From the IMG/VR virus record IMGVR_UViG_3300028966_000062: DNA of 64,000 nt. One strand, 5' to 3'. Source of the DNA: a virus. This document shows, one piece after another, positions 1 to 64,000 of this stretch (position 1 is its first letter; each line of letters begins with the position of its first letter). Position numbers and translations under genes: made by a program. Below the pieces are notes generated by a model. That model searched no databases and was not told the origin of the DNA. It was given only the letters and a program-made list of their open reading frames with translations.

Positions 1-88
1 ATCGCAAAGCAGGCTGAATAAATTACATAGCAACGTAATAAATAATTGCGAAAATTACATAAAAGATATGTTTTAAGGAGAGTTTGAT

Positions 89-346
89 ATGACCGCAAGA
101 GAATATTGCAAGAGCCATCCTGTAACCGCTTATGATAGCAGCTATAGCCGTTGTGGTGGTTTTCAGATTCATGGCGATATCGAATACGGCATTAACGATT
201 ACCTTTATGGTATGTCTGGTGCGCTGTGTGAAGATGAGAAATATCATAGTTATCATCATCTGAAAATCATCTATGCACCGTCTGGCAGAGCATACGTCAA
301 GTGTTTCGGTAAACGAATCTATCTTGATGAGTGCATGAGAGTGTAA
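89..346 (+). CDS. hypothetical protein (85 aa)
   Basis: ORF with AAGGAG-like SD upstream; no recognisable domain. Confidence 0.5.
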   Translation: MTAREYCKSHPVTAYDSSYSRCGGFQIHGDIEYGINDYLYGMSGALCEDEKYHSYHHLKIIYAPSGRAYVKCFGKRIYLDECMRV

Positions 347-359
347 AGGAGAACACAAG

Positions 360-500
360 ATGAAAAAAGGTCAATGGTTTATGAACGATGAAACAGGTGT
401 TATCACTAACATTCATCGTGAAGCTGTCGAGTGGTATCGGCAGGGTGCAAACATTTCCATCTGGATCAACGGCGTTGTCGTTTGCCGTTGGGGTCACTGA
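360..500 (+). CDS. small hypothetical protein (46 aa, below ORF-track cutoff)
   Basis: ATG at 360 preceded by AAGGAGAAC; fills gap between neighbouring genes. Confidence 0.35.
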   Translation: MKKGQWFMNDETGVITNIHREAVEWYRQGANISIWINGVVVCRWGH

Positions 501-520
501 TAAGAAAAGGAGAATAAAAA

Positions 521-847
521 ATGCGTGCTACTGTTGAAGTGTATGAGAACAATGCAGGCGGTATCTGTGTTGCAGTCTTTGGTCAGAATGGTTTAACGAA
601 TCTGTTTGTCGTTACTCCTGATGGTAATGAAACAAGAATGACGAGGGCATTCTATCAGGAAGCATTATACGGGTTCCCTGGCAATGATGAATACAACGCA
701 GAAGATTTTTCTGGTCTGTCCATGGATGATGCTTATACAGACATCTGCAATAGCAACTTGATTGCAGAGTTTTATGATAATCGTGTTGTAAACCTGTATC
801 CGGCAGACATGGGTATTGCCGGAATGGAGCTATTTGGTATGGCTTGA
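521..847 (+). CDS. hypothetical protein (108 aa)
   Basis: ORF with AAAGGAG SD; no recognisable domain. Confidence 0.55.
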   Translation: MRATVEVYENNAGGICVAVFGQNGLTNLFVVTPDGNETRMTRAFYQEALYGFPGNDEYNAEDFSGLSMDDAYTDICNSNLIAEFYDNRVVNLYPADMGIAGMELFGMA

Positions 848-929
848 CCGTACATTCACAAAATTGTCATGAATAAGAAACGTATCAACGCGCTAAAATA
901 CGACGTTAATAAAATCTACATTTTAGTGC

Positions 930-958
930 TTGACAAAATCAGTAGTATCCTGTATTCT
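930..958 (+). promoter_or_regulatory. sigma70-like promoter (TTGACA-17nt-TATTCT) embedding reverse copy of the 21-nt motif
   Basis: TTGACA at 930-935, 17-nt spacer ending GTATCCTG, TATTCT at 953-958; drives gene at 1047. Confidence 0.55.
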
Positions 959-965
959 ATAGCTA
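945..965 (-). repeat. 21-nt conserved motif copy R1 (GTATCCTGTATTCTATAGCTA on + strand)
   Basis: reverse complement TAGCTATAGAATACAGGATAC matches consensus; forms inverted repeat with copy at 1005-1025. Confidence 0.7.
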
Positions 966-1004
966 GAAAGGGCAGTCCGTCATAGGACTTTTATTTTTAC
1001 CATA

Positions 1005-1025
1005 TAGCTATACAATACAGGATAC
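1005..1025 (+). repeat. 21-nt conserved motif copy F1 (TAGCTATACAATACAGGATAC)
   Basis: consensus TAGCTATAnAAyACAGGATAC ~12 nt upstream of SD of gene 1047. Confidence 0.7.
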
Positions 1026-1046
1026 AAAGAAGGAGAGTCAACTGCT

Positions 1047-1595
1047 ATGGCTATGTACAAAACTAAGAAAGATGCAGCTTATGCATGGATTCAGGAGTTT
1101 AATGCGATTCCTCAGAGCGTTATTGAAAAGCTCGCCAAGGTCGATTTGGAAGAGAATGGTGAAGGCATTACCGAAATCACGCCGCCGTCTTGCTGTGATC
1201 ATGTCTATATCTTTAGCGGTGACCACTATGGCAAAAATGGTGAGATTCGGAGCTACAACAAAGATGACAACACTTACAAAATTTGTCTCGACGGCACTGG
1301 CGAGGAAGTTGATGTCAGAGAAGATGATTTTGAAGTCGAGCGTGACGACTTCTTTCCGATGTGGGGAACGATGTGGCAGTTTGGCAATTCGTGTGATAAC
1401 TGGTGGCTTGAAAATCATCTTCAGGAAATGGCAGATTGCGGATTCCGTATCTATAAGCAAGAGGATTTTGAGTACGTTTTCGGCATTGATGGTTGTGGCT
1501 ACGACTTTTACGAATCTCATTGGATTCCGCTTTATGAAAAGCGTGGATTCCATTGGGATGATGAGACTGTAAAGGAGCTGGAAGAAAATGCGTAA
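1047..1595 (+). CDS. hypothetical acidic protein (182 aa)
   Basis: ORF with GAAGGAGAG SD; no recognisable domain. Confidence 0.6.
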   Translation: MAMYKTKKDAAYAWIQEFNAIPQSVIEKLAKVDLEENGEGITEITPPSCCDHVYIFSGDHYGKNGEIRSYNKDDNTYKICLDGTGEEVDVREDDFEVERDDFFPMWGTMWQFGNSCDNWWLENHLQEMADCGFRIYKQEDFEYVFGIDGCGYDFYESHWIPLYEKRGFHWDDETVKELEENA

Positions 1596-1827
1596 GACGT
1601 TGCTTGAACGACTTTTGGATGCCGGATATCCGAAAGCAGAAATTTATCATCATATGTCCGACCTTTATGTTTTTGTAACACCGTTGACTACAAAAATTAT
1701 TTCTGAATGGTGTGATGAAAATGGGTATACGATGAACTTTCATTGTGCAAAATTCGTGGATCAGATTACGGGGAACATGATGTACGACTGTGTTTTTCAG
1801 TATTATGAGGTGGAAGAAAATGACTGA
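1588..1827 (+). CDS. hypothetical protein (79 aa)
   Basis: overlapping start/stop with upstream gene; SD GGAAGAAAATG. Confidence 0.5.
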   Translation: MRKTLLERLLDAGYPKAEIYHHMSDLYVFVTPLTTKIISEWCDENGYTMNFHCAKFVDQITGNMMYDCVFQYYEVEEND

Positions 1828-1981
1828 TATTCAGGAAAAGATGTGGGACGTGCTGGTTGAGATGTCCGGTGAGGATGTTGCAAGAGCGTTTGCAAATTTC
1901 TTTGGTAATCAGCTTTTGAACGAGGATTTCCATCAGTTTTTGGTTGATGAAGGTTATATGGAAAGCGAGGATGAAGAATGA
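1820..1981 (+). CDS. hypothetical protein (53 aa)
   Basis: ATG 1820 after GGAGGTGGAAG; track ORF 1790 N-terminus likely spurious. Confidence 0.45.
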   Translation: MTDIQEKMWDVLVEMSGEDVARAFANFFGNQLLNEDFHQFLVDEGYMESEDEE

Positions 1982-2217
1982 TCATTGATTCTATTCTTGA
2001 CCGTAAGGACGGCAGACACTACAGTGCTCATGATTTCTATCTTGAGGTCAGGAAATATGAGCGTTTGGGTGTTGGGACAAACGGCGAGGATATTTCTATT
2101 GCAATGGATTACGGTGATAACAAAGATGTGCAGCGTGTTCTGTGTCAGTATATCCAGCGCAATGGATACCCGGCAGATATTGAGGACTACATAAGAAGTC
2201 AAGTCTGGGTGGTATAA
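1978..2217 (+). CDS. hypothetical protein (79 aa)
   Basis: ATGA start/stop overlap with upstream gene. Confidence 0.5.
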   Translation: MIIDSILDRKDGRHYSAHDFYLEVRKYERLGVGTNGEDISIAMDYGDNKDVQRVLCQYIQRNGYPADIEDYIRSQVWVV

Positions 2218-2317
2218 GCAGCAGATGCTAGGTGATTAGCGGTACTAGGGCAGACATAACCGCTACCAATGCGAAAGCATGAACGAATACACACATGAAA
2301 ATAAAGGAGATGGTGCT

Positions 2318-2521
2318 ATGAAAGTGGGGACATTGCTTAATCTGTTTGATGATTGGAACAAATATATCATCATCAACGACAATAGTTTGAATCGTCTGTA
2401 TAATGCACGAACCAAAATCTTTGAATTTATGGACGAAAAAGAAAAGCATAAAGATTTACTCGGCAAAGAAATCGTATCGTTTGGACTTTACGACGATGAT
2501 TTCTGCGTAAGAGTGAAATAA
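2318..2521 (+). CDS. hypothetical protein (67 aa)
   Basis: ATG 2318 after AAAGGAGATGG. Confidence 0.45.
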   Translation: MKVGTLLNLFDDWNKYIIINDNSLNRLYNARTKIFEFMDEKEKHKDLLGKEIVSFGLYDDDFCVRVK

Positions 2522-2534
2522 AGGAGATAGCATT

Positions 2535-2726
2535 ATGGATAAAGAATATAACATTCCTGAATTATACGACAAGTACGGTCTCAAATATGAGATGAATTAT
2601 GATGAGATTTGCTCTTTACTTCTCAAGAGAATTAAGGAAGACCCTAATTTTAACAACTATGTAAGGGCCGACTTGATTGATAAGCTGGGCTGGATTCACG
2701 ACACGTTAATTGATGAAACGTGGTAA
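2535..2726 (+). CDS. hypothetical protein (63 aa)
   Basis: AAAGGAGATAG SD. Confidence 0.45.
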   Translation: MDKEYNIPELYDKYGLKYEMNYDEICSLLLKRIKEDPNFNNYVRADLIDKLGWIHDTLIDETW

Positions 2727-2744
2727 ATAAAAGGAGTGTTAGGT

Positions 2745-3035
2745 ATGAAGAAGTTTAATTCGACCTCAAATAAAGGATTCAATATGACTTTTGCAAATGG
2801 TATTACTGCAAGCGTCCAGTGGGGAGCTGGGAATTACTGCGATAACTATTTTAGTAAAGACTTCTCTTTCTCAAAAGAAGCAAGTTCTAATACAGCAGAA
2901 GTGGCCGCATGGAATGAAAACGACGAATGGGTTACAAATAAGTTCTGCGACACCTGTGATGATGTTGCTGGGTATCTCTCCCCAGATGAAGTGTTGCAGT
3001 TTTTGAATAGCTGTGCAAATTACAAAACGGCTTAA
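2745..3035 (+). CDS. hypothetical protein (96 aa)
   Basis: ATG 2745 after AAAGGAG. Confidence 0.5.
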   Translation: MKKFNSTSNKGFNMTFANGITASVQWGAGNYCDNYFSKDFSFSKEASSNTAEVAAWNENDEWVTNKFCDTCDDVAGYLSPDEVLQFLNSCANYKTA

Positions 3036-3070
3036 AATCATGCTTTTACAATGACTAGGGAGATTACAGA

Positions 3071-3274
3071 ATGAAACCATTAAGAGATAATCCTATCGAA
3101 GAAGGAATAGATGCTTTCTTTGAAGAAAAACAAAGACTCGAAGAAGAAAAGCAAAAACTCGAAGAAGAAATCAGAGATTACGAACAGGATTATTTGGACC
3201 GATATTATGATTGGTTAGAGGAGGAAGAACAAGAGTGTCGTTTAGAACTTCTTAATGACCTTTACAATGACTAA
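3071..3274 (+). CDS. hypothetical acidic coiled-coil protein (67 aa)
   Basis: E/K-rich repeats EEKQ; SD GGGAG. Confidence 0.45.
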   Translation: MKPLRDNPIEEGIDAFFEEKQRLEEEKQKLEEEIRDYEQDYLDRYYDWLEEEEQECRLELLNDLYND

Positions 3275-3286
3275 GGAGGTTACATT

Positions 3287-3718
3287 ATGACCTTTGAACA
3301 GTACAAGAAGAATCGTCCATTCTTTTCTGATCCGTACTATGTGAATATTGTAGAAAGAGTAGAAGAACAGTTCTTCTCTATTCCGGCAGAAAAAATTCAC
3401 GATACAGAGAACGAACTTCCTCATAAACTTAATTTTGGAACTCTCGGTGAATCAAAATATCTTTCTGTTCCTTGTATTGTATTTATGAGTGATGGCACAG
3501 AGTATGGAACGTATGTTGATATCGCTGGTTATTATTGTTATCAAGATAATCAGTGGTATTTTGATCGCATTGATGTTAGTAGAACGCTGTCTCTGCATGA
3601 AGTGTATAGAAGAAAACCGACAGTTTTGAAGTGGGTTCCGTTGAAGATTGTCTGTGACGAAGACGAAAGAGATGATAGATGTTTTCAATACAATGGAGAA
3701 CATTATAAAATCATATAA
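3287..3718 (+). CDS. hypothetical protein (143 aa)
   Basis: SD TAAGGAGG. Confidence 0.55.
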   Translation: MTFEQYKKNRPFFSDPYYVNIVERVEEQFFSIPAEKIHDTENELPHKLNFGTLGESKYLSVPCIVFMSDGTEYGTYVDIAGYYCYQDNQWYFDRIDVSRTLSLHEVYRRKPTVLKWVPLKIVCDEDERDDRCFQYNGEHYKII

Positions 3719-3738
3719 ACAAAAGGAGCTGGTACAAT

Positions 3739-3972
3739 ATGACCGAAAAAGATAAACGGATTCTAAAATATGCAATCGATAATCTTGTTCTTAGAGAAAT
3801 CGAAGTATGCAAAGGAATTTGTAAAAGCAACCCTGAAAACAAAGCGAACCGTGAACGAGATCGTGAGTTGATTATTTATGGTATTCACAGCGTTTTATAT
3901 GAGGTTGAACGTCTTGAAGAACAGGAAAAGGAGATGCTGGAGAAAGTCAAACATGAAGTGGTTCAGTTTTGA
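3739..3972 (+). CDS. hypothetical protein (77 aa)
   Basis: SD AAAGGAG. Confidence 0.5.
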   Translation: MTEKDKRILKYAIDNLVLREIEVCKGICKSNPENKANRERDRELIIYGIHSVLYEVERLEEQEKEMLEKVKHEVVQF

Positions 3973-3986
3973 TTGAGGTGATAAAA

Positions 3987-4292
3987 ATGGACGAAAGCAA
4001 AGTTGTGAAGCAGATTGCCGAATGGATGGTCAAAGAAGGTACAAAAAATACTACAGAAGGCAATTGGATTTTTCATATTGACGAAATCACAAAAGAATTT
4101 AACGTAAGCAAAATGTTTGTTGCGGCCTATTGTGGAGAGATTTTTGATTCACTTTATGAACACGAATCGGTTGCTGACGTGGAATGTACTCTACAAGAAG
4201 GCTCTGATTTTTATGTGAAAACTTTTGACGTTGATTTTTATACAAAATTTTGTCCCAATGTAGAGGATAAAGATTGGAGTGAGATTGTATGA
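3987..4292 (+). CDS. hypothetical protein, paralog of 7989..8483 (shared FDVDFYTxFCPN motif)
   Basis: ATG 3987 after GAGGTGATAAAA; sequence similarity to gene at 7989. Confidence 0.55.
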   Translation: MDESKVVKQIAEWMVKEGTKNTTEGNWIFHIDEITKEFNVSKMFVAAYCGEIFDSLYEHESVADVECTLQEGSDFYVKTFDVDFYTKFCPNVEDKDWSEIV

Positions 4293-4474
4293 CAAACATT
4301 GAAAAGAACATTATCCTCGCAGCTCTTTCTTCCTATCGGCGTAAGCTGATGGATCAGAGTGTTTCATTCCTTAGAGCTGGCAATCACGAGGACGCAAAGC
4401 AGTCAACGATGGAAGCAGCCAACGTAAATGCGCTGGTGATTAAGTTTACAAGAGAAAAGGAGTTTGCAATATGA
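4289..4474 (+). CDS. hypothetical protein (61 aa)
   Basis: overlapping stop/start ATGA. Confidence 0.4.
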   Translation: MTNIEKNIILAALSSYRRKLMDQSVSFLRAGNHEDAKQSTMEAANVNALVIKFTREKEFAI

Positions 4475-4758
4475 GAAACCTGTCTAAACAGAACCGCAAG
4501 AAAATTTTTGATTTGATCAAACGTGATTGCACATTTGTTGGCTCTTACGATTTGGAACATTCTGAAGAAAGTGTTTTGACTTATCTCCCGAAGCCAGGCA
4601 CACAGATTCACAAAGATGTTGAAGAGGTTCGTGTCATAAAGAACCGCAAGACTGGAAACTGGGTTGAATCCGTTGTTGATGTGCGTTGGTATTACGGTAT
4701 GACTTGCGCTGATGCAGAGATGATTGAACGCAAATATCAGTGCAAGTCTAATAAATGA
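4471..4758 (+). CDS. hypothetical protein (95 aa)
   Basis: SD AAAGGAG. Confidence 0.5.
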   Translation: MRNLSKQNRKKIFDLIKRDCTFVGSYDLEHSEESVLTYLPKPGTQIHKDVEEVRVIKNRKTGNWVESVVDVRWYYGMTCADAEMIERKYQCKSNK

Positions 4759-4770
4759 GATAGGTGGAAT

Positions 4771-4941
4771 ATGAAATACAAAAGAATGAAGATTGTTTAT
4801 ATTGATGGCTGGTATCATGTTGAACAAACATGGATGAGCGGCAAGGTTATTATTACTCCGTATAGATGGAAGGATAAAAGAATAGCTCAATCCTACGTTG
4901 TTGCTTTTTATGAAGCTGGGGAGGTGGCAGAAATTGACTGA
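4771..4941 (+). CDS. small hypothetical protein (56 aa)
   Basis: ATG 4771 after TAGGTGG; below track cutoff. Confidence 0.35.
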   Translation: MKYKRMKIVYIDGWYHVEQTWMSGKVIITPYRWKDKRIAQSYVVAFYEAGEVAEID

Positions 4942-5170
4942 TCCATGCCATTATTGCGTGGCACCGGAGCGTTATCCTGGTTGCCACGACCATTGCAAAA
5001 AGCTGAAAGCCCATCGTGAAAGTGATGAGTATAAGAAGCTGTGTGAATATAAGAATACATACCTAAAAAGCCATTCGACAGCAAGCTCTTCTCAGATTAA
5101 CAAAGCGATGCGGTATTTCAAATGTAAAGGTTATAGCCTTTATGGATTCAAGAATGTTGGGAGTGTGTAA
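4898..5170 (+). CDS. hypothetical Cys/His-rich protein (true start may be TTG 4934 after GGGGAGGTGG)
   Basis: CHYC...CHDHC motif; overlaps preceding small ORF in another frame. Confidence 0.45.
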   Translation: MLLFMKLGRWQKLTDPCHYCVAPERYPGCHDHCKKLKAHRESDEYKKLCEYKNTYLKSHSTASSSQINKAMRYFKCKGYSLYGFKNVGSV

Positions 5171-5171
5171 A

Positions 5172-5351
5172 ATGAACGGCTATTACGTTACTATTGAAAC
5201 AAGAGTTACTTACACAACGTTTGTAGAAGCAGACAACAAAGATGATGCTTATGAAATTGCGAAAGATAGATTTGTTGCCGGTGAGATTGAACCAGATAAT
5301 CCGAATCCGACGGACATTGATAGTGTTACGGTAAAAGACGCAGAGGAGTGA
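5172..5351 (+). CDS. hypothetical protein (59 aa)
   Basis: ATG 5172; acidic. Confidence 0.4.
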   Translation: MNGYYVTIETRVTYTTFVEADNKDDAYEIAKDRFVAGEIEPDNPNPTDIDSVTVKDAEE

Positions 5352-5355
5352 TAAA

Positions 5356-5868
5356 ATGAGAGAATTTGAAGGTTTTATTTTTCCTAACGGAAGAATTGTA
5401 GCGATTCCTGAAGAGGAATATATGGCAGCTATCGAAGCGGGAAAAGAAATTCTTGTGTTTTGTGGTGGATGGGCTGGTGGATACGCTAGAGCGTTTGGTG
5501 CAGATAAGGAACAGGATATTTATGAGCCTGATAAAACTTGTTACATGGTCTATTCGTATGATGTTATGGATAAGACCTTTACGCCAGAAGATATGAAGCG
5601 GTTCGCTAAAGTGATTGTCACAGATGGTATCCGTGTGTATATGAAAACAGGTGAGTCGGCCAGTGATTATTATTCTGGAACCTTCTGTGACTGTGGTACG
5701 AAAGACCGGCTCGAAGAACATTACCCTGACACTTGTAGTAATGATATTGAACAATACGATTTCAGTGATTGTCAGACAGTTGATTTTGATATGACGGTTC
5801 GTATGCTGGGTGCCGATGATAAAGATTACGAAGGTATGGTAAAGATGCTCAAGGAGATTTTGAGGTGA
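5356..5868 (+). CDS. hypothetical protein (170 aa)
   Basis: SD GAGGAGTGATAAA. Confidence 0.55.
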   Translation: MREFEGFIFPNGRIVAIPEEEYMAAIEAGKEILVFCGGWAGGYARAFGADKEQDIYEPDKTCYMVYSYDVMDKTFTPEDMKRFAKVIVTDGIRVYMKTGESASDYYSGTFCDCGTKDRLEEHYPDTCSNDIEQYDFSDCQTVDFDMTVRMLGADDKDYEGMVKMLKEILR

Positions 5869-5872
5869 TAAA

Positions 5873-6094
5873 ATGTGGGATCTAGTTGAAAATGAATATT
5901 CTAAAAAATATGGAATTGGGTGTGCAACCTTTTTTCGTGACAAACAATTAAAAACAGCAATGGTTATGTATAAATATAATGGCCGTAGCGTTATGTTTTG
6001 CTATTCCGAGTACGATAATAAGATTCTATCTGACGGTGATAAAGACGAAATTGAGATGACAATCAAAAAGAAACTCAACTTTTGGAAGGATTAA
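5873..6094 (+). CDS. hypothetical protein, MWDL paralog 1 of 3
   Basis: N-terminus MWDLVENEYSKKYGIG similar to genes at 6097 and 6330. Confidence 0.5.
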   Translation: MWDLVENEYSKKYGIGCATFFRDKQLKTAMVMYKYNGRSVMFCYSEYDNKILSDGDKDEIEMTIKKKLNFWKD

Positions 6095-6096
6095 CT

Positions 6097-6327
6097 ATGT
6101 GGGATTTAATTAAAGATGAATACTCTGAAGAATATAAAATCGGAAGAGCAAAGTTCAAGAACAAACAAACAGGTCATTACTTCACAATCATGTATATGAT
6201 ACTTAGTTTTTGTATTTCTTTTTATTTTCCAGAGTATTCTTCCTTTTTTGTTCTTCCTACCGCAAGAGATAAAGAAGAAATGAAAGAAATTATTATTTTA
6301 AGACATTCTAAAACTTTGGAGGATTAA
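6097..6327 (+). CDS. hypothetical protein, MWDL paralog 2 of 3
   Basis: MWDLIKDEYSEEYKIG; start region GGATTAACTATGTGGGAT duplicated at 6318-6338. Confidence 0.5.
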   Translation: MWDLIKDEYSEEYKIGRAKFKNKQTGHYFTIMYMILSFCISFYFPEYSSFFVLPTARDKEEMKEIIILRHSKTLED

Positions 6328-6329
6328 CT

Positions 6330-6578
6330 ATGTGGGATCTGAGAGAAGTCCACGCTTGTTTTGATGGTGAAAGTTGGGTTTGGAACGGATCTTTCCATCA
6401 CAAGGATGTATTTGTAGATGAGAACGAAAACCCGAGAGAAATCTTCTGGCAAGAATGTCAGATGTTCTTCCTTCAAGATTATCTTAATAAGTGCGAAATC
6501 GTTGATGATGGTGATATTCTAGAACTTCAATTGAAGGATTCTGGCGAGCCGGTTCTTGCTATGATGATTGCAGAGTAA
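6330..6578 (+). CDS. hypothetical protein, MWDL paralog 3 of 3
   Basis: MWDLREV N-terminus; duplicated SD/start block. Confidence 0.5.
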   Translation: MWDLREVHACFDGESWVWNGSFHHKDVFVDENENPREIFWQECQMFFLQDYLNKCEIVDDGDILELQLKDSGEPVLAMMIAE

Positions 6579-6591
6579 AGGAGAATGAATT

Positions 6592-6864
6592 ATGACACGT
6601 TTTTATTTGGATGCGGGTACTCTTGGCCGTTGGATGCACCAGAATAAAGCACAATACACTGGTGCTTATGTTGAAGGTGTTCTGGTTGATAGTTTTGTCG
6701 TTGAAACAAAGCGTGGAGTCGCAGCCATCTATGAACACTATCTGAATGAGTGGACAAGCAACTATTATGTTGAGTTCACTGATTACAAGAACGGTTTTAA
6801 GAATGGCGAGGTCGATAAGATTTGGTCTGATTGGTACGCTTTTGAAGAAAAGGCTAGTGCATAA
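6592..6864 (+). CDS. hypothetical protein (90 aa)
   Basis: SD AAAGGAG. Confidence 0.5.
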   Translation: MTRFYLDAGTLGRWMHQNKAQYTGAYVEGVLVDSFVVETKRGVAAIYEHYLNEWTSNYYVEFTDYKNGFKNGEVDKIWSDWYAFEEKASA

Positions 6865-6877
6865 GAGGTGATGGAAT

Positions 6878-7072
6878 ATGGAACTGCTTACTTTACTTTC
6901 AATTATTCCGGATGACATTAGCTTTACGCTTTGTGATTGTAATTCAGGCGAAGAAATTGAATGTTACAATAATAATTCTCTTCTTGAAATTTCAGAAGCA
7001 AGACGCTACACGGTTGACTTCATCACACCAGAGTTCAATATGCTGATGATTTTTGTGAAAGAAAAAGATTGA
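6878..7072 (+). CDS. hypothetical protein (64 aa)
   Basis: SD AGAGGTGATGG. Confidence 0.45.
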   Translation: MELLTLLSIIPDDISFTLCDCNSGEEIECYNNNSLLEISEARRYTVDFITPEFNMLMIFVKEKD

Positions 7073-7091
7073 TAAAAGGGAGATTTTAGAT

Positions 7092-7958
7092 ATGGGAAAA
7101 CTGTATTGCTACGATAACGAAACCATAAAATGGAATCACGATGGTAAGGAATATTGTGTACATATTCAGCAAGACAATTCAAATGATATTGGCCCACGAG
7201 ATTACGACCATGATTCTGTGATGGCGTGCTTTGGAAGGTATAAATATCTCGGTGACAAAATCGAATATGACAGTCCGAAAGATTTCTGGATCAGTAATGC
7301 TTATGGTCATTGTAGTGATGAAGAAATCTTTGAAGCACTCAAAGAACGGAAACTTATAAACATTTATGTTGACTATTATCAGGACATGGAAAAAGACGAA
7401 TACTTTTATGCTCTTTGCGACATGGATAATGGAGATTGTTTTGTTGACGGTCTTGCAGAAGACGAGGTAGTGTCCGAAGCAAAATATTGGTTGGAACCGG
7501 AAGATTGTATGATTTTGCTGGATAGCAAAATGGTATGGGTTCCGCTTTATGTTTATGACCATAGCGGTATTTCAATGAGCTGCGACGAAAGAACATATCC
7601 TTTTAACGATCGTTTTGACTCTAGTATGGTCGGTTGGATTGTGACTACGATGTGCAAGAATCATACTCCTGCTGATGAAATGAAGGCAACACGAGTGATG
7701 CAGCAGGAAGTAAAAGAATATAACGATTGGCTTCATGGTGAAGTTTATTGTTATACGCTATACGAACAAAACGGCGACGACGGTGACGAATTTGATGATT
7801 GGATTGAAATTGATTCCTGTGGCGGATTTATCGGTGACAATACCATTGAAAATGGAATGACTTACAATGTCGGAAACGGTATCGAAGAAGCTATTAAGAA
7901 TGAAAACTATACGACAGGAACGGCAAAGAAAACTGTGGTCGTAAAATGGGAATTCTAA
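7092..7958 (+). CDS. hypothetical acidic protein (288 aa)
   Basis: SD AAGGGAG; no domain recognised. Confidence 0.6.
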   Translation: MGKLYCYDNETIKWNHDGKEYCVHIQQDNSNDIGPRDYDHDSVMACFGRYKYLGDKIEYDSPKDFWISNAYGHCSDEEIFEALKERKLINIYVDYYQDMEKDEYFYALCDMDNGDCFVDGLAEDEVVSEAKYWLEPEDCMILLDSKMVWVPLYVYDHSGISMSCDERTYPFNDRFDSSMVGWIVTTMCKNHTPADEMKATRVMQQEVKEYNDWLHGEVYCYTLYEQNGDDGDEFDDWIEIDSCGGFIGDNTIENGMTYNVGNGIEEAIKNENYTTGTAKKTVVVKWEF

Positions 7959-7988
7959 ATAAAAGTTGAATTTTAGGAGGGAAATATC

Positions 7989-8483
7989 ATGGATGACAAT
8001 ATGATGGAACGTCAGATTGCTGACTATATGGTGAAGTATGGCACAGAGAATACGAACTACGGTACATGGGTATTTGAAGTTGACGAGTTAGCAAAGAAAT
8101 TCAATGTAACAGAAGAGTGGATTAAGAAACACGATGATGGAATCATGTCTGAGTTATATCTTAGAGAAGAGGTTGCGGATGTTGAGCGTGAACTAAGTGG
8201 CGACGACATGACCATCACACTTTTTGATGTTGATTTCTACACTGATTTTTGTCCCAATTACGTTGAGGATGAACAGGAAAAGGATTGCGGCGTAGATAAA
8301 TATTGGTTCGCAGAAACTCGCTGGTGTACAGATGGTATTATTGGTATTGCAAAAGACAATGGAATTGAAATGACTCAGCAGCAAGCAGAACAGTGGTGGA
8401 AAAAGAATGAGAACTGGTTCAAAAATGTTCTTGTTGAATATGGTAACGAAGTTCTTGCCGATGCGAATTTTAGTGGGGTATAA
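7989..8483 (+). CDS. hypothetical protein, paralog of 3987..4292
   Basis: shared motifs KYGTENTNYGTW / FDVDFYTDFCPN. Confidence 0.55.
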   Translation: MDDNMMERQIADYMVKYGTENTNYGTWVFEVDELAKKFNVTEEWIKKHDDGIMSELYLREEVADVERELSGDDMTITLFDVDFYTDFCPNYVEDEQEKDCGVDKYWFAETRWCTDGIIGIAKDNGIEMTQQQAEQWWKKNENWFKNVLVEYGNEVLADANFSGV

Positions 8484-8486
8484 AAT

Positions 8487-8822
8487 ATGAATTATGATAA
8501 AGGACCTTGCTGGTTGTGCATTGAGAAATCTTGTAAGAATTGTCCATGTGCTGTTGCGGAAGCATATGAAAATACCTATTTAGATGCACAGTGGATACAG
8601 AAGCTAAGTTGGAATAAAGATGATTGCGATAAATTTGTTGAGCGTCTTTGGAAAGAGAACACAGATATCGCATGGACCGAAAATGAACGTGGAGAACTAG
8701 TTCTTAATCAGAATTGGAGAGGTTTCCCAGTTGGCAACTTCACACAAGATGATTGGTTCCGTTGGGTGGATGAGTTCCATAGTAAAGGCGTTGGCTGGGT
8801 TTACGAGAACGTGAGCGTGTAA
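8487..8822 (+). CDS. hypothetical protein with N-terminal Cys cluster (CWLCIEKSCKNCPC)
   Basis: ORF; metal-binding-like Cys motif. Confidence 0.5.
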   Translation: MNYDKGPCWLCIEKSCKNCPCAVAEAYENTYLDAQWIQKLSWNKDDCDKFVERLWKENTDIAWTENERGELVLNQNWRGFPVGNFTQDDWFRWVDEFHSKGVGWVYENVSV

Positions 8823-8837
8823 AAGGAGAGTTTTATT

Positions 8838-9035
8838 ATGAGAATTACTATAAAATATGACATTAAACAAATGACGGAGACGCTTTGCGATGTAGCAGGT
8901 GTTGAGTATAACCTTGATTTAGAAAATTTGTTGCATTCGCTAGATATTATGGCACAAAATCCTTACAATGCTGATTTTCGTCGTAATGGTCTTGCTATCA
9001 TTGCTAAAGTGTGCGAGGAGCTGAGAGAAAAATAA
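8838..9035 (+). CDS. hypothetical protein (65 aa)
   Basis: SD AAAGGAGAG. Confidence 0.45.
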   Translation: MRITIKYDIKQMTETLCDVAGVEYNLDLENLLHSLDIMAQNPYNADFRRNGLAIIAKVCEELREK

Positions 9036-9229
9036 TGTATTACCATCTTGAATACTCTGTCAGACACTTTATGTACGGCGATACATATAGAGGGCATGAA
9101 GTCTATCCTACAAAAGAGCTGCGTGACGCAGAACTTAACTGGATGAAAATGTGTTACAGCAAGCCGACAGAGCTTGTCTATGCAACGTATGAAACCGAAA
9201 CGCTTGGTGAGGATAAGATAATAATATAA
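9035..9229 (+). CDS. hypothetical protein (64 aa)
   Basis: ATG 9035 overlapping upstream stop. Confidence 0.4.
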   Translation: MYYHLEYSVRHFMYGDTYRGHEVYPTKELRDAELNWMKMCYSKPTELVYATYETETLGEDKIII

Positions 9230-9253
9230 TGAGGAATTAAGGGAGTGAGAGTT

Positions 9254-9448
9254 ATGATTATCCAAAATTGCGGATGGGATCATTCAGTGGACGAAGTTAA
9301 GGAAGCTCTTGATACACTTTCATATTGGTTAAGAGAAGGTGTGACAGTTGGTATTTTTAATGAAGAAACCAACAAATGTGAGTTACTAAAACCTTTTGAT
9401 TCAGAAAAAGCTTTTATTTTGGGGGCATTAACTTATGACGGCACGTGA
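9254..9448 (+). CDS. hypothetical protein (64 aa)
   Basis: ATG 9254 after AAGGGAGTGAGAG. Confidence 0.4.
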   Translation: MIIQNCGWDHSVDEVKEALDTLSYWLREGVTVGIFNEETNKCELLKPFDSEKAFILGALTYDGT

Positions 9449-9752
9449 GATTGCAAGAGATTTTCTTTCTAAAATGAATCCTTCTGGATGGAATGGACGT
9501 GGATACAAACCGGATACATTTAATGATAAAGATCAGATTAAATATCATGTAGATGGTCACCCTGAAATTGATGTGGATGTTTATTATGAATATGATGCTG
9601 GCGATAATAGCTGGTGGCATTTTTGTGATGCACGTTACAATGCTTCTGGCGATAAAATTCTTGGTGTGTGTAATCCTAATGTTTGGTCTATTGATGCGAT
9701 TGAAGAATCTGCTAAATATTTATTTAGCAAAATGAATATTGAAATTAAATAA
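9435..9752 (+). CDS. hypothetical protein (105 aa)
   Basis: ORF. Confidence 0.5.
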   Translation: MTAREIARDFLSKMNPSGWNGRGYKPDTFNDKDQIKYHVDGHPEIDVDVYYEYDAGDNSWWHFCDARYNASGDKILGVCNPNVWSIDAIEESAKYLFSKMNIEIK

Positions 9753-9769
9753 AATCGAGGTTTTAGAAA

Positions 9770-9973
9770 ATGGAACGAACTATGAATGATAAACTCATGG
9801 AAGCAGCACAGGTTCTTATTGAAAATGGAATGAGTGCGGATGATGCGTATGTTGCTTTGCAGGCGCAGTGTTATATCCTTTTGGATATTGAGATCGACGA
9901 TTATCTCACAGATGAAGATTATGAAGAACTCGAAGATTTTGAAAAGAAACTGAGTGAGACAGAGGAGAAATGA
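9770..9973 (+). CDS. hypothetical acidic protein (67 aa)
   Basis: ORF. Confidence 0.4.
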   Translation: MERTMNDKLMEAAQVLIENGMSADDAYVALQAQCYILLDIEIDDYLTDEDYEELEDFEKKLSETEEK

Positions 9974-10182
9974 TTATGAATATCAACGAAATTCGTTACT
10001 TTGAACGTAAGATGACCGACAGTGCATTTGATGATGCTGTGAAGTACGATCCAGCGATTGCAGTTCGTGCAAAGCGAGCATGGGTTATAAAAATACAAGG
10101 GCTGATTTCGTTCCGGGAGTACATTTCTTGCTTGCAAGATATTACCGGCAACGCACGAATCTTTTGGAAGTATCAGTTTTAA
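9970..10182 (+). CDS. hypothetical protein (70 aa)
   Basis: SD GAGGAGAAATGATTATG. Confidence 0.4.
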   Translation: MIMNINEIRYFERKMTDSAFDDAVKYDPAIAVRAKRAWVIKIQGLISFREYISCLQDITGNARIFWKYQF

Positions 10183-10196
10183 GAGGAGGAAACAAA

Positions 10197-10457
10197 ATGT
10201 TTTTGCTTATCAATATTTATATTGCAAAAGGTGAGAATTCATTTCTCCCAGAAGTTGTTTATAAAAAGGGTTTTAATACGATTCTTGAGGCGGAAAATGA
10301 AATGAACAAACAAGTGGACGATATTCTTGTAAATCATTATTGTAAATATTATAAAGATGAAAACGGTGAACAGAATTTTAGTGTTTTGCGATTAAAAGGT
10401 GATATTCGTATTGATGCTTGTGACGTATACGACTGGTGGAAAATCGTAGAGATTTGA
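10197..10457 (+). CDS. hypothetical protein (86 aa)
   Basis: ATG 10197 after GAGGAGGAAAC; track ORF 10080 N-terminal extension likely spurious. Confidence 0.45.
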   Translation: MFLLINIYIAKGENSFLPEVVYKKGFNTILEAENEMNKQVDDILVNHYCKYYKDENGEQNFSVLRLKGDIRIDACDVYDWWKIVEI

Positions 10458-10486
10458 TAAAACAGTTCTTCTAAGGAGATAGTAAT

Positions 10487-10738
10487 ATGAATGAAAAGAG
10501 TTTTGAAATTGACACGCCTATTGGAAAACTGGTTGCTGAAGCTGGTGGAGATTATAAAGATTATCCAGGAATTTACATTTATCTTCAGAGGGAAGATGGC
10601 GTTCAAATTGATTTGTCTTGTACGGAAATTGATAAAGAAACTGGCGAAGGCAGAGTCTTTGTCTGGGAAAATACGTCTATAGATGAATACACCAAGATGA
10701 TGCGATGGACTAAAGAACAACTTATGATTAAAGAGTGA
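10487..10738 (+). CDS. hypothetical protein (83 aa)
   Basis: SD TAAGGAGATAG. Confidence 0.5.
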   Translation: MNEKSFEIDTPIGKLVAEAGGDYKDYPGIYIYLQREDGVQIDLSCTEIDKETGEGRVFVWENTSIDEYTKMMRWTKEQLMIKE

Positions 10739-10757
10739 GTGTAGGGAGTAAACAAAA

Positions 10758-12065
10758 ATGACTACTAATAATCCTATGACCGTAATAACCTCTAAGCCCT
10801 TTGGTGTACTGAATGTGGATGTGTACCAGAATGACAAGCATCAGTATTACATGACTCGTGAACAAATTGGTGCAGCGCTAGAGTACAATAATCCTAATAA
10901 GGCAATTCAAAACATCCATGTTAAGAATACGGATCGTCTTGACCCTCTTTCAACATTCCTCAAACTGAGGAAAGTTGAGGGCGGAATCACGAAGGAACGT
11001 GAATATATTGTTTACAGTTTGCGTGGTGTTATGGAAATCTGCCGTCTGTCACGTCAGCCGAAAGCAGATGCGTTCATGGATTTCTGCTGGGACATCATGG
11101 AATCCTTGATGCGTGGTGACACCGTTCTGGCTACGCCTCAGATGGATGCTGCACTGAGTAAGGAGTTCATTGATGTAAGACTTCACGCTCTGTTTGATAG
11201 CATGAAGAACCTTCAGAGTGAACTTGATTCCACTCGCAAGGAGCTCAGTGACCAAATTGAGGAAGCTCGTGCTACTAGCAACGAAGCACTGAATGTAATC
11301 AGCAGCGTGTCTCAGAGTGTCCATCAGATTAAGGATAAGCAGATGGATAATTCGATTCGTGCTAAGAGCTATACTCCTCGCAATGTGTTTCGGGATGAAA
11401 TGAGTGACTGGCGTAAAGATTTGTATAGCAAGATTGGTGTGATTGCAAATACTAAAGGTTACACAAATAAAGAAACGCTTCACAAGATCTATGAATATCT
11501 GAATCGTAATTATGGTTTTGTTTTGGAAGATGCTCGTGCAAAGTATATTAAGAGAACGAATCGTAGTGGAAAAATTTCAACAATCGACATTATCGAAGAG
11601 GATTCCACTTGGAAATCTATCATGGAGGCTGTTGTTGCAGATATGTACGTAGCATCTATCGAGCGTCTGCATCAGAATCAGAATGAACTTCGTCCGACTC
11701 CAAAGGCTGTCGAAGCAGTTTCTGAAACAAATATGAACGTTACTCCTGTGATTGATGTGGTAGCTAAAGAAGTCGTTAACAAAAAACTTAAGAACAAGAA
11801 ACAGAGTGAGACGGCGAAGATCCTTTTTCCAATCATGATGCCTCTGGCGGAAAAACTTGGTGACAAGCCACAATATAAGCACACTTACACTCTGATTTAT
11901 GAGCGTATTGGCTATAAGAAAATGAATAATTTGTTTGTGGCTTACGAAAAGGCACACGGTAAGGCACCGCATCCGAAGACTAAGGTGTTTATCGAAAATG
12001 AAAAGAATCTCGCGCTATTTAAGAAGACTGTGAAGCAGCTGATGAAAGGACAGGAGAATAAGTAA
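10758..12065 (+). CDS. Bro-N domain-like protein (antirepressor-like), 435 aa
   Basis: N-terminal ~120 aa pattern FGVLNVDV...REQIGAALEY...AI...YIVYSLRGVMEIC resembles Bro-N/KilA-N DNA-binding modules (inference from motif memory). Confidence 0.45.
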   Translation: MTTNNPMTVITSKPFGVLNVDVYQNDKHQYYMTREQIGAALEYNNPNKAIQNIHVKNTDRLDPLSTFLKLRKVEGGITKEREYIVYSLRGVMEICRLSRQPKADAFMDFCWDIMESLMRGDTVLATPQMDAALSKEFIDVRLHALFDSMKNLQSELDSTRKELSDQIEEARATSNEALNVISSVSQSVHQIKDKQMDNSIRAKSYTPRNVFRDEMSDWRKDLYSKIGVIANTKGYTNKETLHKIYEYLNRNYGFVLEDARAKYIKRTNRSGKISTIDIIEEDSTWKSIMEAVVADMYVASIERLHQNQNELRPTPKAVEAVSETNMNVTPVIDVVAKEVVNKKLKNKKQSETAKILFPIMMPLAEKLGDKPQYKHTYTLIYERIGYKKMNNLFVAYEKAHGKAPHPKTKVFIENEKNLALFKKTVKQLMKGQENK

Positions 12066-12689
12066 ATGTATGTAATCTCGAATGGTCATAACTATATTAT
12101 GAAACGGAAGGGAGGTCGAATCTGCGCCACCTGTGATATCAATCTGGCATTGCAGTTTAAATCAAAGGGGCTGGCAATCTGTGAAATCAATAAGCTTCCC
12201 GCTGGGTATAAGAACGGACGCTATGCACCAAAATCTATGGATGAAGCTACCATCGCAGGCAAGAGTCCGAATATAACGGCTCCGGCTGTAAAGCCAAATA
12301 CATACGCATTTCACATGGAAGATTCTGAATGGCTGATAGAGTTGAAGAAAAATCTTGAGGTCACAGACAAAACAATGACCAGCCTCGATGATTTATATGC
12401 CAAAGTCTACAGTGATTTAACTGCGGCTAGCGATGAGATTGCCGATATTGAACACGCAATTGAGTTCAAAACAGTGAATGCAGCGCAAGGTTATCAGCTT
12501 ATGGCGGAACTTAAAAGAGCTCGCCGGAAGCGCAGAGAAGCTAAGGATGCAAAGCTTCTGCTTGAGATTGTGATGGACCATCGAAATAATGATGATTGGG
12601 GCCATGGTCGGCTTGGGGCTGCTATTGAACAGCTTGACTCGCGTCAGTTTACTCCGAAGGTTCGTAACGATCTGTTTGAAAAGAATTGA
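12066..12689 (+). CDS. hypothetical protein (207 aa)
   Basis: ORF abutting upstream stop. Confidence 0.5.
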   Translation: MYVISNGHNYIMKRKGGRICATCDINLALQFKSKGLAICEINKLPAGYKNGRYAPKSMDEATIAGKSPNITAPAVKPNTYAFHMEDSEWLIELKKNLEVTDKTMTSLDDLYAKVYSDLTAASDEIADIEHAIEFKTVNAAQGYQLMAELKRARRKRREAKDAKLLLEIVMDHRNNDDWGHGRLGAAIEQLDSRQFTPKVRNDLFEKN

Positions 12690-12700
12690 GGTATATAAAA

Positions 12701-12838
12701 ATGACGATTCATATTTTACACGAATGTATCGACTCTAGCGATTTTTACGCAGAAGGTAATATTATTACCATTAACAAAGATAAAGAGAAGTTGTCTGAAA
12801 AGATGTTCTTGCTTTATAAGGACTGCCGGGATTCGTAA
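12701..12838 (+). CDS. small hypothetical protein (45 aa)
   Basis: ATG 12701; weak SD. Confidence 0.25.
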   Translation: MTIHILHECIDSSDFYAEGNIITINKDKEKLSEKMFLLYKDCRDS

Positions 12839-12958
12839 GGAAATAGTGTGAAACAGGACGAAACGTGGTGTGATTCATGTAAGGTGTCCGTTGTTAGTGG
12901 GAATTCTGGAAATTACTATCGACATCATTGGAAAATTGACAAGTTTGAGGTGTAAATT

Positions 12959-13183
12959 ATGATGGTATATGGAAACATAACGTGTAATCGCTGTGGCATT
13001 ACATGGTATGGTCCTAAATGTGGAAAGCTCTATTGTGATGAATGTCGTAAGATAATAAGAAATGAGGCATCCATTCGATGCAAGAATAAAAAGAAACATA
13101 AACCAACATTTGTTGAGATTGCAAGAATGGCAGATGCTAAAGGATTATCTTACGGTAAGTATTGCTTGAAGTATGGAATTTGA
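12959..13183 (+). CDS. zinc-ribbon protein (CxxC...CxxC)
   Basis: CNRCG...CGKLYCDEC motif. Confidence 0.45.
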   Translation: MMVYGNITCNRCGITWYGPKCGKLYCDECRKIIRNEASIRCKNKKKHKPTFVEIARMADAKGLSYGKYCLKYGI

Positions 13184-13193
13184 GGTGAATGTG

Positions 13194-14012
13194 ATGAGTG
13201 CAGTTGTTGAAAGAAAAGAAGAACAGATATCTAAATTGATTTATTTTAATCCGAAACCTTCTGTTCCGGCTAAAAAACGTGGTGTTACAAAAAGTAAGCA
13301 GAAGCGTAAGCGTAATATTTCTCCAATTAGAAGCTTGGATGATGTTCAAATGATTTCGGAATACTTCTGGGATAAAAAGCAATATCGCAATTGGTGTCTA
13401 TTTAACGTAGGTATCGCAACCGGGTTACGTGCTAGTGATTTACTCAAATTGAAAGTTTCCGATATGTCTTATTGCCTTTATAATGGAAAAATTGAAGTGG
13501 TTGAAGACGCTGGAGTGTGTATCGTTGAAGAAAAAACGTCCAAGTATCGAGAAATCATCCTTACTCCAGAAGCGAGGGATATTGTTGAAACATATATTAA
13601 GATTGCGAAACTTGGATATGACGATTGGATGTTTCCGTCTCGGCAGGGGAGCTGGAAAAAGTCGTTGAGGACAAATGGTGGAGATGGAAAAACTGGTATT
13701 CCTCATCTTGCAGAACCCAAAAAGGCCGGTGATCCTATTGATGTTGATTCTTTTGCTCGTATTCTTCGTAACGCTGGCAAAGATTTGGGTCTTAATTATA
13801 AGATTGCATCTCATTCTTGCCGTAAGACATTTGGTTATCGTGAGATGTGTCTTAATAAGGATGATAACCAGGCATTGTCTTGGATTCAGGGTCAGTTGAA
13901 TCATAGTAGTCAGGATATTACATTACGGTACGTTGGTTTTGATGAGGATAAGGCAAAAGAATATTATAAGAAGACTTTTTATGGTGTGAATACACACAGC
14001 TTGGAAGACTGA
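13194..14012 (+). CDS. tyrosine site-specific recombinase (phage integrase family)
   Basis: TGLRASDLL (box I Arg), HSCRKTFGY (HxxR), LNHSSQDITLRYV (His...Tyr) motifs; ATG 13194 after GAGGTG. Confidence 0.75.
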   Translation: MSAVVERKEEQISKLIYFNPKPSVPAKKRGVTKSKQKRKRNISPIRSLDDVQMISEYFWDKKQYRNWCLFNVGIATGLRASDLLKLKVSDMSYCLYNGKIEVVEDAGVCIVEEKTSKYREIILTPEARDIVETYIKIAKLGYDDWMFPSRQGSWKKSLRTNGGDGKTGIPHLAEPKKAGDPIDVDSFARILRNAGKDLGLNYKIASHSCRKTFGYREMCLNKDDNQALSWIQGQLNHSSQDITLRYVGFDEDKAKEYYKKTFYGVNTHSLED

Positions 14013-14020
14013 GGTGTGTT

Positions 14021-14704
14021 ATGGCTGATACTTATATTAAAATCTGGGATACTTACGAGAGCTACTTTGAACCCCTTAGTGCTGCCGAGGTGGGGCGTCT
14101 GGTACTGGCGATGATGAAATATAAATCGTCTGGAACGGAGCCTGAACTCAACGGAAATGAGCGGTATGTGTGGCCTGCCGTGAAGAGAGATTTGGATAAA
14201 GATGCCGAATACATCGAAGGTAAGAGGATTTCTGGTAAAGCTGGTGGCTCATCAAGCAAGCGTAAGCAAAGCGAAGCAAGCGCAAGCAAAACCAAGCTAG
14301 AAAAAGAAGAAGAGAAAGAAAAAGATAAGATATCGTCTTCGTCTTGTGATGAGACGACAACGACGAAATCTGTCGAGGATGTTTTTCGAGAGAATATTGG
14401 GAAGCTCAGTGCTACAGGAAAGAAGGCTTTGGCAGAATATGTTGAACGCATGGGTGATAAACTCGTACTTGCTGTAATTGGAAAGTGTTCTGATCTGGGC
14501 GGTAATACATGGGCTTATGTGCGAAAAGCACTGGACGAAGCTGAATCTCTTGGCTGCAAGACAGCTGATGATTACCGCCGGGTGTGTCCGATTGGTTGTG
14601 GTCGCAATACAAGAGTGGATAGACAAGCCCCTAGTGGAAACGATTGGTTAAAAAACGCAACGAAACGTCGTCCGTTGGTTAAAAGAGAATTGGAAACAGC
14701 ATAA
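14021..14704 (+). CDS. hypothetical protein with K/E/S-rich low-complexity linker; weak resemblance to phage replisome-organizer N-terminal domains
   Basis: YIKIWDTYESYFEPLSAAEVGRLVLAMM N-terminus; low-complexity middle. Confidence 0.5.
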   Translation: MADTYIKIWDTYESYFEPLSAAEVGRLVLAMMKYKSSGTEPELNGNERYVWPAVKRDLDKDAEYIEGKRISGKAGGSSSKRKQSEASASKTKLEKEEEKEKDKISSSSCDETTTTKSVEDVFRENIGKLSATGKKALAEYVERMGDKLVLAVIGKCSDLGGNTWAYVRKALDEAESLGCKTADDYRRVCPIGCGRNTRVDRQAPSGNDWLKNATKRRPLVKRELETA

Positions 14705-14719
14705 ATGGAGGTTTAAAAT

Positions 14720-15121
14720 ATGGGACTGTTACTTGGTTTGGGTCTGCTTGGAGCAGCGTTTGGTATTGATGCGGCAAAGCAAGCACCATTTAACAGGGCG
14801 TATCGTCGTCTTGAAAATGATTGGGGCATTTGCACATCGGAAGAGAGTAAACGGTGCGATGCTCTAAAGTATGCGGTACAGAATGGTTTGTGTTTCGAGG
14901 ATGAGAAAAAACCTGTGATTGAGTGGCAGAAGCTGAGAGATCTTCAGTGGAAGTATCAGTTGGCTGGTATTTCTTGGCCGAGAGAATCTGCGATTCGGGA
15001 TGTGTGCCGTCTGGCGGCTCGTGACCGTGGATTTGAATACAAGGGATATCTTCGTAATACATTGACATTTGGCTACATTACTGATCCGAAAAACATTTGC
15101 AAGCTTGGTATTGTAGATTGA
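14720..15121 (+). CDS. hypothetical protein with N-terminal hydrophobic segment (133 aa)
   Basis: MGLLLGLGLLGAAFG signal/TM-like N-terminus. Confidence 0.5.
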   Translation: MGLLLGLGLLGAAFGIDAAKQAPFNRAYRRLENDWGICTSEESKRCDALKYAVQNGLCFEDEKKPVIEWQKLRDLQWKYQLAGISWPRESAIRDVCRLAARDRGFEYKGYLRNTLTFGYITDPKNICKLGIVD

Positions 15122-15135
15122 GAGGAGATTTGAAA

Positions 15136-15441
15136 ATGAATAACACTCGTAGAAAAGCTATAAAACAGACCATTGACCGCTTTGATTCCATCCGTAAGAA
15201 GCTGGAAGAACTTGTATCTGAGGTCGAAAGTGTAAAATCCGATGTTGAGGATATCCAATGGGAAGAAGAAGAGTATCGTGATAACATGCCGGAGAATTTG
15301 CAGGGGAGTGAGCGGTACGATAAAGCAGATAATGCTTGCACGAATCTGTCTGATACTGTGGATGCTCTGGATGATATGATTGGTGCTCTGGATTTTGACT
15401 TTGGTGATGTGACTACCTCTCTGGAGGAAGCGATGGAATGA
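15136..15441 (+). CDS. hypothetical coiled-coil protein (101 aa)
   Basis: ATG 15136 after GAGGAG. Confidence 0.45.
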   Translation: MNNTRRKAIKQTIDRFDSIRKKLEELVSEVESVKSDVEDIQWEEEEYRDNMPENLQGSERYDKADNACTNLSDTVDALDDMIGALDFDFGDVTTSLEEAME

Positions 15442-15626
15442 TTGGTGTTTCAAATCCGCTAAGGAGAAGCGCTTGGGCCGTATTTTTGTACAGAGGCAAG
15501 CAAGTTGCTTCGTATATTTTACGAGAAAGCAATCTTGGTGACAAGGAACGTATGGTAGAGCTGTTGGCACGAAGGTACATGACAGAGCCTGAGAATATTG
15601 TTGTAGATATTGAATTTAGAGATTGA
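15438..15626 (+). CDS. hypothetical protein (62 aa)
   Basis: ATGA overlap. Confidence 0.35.
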   Translation: MIGVSNPLRRSAWAVFLYRGKQVASYILRESNLGDKERMVELLARRYMTEPENIVVDIEFRD

Positions 15627-15727
15627 GGTAATATGGAATGACCGCGTTTGTAATGTTTATTTTGAATGTGGCACTGATAACAACAGTGGATAACAATCCG
15701 TTTGCGTTTTGATTGAGAGGTGTGGAT

Positions 15728-15916
15728 ATGAGTATGTTGCAAGAAGAGTATAATTTGACGGATGAAGAACTTAAACAGTTGCTTTATGATATTCGACGTC
15801 CGAGTATGGAAGCTGCTATACGTCGTGAAAAGACGTACAAAACATATTTATCGAATGTAGATATTGAATATGATGGTGAATCAGAAGTGGTTGATTTTAA
15901 AGACTTGGATATTTGA
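15728..15916 (+). CDS. hypothetical protein (62 aa)
   Basis: ATG 15728 after GAGAGGTG. Confidence 0.4.
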   Translation: MSMLQEEYNLTDEELKQLLYDIRRPSMEAAIRREKTYKTYLSNVDIEYDGESEVVDFKDLDI

Positions 15917-15930
15917 CTGGAGGTGCAAAT

Positions 15931-16188
15931 ATGAATATTCTGAGTTTTAATGGAAATGAAAATCCAAAAGATACGGATGGTGATGCCGTTGTCAAGTTAA
16001 GTTATCAGGAACTGTTTAAGTTAAATAATATTTTGTATCACGCTCAAAAAGGCGGTGAGATAAAGGACGTAGTGGACTTTAATATTCGAAGGAATTTTTA
16101 CATGGCGCTTAATTTGGTTCAATATGGTAGTCTGGATTCTGTTTCGCTAGAAATTATGTTAAAACTTTATGAAAACAATAAAACCTAA
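15931..16188 (+). CDS. hypothetical protein (85 aa)
   Basis: ATG 15931 after GGAGGTG. Confidence 0.4.
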   Translation: MNILSFNGNENPKDTDGDAVVKLSYQELFKLNNILYHAQKGGEIKDVVDFNIRRNFYMALNLVQYGSLDSVSLEIMLKLYENNKT

Positions 16189-16212
16189 ATTCTGTGGATG
16201 GAGGAGATGGAC

Positions 16213-16458
16213 ATGAGCAGTAAGAAAGAAAAAGAACTGCGAGCTGGTGTTATGAGAATTGTCAGCTGGTTAGATAATAATTGGCGCTGGATTCATACCA
16301 ATGATTTTGAAAATGAAGAAAAGGCGATGGACGCAGTAGAAGTGTACCATACGGTCTTAAATACTATCGAGATGCTTGGTGGTGATTGGCAGCGTGACGA
16401 GAATGGTAGGCATAATGTGTTTATCGTTGGAGTTGGCGGGAAAGCGGAATCGGAATAA
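16213..16458 (+). CDS. hypothetical protein (81 aa)
   Basis: ATG 16213 after GGAGGAG. Confidence 0.4.
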   Translation: MSSKKEKELRAGVMRIVSWLDNNWRWIHTNDFENEEKAMDAVEVYHTVLNTIEMLGGDWQRDENGRHNVFIVGVGGKAESE

Positions 16459-16492
16459 AAATCCGGGTTCTTATGAAATTACTGAAAAAAGC

Positions 16493-16521
16493 TTGACGAT
16501 AACTGGTTATGCTGTTATGCT
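16493..16521 (+). promoter_or_regulatory. sigma70-like promoter TTGACG-17-TATGCT with GTTATGC direct/inverted repeats (operator-like)
   Basis: GGTTATGCTGTTATGCTTTGCATAACC dyad overlaps -10. Confidence 0.4.
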
Positions 16522-16564
16522 TTGCATAACCACAGAATGCGCAAACATGGAATGAGGTGGACTT

Positions 16565-16864
16565 ATGAATTTACAAGGACTTGAAAATAAAAAATGGGAC
16601 TTTAATAAACAAGAGGAACTAGCTATCTCTTGGCTATTAAAACATGGCTTTGAGGTGAAATTGAAAAAACAGTATACATCAAAGGATATTTATACGGTAA
16701 CAAAAGATGGTATTTTAGATGAATTTATCTTTCCGAATAACCAGAAGAACATGAACGTTCGGGCTTTTATGGAAAGATATGAGAAAAATTTTGAAACAAA
16801 GAAAGAACTCATAAAATTAAGAGCAGAGGCATCGGATAATGGTTTGATTAAAGAACGTAGTTGA
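16565..16864 (+). CDS. hypothetical protein (99 aa)
   Basis: SD GAGGTGG. Confidence 0.5.
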   Translation: MNLQGLENKKWDFNKQEELAISWLLKHGFEVKLKKQYTSKDIYTVTKDGILDEFIFPNNQKNMNVRAFMERYEKNFETKKELIKLRAEASDNGLIKERS

Positions 16865-16895
16865 TGTGATAAAAGTTAAGTTCTAGGAGGATTCT

Positions 16896-17111
16896 ATGAA
16901 ATTCTATGTAATTAAAACCACAAAAAATGGTATTGAGTACAAAAAATATAAATGTATAGATGGATGGACAAAAGATAAAACGGCAAGTTGGCAATTTTCA
17001 AAACAAGGAGCGGAAAGGATCGCTAAAAGATTAAATGATTCTGTAAAAGGACACGAGCATGAAATTCATTATAATGTGTTAGCTGCTAAAAATGATTTGG
17101 ATAACTTTTGA
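16896..17111 (+). CDS. hypothetical protein (71 aa)
   Basis: SD TAGGAGG. Confidence 0.45.
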   Translation: MKFYVIKTTKNGIEYKKYKCIDGWTKDKTASWQFSKQGAERIAKRLNDSVKGHEHEIHYNVLAAKNDLDNF

Positions 17112-17158
17112 GTGAAAAGGTATGTCTAATAAATGCTGAGATTTAGGGAGACATAGTT

Positions 17159-17389
17159 ATGAGTGAATATAAATTAAAGCCGTGTCCTTTTTGTGGTGGA
17201 GAAGTTACCGTTGCAGAGGGCAGTTATCGCCAAACACGATGGACGTATGTTACGAGAGGAAACAAAGAAAATAGGTGCAACTGCCATGTTTTCATGGAAA
17301 GCAAAACTTACTACTTTGATTCCTCTGAAAAAGACAAGGAAAGAATCAAAGCCGACCTTATCGAAGCGTGGAATAAGCGAGTCGAATAA
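17159..17389 (+). CDS. zinc-ribbon protein (76 aa)
   Basis: CPFCGG...CNCH motif; SD TAGGGAG. Confidence 0.45.
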   Translation: MSEYKLKPCPFCGGEVTVAEGSYRQTRWTYVTRGNKENRCNCHVFMESKTYYFDSSEKDKERIKADLIEAWNKRVE

Positions 17390-17417
17390 AAACTAAGATT
17401 TAATGGAGGAAAATATT

Positions 17418-17621
17418 ATGAGCGAAACAAATCATGAAAAGAACAAACATGAAGTGACTCGACTTGACGCAATTAGAAAGATAGACATTATGGGGCTTGA
17501 AAAGTTTCTTGAGAACATTCAGAAGTATCCAGACCGTTATCCCAAGAATAAATTTGAATGGATTGTATGGTTACAGGAACCAGTTGAAGATAGAGTACAT
17601 TTTGATAATAAGGTGTTTTAA
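17418..17621 (+). CDS. hypothetical protein (67 aa)
   Basis: ATG 17418 after AATGGAGG. Confidence 0.4.
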   Translation: MSETNHEKNKHEVTRLDAIRKIDIMGLEKFLENIQKYPDRYPKNKFEWIVWLQEPVEDRVHFDNKVF

Positions 17622-17622
17622 A

Positions 17623-17958
17623 ATGATTTATACCGTAACAATGATTGACTCGTTTAAGAACGAGCAGAATGCGAAATTTAGTTCGCCAGTGTCAAATACC
17701 AAAGGCATCTACTGGATGCCGGACGACAGTTGGATTGCTGGATTCTTTACAGATTTAGCAGAGGCTATTCGAGTTGTTAAGGAAAACGTGACTGACATCT
17801 TTGAACATTGTTACAACTACGCAGTCGTTGAAGGATACGAGGAAGGTCTGTATCCAAGACCAGAATTGACGAGGTGGTTTAAATATGATGCTGAGAGTGA
17901 CACAGCATTCGAGATTGAACCGCCGCTGCATAATAAGGTGGCCGGATATGCTTTTTGA
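17623..17958 (+). CDS. hypothetical protein (111 aa)
   Basis: ATG 17623 overlapping upstream stop; track ORF 17497 N-terminus spurious. Confidence 0.45.
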   Translation: MIYTVTMIDSFKNEQNAKFSSPVSNTKGIYWMPDDSWIAGFFTDLAEAIRVVKENVTDIFEHCYNYAVVEGYEEGLYPRPELTRWFKYDAESDTAFEIEPPLHNKVAGYAF

Positions 17959-17975
17959 AGAAGGAGAATAAGACT

Positions 17976-18131
17976 ATGAGTAGTGTACTTATTGATCGGA
18001 ACGCAGCTAAGAAGGTAGAATCCATCTTCGAGCATCCTGATAAGGTCTATTCGGTGTATTTGAAGGCCGGCGGAGATGTCGTTTGGCTGCAAGGTGAAAT
18101 TGAACTGTATGAATTTTTGCGCAGCTTATAA
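17976..18131 (+). CDS. small hypothetical protein (51 aa)
   Basis: ATG after GAAGGAGAA; below track cutoff. Confidence 0.4.
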   Translation: MSSVLIDRNAAKKVESIFEHPDKVYSVYLKAGGDVVWLQGEIELYEFLRSL

Positions 18132-18152
18132 AACCAATATTTTCGAAAGGAA

Positions 18153-18779
18153 GTGATTCTTATTAGCTCTAATTTGTTAATAAATCGTGAGCAAAATATT
18201 ACTATTATATGTATAATATGCCTGCTGACAGGGAGTCTGGTATCGAAGATCAGCCCAGGGATTCAGAATCGGAGTAATTCGTACCTTTATAATAGTAGTC
18301 CTCCGGCAGTAAGTATTGTACGGCAAGAAGAAAAGGAGCCAGAAGTCATTGTAGAAACCGTTATCGAGACGCGGGTAGTGAACTTCAGCCAGGGTAAACA
18401 CGAACTCACTGATGATGAGCGTGCTCTTGCCGAGCAGATTGTCGCCTGTGAAGCAGGTGCTGATAGCTTAGAAGGTCAGATGGCTGTCGCTCAATGTCTT
18501 TATGATTCTGCCGTACTTGATGGCCTGACCATCCAGCAGGTCTTCAGAAAGTATGGATACAGTACCTTATATAATAGGAAGGTGACGGCAGAGAACGAAT
18601 TGGCTGTGTCTATGGTGTTTGATTACGGCGCTAAAATTTCAGACAAACCAATTCAATGGTTTGTGACCCCGGCGGCAGCTTCCGGCAGTTGGCACGAGCG
18701 CGGAGCAACGTTCGCTGGACAATTTGGCGCACATAGGTTCTATTACAACGCGGAACTGGTTGTGGATGATGCCGAGTGA
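18153..18779 (+). CDS. cell wall hydrolase, SleB/Hydrolase_2-like, with N-terminal hydrophobic segment
   Basis: ERALAEQIVACEAGADSLEGQMAVAQCLYDS matches SleB-family core; N-terminal IICIICLLTGSLVS TM/SAR-like; start codon uncertain (GTG 18153). Confidence 0.55.
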   Translation: MILISSNLLINREQNITIICIICLLTGSLVSKISPGIQNRSNSYLYNSSPPAVSIVRQEEKEPEVIVETVIETRVVNFSQGKHELTDDERALAEQIVACEAGADSLEGQMAVAQCLYDSAVLDGLTIQQVFRKYGYSTLYNRKVTAENELAVSMVFDYGAKISDKPIQWFVTPAAASGSWHERGATFAGQFGAHRFYYNAELVVDDAE

Positions 18780-18833
18780 ATGGCATCATCTAAAATTTTA
18801 AACTTTTACAACAACAAAAAGATGTATAATATA

Positions 18834-18861
18834 TTGACTAAAACAAAAAGATGTGTATAAT
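18834..18861 (+). promoter_or_regulatory. strong sigma70-like promoter TTGACT-16-TATAAT, second of two tandem copies of AAAAAGATGTGTATAATATAT
   Basis: direct 21-nt repeats at 18816-18836 and 18846-18866 each carrying TATAAT. Confidence 0.5.
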
Positions 18862-18903
18862 ATATCTTGAAAGTTGTCTAAATGAGTGGAGGGCGGTGTT
18901 TTA

Positions 18904-19230
18904 ATGCGTGAGAGAAAGGTTCTGAAGGTCATACGAGTTGATGACTTTTTAAAGTACATAAGAAAAAAGAGAGTGTGGGTTTGTTTTGTTTGCAATGGTG
19001 TAGATGTTCACATGGTCTGTAACAAAATGAACGATGTTGGAACAGAGACACATGGGATCGTTAAAGGCATTGGCTTCTTCGGAAACGAAAGTCATATTGA
19101 GCTGCGGCAAGAATGCCACGAAGCAAGGAGGATTGAGCTTAGACCGGGCGATAAAGAGAAAGCGTATGAGATGATATTCGATAACACAAGCGTGTTCGTA
19201 TCAGAGAATCCCGAGTTGTACGGGCACTAA
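18904..19230 (+). CDS. hypothetical Cys-rich protein (108 aa)
   Basis: ATG 18904 after GGAGGG; CFVCNG...HMVCNK. Confidence 0.5.
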   Translation: MRERKVLKVIRVDDFLKYIRKKRVWVCFVCNGVDVHMVCNKMNDVGTETHGIVKGIGFFGNESHIELRQECHEARRIELRPGDKEKAYEMIFDNTSVFVSENPELYGH

Positions 19231-19249
19231 AAATATTTTCAAAAACCTC

Positions 19250-19278
19250 TTGACTTCTGAAATGGTATCCTGTATAAT
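19250..19278 (+). promoter_or_regulatory. sigma70-like promoter TTGACT-17-TATAAT embedding reverse copy R2 of 21-nt motif
   Basis: TTGACT 19250-55, spacer ends GGTATCCTG, TATAAT 19273-78. Confidence 0.6.
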
Positions 19279-19285
19279 ATAGCTA
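19265..19285 (-). repeat. 21-nt conserved motif copy R2 (GTATCCTGTATAATATAGCTA on + strand)
   Basis: matches consensus in reverse orientation. Confidence 0.7.
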
Positions 19286-19321
19286 TGGAACGGAGCTACA
19301 CTATTATAGAGGAGAAAAACT

Positions 19322-19741
19322 ATGGACAACAATATTGACCCAAAGGTCGGAGAGGTTTGGTTGGTCGATTTGTCCAATGCAACAGGTCATCAGCAGCGCG
19401 GTATTCGACCGTTCGTTGTGACAAGCAACAACAAGCGCAACTTCTTCAGTCCCACAATCAAAGGGAATCCGTTGTCTTCCAGAATATACAAGCGTTCTCC
19501 GGTTCATGTTCTACTCTCGAAAGAAGACTGCGATTTCCTAGAGGTTGATAGTATTGTTCTTTGTGAAGAGACTGATACACTTAACAAAGGACAGTTCATC
19601 AAAAAGCTTGGTGTCTTGTCTGAGCGTCATATGAATATGATCGCAATGGCAAGATGCAAGGATGAACCGTTTTTACTCGCAGCATTCCTGAGCGGCGTAC
19701 AACATACCATGGAATTTCAAAATTTTGCCGCATTTGCTTGA
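19322..19741 (+). CDS. MazF/PemK-family endoribonuclease toxin-like protein
   Basis: GEVWLVDLSNATGHQQRGIRPFVVTSN aligns with MazF GDLIWVDFDPTKGSEQAGHRPAVVLSP; later VLCEETDTLNKGQFIKKLG; no obvious antitoxin partner. Confidence 0.65.
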   Translation: MDNNIDPKVGEVWLVDLSNATGHQQRGIRPFVVTSNNKRNFFSPTIKGNPLSSRIYKRSPVHVLLSKEDCDFLEVDSIVLCEETDTLNKGQFIKKLGVLSERHMNMIAMARCKDEPFLLAAFLSGVQHTMEFQNFAAFA

Positions 19742-19794
19742 TTTTTTATAATGGTTAATGGTACACTACATATAATAAGAAGGAGTGTGCCACT

Positions 19795-20721
19795 ATGCTT
19801 ACTGAAGAAAAGATCAAAGCTTTTGCTGAAAAGTATTCTGATAGAAGCGGTGAGTTTGTTGTATCGACGCTTAACCATGTTCTGGGTTACGAGGCTGAGC
19901 GTGGGTATGAGTTGTTTGACTTCACAAAAGATGATTTCGTAAAGATGTTTGCCAAATATAATTGGGTGAACTCGAGTCGTTCGTTTAAAAATGTGAAGTC
20001 AATAATCACAGGCTACATCAAAAGCGAAAACAAAACAAGCATGTATGATCTGGCTGACTTTTCAGAGAGCGATGTAAGCGCAGACAATATGTATGCGGAT
20101 AAATACTTTGCATCAGTTGATGAGTTTGTTGACTTCTTAAATAAGTATGAAGAGCCATATCAGATTCGTATGAACGTGATTGCTGCACTGTACTGGATTG
20201 GCCTTACTTCTGAAGAAGTTTCTAACCTGACGATTAACGATGTCGATTTTGAATCTTGTACTGTTCTTGATAAGACAGGTGTTGATGCAAAGTTGATGGA
20301 TATTATTAAGCAGTGTTATGAAATGAAACAGTATGACGCTCCCAATAAGGGAGGGTATAGGGCATTCTATGTCATGAATGGTGATTACATCATTCGTAAA
20401 ACCGAGGATAGTATCGGTGCAGACAGTGACCCAAAGATGTCTGTGCATACAATTCATACCTATTTTATGCGGTTGAATAACATCCTCGAAAAAAGATATC
20501 ACTCAAAGGCTTTAGATCGAAGGCATCTAACCAGAAACGGCGAATACGTGAAGGTCTACGACTACTGTAAGAATAATCCAGAATTTAATCTTGCAGAACT
20601 TAGTTTCGGAAATGGTAAAGACCCTCTTGCAGACATTATCGGAAGAAAGTGTAGCAAGGTTGCCTACATTAGCTTCAGACAAGGATACAAAGGTTGGGTC
20701 GAATATTTCCATAAAAATTAA
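19795..20721 (+). CDS. hypothetical protein (308 aa), weak integrase core-binding-like N-terminus
   Basis: SD AAGGAG; no catalytic motifs recognised. Confidence 0.55.
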   Translation: MLTEEKIKAFAEKYSDRSGEFVVSTLNHVLGYEAERGYELFDFTKDDFVKMFAKYNWVNSSRSFKNVKSIITGYIKSENKTSMYDLADFSESDVSADNMYADKYFASVDEFVDFLNKYEEPYQIRMNVIAALYWIGLTSEEVSNLTINDVDFESCTVLDKTGVDAKLMDIIKQCYEMKQYDAPNKGGYRAFYVMNGDYIIRKTEDSIGADSDPKMSVHTIHTYFMRLNNILEKRYHSKALDRRHLTRNGEYVKVYDYCKNNPEFNLAELSFGNGKDPLADIIGRKCSKVAYISFRQGYKGWVEYFHKN

Positions 20722-20726
20722 AAACA

Positions 20727-20750
20727 GGGGGCTTCGGCTCCTTGATTTTA
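20727..20750 (+). terminator. rho-independent terminator-like hairpin (UUCG tetraloop) followed by T-rich tract
   Basis: GGGGC-TTCG-GCTCC then TTGATTTTA. Confidence 0.45.
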
Positions 20751-20756
20751 ATACGT

Positions 20757-20777
20757 TAGATATATAATACAGGATAC
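20757..20777 (+). repeat. 21-nt conserved motif copy F2 (TAGATATATAATACAGGATAC)
   Basis: upstream of gene 20808. Confidence 0.65.
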
Positions 20778-20807
20778 TTAAAAATAGTATTTGAATGGAG
20801 AATAACA

Positions 20808-22874
20808 ATGTCTGATTTCAAGAAATTTCGTGCACTACTGCAGGATCACTTCAATGAGATGGTGAAGGATGGCGCACCTCTGTTTATCACCAATGCAGAT
20901 GAGGATAAGCTATATGACCTCTATCTGGACAGCTTCCCGGCTGGCACGAACTCCATCTTCCGTAAGCGGCGTAAGTATGATTGCTCCTACTGCCGTCGTT
21001 TCGTAAAGAACATTGGTAAGCTGGTTTCCTTTATGGATGGTCAGATGGTTACCGTCTGGGATTTCGATACCAAGTCCGACGTTTATCAGCCGGTTGTGGA
21101 TGCGCTGGCTACTTATGTGAAAACCTGTGCTGTTGTGAATCCGTATTATGTTAGCCGCAATATGATCTCCGATGGCAAGTTCGGCACGGAGGTAAACTAT
21201 GAGTACGATGCTGATCATAAGGCGGTTCACACCTGGGATCATTTCGCTGTCGAGATTCCTCAGCGGTTCATTGTCAATTCCTGCGATGTGACTACCAAGA
21301 TGGCCGAGTGGCGTGATTCTGCTAATGTGTTCAAGCGTTCTCTGGAGGAGCTGACCATGGATGCCGTGGACACCGTACTTGAGCTGATTGCGCAGAACAG
21401 CCTGTATCGCGGCAAGGAGTTTGAATCTCTGGTTCGTGGCTTCAAAATCGATAAGCGAGTGTATGATCGTCTGCCTGATGAAAAGAAGTCCGCTTATGTT
21501 TGGATGGCTCCCGGCGGTGCGTCGATGAACCGGCTTCGTATTCGTAACACCGCTATCGGCACCCTTCTTATCAATTTGAGCGAAGGCATGGATGTGGATT
21601 CCGCCGTTACCGCCTTTGAGAAGGTTGTCGCTCCTGCCAATTACAAGCGTCCCAAAGCTATTTTCACTAAGAAGATGCTGGAAGATGCACAGAAAACCGT
21701 TACTGAGTTGGGTTACATGAACAGTCTGGGTCGCCGATTTGCCACTCTGGATGATATTACTGCCAACAATATTCTGTTCTGCAACCGCGATGCCGCTCCT
21801 CGTGTAATGGGGGCAATGAACCCGTTCGAGGCAATGGCAAAATCTATGGGCACCGATCCTAAGAAGTTCGGTCGCGCGGAGGAAATCGGCATCGACAAGT
21901 TCATCAGAGACGTGCTGCCGACTGCAACGGGCCTAGAGCTGTTTATGGAGAATCGTTTCGAGAAGAATATGATGTCTCTGATTGCTCTGCAGGATAAGGC
22001 TGCGCCGTCTATGTTCAAGTGGCCTAATGGTTTCAGTTGGGCATATACCGGCAACATGACTGACAGCCAGATTCGGGAGAACGTCAAGAATGCTGGCGGC
22101 AAAGTCGATGGCGTGCTGCGTTTCTCTATTCAGTGGAACGATAAGCCGGGCGAGTGGGATGAAAATGATGAGGATGCTCATTGCATTGAACCCGATAAGA
22201 ATCACATCTATTTCGGCAGCAAGTGGCACCCTCGTACTGATGGCCGCCTGGACGTAGATATTATGCGTCCCATTCGCTATAAGGCCGCGGTCGAGAATAT
22301 CACCTGGCCTGACATCAAAAAGATGAAGGAAGGCGAGTACAGCTTCTATGTAAACTGCTTCGCTAGTCGCGGCGGCAAAACCGGTTTCCGTGCTGAAATC
22401 GAATTCGATGGCAACATCTACTCGTTTAACTACGATAAGCCGCTGCATGGTGGTCAGAATGTAGCTGTGGCAAAGGTCACTCTGAAGGATGGCAAATTCT
22501 CTATCAAGGAACTGCTTCCCAGTTCTACCAGCACCCGTGAAATTTGGGGTGTGAGTTCCAACCAGTTCGTACCTGTGTCTGTGGCGATGTACTCTCCGAA
22601 CTACTGGGACGAACAGACCGGCAATGGCAATCGTCACTACTTCTTCATGCTCAAGGATTGCGTCAACCCCGAAAAGCCGAACGGATTTTACAACGAATTC
22701 CTGAAGGCGGAATTGCTACAGCATAAGCGAGTATTTGAGGCGCTGGGTTCTCAGATGGCAGTTCAGTCGGTAAATGATCAGCTGTCCGGCGTTGGATTCT
22801 CTGAAACGAAGCAGGATTCCTTTATTGTTAAGGTGCAGGGAGCTACTGAGCGAATTTTGAAAGTGGTTATCTGA
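20808..22874 (+). CDS. large hypothetical protein (688 aa), GC-rich codon usage unlike neighbours
   Basis: long ORF, SD AATGGAGAA; ~50 percent GC with CTG/GGC/CGT codon preference; no domain recognised. Confidence 0.7.
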   Translation: MSDFKKFRALLQDHFNEMVKDGAPLFITNADEDKLYDLYLDSFPAGTNSIFRKRRKYDCSYCRRFVKNIGKLVSFMDGQMVTVWDFDTKSDVYQPVVDALATYVKTCAVVNPYYVSRNMISDGKFGTEVNYEYDADHKAVHTWDHFAVEIPQRFIVNSCDVTTKMAEWRDSANVFKRSLEELTMDAVDTVLELIAQNSLYRGKEFESLVRGFKIDKRVYDRLPDEKKSAYVWMAPGGASMNRLRIRNTAIGTLLINLSEGMDVDSAVTAFEKVVAPANYKRPKAIFTKKMLEDAQKTVTELGYMNSLGRRFATLDDITANNILFCNRDAAPRVMGAMNPFEAMAKSMGTDPKKFGRAEEIGIDKFIRDVLPTATGLELFMENRFEKNMMSLIALQDKAAPSMFKWPNGFSWAYTGNMTDSQIRENVKNAGGKVDGVLRFSIQWNDKPGEWDENDEDAHCIEPDKNHIYFGSKWHPRTDGRLDVDIMRPIRYKAAVENITWPDIKKMKEGEYSFYVNCFASRGGKTGFRAEIEFDGNIYSFNYDKPLHGGQNVAVAKVTLKDGKFSIKELLPSSTSTREIWGVSSNQFVPVSVAMYSPNYWDEQTGNGNRHYFFMLKDCVNPEKPNGFYNEFLKAELLQHKRVFEALGSQMAVQSVNDQLSGVGFSETKQDSFIVKVQGATERILKVVI

Positions 22875-22888
22875 AAGGAGAAATAATT

Positions 22889-23272
22889 ATGGAAAAGAAT
22901 CTGTTTGAAATTGCAACCCGTAATCGCTATCGCTTCAACTATAAGGGTGTTATGACTGTTGAAGATCTGTGGGCTCTGAGCGTCGAGGCACTGGATGCGA
23001 TTTTTAAGACTCTGAACCGTCAAAAGAAAACCGCAGATGAAGATTCTTTGCTGGCTGTTAAGAGCGCCGAAAATACAGAACTGGAAAATAAGATTGAGCT
23101 AGTCAAATACATCGTTTCTGTCAGGCTGGCCGAGTACGAGGCACGTGTGGACGCCGCAGAGAAGAAGGCGCAACGTGATAAGATTATGAAGATCGTTGCA
23201 AAGAAGAAGGACAAGGAACTTGAAGATATGGACGTTGACCAGCTAATGAAGAAGCTGGAAGAGTTGAATTAA
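22889..23272 (+). CDS. hypothetical K/E-rich coiled-coil protein (127 aa)
   Basis: SD AAAGGAGAAA. Confidence 0.55.
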   Translation: MEKNLFEIATRNRYRFNYKGVMTVEDLWALSVEALDAIFKTLNRQKKTADEDSLLAVKSAENTELENKIELVKYIVSVRLAEYEARVDAAEKKAQRDKIMKIVAKKKDKELEDMDVDQLMKKLEELN

Positions 23273-23289
23273 ATAGACATTTTATCGTG

Positions 23290-23316
23290 ATTTTCGTTAA
23301 AATAATTAACGAAAAT
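23290..23316. promoter_or_regulatory. 27-bp perfect palindrome ATTTTCGTTAA-AATAA-TTAACGAAAAT (operator or hairpin)
   Basis: exact 11-bp inverted arms upstream of RNA ligase gene. Confidence 0.4.
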
Positions 23317-23339
23317 ACGTTAGAATTTTGAGGTGATTT

Positions 23340-24008
23340 TTGATGAAAACCTACGAAAAAATCGAAACGGTGTTTAATCGTGATATCGAAGGCACTAAAA
23401 AGCTGATTATCGGTGATTTTCGTAATGAAACCATTGAGTTCCTACAAAATAATGAGTGGGAATTTACTGAGAAAGTGGATGGCACGAATGTGCGTGTTTG
23501 CTGGGACGGTCATAAAGTCAGCTTTGCCGGACGAACTGAACGTGCAGAACTTCCAAAGAATCTGCTGAATGCACTAAATGAAATTTTCGGTACTTCTGAA
23601 GCAGAGGAATTGTTTGAACAGACTTACGGTGATAAAGAAGTAATCCTCTTTGGAGAGGGTTATGGTGGCAAAATTCAAGGATGTGGTCATGGATACCGAC
23701 CTGATGAGTGGTTCATCTTGTTCGATGTCCTGATTGGTGATAACTACCAGAGTAGAGAGTGGGTTGAAAAGACTGCTCAGATGTTTGGTATCCAAGTAGT
23801 TCCTATTTTGTTTACAGGGACGATTCGAGACGGTATCAAGTTTGTGTGTCAACATCCGAAGTCTACGGTTTCGATTGATGACATTTATATGGAAGGTCTG
23901 GTTGGTCGTCCAAAGGTTGAGTTGAAAGACCGCAGAGGTAATCGAGTAATTGTCAAAATCAAGTGGAATGACTTCAAGGATATCGCTGATACGCTTGGTA
24001 ATGAGTAA
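23340..24008 (+). CDS. RNA ligase-like nucleotidyltransferase (Rnl2-type NTase domain only)
   Basis: motif I EKVDGTN (KxDGxN), EGYGGK, IVKIKWNDF (KxK) in 222 aa. Confidence 0.55.
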   Translation: MMKTYEKIETVFNRDIEGTKKLIIGDFRNETIEFLQNNEWEFTEKVDGTNVRVCWDGHKVSFAGRTERAELPKNLLNALNEIFGTSEAEELFEQTYGDKEVILFGEGYGGKIQGCGHGYRPDEWFILFDVLIGDNYQSREWVEKTAQMFGIQVVPILFTGTIRDGIKFVCQHPKSTVSIDDIYMEGLVGRPKVELKDRRGNRVIVKIKWNDFKDIADTLGNE

Positions 24009-24076
24009 TTAAGACATTTTCTTCCTCCGAAAATGCCCTGAGCGGGGCTGACAGCCGGGAAAGACCGGCAATATAT

Positions 24077-24161
24077 GCCAAGGTGCTGCAAATGGGAGAC
24101 AGGGCGAGCCCAAACCTCGCTGTGGAAACACATGCGGTTTCGAATACCGTCCTTGGCACCA
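24077..24161 (+). tRNA. tRNA-Leu (anticodon CAA), class II long variable arm
   Basis: acceptor GCCAAGG/CCTTGGC, anticodon arm GCGAG-CCCAAAC-CTCGC, variable hairpin TGTG-GAAA-CACA, T-arm GCGGT-TTCGAAT-ACCGT, discriminator A + CCA; position 33 is C (unusual). Confidence 0.55.
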
Positions 24162-24200
24162 GAGTCCGAATATTCATTTATTAGATGTTGGAGGCATTTT

Positions 24201-25097
24201 ATGAAAAAGATTGATAAACTTACAAAAGAAGAAATTGAGCAAGCTTTTGAGGAAAGCAAAAGTTAGGCTGCGGTTGCGGAGAAGCTTGGATATTCAAAAA
24301 ATGGTGGAAGTACGAATCACGTACTTCAAGATTGTGCAAAAGCGCACAATATAAATACTTCTCATTTCACTGGGCAGGGCTAGAATAAAGGGAACGTGGA
24401 TTTGTCTCGTTTTAAAAATGGAAGACGAATAAAGGATTTAAAATCCGCACTTCTTTCTATCAAACCATATAAGTGTGAATGTTGTGGAAACTCTGAATAG
24501 ATGGGCAAACAGATTCCATTGCAAGTACATCATATTGACGGAAACCACATAAATAATGAGTTAGACAATCTTCAGTTGCTTTGCCCGAATTGTCATGCAC
24601 AAACTGATAATTGGTGCAAAAATAATATCGGGAAATACAAGACTGTGAGCGATAAAGATTTTCTTGATGCGTTAAAAACAACATCAACTATAAATGCCGC
24701 TCTTGAAAAAGTTGGAATTTATTATTCTGCGAGAGTGTGGTATGACAAAGCAAGGCAACTAATGATTGAAAACAACGTAACTCAAATTCCACGTGAAAAG
24801 GTTATCCGTGAGAAAAAAGAAAGAAAAAGAAGAAAAATCAAATATTGTTCAATATGCGGAAAAGAAATGAGTCCGCGTGCAAAAGGATGTCTCTGTAAAA
24901 ATTGTTTAAAAGGAAATCCTTACAGTAAACGCATTGATTTTCCTGATAAAGAACAATTGATGGTAGACACAGCTTCAATGTCCTTTCAAGATGTTGGAAG
25001 AAAATATGGAGTATCAGGAAATGCCATACGTAAATGGTGCAAGTATTATGATTTACCATACAGAAAATTAGATATGAACAGTAAAGAGGAAAATTAA
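24201..25097 (+). CDS. HNH homing endonuclease with N- and C-terminal HTH-like regions; single reading frame containing three in-frame TAG codons (24264, 24381, 24498)
   Basis: KCECCGNSE-TAG-MGKQIPLQVHHIDGNHINNELDNLQLLCPNCHAQT HNH signature; no frameshift between segments; TAGs sit where conserved Trp is expected. Confidence 0.7.
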
Positions 25098-25141
25098 CGT
25101 TGATAAAAAAGAAGCTGTAAAAAAATACAGCTTCTATATAT

Positions 25142-25229
25142 GCCGCAGTGATGGAGTGACATACATTTCCCGCTTAAACCGGGACGCCTGAAATATGGAT
25201 CGTGGGTTTGAATCCCACCTTCGGCACCA
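25142..25229 (+). tRNA. tRNA-Leu (anticodon TAA)
   Basis: acceptor GCCGCAG/CTTCGGC, anticodon arm TCCCG-CTTAAAC-CGGGA, long variable arm, T-arm GTGGG-TTTGAAT-CCCAC, ACCA end. Confidence 0.6.
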
Positions 25230-25232
25230 TAT

Positions 25233-25306
25233 CGAGAACGTGGTGTAATGGTAACACGCCTGCTTTGGGAGCAGGAGTTGCAGTTCAAATCTGACGTTTT
25301 CGACCA
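25233..25306 (+). tRNA. probable tRNA-Pro (anticodon TGG), noncanonical T-stem
   Basis: acceptor CGAGAAC/GTTTTCG + A + CCA; anticodon arm CCTGC-TTTGGGA-GCAGG; T-loop TTCAAAT but only 3 bp T-stem. Confidence 0.35.
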
Positions 25307-25411
25307 GTTGGTTTCCCAACATGCTTTTCATAAAATACCTTTCCTATTATTCTTGGCTCTCCAAAAATGGAGCAATAGGACACAGCAAGCCAAGTATATA
25401 ATGCGTCGTAG

Positions 25412-25485
25412 CCAAGCGGTTAAGGCAGGGTCCTTTGAAGTCCCGATTGCGAAAGTTCGATTCTTTCCGGCGCAATTTATATGCC
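25412..25485 (+). tRNA. tRNA-Gln (anticodon TTG)
   Basis: acceptor TGCGTCG/CGGCGCA, D-arm GCC-AAGCGGTTAA-GGC, anticodon loop CTTTGAA, T-arm GAAAG-TTCGATT-CTTTC. Confidence 0.55.
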
Positions 25486-25492
25486 ACAGTGG

Positions 25493-25567
25493 TGGAATTG
25501 ACCTACACATCTATTTTAGGGGTAGACGCCGAAAGGCTTGCGAGTTTGAGTCTCGCCTGTGGCACCA
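25493..25567 (+). tRNA. tRNA-Leu (anticodon TAG)
   Basis: acceptor GCCACAG/CTGTGGC + A + CCA; anticodon arm TCTAT-TTTAGGG-GTAGA; long variable arm; T-arm GCGAG-TTTGAGT-CTCGC. Confidence 0.6.
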
Positions 25568-25666
25568 CGGTCATAGAATGGTTGCGTACCGTTTGTTGAT
25601 CTCCTTTACTATTATTCCCAGCTCGCCAGTGATGGTGCAGTAGTGTTTTGTAAGCTGGGTTTTCAT

Positions 25667-25741
25667 GCGGCGGTCGTACAACGGCTAGTACATCAGCCTT
25701 CCAAGCTGAGGATGAGGTTTCGACTACCTTTCGCTGCTCCA
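25667..25741 (+). tRNA. tRNA-Gly (anticodon TCC)
   Basis: acceptor GCGGCGG/TCGCTGC, D-arm GTAC-AACGGCTA-GTAC, anticodon arm TCAGC-CTTCCAA-GCTGA, T-arm GAGGT-TTCGACT-ACCTT, T + CCA. Confidence 0.6.
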
Positions 25742-25930
25742 ATCTCGTATGGGTAGGATCTTTGGCGGTCAGATCTGGCCGCGCCTGTGCGAGATACCAC
25801 CCCGAAAGGGGCGAGATATAGGAAATGTGCATCGCTGTTATTCCTTCCTCGTCTATATGATATAGATGCAATAGTGTTTTATAAGGAAGGTGCCCAGTTG
25901 AATAGTTGCAGCTATTTAACTGGTTTTTAT

Positions 25931-26011
25931 GGGACATTATCTCAATTGGTTAGAGAACTCAGCTCATAACTGAGCATATGTATCACGGTTCAAGTCCGAC
26001 ATGTCCCACCA
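25931..26011 (+). tRNA. tRNA-Met (anticodon CAT; initiator/elongator/Ile2 not resolved)
   Basis: acceptor GGGACAT/ATGTCCC + A + CCA; D-arm TCTC-AATTGGTTA-GAGA; anticodon arm CTCAG-CTCATAA-CTGAG; T-loop TTCAAGT with weak T-stem. Confidence 0.55.
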
Positions 26012-26114
26012 GCCCGAAAGGGCGTACATAAAACCCGCTAGAACTTTTGTTTTATAAGCGTTGAAATAATATGACGTTGATACGTCTATTGTTTTTCGCT
26101 TATTCTCTGAGATT

Positions 26115-26135
26115 TAGCTATATAACACAGGATAC
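26115..26135 (+). repeat. 21-nt conserved motif copy F3 (TAGCTATATAACACAGGATAC)
   Basis: immediately upstream of SD AAAAGGAGGTGG of the C5-MTase gene. Confidence 0.7.
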
Positions 26136-26152
26136 GAAAAGGAGGTGGTTTG

Positions 26153-27725
26153 GTGAAACATTATGGAAGTATTTGCGAGATTGATGGTTCTAAGATTGAA
26201 CCTGTCTCGTGTATCACTGGTGGTTCACCTTGTTAGCCAAGATCTTTCTATTGCCGGTAAGCGGGCAGGTTTGGCTGGAGAACGGTCTGGTCTATTTATG
26301 GAAATGATTCGTGTGATAAAAGAAATGAGGGATACCACCAATGGAGAATATCCAAAATTTGCAATCTGGGAAAATGTTAGAGGAGCACTCTCCTCAAACA
26401 ACGGAGAAGACTTCCGATGTGTCTTGGAAGAATTTGCACACATCGTCGAAGCAGACGCTACAATTCCTAAACCTTCGGAAAAAGGTGGAAAATGGTCTAA
26501 ATCCGGCGCAATTTCCGGTAATGGATGGTCTTTGGCATGGAGACTCTTCGATGCTCAATACTGGGGAGTGCCCCAACGTCGTCAAAGAATCGCGCTTGTC
26601 ATGGATTTTGGAGGACAACGTGCCGCAAAGATATTATTTGAGCGCACGGGCGTGCCAGGGAATTCTGACGAGAGCATCCCGACGTGGCAAGGTGCTGCCA
26701 GAATTGCTGAAAAATGCATTGTTGGAAATGATCGAGTGGTGGGAGAAAAAAGCTTTTGTATCGTCGGAAACATGATTGACAGAGAAACCAACATGAATGG
26801 GACTGGTGTAAAAGAAGATACTGCTTTCACTATAAACACTATTGACCGTAATGCTGTTGCCTACACTTTAAAGATTCGTTCAGGATGCGAAGGTGGTGGC
26901 AAAGGCGCACTGGTACAAATCGAGAAGAGCGCAACGCTTTCTACATTGCAAGATCAAACGTTAATTTGCTTGGCAGACAACACCTCTTTACATAATTCAA
27001 AACAAAAGATTTCGCCGGTGGTGTTTGAGAGTCACAGTCAGGATGCTCGATACACTCAACAGGGCGACACAAGTCCGGCTTGTACGGCTCAATGGGGGAC
27101 TGGTGGCAATAATATGCCGCTTGTTGCTGAAAAGAAAACCTTTGCAATGCAACGCATTGGTGAATACAAGGAAAGTGAACAGGCCAGCACAATGAAATCT
27201 CGTGATTATAAAGATGCAACTGATCTTGTAGTTGAAGAGAAAGAGGTGAAATGTGCTGGATTTCCACTTGGATTTAGAGCAGAAAATACGAAATGCTACG
27301 ATGAAGTGGCTACTACGCTTTGCAATGGTACGCGGCCTGGATTTACTACTGGATGTGTTCTCAATTGGATTGTTCGCCGCTTGACTCCTGTCGAGTGTGA
27401 ACGGTTACAGGGTTTTCCTGATGGATGGACCGATATTGGCGAGTGGGTTGACGAGAATGGTAAAAAGCACAAGCCAGCTGATTCTCCTCGGTACAAGGCA
27501 CTCGGTAATTCAATCGCTTTGCCTCAATGGTATTGGATTTTCCAGAAAATGAAGCCGTATATCGGTGAAAATCCTACGCTTGGCAGTCTTTTCGATGGGA
27601 TTGGTGGCTTTCCGCTTGTCTTTGAAAGTACGTATGGTGATGGTACTGCTATCTGGGGATCTGAAATCGAACCGTTCTGCGTTGCAGTAACTAAGAAGCA
27701 TTTTCCAGAAAAGCAAGGAGGATAA
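26153..27725 (+). pseudogene. DNA cytosine-C5 methyltransferase, motif order permuted (IV-VI-VIII-TRD-IX-X-I-II), disrupted at catalytic PCQ by 4-nt TAGC (26234-26237)
   Basis: frame 1 GTG 26153: KHYGSICEIDGSKIEPVSCITGGSPC then TAG; frame 2 continues QDLSIAGKRAG...ENVRG...QRRQR...RLQGFPDGW...LFDGIGGF; track ORF 26163 N-terminus is spurious. Confidence 0.7.
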
Positions 27726-27726
27726 T

Positions 27727-28268
27727 TTGCCAGAAAATAAAGGATATTTAACAGCTGACCGATCTGCGGTAGGCGATGAGCGATACACACCGGTTTACGC
27801 GGTTATTCCATTGCTTGAATTTGCCCCCCGTCGAGTAAAACAGTGATTTGGTGTCCGTTTGATAAAGAGTGGTCTGCCTTTGTGCAGGTGTTCAGAAATG
27901 CTGGATATAAAGTAGAATATAGCCACATTGATAACGGACAAGATTTCTTTACATACGAACCGGAATATTGGGATATTATGATTTCAAACCCTCCTTTTAG
28001 TAGGAAGGATGAAGTATTGCGTAGAGCCTATGAGCTTAAAAAGCCGTTTGCTCTACTACTTCCTGCAAATAGTATTCAGGGTAAGACACGATTTGACATC
28101 TTCAAAAATGATGTACAGATGCTGTGTTTTGATTCTCGAATAGGATTCATGGACCCTAAACACGCAGACAGCCCTGTCGAGGGAGTGTCTTTTGGAAGTG
28201 CATACTTCTGTAGAAATTTTCTTCCCAGTAAGTTAGAGTTACGAAAACTTGATAAGAAAATCTCATAA
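27727..28268 (+). pseudogene. Dam-like DNA N6-adenine methyltransferase (NPPF motif) split by -1 frameshift in C6 run 27824-27829
   Basis: TTG 27727 after AAGGAGGA: LPENKGYLTADRSAVGDERYTPVYAVIPLLEFAP then frame change to SSKTVIWCPFDKEW...DIMISNPPFS. Confidence 0.5.
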
Positions 28269-28293
28269 AAGGCTAATTCAAACAAGAGGTGAC

Positions 28294-28488
28294 ATGATGA
28301 ACAGCAAAATTCCTATCAATGTAACTATCGATCACGGCTCCTTGAGCCTTCCGGCAAGTCCTATCTTCCAGAAGGATAAGAACACGTATCTCTGTCCGTT
28401 TTGTGTGACGAAGCTGGAAAAGTTCGAGTGTGAGTGTTCTGATTGTCATCACAAGATGGATTGGAGTAAATTTGCCAAAAAGGAGTGA
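28294..28488 (+). CDS. zinc-ribbon protein (64 aa)
   Basis: CPFC...CECSDCHH; ATG 28294 after AAGAGGTGAC. Confidence 0.45.
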   Translation: MMNSKIPINVTIDHGSLSLPASPIFQKDKNTYLCPFCVTKLEKFECECSDCHHKMDWSKFAKKE

Positions 28489-28493
28489 TTCCT

Positions 28494-28712
28494 ATGGAAC
28501 TAGACGAATGGAAAAATGCCAGTAAGAAACGAATCGAAAAGATGACTTTTGATGAAGCAAAAAAAATTCTTGAGAATCAAATCCGACTTGGCAAGGAGGG
28601 CGGAAAGTGGTGTCCTCGTGAACACACTACTCACGCCTACGAGATGATTCTTAAACGAGCCGTCGCCTATGAAAAATTGCGAAGCATGTATGAAAATCTG
28701 TTAGAGGAGTGA
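28494..28712 (+). CDS. hypothetical protein (72 aa)
   Basis: ATG 28494 after AAAGGAGTG. Confidence 0.45.
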   Translation: MELDEWKNASKKRIEKMTFDEAKKILENQIRLGKEGGKWCPREHTTHAYEMILKRAVAYEKLRSMYENLLEE

Positions 28713-28717
28713 TGCCT

Positions 28718-28996
28718 ATGAATATAGATTTCTTCCAACGGCGCAAGACACAGCTTGAAGATACGCTTCTTTTGAAAAATCAGGCCGTCGATATGCTTGA
28801 TTATCTAAAGACGCACTGTATCAGCAATGACCAATATTGTGCCATTCGAGACTACATTGAAGAAGCTGCCAAGATTCTGGAGAGTGACCTCGAATATGCA
28901 AACAACAAGCTACAGTCCGTATTCAGACCTAAGTATGGCCGGAATAACAGACTGACTCGTGCTCAATCTAAGATGTTCCGTGATAGAGAATATTAA
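28718..28996 (+). CDS. hypothetical protein (92 aa)
   Basis: ATG 28718 after AGAGGAGTG. Confidence 0.45.
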   Translation: MNIDFFQRRKTQLEDTLLLKNQAVDMLDYLKTHCISNDQYCAIRDYIEEAAKILESDLEYANNKLQSVFRPKYGRNNRLTRAQSKMFRDREY

Positions 28997-29013
28997 AAAT
29001 GGGGTGATGCCGT

Positions 29014-29226
29014 ATGAACACATGTAAGAAAATATGTAACTGGTGTGGTCGTGAAATCAAGCCGATAGGTAGCGAGCAGGGAATCAGTTTTGAGCATCAA
29101 TACTCTTATGGTAGCCAACTTGATGGTTCGCTTTTGAGTTTTGATTTGTGCCCTGAATGTTCAGAACGGCTCCCAATAGTGCTCGGCGCAATGTTTGTAC
29201 ATAATCCTTTAAAGGACGATTTCTAA
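29014..29226 (+). CDS. zinc-ribbon protein (70 aa)
   Basis: CNWCGREI...CPECSERL. Confidence 0.45.
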   Translation: MNTCKKICNWCGREIKPIGSEQGISFEHQYSYGSQLDGSLLSFDLCPECSERLPIVLGAMFVHNPLKDDF

Positions 29227-29371
29227 CGGCGAGTGCCGTATGAAATATAAGCCATCAATAAACCAGACGGAGGATAACACATAAAATGAATAGTGCATGA
29301 ATTGATTCAAGACAATAAAAAGAAACATAAGTGATTATCAATGAAACAAAATTATATAAAGGAGACTTGAT

Positions 29372-30472
29372 ATGGCAGATAGAATTTTTAATCTTCCTCA
29401 GACCCGTGGTTCTTTTGAGATGGCTGGTAAGGTCACCGGCACCCAGCGTAGCAACTTCTATAACGAGAAGGAGACTAAGAATGGTGCTATGCGCCGTGTC
29501 CTGAGCTTTGGCGTTCAGACTTCCAATGAAAACACTTTTTATGTTGATCTTGCTGGTATGCCTCGTGATAAGGTTTACTTCTTCCGCCGTGCCGATAAGG
29601 ACAAGGGCATCGAGAAGGATAAGAAGGAAGTTGCTTGGAAGGATCGTCTGACTTATGTTGCACCGGAAGGCTATGATATGATTGGCGTTAAGGTCGGTGT
29701 TACCAAGAAGACGAATGAGTCTGGTAAGGTCGTCAATGATAACAAGACTCTGACTGACTTCGATGCAGCCAAGGAGATCTCTGATAACCTGCATGATGGT
29801 GACAATGTGTATGTCCGTGGTAACATCGAGTACAGCACTTACAACGGCAAGCACCAAATTCGCTTCGTTCCTACTCAGGTGTCTCTGAGCTCTAAGGAAA
29901 TCGACTTCGATGCAGAGGGTTTCGAGGAGCTGGCTCTGTTTACTCAGACCATTGTTTACACTGGTTGCCGCAAGAGTGATGAGGATGATGAAGTAGTTGT
30001 TGATGCAAAAATTGTGAACTACAACACCATTGAGGACGCAGAGCTTTTCATTGACTATAAGGCAAACACTCAGAATAAGGTTCTGGCTGATTCTATTCGT
30101 AAGCGTCTGAAGTCTTATACTAGCTTTGAGTGTTTTGGCCCCATTGTCAATCAGCAGAAGGTTGAGGAAGTTGAGACCGAGAATATCTGGGGTGGTCCTA
30201 ATAAGATGAAGCGCCAGAGCACTCCGGCAGTTCGTAAGCTGTATATTGAGGGCGTTAATCCTGATTCCTTTGATCCGAACCCTGGCGACAAGGATGCGGA
30301 ACCTACTTACACAGAGGACAATATCTCCGAGGCACGGGCAAAGATTGCTGCCAATACTCAGGCTAAGAAGGACTTCGACGGCAAGGCTGCTGAGAACGAC
30401 ACTTCTTGGTGGGGTGGTTCCAACAAGTCTACTGCAACTCCTGCAAATGAGGAAGAGGACGACTGGGGTTAA
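29372..30472 (+). CDS. putative ssDNA-binding-like protein with acidic C-terminal tail (EEEDDWG), GC-rich codon usage
   Basis: position next to Sak4-like gene, acidic tail; function is inference only. Confidence 0.55.
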   Translation: MADRIFNLPQTRGSFEMAGKVTGTQRSNFYNEKETKNGAMRRVLSFGVQTSNENTFYVDLAGMPRDKVYFFRRADKDKGIEKDKKEVAWKDRLTYVAPEGYDMIGVKVGVTKKTNESGKVVNDNKTLTDFDAAKEISDNLHDGDNVYVRGNIEYSTYNGKHQIRFVPTQVSLSSKEIDFDAEGFEELALFTQTIVYTGCRKSDEDDEVVVDAKIVNYNTIEDAELFIDYKANTQNKVLADSIRKRLKSYTSFECFGPIVNQQKVEEVETENIWGGPNKMKRQSTPAVRKLYIEGVNPDSFDPNPGDKDAEPTYTEDNISEARAKIAANTQAKKDFDGKAAENDTSWWGGSNKSTATPANEEEDDWG

Positions 30473-30485
30473 TTTATTTTAGCAT

Positions 30486-30506
30486 TAGCTATGCAATACA
30501 GGATAC
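30486..30506 (+). repeat. 21-nt conserved motif copy F4 (TAGCTATGCAATACAGGATAC)
   Basis: upstream of SD TAAGGAG of gene 30522. Confidence 0.7.
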
Positions 30507-30521
30507 ATAAGGAGTTTAGTT

Positions 30522-30815
30522 ATGCAGAATACTCTTGAGTATACCGCTTATAATGGTATGAAATTTTACATTGTCTACATCGAAGCGCTTGAAAAGGAAC
30601 CTGAAGAAGACTCTCCGATGATGTCTATTGTGTTTACTACGCATCCTGAGATTATTGCAGAAGCTAAAGCCGACGCGGAATGCAATGGTGGTGCTGTTCC
30701 GGTAGGGTGTAAAGACCTTCTGGTTGATAGTGTGGATAACATCACCCGTCAGTTGGATTATGTTGCTCATGCAGTTGAAACGGGTGATCCGTGGTATGAG
30801 TGTTTGAAAGTTTAA
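30522..30815 (+). CDS. hypothetical protein (97 aa)
   Basis: ORF after motif F4. Confidence 0.5.
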   Translation: MQNTLEYTAYNGMKFYIVYIEALEKEPEEDSPMMSIVFTTHPEIIAEAKADAECNGGAVPVGCKDLLVDSVDNITRQLDYVAHAVETGDPWYECLKV

Positions 30816-30843
30816 TAAAAGATTTAGAGAGGAATTTACATAT

Positions 30844-31992
30844 ATGGCTATGATTCGTAAGGCATCTGCTGTTCGTAAGAAGCTTCATATGCTGATTTAT
30901 GGTGAACAGGGAACTGGTAAGTCTCGTACTGCTATGCAGCTGTGCTATTTGAAGAATGCAGACGGTAAGCCGTTCCGTGTTCTGTATTTGGATACCGAAA
31001 ATGGTTCTATTGATAATTACACCGAGGAGCTGGAAGCCAATGGTGTGAATCCTGATAATCTGTTGATTGTTTACACCCAGTCTCTGGCAGAAGTTCAGGA
31101 TTATATCAAGATGGTTACCAACGATGAGGATATCGAGGATGAGAATGGAGATGTTTATCTGGATGCAGACAGTAAGCCGTTCCGTGCAGACGCTCTGGTT
31201 GTTGACTCCGCTTCCATCCTCAAGATGACTGCTACCCAGGGCCTCACCGCCTTCTCGCAGAAGCGTGCCAAGGTTAAGGCCGCATCTCAGGGTCTGACTG
31301 GTGATGAAAAGGCAGTTAAGATTGAGGGTGCTGGCATGGAGCTCAAGGATTTCAATACCCTGAACTTCAAGGGTCAGTCTCTGATTTTGGATCTGAATGC
31401 ATCTGGTGTAAACTACATCGTTGTTTGCCGAGAGAAGGACGAGAAGCATACTAAGGTTGTGAATGGTTCTATCGTAAGTGAGCCTACTGGTCGTAAGATT
31501 CCTGATGGGTTTGCTGGTCAGGAGTACAACGTTGATACTGAGTTCCGCCTGTATTTTCAGGATGGTCAGCAGCTCGCTTTCTTCGATAAGGATCGTACCG
31601 GTATGCATAAGGGCGGTGAGGTCGTTGAGGATCTGACCCTGCTTGAGTATCAGGATATTATCTCTAGTAGCGCAAAGAATCGGGAGAACGTCATCAAGAA
31701 CGGCTTAAACGATGCTGTTAAGACTGAGGTTAAGCTGAGTATGCGTGACCTTGGTATCGAAAACGATGAGCCGGATGATGTTCCGGCAGATAAGAGTTCT
31801 GATAGTAAAGAGCCTTCTATGGATGACATCAAGGCAAAGCTGAACGACCTGATTGCTTCCGCTTCTCCTGTGAAGAAGAGCGCAGCACAGAAGGCTGTTA
31901 AGGCGGCTGGCCTGTCTACCGCGTTCCGTTCTATGACTGATATTGAGGAACTGAAGAAGGTCGCCGCAATCATGGAGAAGGAACTGGCTTAA
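30844..31992 (+). CDS. Sak4-like RecA-fold ATPase (ssDNA annealing/recombination helper)
   Basis: Walker A YGEQGTGKS near N-terminus, Walker B-like LVVDSAS; long low-complexity C-terminus. Confidence 0.55.
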   Translation: MAMIRKASAVRKKLHMLIYGEQGTGKSRTAMQLCYLKNADGKPFRVLYLDTENGSIDNYTEELEANGVNPDNLLIVYTQSLAEVQDYIKMVTNDEDIEDENGDVYLDADSKPFRADALVVDSASILKMTATQGLTAFSQKRAKVKAASQGLTGDEKAVKIEGAGMELKDFNTLNFKGQSLILDLNASGVNYIVVCREKDEKHTKVVNGSIVSEPTGRKIPDGFAGQEYNVDTEFRLYFQDGQQLAFFDKDRTGMHKGGEVVEDLTLLEYQDIISSSAKNRENVIKNGLNDAVKTEVKLSMRDLGIENDEPDDVPADKSSDSKEPSMDDIKAKLNDLIASASPVKKSAAQKAVKAAGLSTAFRSMTDIEELKKVAAIMEKELA

Positions 31993-32684
31993 TGGAACTA
32001 ACCCGTAAATGCAAGATTTGCGGGAAGAACATTTTCATCGAGCGAGACCGTAGCACATTTTTCTACGACAAGACTGGTTTTTATCATAAGGATTGTTTTG
32101 TAGAAAAAAAGAAAAATCAAAAACGCCCTTGGACAGATGACCTGCTAAGGGCATTTTTTGACAAAGTGAATGACACTACGGATAAAAAGGTCGATGATCT
32201 TCTTTCCAAAAAGAGAGAACAAGACCACAATCGTGAGCTTGCACATATCAAACAGGAAGAGAAAAAGATTCTTTTCGACCATATTCGAGATATATACGCC
32301 CCGGCGGTTGTTCCTGGTAGCTTCTACTCGAAACTTGCGCAGTTAATTTCCGGTAATTATTACAAATACAGAGGTTCTATTCCTCCGCTAGAACTTTACG
32401 ATATGTGGGTTCTAGCGAAACCCCGACTAGATAAGATAGTTGCCGAGAAAGAAGCAAAGGGTTGTGATATGAGTCAGCGATGGAATTACGACTTGGCTGT
32501 TTTATTGGCTCAATATCCTAGTTATCTCGATCGAAAAGAAAGACTAGCTTCGATTCGCAGTGAAAGCGAAGAAAAAATGAAGGAAAATCTGACTGAAACG
32601 GTACTGAAACGTATGAAAACAGCACCGAAACAGAGTAAAAACGAGAATGAAATTGATATAAGTGCAATTCTCGATGAGATATAA
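31992..32684 (+). CDS. hypothetical protein with N-terminal zinc ribbon (230 aa)
   Basis: CKICGKN...HKDCF. Confidence 0.5.
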   Translation: MELTRKCKICGKNIFIERDRSTFFYDKTGFYHKDCFVEKKKNQKRPWTDDLLRAFFDKVNDTTDKKVDDLLSKKREQDHNRELAHIKQEEKKILFDHIRDIYAPAVVPGSFYSKLAQLISGNYYKYRGSIPPLELYDMWVLAKPRLDKIVAEKEAKGCDMSQRWNYDLAVLLAQYPSYLDRKERLASIRSESEEKMKENLTETVLKRMKTAPKQSKNENEIDISAILDEI

Positions 32685-32701
32685 AAGAGGGAGGTGGATG
32701 A

Positions 32702-34225
32702 GTGGAACTCATTTCAAATATCCCGAATGAAATTCTATTTGTTGGCGCAATTTACAAGCATCCTGACTATTTGGTCGAGTATGGGCATTATGTCAAGAGC
32801 AAGTACGATTTTGCCGATGAAGCAACAAAATTTTTCTACGATGCAGCGTTAATTATTTATGAAACTCGGACTCAAGAATTTAATAAAACGTCTGTTTTAA
32901 CGTTTATGGCTGAAGACGAGTCCAGACTATCCCAATACAAGCGGCTGAAGGGCTGGTCAACCATCGAATACTACATGAGCCTTGCGAATGACGATGATAT
33001 CAAGGGATATTTCAATATCCTAAAGAAATATTCGTTGCTTCGTGAGTATCAGAGAAACGGATTTAACATCGAAGGAATCTTGAAGCATCGGCAATTTGAA
33101 ATGTTTGGCGCTCAGGACATTTACAAATTGATTCGTGGCAAGGCCGACAAGATCAATACTGTCATCATCACAAACGACGATGCTGAGATTTTGAATAACG
33201 GTCTGTTGCCGATGGTCAATGAACGTCTGAGCGTTCCTGATATGGGCTTGCCGTTCCAGTACCCAATCATGAATGATTTGTTCCGAGGATTGAAGCTGGG
33301 TACTGTGATGTTCAATGGTATGCCATCTAACGCTGGCAAGACTAGATACATGATGGCGATTGTTGCTTACGTCACATTGGTTCAAAAGCAGAAAGCTCTT
33401 CTGCTGCTGAATGAGATGGATCTTGAATCCGTCCGGTATTGCTTGCTAGTCACTGCCATCAATAATCCTGAGTTTCAAGAGTTGCATGGTCATCGCTTTC
33501 ACAAGGATGAACGAGAAATCACCCTTGGAATGTACCGAGATGCAAATGGAAACTTCATCTTCCGAAAGCAAAACGAAGACGGGGAATACATAGAAAGCAT
33601 TGATGAATTCACAGCTCGCGTCTATGAGGAAAGCGAAGAGTATCGCAATGTGCTTGATGTTTGCCAGTGGATTGAGAGCGAATCACAAGGCTTGATTATC
33701 GCAAAAGATGTTTCTGCTGATTATAGTGACAAGTCCCTACGATTTGAAATCCAGAAGGCAGCTCTCACTCAGGGAGTTAAGTATGTGTTCTACGATACTC
33801 TAAAGAACGACATCGCTTCGATTGGTGAATGGGCAGCGTTCAAGGTCACGGCCACAGAGCTTGAAGAGATTGCGAAAAACCTGAAGATCTTTATCTATGG
33901 CAGTATTCAGTTGGCTGAAAATGCTCATGAGTATCTTCCTGATGAGCTGAATTCAAACAACATTGCTGAGTCAAAAATGATTAAGCATGTTGCTTGGACG
34001 ATGGTTCTATTCAAGGAAATTCCGAAAGATAAATTCGCAAAGTATCAATACATCTTTCATGACCCTGAATGGGGCGGCGACTGTGCTCATCGGTTAAATC
34101 CAGACAAACGGTACTATGTTGGAAACATTGACAAGAACCGTTTTGGCGAGAAGAAGAAAATCATGTTTGAAGTGAATTTGAACCAGAATGTCTGGAAAGA
34201 GGTCGGTGTCTGCACCAGAAAGTAA
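32702..34225 (+). CDS. DnaB-like replicative helicase
   Basis: N-terminal DnaB-like helical domain; C-terminal Walker A FNGMPSNAGKTRYMM. Confidence 0.55.
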   Translation: MELISNIPNEILFVGAIYKHPDYLVEYGHYVKSKYDFADEATKFFYDAALIIYETRTQEFNKTSVLTFMAEDESRLSQYKRLKGWSTIEYYMSLANDDDIKGYFNILKKYSLLREYQRNGFNIEGILKHRQFEMFGAQDIYKLIRGKADKINTVIITNDDAEILNNGLLPMVNERLSVPDMGLPFQYPIMNDLFRGLKLGTVMFNGMPSNAGKTRYMMAIVAYVTLVQKQKALLLLNEMDLESVRYCLLVTAINNPEFQELHGHRFHKDEREITLGMYRDANGNFIFRKQNEDGEYIESIDEFTARVYEESEEYRNVLDVCQWIESESQGLIIAKDVSADYSDKSLRFEIQKAALTQGVKYVFYDTLKNDIASIGEWAAFKVTATELEEIAKNLKIFIYGSIQLAENAHEYLPDELNSNNIAESKMIKHVAWTMVLFKEIPKDKFAKYQYIFHDPEWGGDCAHRLNPDKRYYVGNIDKNRFGEKKKIMFEVNLNQNVWKEVGVCTRK

Positions 34226-34234
34226 GGAACTACA

Positions 34235-35257
34235 ATGGTAAATATCGCAGATCTGAAAAATTATATTCTTGAAGAACAGCAGATTGAACCAATTTTGGAG
34301 GAGCTTGGTTGTCATCATATTAGTCATAAAGCTGGATATTATCAGTGTGCGAATCCAGATGGTGACAATAGGACGGCACTCTGTATCTACGAGAATGAAA
34401 ATCTTACTGCGGTAGATTACACACGAGACATTGTCAATGGAAAGACCAGTTATGATTTGATTTCTGTCGTCCAGTTCTTTCTGGAACTGTCTTTCCCAAA
34501 AGCTATTAAGCAAATCTGCGAATGGGTTGGACTTGACTACTATCACAACTTCGAGGAAGACCTTCCTAAAAGTATGTTGATTCTAAAAGAACTCATCACC
34601 ATGCAAAATGAAGGTGAAGAACACGAGGATGACCGTCCGATAGTCCCCATCTCCGAAGCCATCCTCGGTTATTACAAACCTTATGTTAACCAGATTTTTG
34701 CTGACGATGGGATATCTTACGAGACACAACGGGAGTTTGAGATTGGTTTTGATGAACTAACAAATAGAATCACGATTCCAATCAGAGATGAAATTGGTAC
34801 TTTGGTTGGTGTAAAGGGAAGATATTTTGGTAAGCCGCCTGAAGGTGAATTAAAGTATCTATATCTTGAGCCGTGTGCCAGAAACCGTATTCTGTATGGC
34901 CTGTATAAGACAGAGCCGTACATTAAGAATGAAGGTCTGGTATATGTTGGTGAAGCTGAAAAGTCTGTCATGCAGATGTGGAACATGGATGTCTACAACT
35001 GTGTGGCGACTGGCGGTAAGAAGGTTTCACAGAATCAAATTGAAATTTTAACACGTCTTTGCGTTGATATTTGTTTTGTATTTGATAAAGACGTTCAGCT
35101 TAGTGAGCTTATGGTTCTCGCTAATCGATTTGTCGATGGCGTAAGTGTGTATGCTGTAGTAGATGATAAAGGGATTCTGGATGAAAAGGAAGCCCCGACT
35201 GATAATCCTGAAAAATTTAAGGCATTGATTGAAAACTGTGTTAGGAGAATTAAATGA
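34235..35257 (+). CDS. DnaG-like primase (zinc-binding + Toprim)
   Basis: CHHISHKAGYYQCANPDGDN...ALCIY zinc-finger; Toprim core YVGEAEKSVM...ATGG. Confidence 0.55.
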   Translation: MVNIADLKNYILEEQQIEPILEELGCHHISHKAGYYQCANPDGDNRTALCIYENENLTAVDYTRDIVNGKTSYDLISVVQFFLELSFPKAIKQICEWVGLDYYHNFEEDLPKSMLILKELITMQNEGEEHEDDRPIVPISEAILGYYKPYVNQIFADDGISYETQREFEIGFDELTNRITIPIRDEIGTLVGVKGRYFGKPPEGELKYLYLEPCARNRILYGLYKTEPYIKNEGLVYVGEAEKSVMQMWNMDVYNCVATGGKKVSQNQIEILTRLCVDICFVFDKDVQLSELMVLANRFVDGVSVYAVVDDKGILDEKEAPTDNPEKFKALIENCVRRIK

Positions 35258-36978
35258 ATGTAAAACTCTGGAAGGGGAGTAGGAACGACCTATCAGACCC
35301 GATTGGAACGATTATGGAGAACAGAGGGGTCAAGGATTATAAGACCTACATGAATCTGGATGATTCTTGCTTGAATTCTCCGTGGGAATTGGACAATATC
35401 GAGTATGCTGTCATGATGTTGAATAAACACCTTTGGAAAAAATCTATCATCTCTATCCTTGTAGACTGTGATGTGGACGGTTTTACAAGTGCTTCGATGA
35501 TGTTTCAGTATTTGAAAGCGATTGGTTATTTTGGAAAAATCAATGTTCTGCATCATAGTGGCAAGGAACATGGACTCTCTAAAGAAATTGAGGTTCCACC
35601 TGAAACTACCTTGCTGATTATCCCTGATGCTGGTAGTAACGATGTTGAGCAGTGCAAGGAACTTCGTGATAAGGGCATCGATATTCTGATTCTTGACCAT
35701 CACATCTGCGACAGAGAGAATCCTTACGCAGTAATCGTTAATAACCAGAATGGTACATATCCTAACAAGGAACTGTCTGGTGCTGGCGTGGTATATAAGT
35801 TCCTTCAAGCCGTTGATGAAGATAATTGGACTGATGTTGCAGACAGGTATCTTGATTTAGTGGCAGTCGGAAATATCGGTGACGTTATGGATATGCACTC
35901 GCATGAGACAAAGCGCCTTTGCACAAAAGGTCTTGCACGAATTGTAAATCCGATGATTTGTGCTCTGGTTGAGGCGAATAGTTTCAACATCAAGGGTGAC
36001 CCGACTATCAATGATATTCAGTTCTACATCGTTCCGATGATGAACGCACTGATTCGTGTTGGCTCATCCGAGCAAAAGAAGCGGATGTTCCGTGCGATGG
36101 TCGGTGAGGAACAGACGTTCCAGTACACTCCGACTCGTGGCAAGAATGCCGGTGTCACGATTGACGAGACTCTGGCACAGCATGTGGCTCGTGAGTGTTC
36201 GTCTTGTAAATATCAGCAAAACAAAACTAAGGATAAGGCTGTTGCAGAGTTGCAGGAACTGATTGAAAAGCATGGTGCAGACCAGAATAAGATTCTCTTC
36301 TGCAACTCCACTGGCATTCTTGATAACACTCTGACTGGTGTTGTGGCAATCAAGCTGGCCGAAATGTATGCAAAACCGTGCGTATTGCTTCGTACTTTTG
36401 CTGATGAACCGGACTATTACGGTGGTTCAATGAGAAATCCTGACGGCTCTCCGATTGAAAGTTTAAAGGAGTTCCTGATGAGTACCGGAGATTTTGAGTC
36501 AGTTCTTGGTCATGATAATGCTGCTGGTGTGAAAATCAAGAAAGAAAACGTGCCAAAGGCGATTGCGGATTGTAATGAGCTGCTTAAAGATGTCACGATG
36601 AGCAAAGCAATCGTGGTTGACTTTGATTTTGACTATAGTAGGCTGACTGTTGCATTGCCGAAGACCATGTATGAAATGCATAAAATCTGGGCACAGGGAA
36701 TCTCAGAGCCATATTTCTACATTAAAAATATTCCGCTGATTCATAGTGGATGTGCTCCGATGGGCAAGAACGGCAATATGTGGAAGTATTCTGATGAAGA
36801 AAAAGGCATTGATTTTGTGTGCTTTGCAGATAATGGCCGGATGATTGGCTGGATCAATAATGACTTCTATGGTGATCAGGAAGAAAAATACATCAATGCT
36901 GTATGCCGGTTGTCTTTAAATCAGTACGGAAACAAAGTTACTCCGCAGGCGCAGATTGTTGATTTTGAGGTGATTTGA
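35254..36978 (+). CDS. DHH-family phosphoesterase (RecJ-like ssDNA exonuclease)
   Basis: DCDVDGFTSASMM, ILDHH motifs. Confidence 0.6.
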   Translation: MNVKLWKGSRNDLSDPIGTIMENRGVKDYKTYMNLDDSCLNSPWELDNIEYAVMMLNKHLWKKSIISILVDCDVDGFTSASMMFQYLKAIGYFGKINVLHHSGKEHGLSKEIEVPPETTLLIIPDAGSNDVEQCKELRDKGIDILILDHHICDRENPYAVIVNNQNGTYPNKELSGAGVVYKFLQAVDEDNWTDVADRYLDLVAVGNIGDVMDMHSHETKRLCTKGLARIVNPMICALVEANSFNIKGDPTINDIQFYIVPMMNALIRVGSSEQKKRMFRAMVGEEQTFQYTPTRGKNAGVTIDETLAQHVARECSSCKYQQNKTKDKAVAELQELIEKHGADQNKILFCNSTGILDNTLTGVVAIKLAEMYAKPCVLLRTFADEPDYYGGSMRNPDGSPIESLKEFLMSTGDFESVLGHDNAAGVKIKKENVPKAIADCNELLKDVTMSKAIVVDFDFDYSRLTVALPKTMYEMHKIWAQGISEPYFYIKNIPLIHSGCAPMGKNGNMWKYSDEEKGIDFVCFADNGRMIGWINNDFYGDQEEKYINAVCRLSLNQYGNKVTPQAQIVDFEVI

Positions 36979-36979
36979 T

Positions 36980-37321
36980 ATGGGAAATTGGAAACGTGCT
37001 ATCGCCATCGACTTTGATGGCACTCTCTGTGAGAATAATTATCCTGATATCGGTGAACCAAACTGGAATGTCATTTATCAAGCAATTCAGGAACAGAAGC
37101 ACGGTGCTGGTCTGATTCTCTGGACTTGTCGGGAAGGAAAGCTTTTGTATGATGCAATGGAGGCTTGCTTTGATTGGGGTATTCAGTTTGATGCCATCAA
37201 TGAGAGTCTTCCTGAGTGGAAAGAGCATTTTGGCACTGCTCCTAGAAAGGTTGGGGCTGATGAATATTGGGACGATAAGGCTGTAAAAATAAAGAATGGA
37301 GAGTTGGTTGACAATGAATAA
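36980..37321 (+). CDS. small HAD-like hydrolase (DxDGT motif)
   Basis: AIDFDGTLCEN motif I; possible K and DD motifs near C-terminus. Confidence 0.4.
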   Translation: MGNWKRAIAIDFDGTLCENNYPDIGEPNWNVIYQAIQEQKHGAGLILWTCREGKLLYDAMEACFDWGIQFDAINESLPEWKEHFGTAPRKVGADEYWDDKAVKIKNGELVDNE

Positions 37322-37619
37322 AGTTGGTAATTACGATTTGCCATTAAATTTGCTTGACAAAGCACATCAATCACTTGCACATACTATTGCAGATTTAGAA
37401 CCACTTCGGGAAGGTACAGCATTTAATCAGATTTTAAATGATGGTGCTCATATTATTGAACCGGATGAATTGACTCATATTCTTGATAAATTTGCAGAGC
37501 AGCATCCAGATTGGGAGATTTGTATCGAAACTGACCACGGATCGGTTAGTGAGAAATTTAAGATGGATCATGTTTTCTATGAAGGTATGGGAGATATGAT
37601 TGTTCTTGATTTTGAATGA
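37314..37619 (+). CDS. hypothetical protein (101 aa)
   Basis: ATG 37314 after GGAGAG. Confidence 0.45.
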   Translation: MNKVGNYDLPLNLLDKAHQSLAHTIADLEPLREGTAFNQILNDGAHIIEPDELTHILDKFAEQHPDWEICIETDHGSVSEKFKMDHVFYEGMGDMIVLDFE

Positions 37620-37622
37620 AAA

Positions 37623-37871
37623 ATGGAAAAACGACGATATAGATATTACAAAATTGATTACCGTACATATAATTATACGCTCAAGAAATATCACAACTTA
37701 CACAGAGAAATCTACGCTGAAAATGCAAGAGATGCAGTTAAAATGCTAAAAAGCAAAGAGTGTAATCGTAAGTTTGAGATTGTTAAAGTCTACTTTGTTG
37801 ATATTTTCGGTGATAGAAACGATAGGTTTTATCCACGAACTTATGTGATTGATAAAGAAGATTTTGAGTGA
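37623..37871 (+). CDS. hypothetical protein (82 aa)
   Basis: ORF. Confidence 0.45.
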   Translation: MEKRRYRYYKIDYRTYNYTLKKYHNLHREIYAENARDAVKMLKSKECNRKFEIVKVYFVDIFGDRNDRFYPRTYVIDKEDFE

Positions 37872-37880
37872 GGTGAGTAT

Positions 37881-38642
37881 ATGGTTTATATTACAGGCGA
37901 TATTCACGGCGACTTTAATCGTCTCTTAAAGCTAAATAAGTTTTGCATTAGACACAATCTTGGAAAGAATGATTGGATTATCTGCCTTGGCGATGTTGGT
38001 TTGAATTACTACGGCAAGGATGATTCTCGTGAATGGAGCATTAAGACCATTGCTGCGGACATCCCTGCGAATTTATTCTGCATTCATGGAAATCACGAAC
38101 GCCGCCCGTCTCGTAAGGATGGCTATAAGACAAAGGAAATCAGTGGAGATATTTGCGGAAAAGTGTGGCATGACCCACATTATCCCAATCAGTATTTTGC
38201 TATTGATGGCGAAGTTTACCAGATTCTTGCTGATAGGGAAATTCTGAACTGTCTTGTTTGCGGCGGAGCTTATTCCGTAGATAAATATTATCGGTTGGAA
38301 CGTGGATGGAACTGGTGGCCGAATGAACAGCCGAGTGAAAAGACTAAGAAAAAGATCTGGAATATTACACATGACCCTCAAATCGATGATATTGATGTTA
38401 TGCTCACGCATACCTGTCCATTCCGGTTCATTCCAACTGAATTGTTTATCGGTGGTATTGATCAAAGCACAGTAGACCAGTCAACTGAAATATTCTTTGA
38501 TGATATATACGAATGTTATCCTAACGATTGTAAACCGTTCTGGTATTTTGGTCACTTCCATGGAAATAAATACACTGATGACTATGTGATGCTTTTTGAT
38601 GACATTATTAAGTTTGGAGACAAGGTGAAGAGTGATGGTTAA
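37881..38642 (+). CDS. calcineurin-like metallophosphoesterase
   Basis: ITGDIHGDF, LGDVGLNY, IHGNHE motifs. Confidence 0.65.
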   Translation: MVYITGDIHGDFNRLLKLNKFCIRHNLGKNDWIICLGDVGLNYYGKDDSREWSIKTIAADIPANLFCIHGNHERRPSRKDGYKTKEISGDICGKVWHDPHYPNQYFAIDGEVYQILADREILNCLVCGGAYSVDKYYRLERGWNWWPNEQPSEKTKKKIWNITHDPQIDDIDVMLTHTCPFRFIPTELFIGGIDQSTVDQSTEIFFDDIYECYPNDCKPFWYFGHFHGNKYTDDYVMLFDDIIKFGDKVKSDG

Positions 38643-38964
38643 AGATAGAAATAAAGGTCTGCGAGTCCTTGATTATATCGACGAGAATGAAATTTTAGCG
38701 CAGTTGTCAGAAGAGGCTTCTGAAGTTGCAAAGGCGGCATTAAAGCTTCGCCGGGCTCGTGATAGAAAAGAACCCTACACCAGTAAGTATTCGTGAAGCG
38801 TGGGCTGATTTGAATGAAGAATATGGCGATGTACTCAATTGCCTATATGCGTTGTTTGATGACGACGATGACCGTATTTATGATTTTTTTTGAACACGCA
38901 AATATTACTGCCGATGAAAAGCGCAAGCGTTGGATTAAGCGCCTGAAGGAACGTAATCAGTTTT
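38635..38964 (+). pseudogene. MazG-like NTP pyrophosphohydrolase interrupted by two compensating frameshifts (~38770 and T8 run 38882-38889)
   Basis: EEASEVAKAALKL (frame A), REAWADLNEEYGDVLNCLYALFDDDD (frame A+1), EHANITADEKRKRWIKRLKERNQF (frame A). Confidence 0.4.
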
Positions 38965-38983
38965 AATGGTGGAAGGAGAATAG

Positions 38984-41900
38984 ATGTCAGATAATTTTGT
39001 AAATCTTCATGTACATACAGCGCAGGGTTCGTTACTTGACTCTATTCTTACCGTCAAGGAACTTGTAAACTTTGCCAAAGAAAATGGCCAGAAAGCAATC
39101 GCGGTTACAGACCACGGAAAAATGCACTCTTTTGTTGACCAAGTTAAGGCTTGCAAGGAAGCAGGTATTAAGCCTATCATCGGCTGTGAAGTCTATGAAG
39201 TAGATAATCAGGCAGAGAAAGCCGATACAAAAGACTATAAACAACCTCGTTACCATCTTGTTTTACTAGCAAAGAACGAGACCGGTTTAAAAAATCTATT
39301 TAAGATTGTTTCAAATGCTTGCGTTGATGGTATGTATAAAAAGCCTCGAACTTCTTTGAACATTATTGAACAGAACGAGTGGGGTAAAGGTATCATCTGT
39401 CTTACAGCCTGTCAAGTTGGTCGAATGAGTAGATTACTTGTTGATGGCAACGAGACTGAAGCATGGCAGTTATGGAACAAACTGGAATGGATCTTTGATG
39501 ACGTGTTTATGGAAGTACAGTCACATGATACGCCAGATCAAGCTGAGGCCAATGCAAAAATTGCGGCGTTTATTAGGAAATACGACTTGCCGTATACCAT
39601 TACGACCGATGCTCACATGCTTTCTAAAGAAGATATTGATGCACACTCTGTCTTTGTTGAGATTGGAGAAGGCCGAGAAGTTGGAGAAAGTTATGTTGAC
39701 TGTTATCTTCAGACCGAAGACGATGTGCTAAGAACACTTTCAAAGCAGTTTGATGAAGACTTCATCCGAAAAGGTTGCTCAATGTCTGTGAAAATTGCAG
39801 ATATGGTTGACGATATTGATATTGGTCTTGGCCAGCCAAACCAGATGCCAGAAGTGAAAATTGAAGGTAAATTTGATTCGCATCTGGATTACCTGCGTTA
39901 CCTCGTTTATTCTACTTTTGATGAAAAATTCGGATGGATGAGTAAAGAAGAACAGCAAACCAGGCGGGACAGAATTGAGATGGAGCTTGACGTTTTGGAA
40001 TATGTTGACTACATCGACTATTTCATCATGCTGTATATGCTTTGTAAGGTGGCCGATGAACGAGGTATCCCTCGTGGCTATTCTCGTGGTTCTGGTGCAA
40101 ACTGTCTATGTCTATTTATGCTAAACGTTACGCAGATTGATTCTGTTCGTTGGGATCTTGACTTCTCTCGTTTTGCCAATAAGGGGCGTAAGAGCCTGGC
40201 AGATTTCGACTTTGACATTAGCCGTCGTCGTCGTAAAGAGCTTGTTTCTATTGCAGAAGAACTTTTTGGAAAAGAAAGCGTTGCTCCTATTGCAACTTTT
40301 AATTCTTTGTCTACTAAGGTTGCCATTAAGGATATTGGTAAGGTGCTGAATGAAGATCCAGAAAGTCCATATTATATGCAGATTCCGTATGAGCTACGCA
40401 ACGAGGTTGCCAAGCTGATTCCGACTGTAAAAACGCTGGATGACCTTGGTGAAGAGGTTGAGAAGGAAGTTCTGCTAAAAGATATCCTCGGTAAAAGCGA
40501 GCAGCTTTCTAATGTGTATGATAAGTTCCCTCTGTGGTTTAAGTACGTTATGCGGCTTGAAGGTTTACCGAAAAGTATGGGTCGCCATGCTGCAGGAACT
40601 TTGATTACACCTAAGCCTGTCATTGAATATTGTCCTCTCTGTATGGATAGAGAAGGTAATCAGATGTGTCAGCTTGAAATGCACAATGCTATGGATGACC
40701 TGTCTCTAGTTAAGATGGATTTTCTTGGTCTTGAAAATTTGGACACGATTGATGACACATTAAAGATGGCCGGTCTAACTTGGAAGGATGTTGACATCAA
40801 CCATCTCGACCTAAACGATAAGGCAGTCTACGACGCAGTTTATAAGTCTGGACACACAATTGGTATTTTTCAGATGGAGTCTGCTGAAGCTCGAAAGATG
40901 TGTGTTGAAGCAAAATGTGACAACGCCGAGGATATCATTGTTGTGAATGCAGCAAACCGCCCTGGTACTAAGGACAGCTTCCCGACGTATTGTTCCAATA
41001 AGCTTTATCCAGAGACTATCAAACTACTTCATCCTGATATCAAACAGCTTTTTGCCAAGACTCAGTACATTCTTCTTTATCAGGAACAGGCTCTGGCAGT
41101 ATTTCGTTATGCAGGATTCCCTGAAACTGAGGTTGACAATGCTCGTCGTGCCATTGGTAAGAAAAAGAAAGATGTTATGGCATCCTTGGAGGTCCAGTTT
41201 AGAGATGGTCTTCACAAGAAAGGATGGAACGATTATCAGATTTCTGAGATGTGGGCATTGATCTTGAAACAGGCTTCTTATTCCTTCAACCGGGGCCACG
41301 CAGTTGCTTATGGGCTTCTTTCTTACCTGACAGCATACCTGAAAACTCATTATACTGAGTATTTCATGGCTGCGTGTATGATTACAAAGGAAGATGATTC
41401 TGGCAAAATGGGTGTGTTTATCAACGAATGCGACCGTCTACATATTCGTGTCCTTCCTCCAAGTGTCAACAAGTCTGATATGGAGTTTAAGGCTGATGCG
41501 GAAAAGCACACAATCCTGTTTGGTTTGAAAGCCATTAAGGGAATGGGTGAGAGTATCGCTTCAGGAGTGATTGCAGACCGTCCATATTCTGGACTGGCAG
41601 ACTTTGTTCAGAGAGCAAACGGTGGTAAGATTGGAACCTCAAATGTTGTCAAGTTGATTAAGGCTGGCGCTATCCCGACAAAAGACAAGAGAAAAATCTT
41701 AATCACTTTTGCAAATATGGTTTTTGAGAATGAGTATAAAGAGAAAGGATTCCATGAGATGGCGTCTCTCCCTAAGATTTCCATTCTTAAAGACGAATAC
41801 GGCATTGATACGGACTCTGTTAAAGACAAACCAACCAGACTTGCCTTATATAATAAGGTAAGAAGGGAGCGCTGGGAAGCGGGCACATGGAATCGAAAGA

Positions 41901-42328
41901 AAGAAAAAGACAAAAAGCGGAATGCATTTATGCAGGCGTTTGCTGAAAAGTATATGCAAGACGAGCACATGTGGGAATTTGAAACTCTTTCAATGTTTTT
42001 GACTAGCAATCCCATTAAGGATGCTTGCACCTATATTGATGCTGGTCTTGATACTGTAGAGGATGGCGGTAAGGCAACTGCTATTTGTGTCATCGTAGAT
42101 ATCCAAAAAAAGAAAGATAAACGTGGCAACCAGTTTGCGTACTTACATGTTTACACGACAGGTGGTATTGTCGAAATGATTTGTTGGGCATCTCAGTATG
42201 CACGATATTCAAGTCTGATTTCAAAGGGTAACGATCTTGCAATCCTTTGCAAGAGAAAAGAAAATTCGTACATTGTTGAGAAGATGAAGCCTTATAAGCA
42301 GTGGCTGCATGATAGAGAGATAGCGTAA
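38984..42328 (+). CDS. dnaE: DNA polymerase III alpha subunit (DnaE-type) with N-terminal PHP domain
   Basis: NLHVHTAQGSLLDS PHP start; 1114 aa; conserved pol III alpha core. Confidence 0.8.
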   Translation: MSDNFVNLHVHTAQGSLLDSILTVKELVNFAKENGQKAIAVTDHGKMHSFVDQVKACKEAGIKPIIGCEVYEVDNQAEKADTKDYKQPRYHLVLLAKNETGLKNLFKIVSNACVDGMYKKPRTSLNIIEQNEWGKGIICLTACQVGRMSRLLVDGNETEAWQLWNKLEWIFDDVFMEVQSHDTPDQAEANAKIAAFIRKYDLPYTITTDAHMLSKEDIDAHSVFVEIGEGREVGESYVDCYLQTEDDVLRTLSKQFDEDFIRKGCSMSVKIADMVDDIDIGLGQPNQMPEVKIEGKFDSHLDYLRYLVYSTFDEKFGWMSKEEQQTRRDRIEMELDVLEYVDYIDYFIMLYMLCKVADERGIPRGYSRGSGANCLCLFMLNVTQIDSVRWDLDFSRFANKGRKSLADFDFDISRRRRKELVSIAEELFGKESVAPIATFNSLSTKVAIKDIGKVLNEDPESPYYMQIPYELRNEVAKLIPTVKTLDDLGEEVEKEVLLKDILGKSEQLSNVYDKFPLWFKYVMRLEGLPKSMGRHAAGTLITPKPVIEYCPLCMDREGNQMCQLEMHNAMDDLSLVKMDFLGLENLDTIDDTLKMAGLTWKDVDINHLDLNDKAVYDAVYKSGHTIGIFQMESAEARKMCVEAKCDNAEDIIVVNAANRPGTKDSFPTYCSNKLYPETIKLLHPDIKQLFAKTQYILLYQEQALAVFRYAGFPETEVDNARRAIGKKKKDVMASLEVQFRDGLHKKGWNDYQISEMWALILKQASYSFNRGHAVAYGLLSYLTAYLKTHYTEYFMAACMITKEDDSGKMGVFINECDRLHIRVLPPSVNKSDMEFKADAEKHTILFGLKAIKGMGESIASGVIADRPYSGLADFVQRANGGKIGTSNVVKLIKAGAIPTKDKRKILITFANMVFENEYKEKGFHEMASLPKISILKDEYGIDTDSVKDKPTRLALYNKVRRERWEAGTWNRKKEKDKKRNAFMQAFAEKYMQDEHMWEFETLSMFLTSNPIKDACTYIDAGLDTVEDGGKATAICVIVDIQKKKDKRGNQFAYLHVYTTGGIVEMICWASQYARYSSLISKGNDLAILCKRKENSYIVEKMKPYKQWLHDREIA

Positions 42329-42340
42329 GAGGGTTATAAA

Positions 42341-45300
42341 GTGGCAGATAAAAAATTCAATGAAAATATGATCCGTTGCTACATCAGGATAAAACGAGTC
42401 TTTTATCCGAAAGATGGGAGGGAGGTGGAGCCCGGCGGCTTCGCCACTTTCTCTGCCGAGGTGGTAAAAGTCAAGCAGGGAAATCCTGTTATGAGTCGAT
42501 ACAGTGACCTCCGGTTAAAGGGCAACGTTCCTAGCCTCGATATGAATAAAACTTATTCGTTCTGTGGTGAGTATGTTCATCATGAAAAGTTTGGTGACCA
42601 GTATAAAATCATTTATATGAATGAGTTTCAAGAGATTACTGACCCGGAAGAACAGAAAAGCTTTCTCCATTATATCCTGACCGACCATCAGTTTGAGATA
42701 CTTTATGAAGCATTCGAAAATCCGTATGAGATTATCAAGAATGGTGATATCAAGTCGCTTTGCACTGTTAGTGGTATTACGGAAGGCAGAGCTCAAAAGA
42801 TCATTGATACTTATGAAAACAACATTGATAACAGTGAGGCGTACACAAAGCTAATTGAGTACGGTCTGACCCCTAGTGCTATTGAAAAGCTTGTCCGTCA
42901 ATATCATGGTGCAGACACTCTGGTGAGAAAGATTGAAGAGAATCCTTACGTCCTGATTGACGATGTGTATGGCATCGGCTGGAAGAAGGCTGACGCTCTA
43001 GCTCTGAATATGGGGTTGAAACACAATTCGCAATTTAGAATTGAAGCTTACGTCATGCACTTTCTTGCTGGCCGTGCCGAAGAAGGCAACTCTATCATCT
43101 CGGCAAACCAGACAATCAATAGCTGTATTAAGGAACTTGATTTGAATGAGGGTGACCAAGAAGTCATCAAAAGGGCACTTTTCCATTTGCATGATGCTCG
43201 TGAAACGCTTTGGTGGAGCGATGACCGTCAGGAATTTGCTTTAACTAGAGTGTGGAATCTGGAAGATAGTATTGCGAAGGAAATCAAGCGTCTGGCGGAT
43301 GTTCCTGTTGAGCCGATTGGTCGAAATATGGATGCAGCAATCAATGAGGCCGAGGATGAACTTGGTATCGAGTACACTGAAGAGCAGAGAGATGCTATTA
43401 AAAAGGTATGCTCTAGCAACGTCTGTATCTTAACAGGTTACGGCGGATGCCTTGATGCAGAGATGGAGTTCTTTAATGGTATCCAATGGAAAAAAATAAA
43501 AGATTATGTTAAGGGCGACAAAGTTCTTCAATATAATGAAAATGGGACTACAACGCTTGTTGAGCCTGAGAAATATGTAAAATTTAAATGTGAATATCTA
43601 TATCACATGAAAAACAAGTCGGGCAGTATCAATCAACTATTGAGTGCAGAGCATAATGTTGTTTACTTGACCAGCAAAAACAATTTAGCTAAAATCCCAA
43701 TGTGGGAGTTGTATCAAAGAAATGTTAAACGAAAGTCTGGGTTTAACGGACATTTTATAACAACGTTCAATTATGATGGTCCAGGAATCGATTTGAGCGA
43801 TGCTGATATTAGACTAATGTGTGCTGTTATTTGCGATGGGTCGTTTTTGAAGGATCATAAATCAGCTTGGTGTAGAGTAAACGTAAAAAAAGAGCGAAAG
43901 AAACTTCGCATGAGAAGACTTCTTTTGGAAAGTGGTAGATACTTTGATGAGCATCAGTGGAATCCAAAAGACTTGGAATATTCGAACTTTGTCTTTTATG
44001 CTCCAAGAAAAGAAAAAAGATTTACTTCGTATTGGTATAGCTGTAATCATCATCAGCTAGAGGTGATTTGCGATGAGATTCTAAATTGGGACGGTCACGT
44101 AAAAGAGGGGAGACGGAAAGATTTTAGTACACTGATTAAAGAAACGGCAGATTTTGTTCAGTTCGCATTTTCTTCTTGTGGTTATCGTTCTGTTGTACAT
44201 GAATCAAATATTGAACGGCACGGTAGAATGGTCACAGAGTATAATGTTCATATTGTGCAACACTCGAATGGAAAAGTTTCTCTTATGACAAAAGGCAGTA
44301 AAAGCGATATTGATATTGTTCGTTCAAGCGATGGATATAAGTATTGTTTTACGGTTCCGTCTCATATGTTTCTGATAAGATATAATGGAAGAATTTGTGT
44401 CACAGGCAACACCGGTAAAAGTACCGTTGTCGCTGGTGTTCTAAAGGTTCTTCGTGGTAAGTCTTTTGCTCAGACTGCACTTTCTGGTCGTGCCGCTGCT
44501 CGTATGCAGGAGATTACTGGTCAGGACGGTAAGACTATTCACCGTCTTCTTGGATATGACATCGAGAACGGTGGGTTTGTTCACGATAAGGACAATCCTC
44601 TGGATGAGGACATTATCATTCTGGATGAGACCTCTATGGTTGGTGCTCAATTGTTTTACGATTTGATTCAGGCAATCGAAACTGGCAAGCGATTCATCAT
44701 GATTGGTGATGACGGCCAGCTTGAGAGTATCGGTATGTGTAACATCTTCAAGGATATGCTTGCATCTAAGGTTGTTCCTGTGGCTCGTTTGACTAAGATC
44801 CATCGTCAGGCAGCCAAGTCTGCAATTATCACGGAGAGCATTAAGGTTCGTAACGCTACGCAGTTGGTTCCTTATGGCTGGGCTGGCAGTGAGATTCGTG
44901 GTGAACTTCGTGATTTGGAGCTTGATATCTATAAAGACGCAAGTGAGTCATTCAATCACATCATCAATCAGTACCGTACCTTATATAATAAGGTAGGGAA
45001 TGATAGTTCGAAGATTCAGATTGTACTTCCACAGAAGCTGCGTGGCAGTATCTGCACCTACGAAGTCAATAATGCTATTCAGGAAATTGTGAATCCGAGT
45101 CGTGGTCAAGCAGAAGCAAAAGTCACAATCTATGGTGATGGCAAGGATAGGGTGTATACTCTGCGTGAGGGCGATCAGGTCATCATCAACAAGAACAACT
45201 ATGAGCTTCACACATACAATCTCAAGACAAAGAAAAAAGAAGAGAAGTGTCCGGTGTTCAACGGAAACCGTGGCATTATCCGAAAGATTGAGAGTAGTTT

Positions 45301-45634
45301 TATCCTAGTTGATTTTGACCAGTGGGGAACAATCTTCATTCCACATTACTTTGGCGGAAACAATATCTGGGCAACACTTGAGCTTGCTTATGCTTTGAGT
45401 TGTCATAAACTGCAGGGCAGTGAAGCTCCGTATGTGATTGTTGGTATGGACAACTCTGCGTACTTGATGCTGACGAGAGAATGGCTCTATACGGCCATCA
45501 CTCGTGCAAAGAAGTATTGTATGATTTGCGCCGAAACTCACGCTCTTGATCGGGCTGTAAAGACTTCGAGAGTTCCATATAAGCGGACGTTCTTGAAGGA
45601 ATTTTTACGGAAAGAATTTTCAGAAAAGCATTGA
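42341..45634 (+). CDS. RecD-like SF1 helicase carrying an intein inside the Walker A P-loop
   Basis: ILTGYGG-[intein]-TGKSTVVAG, IILDETSMV, FIMIGDDGQLESIG, CHKLQGSEAPYVIV, YTAITRAKK. Confidence 0.8.
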   Translation: MADKKFNENMIRCYIRIKRVFYPKDGREVEPGGFATFSAEVVKVKQGNPVMSRYSDLRLKGNVPSLDMNKTYSFCGEYVHHEKFGDQYKIIYMNEFQEITDPEEQKSFLHYILTDHQFEILYEAFENPYEIIKNGDIKSLCTVSGITEGRAQKIIDTYENNIDNSEAYTKLIEYGLTPSAIEKLVRQYHGADTLVRKIEENPYVLIDDVYGIGWKKADALALNMGLKHNSQFRIEAYVMHFLAGRAEEGNSIISANQTINSCIKELDLNEGDQEVIKRALFHLHDARETLWWSDDRQEFALTRVWNLEDSIAKEIKRLADVPVEPIGRNMDAAINEAEDELGIEYTEEQRDAIKKVCSSNVCILTGYGGCLDAEMEFFNGIQWKKIKDYVKGDKVLQYNENGTTTLVEPEKYVKFKCEYLYHMKNKSGSINQLLSAEHNVVYLTSKNNLAKIPMWELYQRNVKRKSGFNGHFITTFNYDGPGIDLSDADIRLMCAVICDGSFLKDHKSAWCRVNVKKERKKLRMRRLLLESGRYFDEHQWNPKDLEYSNFVFYAPRKEKRFTSYWYSCNHHQLEVICDEILNWDGHVKEGRRKDFSTLIKETADFVQFAFSSCGYRSVVHESNIERHGRMVTEYNVHIVQHSNGKVSLMTKGSKSDIDIVRSSDGYKYCFTVPSHMFLIRYNGRICVTGNTGKSTVVAGVLKVLRGKSFAQTALSGRAAARMQEITGQDGKTIHRLLGYDIENGGFVHDKDNPLDEDIIILDETSMVGAQLFYDLIQAIETGKRFIMIGDDGQLESIGMCNIFKDMLASKVVPVARLTKIHRQAAKSAIITESIKVRNATQLVPYGWAGSEIRGELRDLELDIYKDASESFNHIINQYRTLYNKVGNDSSKIQIVLPQKLRGSICTYEVNNAIQEIVNPSRGQAEAKVTIYGDGKDRVYTLREGDQVIINKNNYELHTYNLKTKKKEEKCPVFNGNRGIIRKIESSFILVDFDQWGTIFIPHYFGGNNIWATLELAYALSCHKLQGSEAPYVIVGMDNSAYLMLTREWLYTAITRAKKYCMICAETHALDRAVKTSRVPYKRTFLKEFLRKEFSEKH
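43448..44410 (+). mobile_element. intein (321 aa) with LAGLIDADG homing-endonuclease domain
   Basis: starts Cys (CLDAEMEFF), block B SAEHNVVYLT, LAGLIDADG-like DIRLMCAVICDGSF, ends ...RICVTGN followed by +1 Thr; removal restores GYGGTGKST. Confidence 0.7.
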
Positions 45635-45659
45635 CAATTATATTTGTATCCTATATAAT
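45631..45659 (+). promoter_or_regulatory. sigma70-like promoter TTGACA-17-TATAAT embedding reverse motif copy R3
   Basis: TTGACA 45631-36, TATAAT 45654-59. Confidence 0.6.
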
Positions 45660-45666
45660 ATAGTTA
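45646..45666 (-). repeat. 21-nt motif copy R3 (variant GTATCCTATATAATATAGTTA on + strand)
   Basis: reverse orientation, CAGG to TAGG variant. Confidence 0.55.
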
Positions 45667-45704
45667 TAAAAAGTCTCCATCCCGGAGGCTTAAAATTCTC
45701 TCTT

Positions 45705-45725
45705 TAGATACATAACACAGGATAC
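45705..45725 (+). repeat. 21-nt motif copy F5 (TAGATACATAACACAGGATAC)
   Basis: followed within 10 nt by terminator hairpin. Confidence 0.65.
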
Positions 45726-45734
45726 GAGAAAGAG

Positions 45735-45768
45735 AAGGCTTGCTCGTAACGACAAGCCTTTCTTTATT
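45735..45768 (+). terminator. rho-independent terminator (AAGGCTTG / CAAGCCTT stem, TCTTTATT tail)
   Basis: 8-bp perfect stem, 10-nt loop, U-rich tail. Confidence 0.6.
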
Positions 45769-45773
45769 AGCCA

Positions 45774-45794
45774 TAACTATATAACACAGGATAC
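45774..45794 (+). repeat. 21-nt motif copy F6 (TAACTATATAACACAGGATAC)
   Basis: immediately upstream of SD GCAAGGAGG of ligase gene. Confidence 0.7.
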
Positions 45795-45807
45795 GCAAGG
45801 AGGCTTT

Positions 45808-47139
45808 ATGACAGATAAAGAGCTCATAGGTAAGCTTGATGCGATGGTTAAGGCATTGCAGAAAGCAAAGAAGAAAACGGATAAGACCAACATTTTGCTG
45901 GATGCACGTAAGGATTTTGGAGAAGAAGCTGATGAGCTGATGGCATTCTTCCGATTTCTGCTTGACCCGTCAATTGTTACTGGCCTGTCTGATGCAAAGA
46001 TCAACAAGAAGGTAACTGTAAGGCCGGACATCGACGTTCAGTATCTCAGCTGCGGATACCTTTATATTATGGGTGCTGGCCACAATACAGGCTCTGATGC
46101 ATCCATCGCAACAATCCAGAATTATTTACATAAAAATCCTGAATATGAAGAGTTTCTGAAGCGACTGTTCACTAAGAACCTGCCGATCGGGGTCGAGGCA
46201 GCTACCATCAATAAGGTATATGGCGAGGAAATTATTCCTGTCTGGGAGGTTCAGCAGGGATACCCGATTGGTAAGGTTAAGCTGAAGGATGGTATTTGGT
46301 TCAGTTTAAGCCAGAAGATGAATGGAAATAGGGGCACCATGTATAAAGGCGAGCTCATCTCTCGGCAGGCTCAGAAGTTTAAAGGACTCGACCATATAAA
46401 GAATGACCTGCTCGCTCTATACGATGAAGACGCCTCAAGGCGAGATATGTGGGTGTTTGATGGTGAGCTGATCTACAAGAACCCAGAAAGAATGTCGGAC
46501 GGAGAGGCTTTTCGTTATGGCACTGGCCTACTTAATTCTGACAACAAGGATAAGACTGGAATCAAATTTGTGATTTTTGATGTGATTCCTGTTGTAGAGT
46601 TCGACCGTGGAAAGTGTACTATCCCATATAAAATTCGCCGTATTGGGTTAAATTGTCTTCGCGCAGAGATTACTCGCAAGCACCTTGAGAATATTGAGAT
46701 TGTTCCCATGGTCTATGAAGGAAAAGACCAAAACGTGATTCCAAAGTGGCTTGATTATGCGGTCGAGCACGATTGGGAAGGTCTTATGTTGAACACGGAC
46801 GTCCCTTATCGCCGGGCTCGTCACAACGGATGTCTCAAAATCAAGCGATTCTACACTGTTGATCTACGAATCACAGCGATTGAGGAAGGTCAGAACCGTC
46901 TGACTGGTACGATGGGCGCTCTTGTTGTTGACTACAAGGGCAACGAGCTTCGTGTCGGCTCTGGTTTTGATGATGCTACGAGAGCTGCTGTGTGGGCGAA
47001 TCCTGATAATTACATCGGTAAGATTGTGGAATGTAAGTACAAAGAGGTCACGATGGACAAAAAGACCGGCCTTGAGTCTCTGCAATTCCCGACGTTTGTA
47101 AGATTTAGAGATGATAAGAACGAGGTGTCTTATGGCTGA
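45808..47139 (+). CDS. ATP-dependent DNA ligase (variant motif I KMNGNR)
   Basis: KMNGNRG (motif I, Asn for Asp), VFDGELIYK (III), DWEGLMLN (IV), LKIKRFY (V). Confidence 0.7.
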   Translation: MTDKELIGKLDAMVKALQKAKKKTDKTNILLDARKDFGEEADELMAFFRFLLDPSIVTGLSDAKINKKVTVRPDIDVQYLSCGYLYIMGAGHNTGSDASIATIQNYLHKNPEYEEFLKRLFTKNLPIGVEAATINKVYGEEIIPVWEVQQGYPIGKVKLKDGIWFSLSQKMNGNRGTMYKGELISRQAQKFKGLDHIKNDLLALYDEDASRRDMWVFDGELIYKNPERMSDGEAFRYGTGLLNSDNKDKTGIKFVIFDVIPVVEFDRGKCTIPYKIRRIGLNCLRAEITRKHLENIEIVPMVYEGKDQNVIPKWLDYAVEHDWEGLMLNTDVPYRRARHNGCLKIKRFYTVDLRITAIEEGQNRLTGTMGALVVDYKGNELRVGSGFDDATRAAVWANPDNYIGKIVECKYKEVTMDKKTGLESLQFPTFVRFRDDKNEVSYG

Positions 47140-47428
47140 TGTTAGGTTGATTGACGCAAATGCTTTGCTTGACCGAAATAATTGGACAATCAAGCAATAC
47201 AGTGAAAAAGAAGCCGATGCTTGGCGAGACGGTATCGCTCTCATGGAGAAAAATATTGAAAACGCTCCGACAATTGACGCGGAATCTATGCGGCCTAGAG
47301 GATATTGGATTCGGCGTAAAGATAGATACGATGGGGCATGGGGTTGCTCAATCTGTGGGAATACTGTAGGACCAGTCATAGCCCTATGTTCAAAATACTG
47401 TCTAAATTGCGGAGCAAAAATGAGGTAA
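47132..47428 (+). CDS. hypothetical protein with C-terminal zinc ribbon
   Basis: CSICGN...CLNCGAKM; ATG 47132. Confidence 0.45.
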   Translation: MADVRLIDANALLDRNNWTIKQYSEKEADAWRDGIALMEKNIENAPTIDAESMRPRGYWIRRKDRYDGAWGCSICGNTVGPVIALCSKYCLNCGAKMR

Positions 47429-47514
47429 ATATGCCTAAAAACAAGCTAAAAGATTCCTTTTATTGGATGGGTGGAAACGATAAGAATGAAGTAAGCTACG
47501 GCTAAGGAGCAGAT

Positions 47515-47898
47515 GTGAGAACTTATTATGCAGTGACCCAAGGTGAATATTCAGATTATCGGATTATTACTATCACTGAAGATAAAGAAAAAGCAGAAAG
47601 AATCGCTGCGGCCTACGATGGTTATGTTGAAGAGTACGATGATTGTATTATAAATCCGATTGGCGTTTGGAAGGTTTATCACTACGAAAAAAATGGGGGT
47701 TGGATCGTATGCCATTCTGACAGAGACGTCGAAGATATTAAAGATGGGGAGTGGAAACCGGATTATTTTGAGGACATTCTTTTCAATAAGGGTATGACAT
47801 GGACTATTTATGTTACCGCTGAAAACAAAGAGCTTGCTCAAAAGATTGCTTATGATAAGTACGCCCAGTGGAAAGCTGAACGGGAGGGATTGGCATGA
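47515..47898 (+). CDS. hypothetical protein (127 aa)
   Basis: GTG start after TAAGGAG. Confidence 0.45.
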   Translation: MRTYYAVTQGEYSDYRIITITEDKEKAERIAAAYDGYVEEYDDCIINPIGVWKVYHYEKNGGWIVCHSDRDVEDIKDGEWKPDYFEDILFNKGMTWTIYVTAENKELAQKIAYDKYAQWKAEREGLA

Positions 47899-48167
47899 AT
47901 CTTTCTAAGAAGTCCATTAAGCACATTCTTCGGATTCTTGATAATAAATGTATCGAAGTTCCTACAAAGACATCTGCTTATAGCAGCGGTGGACGTAGAA
48001 TTTTGACTCGTGATTTTGAGCCAAAAGAGCCACACGGAATGGATGACTGGCAACGAATCGTCTATGTACCATCCGAAGGATATTTCTACGGAATTTATAA
48101 CGGAAAATCGGAAGAAGATTGGGAGATTCCAGATATCTGGTCTCCTGCACAGCTTGCTGATTTGTGA
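47895..48167 (+). CDS. hypothetical protein (90 aa)
   Basis: ATGA overlap. Confidence 0.45.
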   Translation: MNLSKKSIKHILRILDNKCIEVPTKTSAYSSGGRRILTRDFEPKEPHGMDDWQRIVYVPSEGYFYGIYNGKSEEDWEIPDIWSPAQLADL

Positions 48168-48175
48168 GGTGTAAA

Positions 48176-48388
48176 ATGCTACTTTTAACGCAAGGCGGAG
48201 AAATTATAAATCTTGACCGTATGGCAATCATTGATACCGCAAGCCTTAATGTTTATGCAAGGCAGGGCATGGGTGAGCGTGGAATTATCCTTGGTAGTTA
48301 TAACTCTGAGAGTAGATGCTACGATGTTGTCGCACGTATTTTTGATTGCTATCGGAAAAATGAGAAAGCATACATTATGCCAAAATGA
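48176..48388 (+). CDS. hypothetical protein (70 aa)
   Basis: ATG 48176 after TGAGGTG. Confidence 0.4.
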   Translation: MLLLTQGGEIINLDRMAIIDTASLNVYARQGMGERGIILGSYNSESRCYDVVARIFDCYRKNEKAYIMPK

Positions 48389-48440
48389 ATGATTAAAAAA
48401 AACTAACCACCCCAAAGAAAGCAGAATAGGAAGATGCTAT

Positions 48441-48749
48441 ATGAAAAATATGTCAAAGAAAACTCGCAAAAAGGTTATGCGAATTATCAAAGCAAATTGC
48501 CATTCGAATGATGGGTGTTGGTGGGAACCATATAAAAGTAGTCGAATGTTCGCAATCTGGAAACATATTATAACGGAAGATCGTTTTGGCTTTGGCGAAT
48601 TTGCAGCAGTATATGAGGATTTGGATGATAAATTTTCTCTATACTTTTATGTTAACATCGTGTCTCCTGCACAGTTAACAAATCCACGTCTTCCAATCAA
48701 TGTCAATAAACAGATTGTGAAGAAATTGGAAGAAGGTGGTTTCATCTGA
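48441..48749 (+). CDS. hypothetical protein (102 aa)
   Basis: ORF. Confidence 0.45.
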   Translation: MKNMSKKTRKKVMRIIKANCHSNDGCWWEPYKSSRMFAIWKHIITEDRFGFGEFAAVYEDLDDKFSLYFYVNIVSPAQLTNPRLPINVNKQIVKKLEEGGFI

Positions 48750-48977
48750 CAGATTTCCAAAAACTAGCCGTCCCAAAGAAAGAACGACTTGAAGTTCAAC
48801 TTACGGATGGCACAGATGAACACAATATATTGTACATAATTACATCTCTAGCCACTATTAAAGGCGCTGAGATTTTTAAAAATTTTCGTTTGTATTCTGT
48901 AGGCTCCGCCGGGGAGCTCAACTTATTAGAGAAGCAAGACGGCGATCCCTACTTTGATAAGCTGAAAGGAACAGAAT

Positions 48978-49325
48978 ATGAGTAATTCGATGAATCGAGA
49001 AGACCGGCGCAGAGAACAGCGTAAGGCACGAATCCTTGCCCGGCGAATCAAGAAGGCCGGTGGCCCCGACTTTCTGGCTGGAATGCCAGTTGAAGAGTGG
49101 GAGCCAAAGATTGGTGATGAGGTCACCATTAAGGTAAAGAGGATTCAAGGTAAGAAAGATTTCTTCAAGATGAGTCCGCAGTATCAGGACTTTATCAATA
49201 GACTTGAAGACGGAAAGCCTTACAAAATCACCAGTACCGGCATGAAGGGTCAGGTTTACGGCATTGACGCACATCCTTATTTCCAGATTTGGAAGGGCGA
49301 TATGGAACCCTATAAGGAGTCCTAA
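48978..49325 (+). CDS. hypothetical protein with basic N-terminus (115 aa)
   Basis: SD AAAGGAACAG. Confidence 0.5.
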   Translation: MSNSMNREDRRREQRKARILARRIKKAGGPDFLAGMPVEEWEPKIGDEVTIKVKRIQGKKDFFKMSPQYQDFINRLEDGKPYKITSTGMKGQVYGIDAHPYFQIWKGDMEPYKES

Positions 49326-49573
49326 TGAGGATGTACTTCAGGACGGATTATAAAGAGTGGGGCCCGGCAGAAGCCACTTTGCAGAAAGGACACTGGTATA
49401 AGGTTCTTTGTGATGCTGGCGACTTCTACATAATTGACAACAGACCAGAAAGTAACAAGTGTGGTCTGCGACTAGGAGAAATATCGTTTGTTGATAAAGA
49501 AGACCTTGAAGATGATGTCTATGTCGTAACCGGCAAGAGTGAAGAATTTGAGGAAGGAGGTGGGGCGATATGA
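49325..49573 (+). CDS. hypothetical protein (82 aa)
   Basis: overlapping stop/start. Confidence 0.45.
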   Translation: MRMYFRTDYKEWGPAEATLQKGHWYKVLCDAGDFYIIDNRPESNKCGLRLGEISFVDKEDLEDDVYVVTGKSEEFEEGGGAI

Positions 49574-49767
49574 TTGGTATTGACCATCGTGAACAGGGTC
49601 GTAAGGAACGAGCCCTTGCGGAGTATTACAGAACCTTGGCTCGATATCCTACCGAGTGTGGAGAACCGATTACATATCAGTTGTCCGATGAGCAACTTGA
49701 ACAGGTTCTCTGTGGAGAGGTTACTGTTGATGAATTGATTAAAAGAGGTGAGCTAAGTGGCAGTTGA
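49570..49767 (+). CDS. hypothetical protein (65 aa)
   Basis: ATGA overlap. Confidence 0.4.
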   Translation: MIGIDHREQGRKERALAEYYRTLARYPTECGEPITYQLSDEQLEQVLCGEVTVDELIKRGELSGS

Positions 49768-50041
49768 CCAATACGGGAATTCATTTGGTGTTGGAGATTA
49801 TGTGTTGATTACAGAGGTTCCATCTGGCCTCCCTTATTTTGCAATGATTTCGGTTGTAAAGGTCGAAAAAATCGAAAAGGATAATCATCAAAAAGATATA
49901 GTTTATTTCGAACGATGGTATCCAATTGAACAACGTGGCGAACTTATTTACCGGGAAGCAGATGATTGTGTTGTGACAACTGAACATAACTATCTTGTTT
50001 CACTAAAACGTAGAGATGAATGGGATAAAGAGGTGATGTAA
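49757..50041 (+). CDS. hypothetical protein (94 aa)
   Basis: GTG start after AGAGGTGAG. Confidence 0.4.
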   Translation: MAVDQYGNSFGVGDYVLITEVPSGLPYFAMISVVKVEKIEKDNHQKDIVYFERWYPIEQRGELIYREADDCVVTTEHNYLVSLKRRDEWDKEVM

Positions 50042-50206
50042 GTGAAAGATACGATTAAGATGTGGATCGCTTTCATTAAGATTTTTAAGGATTATCTTAT
50101 TGCAGTCGGAATCATGATTGCGTTGTGGCTGCTGTCTTGCCTTATCAAGTATGGGATCTCAGTATCCAACTTCCCAGATTGGTTTAAGTTTGCACTTCTA
50201 AAGTAA
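50042..50206 (+). CDS. small membrane protein (~54 aa)
   Basis: GTG 50042 after GAGGTGA; hydrophobic IAVGIMIALWLLSCLI. Confidence 0.3.
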   Translation: MKDTIKMWIAFIKIFKDYLIAVGIMIALWLLSCLIKYGISVSNFPDWFKFALLK

Positions 50207-50217
50207 TGGAGGATTAA

Positions 50218-50442
50218 ATGGTAACCGATATTCTTAACAGAGAAATTCATGTTGGCGACACAGTTCTTAGAGCTAGAACTCGGAAAGGTCGCGGAGTTCT
50301 TTGGAGCATTCATAAAGTTGTCGCCATTATGAATGTAATGATTAAAGTTCAAGATGGTCAGTACACTTTAAATGTTGCACCTAAAAATTGCATCGTAATT
50401 GGTGAGAATGACATTCCTGAAAACTGGCAGGATGAATATTAA
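50218..50442 (+). CDS. hypothetical protein (74 aa)
   Basis: SD TGGAGGA. Confidence 0.45.
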   Translation: MVTDILNREIHVGDTVLRARTRKGRGVLWSIHKVVAIMNVMIKVQDGQYTLNVAPKNCIVIGENDIPENWQDEY

Positions 50443-50452
50443 GGAGAATTAA

Positions 50453-51244
50453 ATGGTAGTTAAACTGATTACACATACTCCTGATCCTGAAAAGGTGGTA
50501 GCCGCAGCCGCAAAACTGTGTTACTCCAATTCGAGTATTCAGGATTTGATGGATGGATTGACCGATGAGAAGGTTGATGAGTTTCTAAATCGACTTTCTA
50601 ACCTTGGTCACGCTAGTCCTACGGAGCATGTGACTTTTACTTTTGGAATCGAAGGTGTGAGCCGGTCTTTACTTGCCCAGATTACCCGGCATCGCATTGC
50701 ATCATTCAGTGTACAGAGTCAGCGCTATGTGCGAATGAATAATGCGGAAATCATCATTCCTGATGTTATTGACGATGATAGCGAAGCAAGAGAGGCATTT
50801 AAACAGGCAATTCAGACCGCTGAATATTCTTATAAGCACCTGTGTCAGATTCTTGAGGACAAAATTACTGAAGAACTGATGGTTGCTGATTCTCGTTTGA
50901 CTGAGAAAAAGGCACGCGTAAAAGCATCCAAGATTGCAAATGAGAACGCACGTTCTGTTCTGCCAAATGCTTGTTCCACGAAGATGATTGTTACAATGAA
51001 CGCTCGTTCGTTGAACAATTTCTTTAATCTGCGTTGCTGTGAACGTGCGCAGCCTGAAATAAAGGAGCTTGCAACCGAGATGCTAAAGCTGGTTTATCCG
51101 ATTGCTCCTCATCTGTTCAAGTGTGCTGGTCCCAACTGCTGTGGCAATGGTTGTACCGAAGGAATGATGTCTTGTGGTAAGTTCCACGAGATTCGTGATA
51201 AATACGACAAACTGAAACAGGAGGCATTAAATGGAAACACTTGA
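50453..51244 (+). CDS. thyX: FAD-dependent thymidylate synthase ThyX
   Basis: ThyX signature ITRHRIASFSVQSQRYV (RHRxxSxxxxSxR). Confidence 0.85.
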   Translation: MVVKLITHTPDPEKVVAAAAKLCYSNSSIQDLMDGLTDEKVDEFLNRLSNLGHASPTEHVTFTFGIEGVSRSLLAQITRHRIASFSVQSQRYVRMNNAEIIIPDVIDDDSEAREAFKQAIQTAEYSYKHLCQILEDKITEELMVADSRLTEKKARVKASKIANENARSVLPNACSTKMIVTMNARSLNNFFNLRCCERAQPEIKELATEMLKLVYPIAPHLFKCAGPNCCGNGCTEGMMSCGKFHEIRDKYDKLKQEALNGNT

Positions 51245-51671
51245 CGAAATTAAGAAGAACGTAGACCATCCAGTCCATTACGGCGGTGCAGACAATCCCT
51301 ACGAAGCCATTAAAGTGCTGCGAGAGTGGCAGTTGGACAAAGATGCTTATCTTTGGAATGTTGGTAAGTATCTGAGCCGGGCAGGACACAAAGATGGCAA
51401 TTCTCAGCTTCAAGATTTAACGAAGGCACGTTGGTATTTAGACTATAAAATCCGGCTTTTAGAGGAACAGCAGAAGGTTGCTGAAAGTGTCGTAGATACG
51501 CTAAAGAAGATTCCTAACGAGGTGACTGATGAGCTGACTACGATGTCGGATTACATTTCTAGTCATGCAAAGCCTGACTATACGGATGATTTGGTTTTCC
51601 GTCCAGAAATCCATGCTCCAAACATCGAAACTGCCGTGGTTCCTGATTGCGCCGATGAGGTCAAGTTTTAA
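51231..51671 (+). CDS. hypothetical protein (146 aa)
   Basis: overlapping start with thyX stop. Confidence 0.5.
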   Translation: METLDEIKKNVDHPVHYGGADNPYEAIKVLREWQLDKDAYLWNVGKYLSRAGHKDGNSQLQDLTKARWYLDYKIRLLEEQQKVAESVVDTLKKIPNEVTDELTTMSDYISSHAKPDYTDDLVFRPEIHAPNIETAVVPDCADEVKF

Positions 51672-51782
51672 TGAGAAAAAACGACGATTAGAATTATCTT
51701 TTAGCGTCAGCGATGTTCTTTATAGCTGGTGCAATAGTAGAGATAATGGTTAGAATTTTTCATTGGTAAAGGATTTACATAT

Positions 51783-51872
51783 ATGAGATACAACTGGGAA
51801 GAACCATTTGCGGCATTTGCCCTGTTTGTTACAATGTTGATTTTTGGCTTTGCCAAATTTGTTTTAAGATAA
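51783..51872 (+). CDS. tiny hydrophobic peptide (29 aa) upstream of flotillin gene
   Basis: MRYNWEEPFAAFALFVTMLIFGFAKFVLR; weak SD. Confidence 0.2.
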   Translation: MRYNWEEPFAAFALFVTMLIFGFAKFVLR

Positions 51873-51888
51873 TCAAGGAGAAAAATAC

Positions 51889-53412
51889 ATGAATATGATG
51901 TTTATTGCAATTCCTGTCGTTGTTGTCTTTCTGATCGCCTTTGCATTTACTTGCTATAAGAAGGCTCCTCCTACTCAGGCAATCGTCGTAACAGGTTTTG
52001 GACTGTCTAAGCCGAAAGTTATCTGTGGTCGTGGCGTGTTCGTCCTTCCGGTTATTCAGCGAGCTGACCGTCTGAATATGCGATTGCTCAAGATTGATGT
52101 CAAGACTCCTGAAACCGGTGTAAAGACTAAAGAGGGTGTTTCTCTGTGGCTGGACTCTGTTGTTACTGTTCAGGTTTACTCTGAGAACTCTACTGTAACT
52201 GATGATGAGATTAAGAGTGCCGGTTGTGAGGATGCAAAGACTTATATTAGTGCTCGTCAGCAGGCTGCTATTTCCAACTTCCTTGGCATGAGTGAAGATG
52301 GCATTAACGAAAAGATCAACGATGTCCTTCAGGGCAATCTGCGAGAGATTGTTTCTGAGATGACTGTCAATGATATCCTGACCAATCGTAAACAGATGGC
52401 AATTTCCGTTGTTGAGAATGCTCGTCCTGATTTAGCAAAGATGGGTCTGGAAGTTGTTACTTTCAATGTTCAGGATATTAAGGATGCTATTGATGCTCAG
52501 GGTCATAATCATGGTGTCATTGAGGCAATTGGTGTTCAGCAGGAAGAGCTGGTGAAGAAACAGGCAGAGATTGCTAAGGCCGAAGCCGCTCGTGATATTG
52601 CTCGTGCTAAGGCGGATACTGCTCGTGAATCAAATGAAAAGGAAATTGAATCCAAGACCGCTATTGCACAGCGCAACAATGAGTATCTTCTGACTCAGGC
52701 CGCTCTGAAGGCGGAGGCTGATAAGGCAAATGCTGATGCAGAAGCTGCTGGTGAGATTCAAATGAATCTGCGTGATAAGGAAATTAAGGAAGCTGAAGCT
52801 GACGCAGCTATTGCAAAGCAGAAGAAGATGGTTGAGTTGGCCGCTCAGGAAGCAGAAGTTCGTCAGCAAAAGCTGGATGCGGAGATTCGCAAGCAGGCAG
52901 ACGCCGACCTGTATAAGCGTCAGAAGGAAGCTGAAGCAAAGAAGTACGAAGCAGAGCGTTCTGCAGAATCCGCAAAGTTCGCTAAGGAACAGGAGGCAGA
53001 AGGCATCCGTATGGTTGGCATGGCGGAAGCTGAGGCCATCAAGCAGAAGGGTCTTGCTGAAGCAGAAGCTATGCTGAAGAAGGCTGAAGCTTACAAGCAG
53101 TACAATGGTGCGGCTATGGGTGAAATGATCATTAAGATTCTTCCTAGCATTGCAGCTGAGGTTGCAAAGCCGCTGGCGTCCATTGACAAGGTTTCCATCA
53201 TTGGCAGTAACGCAAATGGTGTTTCTGAGATTTCCGGCAATGTCCCAGCAGTCATGGCTCAGACTTTTGAGGCCGTTCGTGAAGCAACTGGCATTGATAT
53301 GAAGGAAATTGTCCGTGCCAACAGTTACGATGCAAAGGTCACTAAGAATGTGAACCTTGTAAGCGATTCGACGATTGTTTCTGAAAAGAACGATGCGCAG
53401 GATGCTGAGTAA
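51889..53412 (+). CDS. SPFH/band-7 flotillin-like protein
   Basis: N-terminal TM IAIPVVVVFLIAFAF, SPFH core, long Ala/Glu coiled-coil (AEAEA repeats) typical of FloT/flotillin. Confidence 0.75.
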   Translation: MNMMFIAIPVVVVFLIAFAFTCYKKAPPTQAIVVTGFGLSKPKVICGRGVFVLPVIQRADRLNMRLLKIDVKTPETGVKTKEGVSLWLDSVVTVQVYSENSTVTDDEIKSAGCEDAKTYISARQQAAISNFLGMSEDGINEKINDVLQGNLREIVSEMTVNDILTNRKQMAISVVENARPDLAKMGLEVVTFNVQDIKDAIDAQGHNHGVIEAIGVQQEELVKKQAEIAKAEAARDIARAKADTARESNEKEIESKTAIAQRNNEYLLTQAALKAEADKANADAEAAGEIQMNLRDKEIKEAEADAAIAKQKKMVELAAQEAEVRQQKLDAEIRKQADADLYKRQKEAEAKKYEAERSAESAKFAKEQEAEGIRMVGMAEAEAIKQKGLAEAEAMLKKAEAYKQYNGAAMGEMIIKILPSIAAEVAKPLASIDKVSIIGSNANGVSEISGNVPAVMAQTFEAVREATGIDMKEIVRANSYDAKVTKNVNLVSDSTIVSEKNDAQDAE

Positions 53413-53423
53413 GAGGTGATTAC

Positions 53424-55625
53424 ATGGAATATGTGATTAAACGCGATGGAACGAAAGTCCCTTTTGATAAAAGTAAGATTGTGAATGCAGTCGAGAAGGC
53501 GATGACCTGTACACCGGGTGGTATCGACGTTCGTGTGTCGAATGCGATTGCTGACTATATCGCAGACATGCCGGGCATTCTTTCTGTTGAGCAGATTCAG
53601 GATATCGTAGTGGACAGTCTAGCAAATAGCCCGTTTATTGACGTTGCAAATGCATATAGTCAGTGGCGGCAGTATCGTCAGGAAATTCGAGATAAAGAGA
53701 AAACCAACGCAAGTATTCTTGAAATTCTTGATGCCCAGAACGACGCAATCAATCAGGAAAACAGTAATAAGAACGCAACCATCAATAGCACGCAACGTGA
53801 TTACATGGCCGGAGAGGTATCTAAGGAACTAACTGACAGACTTCTACTTCCAAAGGATATCCGAGATGCACACAAAAGTGGTTTAATTCATGTGCATGAT
53901 AAAGATTATTTTGTGATGCACTGCCATAATTGCGATCTGGTCAATCTTGAAGATATGCTCCAGAACGGCACCGTCATCTCCGGCACCTATATTGAAAAAC
54001 CTCACAGCTTTTCCACCGCCTGCAACATTGCCACCCAGATCATTGCACAGGTAGCTTCGATGCAATTTGGAGGTCAGAGTATTACACTTTCACATCTGGC
54101 TCCATTCGTAGATGTTTCCCGCAAGAAGATCACAAGTGAAGTACACCAAGAATTTTACGAGATGGTTCAGAATAATGAAATCGATAAGATGCCGGAGTCT
54201 GAAACTATCAATCGAATTGTAGAAGAGCGTTTACATAAAGAAATTGCTCGTGGCGTGCAGACCATCCAGTATCAGGTCGTCACTTTGATGACGACAAACG
54301 GTCAGGCCCCTTTTATCACTGTGTTTATGTACCTCGATGAAGTTCCAGAAGGTCAGACTCGTGATGATTTGGCTCTAATTGTTGAAGAAGTGTTAAAACA
54401 GCGCATTCAGGGTGTAAAGAATGAAGTTGGTGTATGGGTCACTCCGGCCTTCCCAAAGCTCATTTATGCTCTTGATGAGGATAACATTCATTCTGATTCT
54501 AAGTATTATTACCTGACTGAGCTGGCAGCTAAGTGTACTGCCAAGCGAATGGTTCCTGATTATATTTCCGCAAAGGTTATGAAGGAGCTTAAAGGCGGTG
54601 TGTGGCCTAGCATGGGCTGTAGATCCTTCCTTACTCCTGACCGCACCACTGAGAACGTAGCTAATGCCAAGAATTGGGTTAAGGGGCATAAGTATTATGG
54701 CCGCTTCAATCAGGGCGTCGTGACCATCAATCTGGTGGACGTGGCTTGCAGTTCAGAAGGGGACAAGGATAAATTCTGGAAAATCTTCGATGAACGACTC
54801 GAATTGTGTCATCGAGCTCTACAGATTCGTCACAAGCGTCTACTCGGCACTCCTTCTGATATGGCCCCTATCCTGTGGCAGTACGGTGCATTAGCTCGTC
54901 TAAAGAAGGGCGAGAAGATCGACAAGTTGCTCTTCGGCGGCTACTCCACCATCAGCCTGGGTTATGCCGGTCTGTATGAGTGTGTGAAGTATATGACCGG
55001 CAAGAGCCACACCGATCCTGATGCTAAACCTTTTGCTCTCGAAATTATGCGGCACATGAATGATAAGTGTAACGAGTGGAAGGCCGCTGAAAACATCGAT
55101 TACTCTCTGTATGGTACTCCTTTGGAGTCCACTACATATGAATTTGCACGTTGCTTGCAGAAGCGGTTTGGTATGATTCCAGATATTACTGACCATGACT
55201 ACGTAACAAATTCTTATCATGTCGTTGTCCGTGAACATATCGATGCTTTCACTAAGCTAAAGTTTGAGAGCGAGTTCCAGAAGCTTTCTCCAGGAGGGGC
55301 GATTAGCTATATCGAGGTGCCAAATCTGCAGCAGAACATTCCTGCGGTGCTTAGTGTTATGCAGTTCATTTACGACAACATCATGTATGCGGAGCTGAAC
55401 ACCAAGTCCGACTACTGCCAGTGCTGCGGCTACGACGGCGAAATTAAAATTGTAGAAGATGAGAAAAACCACAAGCTTGTATGGGAGTGCCCGAATTGTG
55501 GTAATCGTGACCAGAACAAAATGAATGTCGTAAGACGTACTTGTGGTTACCTGGGAACCAATTTTTGGAATCAGGGGCGCACTCAGGAAATTCGAGATCG
55601 AGTGGTTCATTTGAGCGACAATTAA
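53424..55625 (+). CDS. nrdD: anaerobic ribonucleoside-triphosphate reductase NrdD (class III)
   Basis: N-terminal ATP-cone VIKRDGTKVPFD, C-terminal Zn ribbon CQCCG...CPNCG and glycyl-radical motif RRTCGYLG. Confidence 0.9.
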   Translation: MEYVIKRDGTKVPFDKSKIVNAVEKAMTCTPGGIDVRVSNAIADYIADMPGILSVEQIQDIVVDSLANSPFIDVANAYSQWRQYRQEIRDKEKTNASILEILDAQNDAINQENSNKNATINSTQRDYMAGEVSKELTDRLLLPKDIRDAHKSGLIHVHDKDYFVMHCHNCDLVNLEDMLQNGTVISGTYIEKPHSFSTACNIATQIIAQVASMQFGGQSITLSHLAPFVDVSRKKITSEVHQEFYEMVQNNEIDKMPESETINRIVEERLHKEIARGVQTIQYQVVTLMTTNGQAPFITVFMYLDEVPEGQTRDDLALIVEEVLKQRIQGVKNEVGVWVTPAFPKLIYALDEDNIHSDSKYYYLTELAAKCTAKRMVPDYISAKVMKELKGGVWPSMGCRSFLTPDRTTENVANAKNWVKGHKYYGRFNQGVVTINLVDVACSSEGDKDKFWKIFDERLELCHRALQIRHKRLLGTPSDMAPILWQYGALARLKKGEKIDKLLFGGYSTISLGYAGLYECVKYMTGKSHTDPDAKPFALEIMRHMNDKCNEWKAAENIDYSLYGTPLESTTYEFARCLQKRFGMIPDITDHDYVTNSYHVVVREHIDAFTKLKFESEFQKLSPGGAISYIEVPNLQQNIPAVLSVMQFIYDNIMYAELNTKSDYCQCCGYDGEIKIVEDEKNHKLVWECPNCGNRDQNKMNVVRRTCGYLGTNFWNQGRTQEIRDRVVHLSDN

Positions 55626-55697
55626 ATAATGTATAAGCGGTGGGTTGGTGGGGTTACATAAAATGAAAATTTTAGCGTAAATGTGTTAATAAAATAT

Positions 55698-55709
55698 AAC
55701 GTGTTATCG
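55698..55709 (+). repeat. 12-mer AACGTGTTATCG, copy 1 of 2 (other at 58006-58017)
   Basis: exact 12-nt repeat in two intergenic regions upstream of membrane-protein genes. Confidence 0.4.
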
Positions 55710-55729
55710 TTAGAAATAGAGGTGATAAA

Positions 55730-55948
55730 TTGAACGCATGGAAAAATTTCTTTAAGGCACTTGGTTTTTTTCTGGGAATCGTTCTGATTCTGGCAGCTAC
55801 ATATTTTACCTCGTGGATTATCACGATTGGTATTATTTGGCTGATTTTTAAGCTGCTGAATATCACTTTTACCGTTAAAGTGGCGACAGGCATCTGGCTG
55901 GCTCTAGTTTTTCTGGAACGATTCATTAAGGGTAGCCGAGGTAAGTAA
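55730..55948 (+). CDS. small membrane protein (72 aa), TTG start
   Basis: two TM-like segments; GAGGTGATAAA SD. Confidence 0.45.
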   Translation: MNAWKNFFKALGFFLGIVLILAATYFTSWIITIGIIWLIFKLLNITFTVKVATGIWLALVFLERFIKGSRGK

Positions 55949-55983
55949 ATAAACAAGCAGGGTGGGTGTGGTGGCATGAAAAC

Positions 55984-56115
55984 ATGGATGTGGAACGTAT
56001 ACGTCAGTTGATTCTCGAAATTATTCGAGTCATACAACAAGCGAACAATATTAGTCAAAATGAAATGGAAGATATTATTTCTGATGTTGAGTTTGATTTT
56101 TATAACGGTCGATAA
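55984..56115 (+). CDS. small hypothetical protein (43 aa)
   Basis: ATG 55984; below track cutoff. Confidence 0.25.
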   Translation: MDVERIRQLILEIIRVIQQANNISQNEMEDIISDVEFDFYNGR

Positions 56116-56128
56116 AGAAAGGAGTCTT

Positions 56129-56305
56129 ATGGATTATTGGTCTGTTGAAGTAATGTACTACGATGATGGGAATCAGGCATTCAATACATATATGGTAAAG
56201 GCGCAGGATCAGAATGATGCTATAAACAAGGCGCATTATCGCTTTGAAAAGGCTCATCCTAACATGAGCTGTATGATTCAGAGCATTGAAAAGGCAGGTG
56301 GCTGA
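56129..56305 (+). CDS. small hypothetical protein (58 aa)
   Basis: ATG 56129 after AAAGGAG; track ORF 56060 N-terminus spurious. Confidence 0.4.
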   Translation: MDYWSVEVMYYDDGNQAFNTYMVKAQDQNDAINKAHYRFEKAHPNMSCMIQSIEKAGG

Positions 56306-56306
56306 G

Positions 56307-56648
56307 ATGGACTTCAAATGTAAGTGTGGCAGTGAATCCTTCTTTATCCAGAGTAAAGGTAGCCAGATTGGTCTGTATTGCTCTGCTTGTGGTAAGTGGC
56401 AGAAATGGCTCACCAAGAATGAAGTGAAACAGTTTGAGTACGAGACGAATATGTTGGATTCGAAAGAAAACAATCCTGATGATGATTTTTATAAAAAATT
56501 CGCCTTAACTCCATGGGGCTGCCTACACTGTGCTTTTAGAGATTTTGGACTAGATCTTCCTGAAATTCCTGGTAAGATGGCTGATGCCATTATGGAAGAT
56601 TTCTTCGAGACTATGGAAAGGGCTGATATTATTGAGAAGAAGGAGTAA
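56307..56648 (+). CDS. zinc-ribbon protein (113 aa)
   Basis: CKCGSES...CSACGKW. Confidence 0.45.
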   Translation: MDFKCKCGSESFFIQSKGSQIGLYCSACGKWQKWLTKNEVKQFEYETNMLDSKENNPDDDFYKKFALTPWGCLHCAFRDFGLDLPEIPGKMADAIMEDFFETMERADIIEKKE

Positions 56649-56650
56649 AG

Positions 56651-56803
56651 ATGATTAAGTTCTTGAAACGTCTACTCCGTTGGTTCCTTCCAGAATGCAG
56701 TAGATGTGGTGGAATAATGCTTTATGATGATAACCACAGCTTGCACGATAAATGGCACTTTGTCTGTGATACCTGCGGTCGTGAAAAGTGGGGTAATTTA
56801 TGA
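56651..56803 (+). CDS. small zinc-ribbon protein (50 aa)
   Basis: CSRCGG...CDTCGRE; SD AAGGAG. Confidence 0.4.
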   Translation: MIKFLKRLLRWFLPECSRCGGIMLYDDNHSLHDKWHFVCDTCGREKWGNL

Positions 56804-57051
56804 GTGTTGAGTCAAAATGTTACTTTAATATTGAGCATCTATTTAACCCATCATACAAGGAAATGCTCATTATCGAAACCGACAATTGGGCGTCTTGCGA
56901 GATTGTAAATGAAAACACTTATTATGAAGTGGAGAGTACAATAAGATATAATCGATGCAATAATAATCCATATGAAATAAAATATATTGAAGGAAAAAAG
57001 ATAAATGGAATTCCGTTGAAAAATCTTTGGATGGAAGTTCATTCACGATAA
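56800..57051 (+). CDS. hypothetical protein (83 aa)
   Basis: ATGA overlap. Confidence 0.45.
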   Translation: MSVESKCYFNIEHLFNPSYKEMLIIETDNWASCEIVNENTYYEVESTIRYNRCNNNPYEIKYIEGKKINGIPLKNLWMEVHSR

Positions 57052-57076
57052 AAGTGCCGTTCTAGGAGGCGACTGT

Positions 57077-57331
57077 ATGGAAAAGAAATATGTGAAAATC
57101 TTTAAATGCCGTGGATGTGGTTGCGATGTCATTAAACATGATGTAGATCTATCTGTTACTGAACAATGGAGTCTTTCTGGAATATTTGAAGACAAATATA
57201 AAGTGGCAGAAGTATCTGGTGGATCTAGGCTTTCTGGACAAAATAAATTCTTGCTCCACAGATGTGATCCAGAAAAGCTTTGTGTTTGTGATTTTATTGG
57301 ATGGAAAGAAATCGAGGCTGAACATGATTAA
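57077..57331 (+). CDS. hypothetical Cys-rich protein (84 aa)
   Basis: CRGCGCD; SD TAGGAGG. Confidence 0.45.
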   Translation: MEKKYVKIFKCRGCGCDVIKHDVDLSVTEQWSLSGIFEDKYKVAEVSGGSRLSGQNKFLLHRCDPEKLCVCDFIGWKEIEAEHD

Positions 57332-57491
57332 CAATCCTTTTGCAGAGGAAGGCATTATCGCTTGCCAGTATTGTGGCAGCGGCGAGTATCTTTGTAATGA
57401 AGATGGGAATCGAAATAGTTATTGCGGTCAGTGTGGCACTCGAATTGACTGGCCGGAACTAAGTTGGATGACTGGAATGTCCCGACGATAA
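57324..57491 (+). CDS. small zinc-ribbon protein (55 aa)
   Basis: CQYCGSG...CGQCGTR. Confidence 0.4.
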   Translation: MINNPFAEEGIIACQYCGSGEYLCNEDGNRNSYCGQCGTRIDWPELSWMTGMSRR

Positions 57492-57661
57492 ATCTTCCGA
57501 AGCCTTATAGCACTGTCATAGCAAAATACGGAGAACGAGAAACTAGAGTGTGGTATTCAAAGCAAGGAAATTGGACGCCGGACGGTGTGCTTGATTATTT
57601 AAAAGTGCCTGATGCATGGCGGTATTTAAAGGAGAATGAACGTGAAGAAAGTGACCATTAA
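57464..57661 (+). CDS. hypothetical protein (65 aa)
   Basis: ORF. Confidence 0.4.
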   Translation: MDDWNVPTINLPKPYSTVIAKYGERETRVWYSKQGNWTPDGVLDYLKVPDAWRYLKENEREESDH

Positions 57662-57965
57662 ACTTTTAGTTGATGAGATCGATAAAGAAAATATTAAGTC
57701 CATTGAAGATGATGTTCGTATGGAACTTTCCAATTGTTATCATAGCATCGAGATTTCATCCTATAAGGAAGTTGATTATGATCCACGGTGGATTCGAGTA
57801 AAAGATAGAGAACCAGTGGTAAATAATAAACTTTGTTCTGATAATGTCTACATCAGATACGGTAATGATGGACCATCAGAAATTGGTTTTATGGGCTGGA
57901 ACACTCAATGGTACGATTTAAATTGCGATGTTATCGACAAGCCTGATTATTGGCGATGCATGTGA
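57642..57965 (+). CDS. hypothetical protein (~107 aa)
   Basis: GTG 57642 7 nt after AAGGAG. Confidence 0.4.
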   Translation: MKKVTIKLLVDEIDKENIKSIEDDVRMELSNCYHSIEISSYKEVDYDPRWIRVKDREPVVNNKLCSDNVYIRYGNDGPSEIGFMGWNTQWYDLNCDVIDKPDYWRCM

Positions 57966-58005
57966 CAGGGGATGAAAACAATCCTGATTTTAGTTAAATT
58001 TAATC

Positions 58006-58017
58006 AACGTGTTATCG
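58006..58017 (+). repeat. 12-mer AACGTGTTATCG, copy 2 of 2
   Basis: see copy at 55698. Confidence 0.4.
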
Positions 58018-58072
58018 CAATAAGTTTTTGGCGATTTTTAATAGAATCCCGCTTTTATTAGAAAGGAAAAGT

Positions 58073-58381
58073 ATGTTTAAGACTTTCAAAAATACTGCCG
58101 TATGTGTACTTCTAGCAGCGATTATACTGACTGGATGCAGTACAAGTGTGAAAGACTCAGTAGGGAATGTAGCTGTAGAGAATGGTTGGTTCTATCGTAT
58201 CGGTGACACTCCTATGGTGTACGACAAGGATACACACATCATGTATTATTTGTTCGGAAAAGGTGCAGGCTACACAGGCTACGGCTATATGTCTCCTTAT
58301 TATAATAAGCACGGTCAGATGTGCTACTACGTTGATGGTCAGATTATTCCTATCGAGGAGGTGCTAATCGATGCTGATTGA
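58073..58381 (+). CDS. putative lipoprotein (lipobox LTGC)
   Basis: MFKTFKNTAVCVLLAAIILTGCSTS signal peptide II-like; ATG 58073 after GAAAGGAAAAG. Confidence 0.5.
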   Translation: MFKTFKNTAVCVLLAAIILTGCSTSVKDSVGNVAVENGWFYRIGDTPMVYDKDTHIMYYLFGKGAGYTGYGYMSPYYNKHGQMCYYVDGQIIPIEEVLIDAD

Positions 58382-58577
58382 GATTGTTTGGCTACTTGTT
58401 AAATCGTATATCATTTTGATTCTTACAGCCGCAGTTATCCGCTCTGAAGAAATTCTATACGATTTCTTACGTAATACTGTAATGTACGACATCAAACTTA
58501 AATATGTAAAGTGGACTGTCGTTGCACTGAATATTCTTATTATCGTATGTGCGAGTCTATGGACGAGGTTTATTTAA
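58371..58577 (+). CDS. small membrane protein (68 aa)
   Basis: two hydrophobic segments; ATGA-type overlap. Confidence 0.45.
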   Translation: MLIEIVWLLVKSYIILILTAAVIRSEEILYDFLRNTVMYDIKLKYVKWTVVALNILIIVCASLWTRFI

Positions 58578-58594
58578 GATGAATTACATGAAAA

Positions 58595-59608
58595 TTGAAA
58601 GGATGTGATTTTATAGACTCAAAAGATGTGTTAAAAACCGAATCTGAGCCAGTAGGTTATATTTATATTACAGAAAATTTAGTTGATGGAAGAAAATACA
58701 TAGGCCAACATCATTCAAAAGAATTCGATCCATATTATAAAGGATCTGGAAAAATATTAAAACAGGCATTTGATAAATATGGATTTAGTAACTTTAAAAC
58801 GACGATTTTGGAATGGTGCTACTCGGATGAGGAACTAAACGAAAAAGAACGTTATTGGATAAAAGAAAACAATGCAGTAGAAGATAGATTATTTTACAAT
58901 ATTTTGCCGGGTGGTCTTGGTGTTCAGATGTTTGGGCCAGACAATCATATGTATGGAAAGCACCATACAGAAGAAGCAAAAGAAAAAATGTCAGATGCTT
59001 TGAAGGGGAAAATGGCAGGAGAGAATAATCCAATGTATGGAGTCCATCTTACATACACTCAAGAACAAAAAGATAAAATGAGCGAACGAAACAAACGAAT
59101 GGGGAGATGGGTAGGAGAAGATAATCCTTGGTATGGAAAACCATCACCATTTAAAGGGAAAAAACGTAGTGAAGAGTGGTGTAAGAAATCTTCTGAAGCT
59201 CACAAAGGAATTCACCCTAATATTTCAGAAGAAACAAGAGCTCGTTTAAGTAAAATGCGAAGCGAATGGATGTCTGGAGAGAAAAACCATTGGTATGGGA
59301 AAAGAGGGGCAGAACTTCCATGGTATGGGAGAAAAAAGACACCGGAAGAGATAGAAAAGCTAAGACAAGCAAGTTTAGGAAAGAGAAAAGGAAAAGATAA
59401 CCCCGCATCTAAGCCTATCTATTCAATGGACGGAAGGTATTTGTTTTGGACAATACAAGAGGTGGCTGACTTTTTAGGAAAGACATACGGGCAAGCAAGA
59501 CATGCAATCGACCATGAAAAACAAGTTGACTGTAACGGAGAACAAATAATTTTCACAAGAGACAAATCTAAAGTAAAGGAGAAGAATTTTCAGGATGAAC
59601 TACGCTAA
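58595..59608 (+). CDS. GIY-YIG homing endonuclease with four NUMOD3-like repeats
   Basis: GYIYITENLVDGRKYIGQH (GIY...YIG); repeated N(H/N)xYGK...KxKMS modules; start codon uncertain. Confidence 0.8.
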   Translation: MKGCDFIDSKDVLKTESEPVGYIYITENLVDGRKYIGQHHSKEFDPYYKGSGKILKQAFDKYGFSNFKTTILEWCYSDEELNEKERYWIKENNAVEDRLFYNILPGGLGVQMFGPDNHMYGKHHTEEAKEKMSDALKGKMAGENNPMYGVHLTYTQEQKDKMSERNKRMGRWVGEDNPWYGKPSPFKGKKRSEEWCKKSSEAHKGIHPNISEETRARLSKMRSEWMSGEKNHWYGKRGAELPWYGRKKTPEEIEKLRQASLGKRKGKDNPASKPIYSMDGRYLFWTIQEVADFLGKTYGQARHAIDHEKQVDCNGEQIIFTRDKSKVKEKNFQDELR

Positions 59609-60122
59609 AATCGTTCCATGTGATATAGCAAATGGGCCGTCGGTGCGCGTCACACTTTTCGTGCAGGGTTGTGATCATCATTGTCCCGGCTGTCAGAATC
59701 CTACTACATGGGACCCGAATGGTGGTCAGCCATTCACAGATGAAACGCTTGATAAAATTGTAGATTTACTTCGACCTGATTACATTCAGGGGCTTACGCT
59801 CACTGGTGGAGATCCACTCTTGCCGGAGAATAGAGAAATTGTTGAGAAAATCGTCCATCGTGTGTGGACTGAATTTCTAAGCAAAAAAGACGTCTGGCTC
59901 TGGACTGGATATAAGTGGGAAGAATTGTGGAATCAGGATGGGCTCGTGGCTGACATTCTTGCTGACATCAACGTCCTTGTAGATGGTCCTTTTATTGAAG
60001 CAGAAAAAGATATTTCGCTTCCATACATGGGAAGCAAGAACCAACGAGTAATTGATATTAAATGGAGTCTTGGGTATAAAGAGCCAACCCTTTGGTGGAC
60101 TCCAGAAGAGAAAGGAAAATAA
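59595..60122 (+). CDS. nrdG: anaerobic ribonucleotide reductase activating protein NrdG (radical SAM)
   Basis: CDHHCPGCQN (CxxxCxxC) near N-terminus; adjacent to nrdD. Confidence 0.8.
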   Translation: MNYAKIVPCDIANGPSVRVTLFVQGCDHHCPGCQNPTTWDPNGGQPFTDETLDKIVDLLRPDYIQGLTLTGGDPLLPENREIVEKIVHRVWTEFLSKKDVWLWTGYKWEELWNQDGLVADILADINVLVDGPFIEAEKDISLPYMGSKNQRVIDIKWSLGYKEPTLWWTPEEKGK

Positions 60123-60123
60123 T

Positions 60124-60657
60124 ATGAATTTAGGAAATACAACTACTCACCTTGGCTATGGCATGAGTCGGATGCCGTATCGCCCCAACATTAAGATCAA
60201 TAAACTGCATGATGATGCTCATCTGCCAACTTACGGTTCTGCAAACGCTGCTTGTGCAGACCTGTATGCTTATATTGGTTTTGATGACGCAACGATTGTA
60301 AACAAGAATGGCGACCGTTGTGTTGTGATTCAGCCGGACGAAACCGTTAAGGTATCCACTGGGCTGCGGATGGCTCCGCCGGAAGGATGGTACGTCGCTA
60401 TTTATGCTCGCAGCGGTTTGGCAACCAAGCAGGGTTTGGCTCCTGCGAATAAAACAGGGATTTGTGATCAGGATTACCGTGGGGAATACATCGTAGCACT
60501 ACATAATCATTCTAATGGCCCTCAAATGATTACTCACGGTGACCGCATTGCTCAGATGGCGGTTGTTCCGTTCTGGCAGGCTGATTTTGAAGAAGTTTCC
60601 GAATTGGACGAAACTGAGCGTGGCGGCGGTGGCTTTGGATCTACTGGGGTGAAGTAA
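60124..60657 (+). CDS. dut: dUTP diphosphatase
   Basis: AACADLYA, YARSGLATK, GICDQDYRGEY, GGFGSTG motifs; ATG 60124 after GAAAGGAAAATAAT. Confidence 0.85.
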   Translation: MNLGNTTTHLGYGMSRMPYRPNIKINKLHDDAHLPTYGSANAACADLYAYIGFDDATIVNKNGDRCVVIQPDETVKVSTGLRMAPPEGWYVAIYARSGLATKQGLAPANKTGICDQDYRGEYIVALHNHSNGPQMITHGDRIAQMAVVPFWQADFEEVSELDETERGGGGFGSTGVK

Positions 60658-60669
60658 TGGAGAGTGTAT

Positions 60670-60894
60670 ATGAAATATTACATTATTGAAACTCATTACG
60701 AGAAAGAAGCTCCATTTGGAATTGCATGGCAAGTAAAGCTGTTTGACAAGCACACGCTTCTGGAAGAGTACGACCACATCTTCTATAACGAGATTGCTGG
60801 CTACTGCAAGTGTCTTGAGGATATGGGGTTTGTTGAAAATGTTGAAGTGAAAGTTGATATTAAAAGCGAATTGAAGAAATTGCAGGAGTTCTAG
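60670..60894 (+). CDS. hypothetical protein; only gene in window ending at TAG, with 33-codon open in-frame extension to TAA at 60991
   Basis: ATG 60670 after GGAGAG; stop TAG 60892-94. Confidence 0.45.
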   Translation: MKYYIIETHYEKEAPFGIAWQVKLFDKHTLLEEYDHIFYNEIAGYCKCLEDMGFVENVEVKVDIKSELKKLQEF

Positions 60895-61018
60895 AAGAGT
60901 ATCGGTGAAATTATCGCATCGGCTGCAACGCTGGAGAATCCTGCAAAAAGTGTAGAAACACCTTCGATTAGAACAAAATATTCATTCTGGTAAAAGGTAA
61001 ATTTTTTAGGAGAATTCG

Positions 61019-61255
61019 ATGTGGATAAAAACTGAAGACGAACCAATCCCTACTTATGGACAGAACAACAAAACATTTCGGCTACTACTTCAATTTCATG
61101 AATATTATGGGTATGAACCATACGGGAATGATAATACTTGTGTCATGGCAATTTGGGATAGTACAAATGAATGCTTCTTTGAAAAAGAAACTAGATTGCG
61201 AATCCGAAATGAAGATATTTATATGTGGTGGAAAAATGAGCAAGCATTGGTATGA
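61019..61255 (+). CDS. hypothetical protein (78 aa)
   Basis: SD TAGGAG. Confidence 0.45.
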   Translation: MWIKTEDEPIPTYGQNNKTFRLLLQFHEYYGYEPYGNDNTCVMAIWDSTNECFFEKETRLRIRNEDIYMWWKNEQALV

Positions 61256-61559
61256 CGAGTGGGAAATCACTGGTATCACATTCGATACATCTGATAATCC
61301 AAATAAGAAATTTTTCAAGCCGGTTTATGTTATGCCGGATGGAGACATCGTGGCTTGCGATGGAACTCACGATTTTAATTATGATCCTAACAAAGAAATT
61401 CAAATTGTCCCAAAAGAATCTATTCCATTTTATGGTAAGCCGACAGAACCTGCCGTTTATCGTGATGATTATGGCAACTGTGTGGATGTTGACGGTAGTC
61501 CTCTCGGTATGAAATGGGACGACTTTATGGAGAAACGGTTACGAATGGTAAATAAATAA
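61237..61559 (+). CDS. hypothetical protein (107 aa)
   Basis: ATG 61237 after GGTGGAAAA; track ORF 61056 N-terminus spurious. Confidence 0.4.
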
Positions 61560-61623
61560 CGTATCATCGCTATAAAAATTAGCGAAAAATACGGTAAAAC
61601 TAGACTTTTATGAGGTAGATTGA

Positions 61624-62085
61624 ATGGACAATAGATTTTCAATCGAAAAGAATCACTGGGAAATACAAAATCCAGAATGGGAAAGCTATTCTCATTTCAT
61701 CTGCACTAAAGACCATTATTGGACTGGTGTACACGGTATCAGCAACTATTTTCTTCAATATAAGAATTTTGGCAGAAGTAAACCAGTCGAACGATTTTCT
61801 GTAGAATGGCCGAACTTCGTAGAGCACATGTGGTTTATCCATTGGCGTGGCCCATGGGATTATATTTTTGCTTCATATAAATTATCCGAAATCAAACGAT
61901 TTTTAGAACTTGATATTGATGCTATTAAAAAGAACCATTGGCCGGATGGCCGCTGCACTTGCTACAGTATTTATGACTACGTGACGAAAAAATGGTACTA
62001 TTTTAAAATCGAAAATTTGGGAACATTTTATGGATGCACGTGGCCGTTGGGTGATGATACGGGGGAGGTGATTAGTTGTGACTAA
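61624..62085 (+). CDS. hypothetical protein (153 aa)
   Basis: SD GAGGTAGATTG. Confidence 0.5.
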   Translation: MDNRFSIEKNHWEIQNPEWESYSHFICTKDHYWTGVHGISNYFLQYKNFGRSKPVERFSVEWPNFVEHMWFIHWRGPWDYIFASYKLSEIKRFLELDIDAIKKNHWPDGRCTCYSIYDYVTKKWYYFKIENLGTFYGCTWPLGDDTGEVISCD

Positions 62086-62569
62086 ACAAATAGGCTATTA
62101 TAGATCCGACTGGTACATTATGGGCATCGACGGAAAATATAACAACGCCTGTATCTCACATACAGAATCGCAGCTTCGATATACAGTTCCAAGGTCGCCA
62201 GAATGGACTATCAATGGATTGAGTTTTACTTACCTTAGAGAACATGGATTTGAAGATTATCCTGAACTCTATGGTATTGTATTCTATGATATGGAATGGT
62301 GGCGAAGAAAACGCTATCCGGGTGACTTTTATGTAGAGATACCAATTTGTGATTTGTGTGCAGATGCATTTCATTTAAAATGGTGTTGCAAGGAATTTCG
62401 TGTACATCAATGGTCTAACTTGCGTAAAGAAACAAAATGGGTGAAAGGCAGAAGCAGTTACACTATTTGTGAACTTGCACATAAGTTGCCACACGAAGAA
62501 TTTATAGAATATCTTAAAGACAACGGCATCTATATTGTAAACGAAGGTGGTGTTGAACTTGGATGGTAA
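62078..62569 (+). CDS. hypothetical protein (163 aa)
   Basis: GTG start overlap. Confidence 0.45.
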   Translation: MTKQIGYYRSDWYIMGIDGKYNNACISHTESQLRYTVPRSPEWTINGLSFTYLREHGFEDYPELYGIVFYDMEWWRRKRYPGDFYVEIPICDLCADAFHLKWCCKEFRVHQWSNLRKETKWVKGRSSYTICELAHKLPHEEFIEYLKDNGIYIVNEGGVELGW

Positions 62570-62762
62570 AGAATTAGGGTTTTATAAAGACCAAACAGAA
62601 TATTATAAAAGATCAATCGAAGATCTACTGCACCATTATACTGATAGCTGTGGCATGTGTACGGTTAATTTAGATTGCAGTGAATGCGTTGTTGATGGTT
62701 TTATCAATCAGCTACGAAATATTCTGTATAGTAGTAGTGAGTATAAAGGAGAAAACATATGA
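62547..62762 (+). CDS. hypothetical Cys-rich protein (71 aa)
   Basis: CGMC...CSEC. Confidence 0.35.
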   Translation: MVLNLDGKELGFYKDQTEYYKRSIEDLLHHYTDSCGMCTVNLDCSECVVDGFINQLRNILYSSSEYKGENI

Positions 62763-63169
62763 AGCTGCTTTTACAGTCTAATGGAGGATTTTCTGGATTC
62801 TATAGTAGATTTATTTTGATTGATACAGACCTACACAAAATGGTAAAAACGGATAGCCTCATGAAAGATGGTCTAACTGGAATAAAATATATTTGGGACT
62901 ATATCGATAATGAGAAGATTCCAGATATTGATGATTTTGGTAAATCTCTTTGTCAGGATTTCAATTATGATATTTCATTACTTGAATGTTTTTTACCGAC
63001 CGCCAAAGTTGTCACTAATGAGTCCATCATAATGAACGACATCAATTATGATGTTTATCTATCATCTGAAAACGTTCCGTACAGAAAGTTCAGATTGAAT
63101 TCTTCATCATATCTTGAAAATGACGCTCTCAGCGCAAAGCTTAGGAAACTATTTCAGACATTCTTATAA
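62759..63169 (+). CDS. hypothetical protein (136 aa)
   Basis: ATGA overlap. Confidence 0.45.
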   Translation: MKLLLQSNGGFSGFYSRFILIDTDLHKMVKTDSLMKDGLTGIKYIWDYIDNEKIPDIDDFGKSLCQDFNYDISLLECFLPTAKVVTNESIIMNDINYDVYLSSENVPYRKFRLNSSSYLENDALSAKLRKLFQTFL

Positions 63170-63181
63170 AGGAGACTCACA

Positions 63182-64000
63182 ATGATTATTGACTGCAAAT
63201 CTATCGCACAGGATATCAAAAATAAAATCAAGAATGTCATCGCAGAAGATGACTATGCTCCTATTTTACATATTTATCAAGTAGGGGACAACCCTGCATC
63301 CAATGCTTATATTCGCGGCAAGCTGCGTGACTGTGAAGAGGTTGGAATCGGAGTGGAGCTTGTCAAACTGCCAGAAAATATTACCGAAGATGAATTGAAC
63401 AACAAGATCTTAGAAGATTATAATTGGGAATATGTGGACGGTATCATTGTTCAGCTTCCGTTGCCAAAACATATCGACCCTAAAAATATTTGTATTCCAG
63501 ATGAACTTGACGTTGATGGCTTTAATTCTACATCTAAATTTCAGCCCTGCACTCCGCTGGGCGTTATGAAGATTTTTGACTCCATCGGTTACGATCTGGA
63601 TGGCAAGAATGTACTCGTATGCGGTCAATCTGATATTGTTGGTCGTCCGCTGGTTGATATGCTGATTAAACGGCACTGTAATGTGATCTCTGTGAATAGC
63701 ACGGGTTCCCGCATGAAGGCCACTACTCTTGGATTTGAAATGGTCGATGTGGTCATCTCTGCTGTGGGCAAGCGCAACTTTATCACACCGTTTGGTCTTG
63801 ATCGGGTTGAAGTCTGCATCGATGTTGGCATCAACTATGACGAGAACGGAAAGCAACACGGCGACTGTGCCGATGATATTTATGAGATGGAAGATATCAA
63901 AGTAACCCCTCGTATCGGCGGAGTTGGCCTTATGACACGTGCTATGCTACTTTACAATGTATGTGTGGCAAGGTATGGAGAAGAGAAGATGGAGAGGTGA
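63182..64000 (+). CDS. folD: bifunctional methylenetetrahydrofolate dehydrogenase/cyclohydrolase FolD
   Basis: YQVGDNPASNAYIRGK, VQLPLPKHID, CTPLGVMKI, GGVGLMT motifs. Confidence 0.8.
   Translation: MIIDCKSIAQDIKNKIKNVIAEDDYAPILHIYQVGDNPASNAYIRGKLRDCEEVGIGVELVKLPENITEDELNNKILEDYNWEYVDGIIVQLPLPKHIDPKNICIPDELDVDGFNSTSKFQPCTPLGVMKIFDSIGYDLDGKNVLVCGQSDIVGRPLVDMLIKRHCNVISVNSTGSRMKATTLGFEMVDVVISAVGKRNFITPFGLDRVEVCIDVGINYDENGKQHGDCADDIYEMEDIKVTPRIGGVGLMTRAMLLYNVCVARYGEEKMER

Follow-up and report, generated by a model that had tools for sequence, protein, structure and literature searches.

A recurrent asymmetric 21-bp box in an SPbeta-like Faecalibacterium phage is probably the operator of an integrase-fold master repressor

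The window analysed here, a stretch of 64,000 nt of viral DNA, carries the 21-mer TAGCTATAnAAyACAGGATAC nine times and on both strands, which raises the question of what reads it. A preliminary description made from the letters alone had considered a directional phage regulator, an alternative sigma factor or RNA polymerase specificity, a second class of promoters and a set of translational operators. The window is part of a ~135-kb SPbeta-like temperate phage of Faecalibacterium; homologues of its 308-aa integrase-fold protein lie on contigs of 0.4-0.8 Mb, which indicates prophages and hence temperate phages.

The nine copies were found at the coordinates and on the strands first listed for them (Table 1), three matching the consensus exactly and all nine being recovered with at most three mismatches. 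That their number exceeds chance was upheld by 100 dinucleotide-preserving shuffles, which gave no match, and by a weight-matrix scan of the window, which was bimodal, with the nine sites at 28.9-35.8 bits, the next best at 2.4 bits and no degenerate tail of weaker sites below the nine. Every copy in the window sits in a true intergenic gap, and all genes of this genome run on the plus strand. The box is conserved over its whole length, with 16-17 of the 21 positions near-invariant, and has no dyad symmetry. The suggested search across related genomes located the element on more than 100 IMG/VR contigs, where its unique contexts number 93 for forward and 50 for reverse copies. A relative has about 12 copies, three of them additional to the window's nine (in module C and upstream of the RNA polymerase gene), all within the early/replication half; none lies in the late arm, covered over 10 kb downstream of the polymerase gene, or in the nucleotide-metabolism block.

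Table 1. Box copies, promoters, hairpins and genes in the 64,000-nt window
Feature	Position	Strand	Details
sigmaA-type promoter, module A	930..958	+	TTGACA-17-TATTCT; -10 and 3' half of spacer within reverse box
Box copy 1, reverse, TAGCTATAGAATACAGGATAC	945..965	-	overlaps -10 and spacer of the 930-958 promoter
Terminator-like short hairpin and T-tract between module A arms	974..999	+	stem 974-989, tail TTTATTTTTA
Box copy 2, forward	1005..1025	+	60 nt start-to-start from copy 1; immediately 5' of the Shine-Dalgarno of the early block's first gene (ATG 1047)
sigmaA-type promoter of the PemK/MazF-like and repressor operon	19250..19278	+	TTGACT-17-TATAAT
Box copy 3, reverse	19265..19285	-	overlaps -10 and spacer of the repressor operon's promoter
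PemK/MazF-like endoribonuclease gene	19322..19741	+	Pfam PF02452 3.8e-19; phrog_1936
Gene of 308-aa MrpR/YopR/SroF-family integrase-fold protein	19795..20721	+	assigned by profile, Pfam and fold
Terminator-like hairpin and T-tract 3' of repressor gene	20725..20752	+	from fold of 20722-20807
Box copy 4, forward	20757..20777	+	between terminator and 688-aa gene
Box copy 5, forward	26115..26135	+	between tRNA cluster and C5-methyltransferase gene
Box copy 6, forward	30486..30506	+	heads replication module (Sak4-like, DnaB, primase, RecJ, PolIII alpha)
sigmaA-type promoter, module B	45631..45659	+	TTGACA-17-TATAAT, 12/12 consensus matches; module lies after polymerase/RecD2 genes
Box copy 7, reverse	45646..45666	-	overlaps -10 and spacer of module B promoter
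Box copy 8, forward	45705..45725	+	59 nt from copy 7; hairpin next, no gene
Strong terminator-like hairpin, copies 8/9 interval	45735..45760	.	T-rich runs on both strands
Box copy 9, forward	45774..45794	+	69 nt from copy 8; DNA ligase Shine-Dalgarno 2 nt downstream

The reverse copies have the promoter context originally ascribed to them: all three in the window are embedded in sigma70-type promoters, each box providing the -10 element and spacer of a canonical sigmaA promoter with 10-12 of 12 consensus matches. Among the relatives, every reverse context keeps a -35 at this fixed distance, TTGACA at 17 nt and A-11 are retained in 49/50 unique reverse contexts, and box position 12 is T, as A-11 of the sigmaA -10 requires, in 49/50. 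The reported lack of a -35 upstream of the forward copies also held, none being conserved across the 93 unique contexts, and 47 of these 93 have C at position 12, the would-be -7, where a sigmaA -10 needs T; the forward copies are therefore not sigmaA promoters. They do lie upstream of genes, as had been stated, with the exception of the copy at 45705, which a hairpin follows. Their distance from the Shine-Dalgarno core, previously put at 8-15 nt, proved to be 2-19 nt in the window and up to 25 nt in the contexts of relatives, and several have no recognisable promoter upstream. Reverse and forward copies recur as pairs, with a start-to-start spacing of 59-61 nt in 59 pairs from relatives. Copies outside sigmaA promoters, nine in all, are without exception in gene sense, and most of them lie 2-9 nt from a Shine-Dalgarno sequence, an orientation and proximity for which a pure operator has no need and which the SPBRE boxes of SPbeta likewise display.

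This closeness of sense copies to Shine-Dalgarno sequences would suit an element acting in RNA, whose arms would pair as a 21-bp duplex in read-through transcripts (RNase III-type processing) or whose sense copy would be a cleavage site or translational operator, for example for a MazF-like nuclease. Pairing of the module A arms is predicted at -33 kcal/mol (z = -7), and a MazF-like RNase gene adjoins the repressor gene. However, paired arms do not co-vary, their variable positions matching no oftener than expected, position 10 always differs between the arms of module B, and four of the window's nine copies have no partner arm. Transcripts from the overlapping promoters would, moreover, not include the reverse arm, and Rfam gave no family match for the element. 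Translational operators, one of the roles first proposed, fail for the reverse copies, for the copy followed by a terminator and for a Shine-Dalgarno distance that varies from 2 to 25 nt, and we regard a role at the RNA level as very improbable.

A candidate reader is encoded within the window by the 308-aa gene, which is co-transcribed with the PemK/MazF-like gene as one operon. Identity of its product to MrpR (YopR) of SPbeta is only ~13-18%; in hhalign, the family profile aligned with SPbeta YopR/MrpR (97.6%, E 2.8e-12, 271 columns) and gave no alignment with Cre (1.5%). Pfam MrpR_N_CB matches the protein and reaches its gathering score in the orthologue P0186, and MrpR_C_cat is a precomputed annotation on nearly all homologues. 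The assignment is further strengthened by an AF2 model (pLDDT 88.9), for which the top seven Foldseek matches in the PDB were SroF-DNA, SroF-Sar, YopR and MrpR structures at 1e-7 to 1e-8, the best being the SroF-DNA complex of phi3T (TM 0.65), whereas true recombinases begin at 2e-4. In the family alignment, no Arg is kept after the LYWxG motif, while Tyr298 and Trp301 are conserved. Proteins of the MrpR/SroF family have a tyrosine-recombinase fold and act as monomeric repressors that wrap DNA and read nearly every base pair, SroF of phi3T reading 24/26 bp of a non-palindromic box as a monomer (bioRxiv 10.1101/2025.11.27.690993; PDB 9RD5, 9RGL). Monomeric read-out of a long asymmetric box in the manner of SroF fits the length of the motif, its asymmetry and its use in both orientations.

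Given the fold of this protein, the boxes might instead be crossover sites at which a recombinase-like protein inverts or shuffles segments: two recombinase-fold genes are present, inverted box pairs flank spacers of 38-40 bp as well as the 1.49-kb repressor cassette, and module A is followed by different genes in different relatives. Among 102 unique arm/spacer combinations, however, no spacer occurred in both orientations relative to its flanks, and gene order and strand are constant across relatives. The box also lacks the dyad symmetry of recombinase core sites, and the closest structural relatives of the protein are non-catalytic monomeric repressors, so that crossover sites appear highly unlikely.

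The link between box and protein was examined by comparing the two sites that flank the repressor gene. In the window and in 13 relatives that share its repressor allele (84-91% identity), both sites are occupied by the box described above, type 1. In four contigs whose repressor alleles are 35-37% identical, both places hold TA(A)GTATAGTAwACAGAATTT in an unchanged architecture, the reverse copy lying within TTGACA-17-TATACT and the forward copy after the terminator. The PemK gene in between stays 93-94% identical between the allele types. Box specificity thus appears to follow the repressor allele in this comparison of 14 type-1 loci with four variant contigs, which are short, represent three alleles, are mosaic and were compared at the two repressor-flanking sites only; in the mosaic L260, identity is 36-96% for shared genes and 48% for the other recombinase-like gene. 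Scans aimed at the distal boxes and the RNA polymerase of variant-type phages turned up no family members.

One further copy of the box lies outside the phages, in the aroD leader of the host, and suggests that the phage may have copied a regulatory site of the host whose reader is a Faecalibacterium protein. This full copy follows a TTGACA-17-TATTAT promoter, is conserved across six species assemblies of Faecalibacterium and varies mainly where the phage boxes vary; we estimate the chance of such a match at about 7e-4 per genome, the scan having covered species-representative genomes with one degenerate pattern. Nevertheless, a single host locus stands against about 12 copies per phage, the box type tracks a phage-encoded allele, and the phage itself encodes a homologue of a proven box-binding repressor, all of which make a host reader improbable.

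The explanation that we favour, with a probability of roughly 0.7 and on the grounds of sequence, a structural model and analogy, is that the 308-aa MrpR/YopR/SroF-family protein is the master repressor of the phage and the 21-mer its operator box. Most likely, the element represents a new example of a known SPbeta-type mechanism and not a new promoter class. The original idea of a non-palindromic, directional binding site, superimposed on host-type promoters and serving a phage regulator, is thereby supported, its reader most likely being the repressor encoded in the window. The alternative sigma or RNA polymerase specificity is less likely, because the box type changes with the repressor allele and because the SPbeta genes at syntenic sites are independent of a phage RNA polymerase; nor did the forward copies find support as a second, middle or late, promoter class.

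SPbeta offers the closest known system. MrpR binds SPBRE at about 10 promoter regions, as demonstrated by ChAP-seq and EMSA (Kohm et al. 2023, PMC10516654). The SPBRE copies recovered here lie ahead of the replication module (at yorE), after the polymerase (at yorM, which follows yorL) and before the yonP-yonO operon, and these places are syntenic, respectively, with box 30486, with module B and with the boxes that precede the YonO-like gene in relatives. Both phages are temperate and combine a ~135-kb genome with an integrase-fold repressor and with a non-palindromic box that recurs between genes at about 10-12 sites of the early half, the operon of the repressor among them; a position directly before a Shine-Dalgarno sequence is frequent for the boxes of either phage, and several of the recovered SPBRE copies occupy it. 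The box sequences, in contrast, are unrelated (SPBRE ...ACAAATACAAAAAATATGTATA against TAGCTATAtAAyACAGGATAC). Three reversed copies here supply a sigmaA -10, whereas all recovered SPBRE copies are gene-sense, and the fixed 59-61 nt pairs are a feature of the Faecalibacterium phage. The hosts differ as well, Faecalibacterium belonging to the Clostridia and SPbeta infecting Bacillus, and one box copy lies in the host chromosome here, whereas the ChAP-seq peaks of MrpR are all within SPbeta (PMC10516654).

Two other repressor systems refine the picture. With SroF of phi3T, the best structural match, the phage shares the occurrence of several specificity types, or repressor alleles, within one phage group, but its box, 21-24 bp by conservation, is not an A-tract sequence. 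SroF is paired with the antirepressor Sar (10.1101/2025.11.27.690993), whereas no SOS-box signal for a Sar-type antirepressor was found here, SOS-box-like sites not being enriched (18 found, 18.2 expected). Lambda CI/Cro offers a likeness in repressor sites that overlap -10/-35 elements, both of early promoters and of the promoter that serves the repressor itself, and in immunity types that arise from co-varying repressor and operator; in lambda, however, HTH dimers bind operators that are ~17-bp dyads grouped at two loci, while the present boxes are asymmetric, have a proposed monomeric integrase-fold reader and are dispersed over ~60 kb.

The same synteny bears on another possible role of the 21-mer, as the promoter for a YonO-type single-subunit RNA polymerase of the phage itself; forward copies would then start middle or late transcripts, and reverse copies would let this polymerase compete with host RNA polymerase at early promoters. 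A YonO homologue of 930 aa, which has the catalytic GADFDGD motif, is encoded by relatives (Pfam RdRP 9e-15; tblastn against yonO 5e-19); synteny places it about 10 kb upstream of the window start and thus outside it, and in 66 of 70 relatives a sense box copy lies 30 nt upstream of its ATG. The forward copies, which have no -35, follow terminators and precede genes, resemble in this respect the conserved motifs upstream of genes without a host -35 in phages with their own polymerases; contiguous conservation over ~20 bp is typical of single-subunit RNA polymerase promoters, P23-45 (gp96/gp64) giving the precedent for two-barrel enzymes (PMC10770324), and the YonO promoter sequence has not been described for SPbeta (PMC5467207). 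In SPbeta, however, dependence on YonO is limited to 37 late genes with a single start site ahead of them (PMC5467207), and the genes at syntenic SPBRE sites are YonO-independent, whereas in the present phages the 10 kb that follow the polymerase gene (the late/structural arm with protease and terminase) have no copy of the motif and the box type changes with the repressor allele. Relatives whose polymerase is 61% and 50% identical have no such motif near the polymerase gene, and as polymerase promoters the reverse copies would fire antisense into upstream genes and copy 45705 into a terminator. We consider a polymerase promoter unlikely. A combined function, in which one box serves as repressor operator and as all or part of a YonO-type promoter so that repressor and polymerase compete for a single site, seems rather improbable; if true, it would explain the gene-sense copies next to gene starts, including the polymerase gene's own, and would provide the first promoter sequence for a YonO-class enzyme.

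The boxes and the geometry of their promoters, the protein's homology and fold, the SPBRE synteny and the change of box type with allele are all observed here, and under repressor control they would come together as follows. In the lysogen, one repressor monomer would occupy each of the about 12 boxes. On a reverse box, at module A, module B and the repressor operon promoter, the monomer would cover the -10 and spacer of a strong sigmaA promoter and exclude RNA polymerase, which at the repressor operon (copy 3) would amount to negative autoregulation. On a forward box, which closely follows a promoter or terminator and shortly precedes the next gene, it would form a roadblock to transcription started or read through from upstream, sealing each early or replication module, and for forward copies that have no upstream promoter the target of repression may be read-through transcription.

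These results yield an operator map and a candidate immunity determinant for widespread ~135-kb SPbeta-like prophages of Faecalibacterium, which is among the most abundant human gut bacteria. As a candidate system, they would carry the mechanism of monomeric integrase-fold repressors, described recently in Bacillus phages, over to the Clostridia, and the two box types with their different alleles constitute a natural specificity-swap pair for the study of DNA reading by the integrase fold. Should the less likely reading, with a part for the phage polymerase, be true, the box would bear on the promoter of YonO-type polymerases. The copy in the aroD leader, finally, may mean that a host gene, too, is regulated by the prophage repressor.

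The 21-nt element TAGCTATAnAAyACAGGATAC (hereafter the box) was recovered at the nine sites and on the strands reported in the preliminary description, with three exact matches and all nine copies within three mismatches of the consensus, and 100 dinucleotide-preserving shuffles yielded 0 matches. With a weight matrix derived from these copies, the nine sites scored 28.9-35.8 bits, against 2.4 bits for the next best site in the whole 64 kb. All nine occupy true intergenic gaps, and all long ORFs of the window lie on the + strand. Reading the three promoter sequences bore out the claim that each reverse copy is embedded in a promoter of the sigma70 type, and the box indeed has no dyad symmetry. 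The account of the forward copies required revision: their distance to the Shine-Dalgarno (SD) sequence, put at 8-15 nt, was measured as 2-19 nt, and their placement before genes holds except for copy 45705, which is followed by a terminator-like hairpin.

Locations of boxes, promoters and associated features (window positions unless a contig, relative or SPbeta is named)
Feature	Location	Strand	Detail
Box, module A	945	-	
Box, module A	1005	+	
Box	19265	-	
Box	20757	+	
Box	26115	+	
Box	30486	+	
Box, module B	45646	-	
Box, module B	45705	+	
Box, module B	45774	+	
Promoter with reverse copy	930-958		TTGACA-17-TATTCT
Promoter with reverse copy	19250-19278		TTGACT-17-TATAAT
Promoter with reverse copy	45631-45659		TTGACA-17-TATAAT
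Reverse then forward copy	modules A and B (window), module C (relatives)		59-61 nt start to start
Module C	strand switch in relatives		TTGAAT-17-TGgTATAAT promoter between arms
Box over repressor operon promoter	window		TTGACT-17-TATAAT, TAGCTATATTATACAGGATAC on other strand
Box over repressor operon promoter	variant-allele contigs		TTGACA-17-TATACT, TAAGTATAGTATACAGAATTT on other strand
Box after terminator	window		TAGATATATAATACAGGATAC
Box after terminator	variant-allele contigs		GTAGTATAGTAAACAGAATTT
PemK/MazF-like gene	19322-19741		
308-aa protein gene	19795-20721	+	
SPBRE at yorE	SPbeta, before replication module		counterpart here: copy 30486
SPBRE at yorM	SPbeta, after polymerase		counterpart here: module B
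SPBRE at yonP	SPbeta, before yonO		counterpart here: module C and copy before RNAP gene
YonO-type RNAP gene	L115 10001-12790; also in 79 other relatives		~10 kb upstream of window position 1 by synteny
tRNA cluster (seven)	24077-26011		Leu-CAA, Leu-TAA, Pro, Gln, Leu-TAG, Gly, Met
HNH endonuclease frame	24201-25097		~299 aa
Promoter-like tandem, no box	18818-18865		AAAAAGATGT(G)TATAATATAT
SigmaA-like promoter, no box	12936-12963		
(C)GTTAGAA(T)	23319, 51749, 55709	+	just 5' of SD
ORF-less stretch	L018 7125-7320		~200 nt
AT-rich palindrome	L198 7085-7150		arms ending TATATAATACATTATAA
PMBT24 repeat	1081, 2164, 5037, 73409, 73603, 87075		TCAATTCGTAAAGTAAAAT, both orientations
Host copy	L220 234-254 (F. 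prausnitzii ATCC 27768)		same locus in L209, L211, L216, L227, L236

A motif search across relatives found the 21-mer in over 100 IMG/VR contigs (~125-140 kb); once each locus was oriented by GC skew, the unique contexts numbered 93 for the forward and 50 for the reverse class. In the reverse class, TTGACA stands exactly 17 nt 5' of TAT(T/A)AT, which is formed by motif positions 13 to 8 on the opposite strand; 49 of the 50 contexts have T at position 12, which supplies the A that a sigmaA -10 cannot do without at its position 2. The forward class carries a T-rich stretch upstream, often a terminator tail, and the absence of a -35 noted in the window extends to the unique forward contexts, none being conserved across them. 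Position 12 is C in 47/93 of these contexts, putting C at -7, a critical position of the would-be -10. Since the 21 bp are conserved where a role as sigmaA promoter is impossible, these observations point to a reader other than sigmaA.

Approximately 12 copies occur per genome, all inside ~60 kb of early and replication genes, and none were found in the 10 kb downstream of the RNA polymerase (RNAP) gene in relatives or in window 46-64 kb. The spacing of reverse and forward copies is constant in three modules despite unrelated spacers; module B has one more forward copy, 69 nt farther downstream, and a sense copy lies 30 nt 5' of the RNAP gene in 66/70 relatives. All copies that do not overlap a sigmaA promoter point in the same direction as the gene that follows, the leftward arm included. 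The promoter, hairpin and box of module A precede at least four different first genes among relatives (e.g., L006, L016, L017, L033); the boxes thus coincide with mosaic junctions and may be recombination hot spots between phages. The box is not found on every strong sigmaA-like promoter of the early region, given the boxless promoter at 12936-12963 and the tandem duplicated promoter-like sequence, one copy of which has TTGACT 16 nt upstream. A separate GTTAGAA element, with three sense intergenic copies only, precedes the RNA ligase gene and two genes of the nucleotide-metabolism block and may represent another (late) promoter class.

The arms of module A can pair as a hairpin (-33 kcal/mol) in read-through RNA, which would place the action of the box at the RNA level. 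This reading was rejected because the arms do not co-vary, position 10 always differing in module B; moreover, four window copies are partnerless, the distance to the SD is variable, and Rfam returned tRNAs only. The inverted pairs could also be viewed as invertons or recombination sites, which was rejected as no inverted spacers were found (0/102 unique combinations have the spacer in both orientations) and the box lacks the dyad symmetry of such a site.

The genomic setting was examined through gene content and relatives. Besides a block of small early genes and the tRNA cluster, the window encodes a C5-methylase, the proteins of a replication module (SSB-like, Sak4-like, DnaB, primase, RecJ, DnaE-type PolIII alpha, RecD2, and ligase) and functions of nucleotide metabolism; no close annotated phage was found. 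By comparison with relatives, a strand switch lies ~7-10 kb upstream of the window start, and the leftward arm beyond it opens with a 930-aa protein that matches Pfam RdRP (9e-15) and SPbeta yonO (tblastn, 5e-19). With the catalytic GADFDGD at residue 546, this protein is predicted to be a YonO-type single-subunit two-barrel RNA polymerase. As in SPbeta, its gene heads the packaging and structural arm, followed in relatives by head protease, PhoH, and large terminase, and in more distant relatives by YonK, YonJ, YonG, and YonD homologues. The order Sak4-like, DnaB, primase, RecJ, PolIII alpha likewise reproduces that of SPbeta yorG-yorL. Considering this gene order, the location of window-protein homologues on 0.4-0.8 Mb contigs, and the occurrence of the motif, as well as of a close RNAP homologue, in Faecalibacterium assemblies, the phage is, judging from its sequence, an SPbeta-like temperate phage of Faecalibacterium.

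Two further features of this genome family were observed. The HNH endonuclease frame is continuous, with three in-frame TAG codons (e.g., FTGQG*NKGN, CCGNSE*MGKQIPLQVHHIDGNH) and no frameshifts; the same TAGs occur in L090 (99% identical), the sole relative covering the frame, and no suppressor tRNA is present in the adjoining tRNA cluster. This frame could be a pseudogene or a case of local recoding. In L018, the ORF-less stretch follows the rightward arm of module C and has no Rfam match; it can be compared with the unannotated non-coding RNA that follows the YonO-dependent start site of SPbeta.

A candidate reader is encoded in the two-gene, 1.49-kb cassette that the reverse copy 19265 and the forward copy 20757 bracket, which carries a PemK/MazF-like nuclease and a 308-aa protein. 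The latter has a weak Pfam MrpR_N_CB match and a PHROG integrase match; its orthologue P0186 attains the Pfam gathering score for MrpR_N_CB, and MrpR_C_cat matches are precomputed on nearly all of its homologues. The relationship to YopR is visible by profile and fold comparisons only: direct BLASTP was not significant (E 1.7), and the family profile (alignment A1, 37 sequences) matched YopR over 271 columns with 97.6% probability (E 2.8e-12). The seven best PDB matches of a confident AlphaFold2 model (pLDDT 88.9) are phi3T SroF bound to DNA (TM 0.65), SroF-Sar, YopR, and MrpR (E 1e-7 to 1e-8), with genuine recombinases (Xer, lambda Int, Cre) appearing from E 2e-4 only. A profile-to-Cre alignment for mapping catalytic residues failed to align, a protein-pattern scan for the repressor in species-representative genomes found nothing, and SOS boxes were not enriched.

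In SPbeta, the master repressor is MrpR (YopR), whose tyrosine-recombinase fold has no recombinase function; by ChAP-seq and EMSA it binds the repeat SPBRE in ~10 promoter regions, among them those of yorE, yorM, yonP, and the yopM-R operon that encodes it (PMC10516654). The SPBRE copies that we recovered from the SPbeta sequence are long (...tAGACAAAtAcAAAaAATATGTATAta) and non-palindromic, with several directly 5' of the SD, and in SPbeta too the boxes not overlapping a promoter are in gene-sense orientation. Three of the bound regions have positional counterparts here (table). SroF acts as a monomer that nearly encircles DNA and reads 24/26 bp of a non-palindromic box (10.1101/2025.11.27.690993; 2025 preprint); such a monomeric reader predicts a long asymmetric site, conserved over its full length and usable either way round. 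We therefore consider the 21-mer to be probably the operator box of an MrpR/SroF-type repressor, the 308-aa protein (probability of about 0.7). The PemK/MazF-like endoribonuclease gene is co-transcribed with the repressor gene and has no obvious antitoxin; as the SPbeta repressor operon encodes YopM, a binder of the host MazE antitoxin (PMC10516654), the analogy suggests a conserved link between the repressor module and MazEF-type systems.

The repressor assignment is further strengthened by box and allele changing together. A deep search identified the alleles P0200, P0246, and P0247, which are 35-37% identical to the window repressor and occupy the same genomic slot, with near identity over the 40 nt 5' of the gene and 93-94% identity in the neighbouring PemK gene. 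These contigs keep the architecture and have a different box at both sites flanking the gene. Positions 3-4, 9-10, 17 and 20-21 distinguish the two box types. Comparing the gene-adjacent sites, allele 1 (84-91% identity; the window and 13 relatives) was accompanied by type-1 boxes, i.e., the window's 21-mer, at both flanking sites, and the other alleles by variant boxes in 4/4 contigs. One variant-allele contig (L260, from sample ERZ15610570) is mosaic, with shared genes at 36-96% identity and another recombinase-like gene at 48%. Scans of viral and metagenome collections for the variant box gave unrelated chance matches and no further family members.

The box might instead be the promoter of the phage YonO-type polymerase: a YonO homologue is encoded, the forward copies lack a -35, follow terminators, and precede genes, the YonO promoter sequence is explicitly unknown (PMC5467207), and other two-barrel phage RNAPs have promoters defined by conserved motifs (PMC10770324). 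However, SPbeta has just 37 YonO-needing late genes, in one operon with a single start site, and its remaining induced genes are YonO-independent (PMC5467207); the late arm here is without box copies over the 10 kb past the RNAP gene, and no 21-mer surrounds the RNAP gene in relatives L198-L201 (RNAP 61% and 50% identity). Given the MrpR/SPBRE precedent, the synteny, and the co-variation of allele and box, we regard the polymerase-promoter explanation as unlikely. A dual role as repressor operator and polymerase promoter is also considered unlikely. The best score of the 21-mer in the SPbeta late-promoter region (yonN-yonK gap) was -1.8 bits, which is uninformative at 25% RNAP identity. The only sequence common to the 21-mer and the palindrome in L198, whose RNAP is 61% identical, is the central TATATAATACA; the palindrome may represent a structure resembling an origin. 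Enterocloster phage PMBT24 (L195/L196, OQ326496.2), a cultured relative with a YonO-like RNAP, a syntenic replication module, and a XerD-like gene, does not contain the 21-mer; its own intergenic repeat may be an analogous repressor box.

Box positions, promoter overlap, reader homology and fold, synteny with a proven system, and the association of allele and box are direct observations, and a repressor mechanism can be proposed around them. In the lysogen, one repressor monomer would occupy each box. On reverse boxes, it would cover the -10 and spacer of strong sigmaA promoters and exclude host RNAP from module A (heading the early block), module B (the ligase operon), and the repressor operon, whose own box would provide autoregulation. 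At module C, the boxes flank the promoter that would drive the operon with the YonO-like gene. Forward boxes, just 3' of promoters or terminators and just 5' of the next gene, would act as roadblocks against read-through, sealing the modules.

A degenerate-pattern scan of species-representative genomes gave 56 single matches, approximately the chance level estimated for 596 Gb. Six of these represent one Faecalibacterium locus (F. prausnitzii ATCC 27768, F. intestinale, F. tardum, and three MAGs), at an estimated chance of ~7e-4 per genome. This single full 21-mer belongs to the leader of aroD (type I 3-dehydroquinase), where it begins 12 nt past the -10 hexamer of a TTGACA-17-TATTAT promoter and precedes the SD; it varies mainly at positions 7-10, also variable in phage. 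All six contigs end 160-450 nt past the box, after tandem strong promoter-like sequences; what comes next may be a repeat, for example an rRNA operon. A seventh Faecalibacterium match (L228), inside a MutL-like ORF, is a chance match. The phage could have copied a host site read by a host factor; because box type tracks the phage allele, we favor the reading, drawn from sequence comparison, that the prophage repressor could also act on host aroD.

The class of mechanism is already known from SPBRE/MrpR (2023) and the SroF monomer-box structure (2025). What is new is a distantly related repressor (13-18% identity) whose host belongs to another bacterial class and is highly abundant in the gut, together with the box sequence, the reversed box serving as the -10 of sigmaA promoters, the fixed-spacing inverted pairs, the two natural specificity types, and the host chromosomal copy of the box.

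Follow-up and report, generated by a model that had tools for sequence, protein, structure and literature searches.

A phage-borne mazF-like gene paired with an mrpR-like repressor gene in a putative SPbeta-like prophage of Blautia

The window analyzed here, a 64,000-nt stretch of viral DNA (IMG/VR record IMGVR_UViG_3300028966_000062), carries a mazF-like gene that, judging by sequence comparison, forms a conserved module with the mrpR-like gene that follows it. Both the identity of this neighbor and the pairing had been missed by an earlier sequence-only reading of the same DNA, which described a solitary MazF/PemK-like toxin gene. The interpretation favored here, tentatively and at somewhat less than an even chance, is that the gene encodes a functional sequence-specific endoribonuclease of the MazF family and is the first gene of a mazF-mrpR unit, in which the repressor would restrain MazF and MazF would feed into lysogeny control. 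The interpretation draws on the family, fold and key residues of the protein, the synteny and selection pattern of the locus, its repeated elements, the conservation of a candidate cleavage site and a predicted hairpin. The arrangement suggests that the phage carries its own MazF arm, which the SPbeta-like phages of Bacillus borrow from the host for the choice between lysis and lysogeny.

Results

Organization of the locus

The features of the locus are listed with their coordinates in the window and the strand in brackets.

18904..19230 (+): small upstream ORF of 108 aa, the first of a conserved trio of genes, fast-evolving
19250..19278 (+): P_mazF, sigma-A-type promoter TTGACT-17-TATAAT, matching the consensus at 11 of 12 positions
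19265..19285 (+): 21-nt element GTATCCTGTATAATATAGCTA in its best copy, which overlaps the P_mazF spacer and −10 box; candidate operator for the MrpR-like repressor
19268..19313 (+): inverted repeat TCCTGTATAATA / TATTATAGAGGA, connecting the −10 region with the Shine-Dalgarno sequence of mazF
19322..19741 (+): mazF-like gene with a good RBS, predicted to encode a 139-aa PemK/MazF-family endoribonuclease
19655..19738 (+): codons of the C-terminal extension (residues ~112-139, ...DEPFLLAAFLSGVQHTMEFQNFAAFA), which canonical MazF is without
19738..19767 (+): candidate P_mrpR, TTGATT-18-TACACT, whose −35 box shares nucleotides with the stop codon of mazF
19760..19791 (+): predicted RNA hairpin GGUACACU...AGUGUGCC, with UACAUA at its top, in or beside the loop, and a 3′ arm that abuts or overlaps the mrpR Shine-Dalgarno sequence
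19767..19772 (+): TACATA (U^ACAUA), a candidate site of cleavage by MazF, lying in the spacer between mazF and mrpR
19795..20721 (+): mrpR/yopR/sroF-like gene for a 308-aa homolog of the SPbeta-type master repressor, with a tyrosine-recombinase fold and no catalytic set
20725..20744 (+): terminator-like hairpin that ends the mazF-mrpR unit, with an 8-bp stem and 5 G-C pairs, then ATTTTAAT
20757..20777 (−): copy of the 21-nt element in inverted orientation, just past the terminator and upstream of gene 20808

The order small ORF-mazF-mrpR is kept in 10 independent MrpR clusters or lineages, one of which has a MazF of 48% identity encoded by a gene that overlaps mrpR. The exact MazF protein occurs on contigs as long as 706 kb, with a Blautia MAG as the named source, and the locus belongs to what appears to be a very common and abundant SPbeta-like gut prophage of Blautia of ~130 kb. 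A scan of species-representative genomes for the MazF family gave 66 pattern matches with none confirmed, so the host is assigned from source names. Other SPbeta gene families, YorF and YorH, are located nearby. A relative of the MazF is present in 74 INPHARED records, and no Bacillus phage is among the organisms named, which is consistent with the use of host MazF by Bacillus phages.

The gene directly 3′ of mazF, for which a profile check had been proposed, is homologous, as judged from profile comparisons, to MrpR/YopR/SroF, the master repressor of SPbeta. Its product matches MrpR_N_CB (E 0.002) and, in precomputed annotation, MrpR_C_cat, both below Pfam's own cut-off here, as well as the integrase family phrog_5830. 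A profile built from seven lineages of the MrpR-like protein matches PDB entry 9rd5 (E 3.3e-6) and the YopR/MrpR structures 8bj6, 8a0a and 8bjv (E 3-4e-4) over ~300 residues, that is, near full length. No Arg, His or Lys is invariant among the lineages, and the catalytic R-K-H-R-H/W set of the tyrosine recombinases is gone (cf. PMC10516654). A tblastn search of INPHARED phages with the MrpR-like protein gave no match, the identity thus coming from profile searches, and pattern scans of viral contigs with the single proteins P0014 and P0009 likewise found nothing.

Fold and conservation of the MazF-like protein

The 139-aa product is confirmed as a PemK/MazF-family protein from its sequence, as the sequence-only reading had proposed. 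It matches Pfam PF02452 (PemK_toxin) over residues 8-108 (69.3 bits, with the cut-off at 23.1; E 3.8e-19), phrog_1936 'MazF-like growth inhibitor' (E 1.6e-21) and, in a PDB profile search, S. aureus MazF (E 1e-19). With 20.5 of the 120 bits needed it misses the NCBIfam equivalog threshold for E. coli MazF and is therefore no ortholog of that protein. The AF2 model (pLDDT 87, pTM 0.78) has the SH3-like β-barrel of the MazF/CcdB-type fold with a C-terminal helix, and Foldseek matches it to S. aureus and B. subtilis MazF (E 2e-11; target TM-score 0.81-0.85). At NCBI this protein, from Blautia, already bears a PemK/MazF toxin label; with this annotation in place, and with phage MazF-like genes forming a PHROG, the MazF identity itself is not new.

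The best matches are the U^ACAU(A) cutters MazF/EndoA of B. subtilis and MazF of S. aureus (PDB 4MDX, 4ME7, 4MZM), which share with the phage protein the Pfam family, the fold, the catalytic Arg, the catalytic Thr (as Ser/Thr) and the equivalents of G18, P26 and N36. The phage protein differs from them in sequence (33-36% identity to MazFs of known specificity, 33% overall to B. subtilis MazF), in the replacement of E20 by Gln, in a two-helix extension of 28 residues, in the absence of an upstream mazE and in being phage-borne. The N-terminus had earlier been said to follow MazF almost residue for residue; the likeness is real but its degree was overstated, since only 11 of the 24 quoted residues are identical to those of B. 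subtilis MazF.

The loss of catalytic residues envisaged there as a counter-argument is not seen. R29, corresponding to the catalytic R25 of B. subtilis MazF (BsMazF), is invariant in 30 family members, and position 52, corresponding to the catalytic T48, is Ser in the phage protein and Ser or Thr in 20 of the 20 members aligned with reference MazFs; G22, P30 and N40, the counterparts of G18, P26 and N36, are also kept (the roles of MazF residues are taken from PMC8634880 and PMC10893535). The equivalent of BsMazF E20 is Q24, a near-invariant Gln across the family. In MazF-Da the substitution E20A almost eliminates activity (PMC8634880), and the Glu-to-Gln change beside the catalytic loop could alter the activity or specificity of the phage protein. 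The gene is far more conserved than its neighbors, with a within-species N/S of 0.11 against 0.81 and 0.59, and none of the 106 loci with the ORF called has a disrupted copy. The phage MazF is likely competent, and we infer both its RNase activity and its cleavage specificity.

The extension begins where the alignment with PDB MazFs ends, at residue ~111-114. Its residues D114, E115, P116, L118, F122 and F132 are invariant in 30 sequences, and it is modeled by AF2 as two additional helices, 116-123 and 130-138 (pLDDT ~80-89). More distant MazF-like proteins of 27-48% identity have a comparable extension, and in some distant relatives that bear it the catalytic Arg is replaced by His.

The mazF promoter and a dispersed 21-nt element

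The near-consensus promoter attributed to mazF in the sequence-only reading is present, and only two sites of its grade occur in 12 kb. Its TTGAC-type −35 box and its −10 box are found at the same position in 6 of the 7 diverged lineages aligned, the exception being L089, whose −35 box lies outside the aligned stretch. The conserved motif that had been noticed within it is likewise real: the short form TGTATAATATA occurs 7 times against 1.6 expected, and the 21-nt element, at up to 3 mismatches, has 9 copies in the window against 0.22 expected, a number reached in 0 of 100 shuffles. All 9 copies are intergenic; besides the two at the module they are located as follows.

945-961 (+) and 1009-1025 (−): two copies of the 21-nt element, within 945..1025
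26119..26135 (−): one copy, immediately 5′ of the RBS of gene 26163
30490..30506 (−): one copy, immediately 5′ of the RBS of gene 30522, with a further TACATA (30504) formed at its end
45646..45794: cluster of three copies at 45646 (+), 45709 (−) and 45778 (−), flanked by genes 42341-45634 and 45808-47139

The element is kept in the 8 species-level variants listed, out of 28, while the adjoining promoter spacer varies. The copies at 19265-19285 and 20757-20777 form 21-nt arms with 90% complementarity that flank the mazF-mrpR pair on both sides. Lineage-specific repeats surround the pair in L001, L002, L085 and L087 (p ≤ 0.02 each), and bracketing repeats are present in 5 of 7 lineages overall, L088 and L089 having none. 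Owing to its 9 recurrences, its overlap with the mazF −10 box and the bracketing of the gene pair, the element is a candidate operator for the MrpR-like repressor. The inverted repeat at 19268..19313 has arms of 12 nt with 92% complementarity and 22 nt between them; a transcript from P_mazF would be without the 5′ arm, and its leader is predicted to be unstructured (−0.6 kcal/mol). No LexA/SOS box was seen by eye upstream of the small ORF (18780-18905).

The mazF-mrpR spacer

The spacer holds a candidate internal promoter, a candidate cleavage site and a predicted hairpin. Sister lineages have the promoter in the form TTGAYN-17/18-TATYCT, and 7 of the 8 core lineages have a TTGNNN-17/18-TA(Y)NCT arrangement, with the 17-18-nt spacing held also in lineages whose −35 box has moved with respect to the stop codon. 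Of the 4096 hexamers, TACATA alone is shared by the spacers of 7 or more of the 8 core lineages; it occurs in all 8 and is retained in 10 of 10 within-species spacer variants, and is missing from the spacer of two more distant lineages, L092 and L104. U^ACAUA is the strict site of MazF from B. subtilis, Listeria and S. aureus (bioRxiv 10.64898/2026.08.06.743204) and also of S. thermophilum MazF (PMC10893535). The conservation could instead reflect recognition by host MazF or a promoter or start-site function, the latter because TACATA directly follows the conserved −10-like TATYCT with its well-spaced −35 box.

All 8 core lineages have a predicted equivalent of this hairpin, in which an anti-SD pairs with the SD sequence (z −1.0 to −3.9). 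In anchored folding with control genes, the core of the mrpR SD is paired to an upstream partner with a mean P of 0.75 versus 0.41 in 53 control genes (Mann-Whitney p 0.0016); in the window itself just the 3′ margin of this SD is drawn into the stem (P 0.17). Accessibility of TACATA in long-range folds is mixed, and a uniformly accessible site was rejected since it is high in only 4 of 8 lineages. The hairpin may perhaps just insulate translation against read-through, since P_mazF has a like layout, with the −10 box doubling as anti-SD, and no UACAUA. No terminator was found between mazF and mrpR, and the terminator-like hairpin that follows mrpR is, read by eye, flanked by T-rich sequence on both sides.

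Neither the mazF ORF nor the mrpR ORF contains TACATA in any of the 10 lineages. This absence was rejected as stand-alone evidence under synonymous-codon shuffles, the amino-acid- and codon-controlled expectation for the two ORFs being 2.1-2.5 sites (P(0) = 0.06-0.10, not significant). Avoidance of the 5-mer UACAU in the module was also rejected, the mrpR ORF of the window holding 3 TACAT, so that only the 6-mer is absent. Across the window genes the enrichment of sense-strand TACATA is moderate (22 occurrences versus 12.2 expected, z 3.3, rank 49 of 3706, in the top 1.3% of hexamers), with the antisense count at expectation, and the papers on SPbeta and phi3T report that the genes of these phages are likewise rich in the MazF site. 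In 5′ leaders throughout the window there are 3 UACAUA sites, with no placement pattern.

Discussion

The locus is best compared with SPbeta and phi3T, in which the repressor operon sroA-F (yopMNOPQR) acts with the host MazEF (PMC10516654, PMC10769878, bioRxiv 2023.04.27.537455, 2025.11.27.690993). According to these papers, the products from the head of the operon (SroA/YopM, SroB) free host MazF from MazE, the yopM product binding MazE, and MazF favors lysogeny; MrpR binds the SPBRE at ten promoters including P_yopM, and SroF binds as a monomer to non-palindromic sites no longer than 24 nt. The Blautia phage shares with them an MrpR/YopR/SroF-type repressor gene in a unit headed by a gene of the MazF pathway, phage genes rich in the MazF site beside a site-free repressor gene, and the YorF and YorH families in the vicinity; P_mazF bears a dispersed repeat, the candidate operator, much as P_yopM bears the SPBRE. 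In contrast to SPbeta and phi3T, the Blautia phage encodes MazF itself and not proteins that free host MazF from MazE, has two genes and a variable small ORF in place of six genes, has no recognized arbitrium genes or AimX/YosL-type MazE mimic, conserves a UACAUA between mazF and the repressor gene, and has a host in the Lachnospiraceae rather than Bacillus.

The favored reading of a repressor-checked MazF can be cast as a sequence of steps, for which we infer UACAUA specificity, repressor binding at the 21-nt element and which way lysogeny is shifted. When the repressor is absent, upon infection or after induction, P_mazF would fire and yield the mazF-mrpR transcript. MazF would cleave UACAUA-bearing transcripts, which are over-represented among the phage's own genes, and would spare the two site-free ORFs of its own unit. 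At the sole conserved UACAUA between the genes it would cut the read-through transcript just 5′ of the mrpR RBS, which would part mazF from mrpR and strip the anti-SD arm that masks mrpR translation. The accumulating repressor would then bind the 21-nt elements, including the copy at the −10 box of P_mazF, and turn off mazF along with other element-bearing promoters. In the lysogen, mazF would be silenced transcriptionally while the weak internal promoter keeps the repressor supplied, and with the toxin silenced at this level a protein antitoxin would be unnecessary. This full antitoxin-free and self-limiting circuit, in which MazF cuts the conserved U^ACAUA of the loop region, ends its own message and unmasks the repressor that silences its promoter, is possible, though on balance doubtful.

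The steering of SPbeta-like phages to lysogeny by MazF is a recent finding, described in Bacillus only and via the toxin-antitoxin system of the host, whereas the present locus suggests that an abundant human-gut prophage of Blautia bears the RNase itself beside the same type of repressor. If true, the link between MazF and the repressor is portable and can be tested beyond Bacillus. It may also provide an answer to the abundance of orphan mazF genes in phages, whose control would lie with a phage repressor that silences them and a site in their own transcript that limits them, rather than with an antitoxin. Should the self-limiting circuit hold, the 'toxin' RNase would serve a widespread prophage of the human gut as an integral post-transcriptional activator of lysogeny, and the MazF-lysogeny link of the Bacillus arbitrium phages would be a general SPbeta-type design, carried by either host or phage.

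An ordinary toxin-antitoxin or defense module whose antitoxin escapes recognition, serving addiction, abortive infection or superinfection exclusion, is rather unlikely; candidates for such an antitoxin would be the 108-aa product of the upstream ORF, the MrpR-like protein itself, a MazE of the Blautia host and the C-terminal extension of the toxin. The constant three-gene order agrees with it, as do the fast evolution of both mazF neighbors, which is typical of antitoxins relative to toxins, and the overlap of mazF with the MrpR-like gene in L092, typical of translationally coupled pairs. A DNA-binding protein 3′ of the toxin together with promoter repeats resembles an autoregulated toxin-antitoxin operon, and the toxin-first order has precedent in higBA and mqsRA. 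The C-terminus of canonical MazF contributes to the MazE-binding groove (PMC10893535) and is here lengthened by two conserved helices, and phage restriction by MazEF systems has been reported (SPbeta and phi3T papers). However, neither neighbor has a MazE/PemI/AbrB/RHH-type domain or an antitoxin-type fold (Pfam, PHROGs, NCBIfam, PADLOC), which upholds the earlier statement that the flanks hold no MazE/PemI-like antitoxin; called genes within ±10 kb have no such domain in precomputed Pfam annotation either, and no MazE-like ORF (a weak test) was found across the window, nor an RNA antitoxin family or repeat array. Neutralization by the Cys-rich product of the 18904 ORF, as had been proposed, is not borne out. 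Its positional counterparts in other lineages are 16-24% identical with no invariant residue, so its cysteines are not conserved, and its predicted fold appears YojF/PH-like, not a known antitoxin fold; with the toxin 58-96% conserved in the same set, the protein fits poorly as a binding partner, and its ORF is separated from mazF by 91 nt with a separate strong promoter. Arbitrium genes (aimR-aimP-aimX) and an AimX/YosL-like MazE mimic were absent among called genes within ±10 kb, a search that small fast-evolving proteins could escape and that is bounded by a window of 64 kb out of ~130 kb. As far as its sequence context goes, mazF has no recognizable antitoxin and no adjacent antitoxin gene of the mazEF type.

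It is distinctly unlikely that the protein is a nuclease for early lytic takeover of the host, repressed in the lysogen and expressed from a strong early promoter for the degradation of host mRNA. The candidate operator is common to other gene starts and overlaps the near-consensus P_mazF, so mazF could be a repressor-controlled early gene, and solitary phage MazF-like genes, which PHROGs classes under 'host takeover', are common in varied contexts with no annotated antitoxin. However, with UACAUA specificity the phage would cut its own lytic transcripts, since its own genes carry an excess of sites, and the tight conserved pairing with a lysogeny repressor whose ORF is site-free favors lysogeny control. 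Host shut-off, one of the roles suggested earlier for the gene, is weakened accordingly if UACAUA specificity is kept, the phage genes being enriched for the site and not purged of it; these arguments fail if the specificity differs from UACAUA.

A catalytically weakened RNA-binding protein of MazF fold, which would regulate by binding rather than cutting, would agree with the family-wide Gln in place of BsMazF E20 and with the Arg-to-His change in some distant bearers of the extension, but it is very unlikely given the retention of R29, P30, G22, N40 and Ser/Thr52 under strong purifying selection. Highly improbable, finally, is a partner in RNA repair or tRNA and mRNA remodeling or in counter-defense, with the 2′,3′-cyclic-phosphate and 5′-OH ends left by MazF resealed by a nearby kinase-phosphatase/RNA ligase: an RNA ligase gene (23340-24008; PF09414, E 3.9e-16) and 7 tRNA genes do lie 2.6-5 kb downstream and sister lineages have a fused AAA_33-Metallophos-RNA_lig_T4_1 protein directly 3′ of mrpR, but the repair genes are missing from that position in L001, L087 and L088 whereas mrpR always adjoins mazF, and the usual explanation for RNA-repair genes in phages is defense against host anticodon nucleases.

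Two further systems bear comparison with the repressor-checked MazF favored here. The PHROG 1936 phages (Lactobacillus phage Satyr, Psychrobacillus phage Perkons, Enterocloster phage PMBT24 and Blautia phage NatCom_27009) also encode MazF-like proteins with no annotated antitoxin, for which no described function was found in the searchable literature. These proteins differ in being ~120 aa long, with no C-terminal extension and 30-40% identity to the phage MazF described here, and their genes are located in unrelated contexts (structural, replication, unknown) with no MrpR-like neighbor. In the RacR-YdaS/YdaT system of the E. coli rac prophage, as described in the accessible part of the report (PMC5700373), a toxic prophage gene is likewise silenced by an adjacent repressor, although the toxin and repressor belong to other families; the genes of the Blautia phage are co-oriented and probably co-transcribed, and its toxin appears to be an RNase with a candidate site in the shared transcript.

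The MazF-family protein and its C-terminal extension

19322..19741 (+): mazF-like gene, a 139-aa ORF with a GAGGAG ribosome-binding site

The 139-aa product matches Pfam PemK_toxin (PF02452) over residues 8-108 with E 3.8e-19 and 69.3 bits (cut-off 23.1) and the phage family phrog_1936, "MazF-like growth inhibitor", with E 1.6e-21, and, among solved structures, a profile of its family picks up S. aureus MazF (E 1e-19) as well as B. subtilis MazF/EndoA (E 3e-16). The AlphaFold2 model (mean pLDDT 87, pTM 0.78) superimposes in Foldseek onto the S. aureus and B. subtilis proteins with E 2e-11, a target TM-score of 0.81-0.85 and 30-36% identity. The MazF/PemK identity first proposed from the sequence alone is thus borne out, although the accompanying claim of an N-terminus aligning almost residue for residue was generous, the quoted stretch being identical to B. 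subtilis MazF at 11 of 24 positions.

In the alignment, R29 corresponds to Arg25 of B. subtilis MazF and is invariant among 30 family members, while S52 corresponds to Thr48 and is Ser or Thr in the 20 members aligned with references; the catalytic roles of Arg25 and Thr48 follow PMC8634880 and PMC10893535. The equivalents of G18, P26 and N36 are likewise kept, and E20 is replaced by Gln throughout the phage family. Codon differences among 77 near-identical phage genomes give a nonsynonymous-to-synonymous ratio of 0.11 in mazF, compared with 0.81 in the upstream ORF and 0.59 in the downstream gene; mazF, intact in every copy, is thus under strong purifying selection. Comparative evidence firmly supports a strongly conserved MazF-family protein with the predicted catalytic Arg retained and Ser/Thr replacing the catalytic Thr.

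Beyond the usual C-terminal helix, the phage MazF carries about 28 residues (...ARCKDEPFLLAAFLSGVQHTMEFQNFAAFA) that canonical MazF lacks, and alignments of PDB MazFs to it end at about residue 111-114. The extension is modelled as two extra helices, 116-123 and 130-138 (pLDDT ~80-89), and its residues D114, E115, P116, L118, F122 and F132 are invariant. Among 1.84 billion representatives searched, the phage family falls into one 50% cluster; a similar extension is present in remoter MazF-like proteins of 27-48% identity. Since the MazE helix sits in a groove lined by the C-terminus of canonical MazF (PMC10893535), the extension could, speculatively, block host MazE or act in cis.

In some distant extension-bearing proteins (P0089, P0129 and P0188 in alignment A6) the catalytic Arg is replaced by His (G-Y-H-P, G-L-H-L, G-R-H-L), and catalysis may be altered or lost in part of the extended subfamily.

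A conserved mazF-mrpR unit

19795..20721 (+): mrpR-like gene, 308 aa, MrpR/YopR/SroF homolog
20725-20744: terminator after mrpR

The 308-aa protein matches Pfam MrpR_N_CB with E 0.002, which is below Pfam's cut-off for the window protein alone, and precomputed annotation also assigns MrpR_C_cat to it. A profile built from seven lineages finds, over ~300 residues, PDB 9rd5 (E 3.3e-6) and the SPbeta YopR/MrpR structures 8bj6, 8a0a and 8bjv (E 3-4e-4). No Arg, His or Lys is invariant among the MrpR-like proteins across lineages, which fits MrpR, the SPbeta master repressor with a tyrosine-recombinase fold that has lost the catalytic set (PMC10516654).

Clustering of the downstream proteins at 80% yielded 10 independent lineages. 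The order of small ORF (18904-19230), mazF and mrpR-like gene is kept in all diverged lineages examined, as well as around a MazF of 48% identity whose gene overlaps the MrpR-like gene (hhalign probability 98.7%). Identity across the family is 58-96% for MazF versus 22-29% for the MrpR-like protein, and no terminator lies between the two genes. In agreement with the sequence-only reading, which saw no MazE/PemI-like (AbrB/SpoVT) antitoxin at the flanks, searches of both mazF neighbours and every called gene within +-10 kb gave no MazE/PemI/AbrB/RHH-type domain; a weak test for a MazE-like ORF in the window was also negative, as was the search for an Rfam RNA. Other annotated phage MazF-like genes encode ~120 aa and have neither the extension nor an annotated antitoxin or MrpR-like neighbour. 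It is firmly supported that mazF, which has a promoter to itself and lacks a recognisable antitoxin, forms a conserved unit with an SPbeta-type master repressor gene in an abundant prophage of Blautia.

Within one phage species (contigs L005-L084) the neighbours diversify fast but MazF barely, with 38 distinct upstream proteins (down to 73% identity), 46 MrpR-like repressors (down to 78%) and 19 MazF variants (at least 94%). Like an antirepressor-type partner, the upstream product might vary together with the repressor. A distant MazF-like gene, 35% identical to the query P0034, is found in a separate group of large phage contigs, L104-L107 of IMG/VR (111-146 kb; match 4001-4423), where a 417-aa ORF of unknown family follows after 62 nt and TACATA occurs in neither ORF nor the spacer.

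Promoters and a dispersed 21-nt element

19250..19278 (+): P_mazF, TTGACT-17-TATAAT, 11/12 consensus, one of two such sites in 12 kb
19265-19285 (+): 21-nt element GTATCCTGTATAATATAGCTA, overlapping the P_mazF spacer and -10 box
20757-20777 (-): inverted copy of the element, just past the mrpR terminator

The strong promoter earlier ascribed to mazF was recovered, and over it lies a 21-nt element that, at up to 3 mismatches, occurs 9 times in the window (0.22 expected), always between ORFs. One orientation lies over TTGAC-type promoters (945, 19265, 45646) and the other just upstream of ribosome-binding sites (1009, 20761, 26119, 30490, 45778). The dispersal of the element over P_mazF and eight other intergenic sites is well supported as a pattern. 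Four other lineages each have their own 15-25-nt repeat joining the mazF promoter region to the post-mrpR region (p <= 0.02 each), and bracketing repeats are accordingly present in 5/7 lineages including the window and absent in 2. Such lineage-specific repeats would be expected of operators co-evolving with a fast-evolving repressor, and we infer that the element is a candidate operator bound by the MrpR-like protein. Similarly, in SPbeta ten promoters, P_yopM among them, carry the repeated SPBRE to which MrpR binds, and SroF, as a monomer, reads non-palindromic sites of up to 24 nt.

Upstream of ORF 18904, a 29-nt promoter unit is tandemly duplicated at 18805-18862 (TTTACAACAACAAAAAGATGTATAATATA / TTGACTAAAACAAAAAGATGTGTATAATA); the two stacked promoter-like sites have TGTATAATATA in common with P_mazF and lack the GTATCC of the 21-nt element.

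A UACAUA site between mazF and mrpR

19767-19772 (+): candidate cleavage site TACATA in the mazF-mrpR spacer
19760-19767 with 19784-19791 (+): predicted hairpin stem in the window, touching only the 3' edge of the mrpR Shine-Dalgarno (SD) sequence (pairing probability 0.17)

The MazFs of B. subtilis, Listeria and S. aureus (bioRxiv 10.64898/2026.08.06.743204) and of S. thermophilum (PMC10893535) cut strictly at U^ACAUA. TACATA is present in the 53-76-nt spacers of 8/8 core lineages, the sole hexamer of 4096 to occur in at least 7/8, and is retained in 10/10 within-species spacer variants, including one with an adjoining 2-nt deletion; two more distant lineages lack it. A uniquely conserved UACAUA between the genes is well supported as a pattern. 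Both ORFs are free of TACATA in 10/10 lineages, with 6.0 expected from background and 2.1-2.5 by synonymous-codon shuffles (P(0) = 0.06-0.10), which makes the absence only suggestive. Across the window genes the sense strand holds 22 copies versus 12.2 +- 3.1 expected (z 3.3; rank 49 of 3706 hexamers), antisense TACATA and one-base variants being at expectation; a similar enrichment is reported for phi3T and SPbeta.

Pyrimidine-rich bases immediately 5' of UACAUA are predicted to pair with the mrpR SD region in each of the 8 core lineages (z -1.0 to -3.9), which places the site in or beside the loop of an anti-SD:SD hairpin. Pairing of the SD core with a partner upstream of it has a mean probability of 0.75, versus 0.41 in 53 other genes with comparable spacers (p 0.0016). 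A cut at UACAUA would, on these predicted folds, part the anti-SD from the SD. In 7/8 lineages the bases in question double as a promoter-like -10 box (TATYCT), preceded at 17-18 nt by a -35 box, and TACATA conservation could therefore be conservation of a start-site region. At P_mazF the -10 region is likewise complementary to the mazF SD, with UACAUA absent, and the mrpR hairpin may merely insulate translation from read-through. Site accessibility in long-range folds is mixed.

The P_mazF pairing involves a 12-nt inverted repeat (19268-19279 / 19302-19313, 92% complementary), a masking design seen again at mrpR; the mazF ribosome-binding site would be masked in read-through transcripts from upstream and unmasked in those from P_mazF. 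At 30490-30521, a copy of the 21-nt element ending ...GGATAC is followed by ATAAGGAG, which puts a TACATA 12 nt ahead of the gene 30522 start codon and makes this the second locus with a candidate MazF site next to a ribosome-binding site.

A possible role in lysogeny control

Lysogeny of phi3T and SPbeta is favoured by the host's MazF: YopM/SroA and SroB, encoded at the head of the repressor operon, bind MazE and release MazF, AimX and YosL are MazE mimics that block MazF, and most phage mRNAs are reportedly degraded by MazF, the sroF operon excepted (PMC10769878; bioRxiv 2023.04.27.537455; bioRxiv 2025.11.27.690993). In contrast, in the Blautia phage MazF itself heads the repressor unit in place of the MazE-binding proteins. 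Here, the repressor would silence mazF, standing in for an antitoxin, while MazF, with a presumed UACAUA specificity, would dampen lytic transcripts and process the bicistronic message that encodes it to the repressor's advantage. The locus would then be a variant of SPbeta-type MazF-dependent lysis-lysogeny control. We hold this model of a repressor-checked phage MazF tentatively, at slightly short of an even chance, and the cleavage-unmasking step specifically is doubtful. The literature searched contains no description of the MrpR linkage, the extension, the bracketing repeats or the spacer site.

An unrecognised antitoxin or a defence role we consider unlikely. An early host shut-off nuclease, which could use the strong promoter, seems more improbable still. 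With R29 invariant and mazF under purifying selection, a non-catalytic binder has very little probability.

23340-24008: RNA ligase (PF09414, E 3.9e-16)
24077-26011: seven tRNA genes (Leu x3, Pro, Gln, Gly, Met)

MazF-type RNases leave 2',3'-cyclic-phosphate and 5'-OH ends, the substrates of kinase/phosphatase/RNA-ligase repair enzymes, and partnership with the RNA-repair genes is the least probable reading of all. The ligase and tRNA genes lie 2.6-5 kb downstream of the module. Three sister lineages have an AAA_33-Metallophos-RNA_lig_T4_1 fusion (kinase/phosphatase/RNA-ligase, 736-754 aa) immediately after mrpR:

L002 7591-9855: fused repair protein
L085 7583-9814: fused repair protein
L091 11535-13745: fused repair protein

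Phage, host and distribution

Of 146 matching IMG/VR contigs, the best 80 share at least 97% identity and mostly measure 110-140 kb. The identical protein is present in 2119 assembly-collection blocks, where contigs reach 706 kb, and is named [quoted passage not shown] at NCBI. The source is therefore an abundant human-gut phage of ~130 kb that exists also as a prophage, probably of Blautia. The MazF assignment is already public in the NCBI annotation and is not new. Members of the SPbeta gene families YorF, YorH and AAA_24 are present on related contigs, and no Bacillus phage is among the organisms named in the 74 INPHARED records with a relative of the phage MazF.

The gene that directly follows the module, with the inverted 21-nt copy in front of it, encodes a 688-aa protein of unknown function (20808-22874; phrog_1735, E 1e-248; DUF8224). 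The human faecal phage MT835544.1, the sole INPHARED record near this region at the DNA level, is 81% identical to window 20797-21998, the start of this gene. On the other side, about 2 kb upstream, 17159-17389 (equivalent to L090 7838-8068) encodes a 76-aa Cys-rich protein with a precomputed Lar_restr_allev annotation (PF14354, restriction alleviation), and sister contigs carry a phage_integrase-family gene and DUF6291 ~6-7 kb upstream of mazF.
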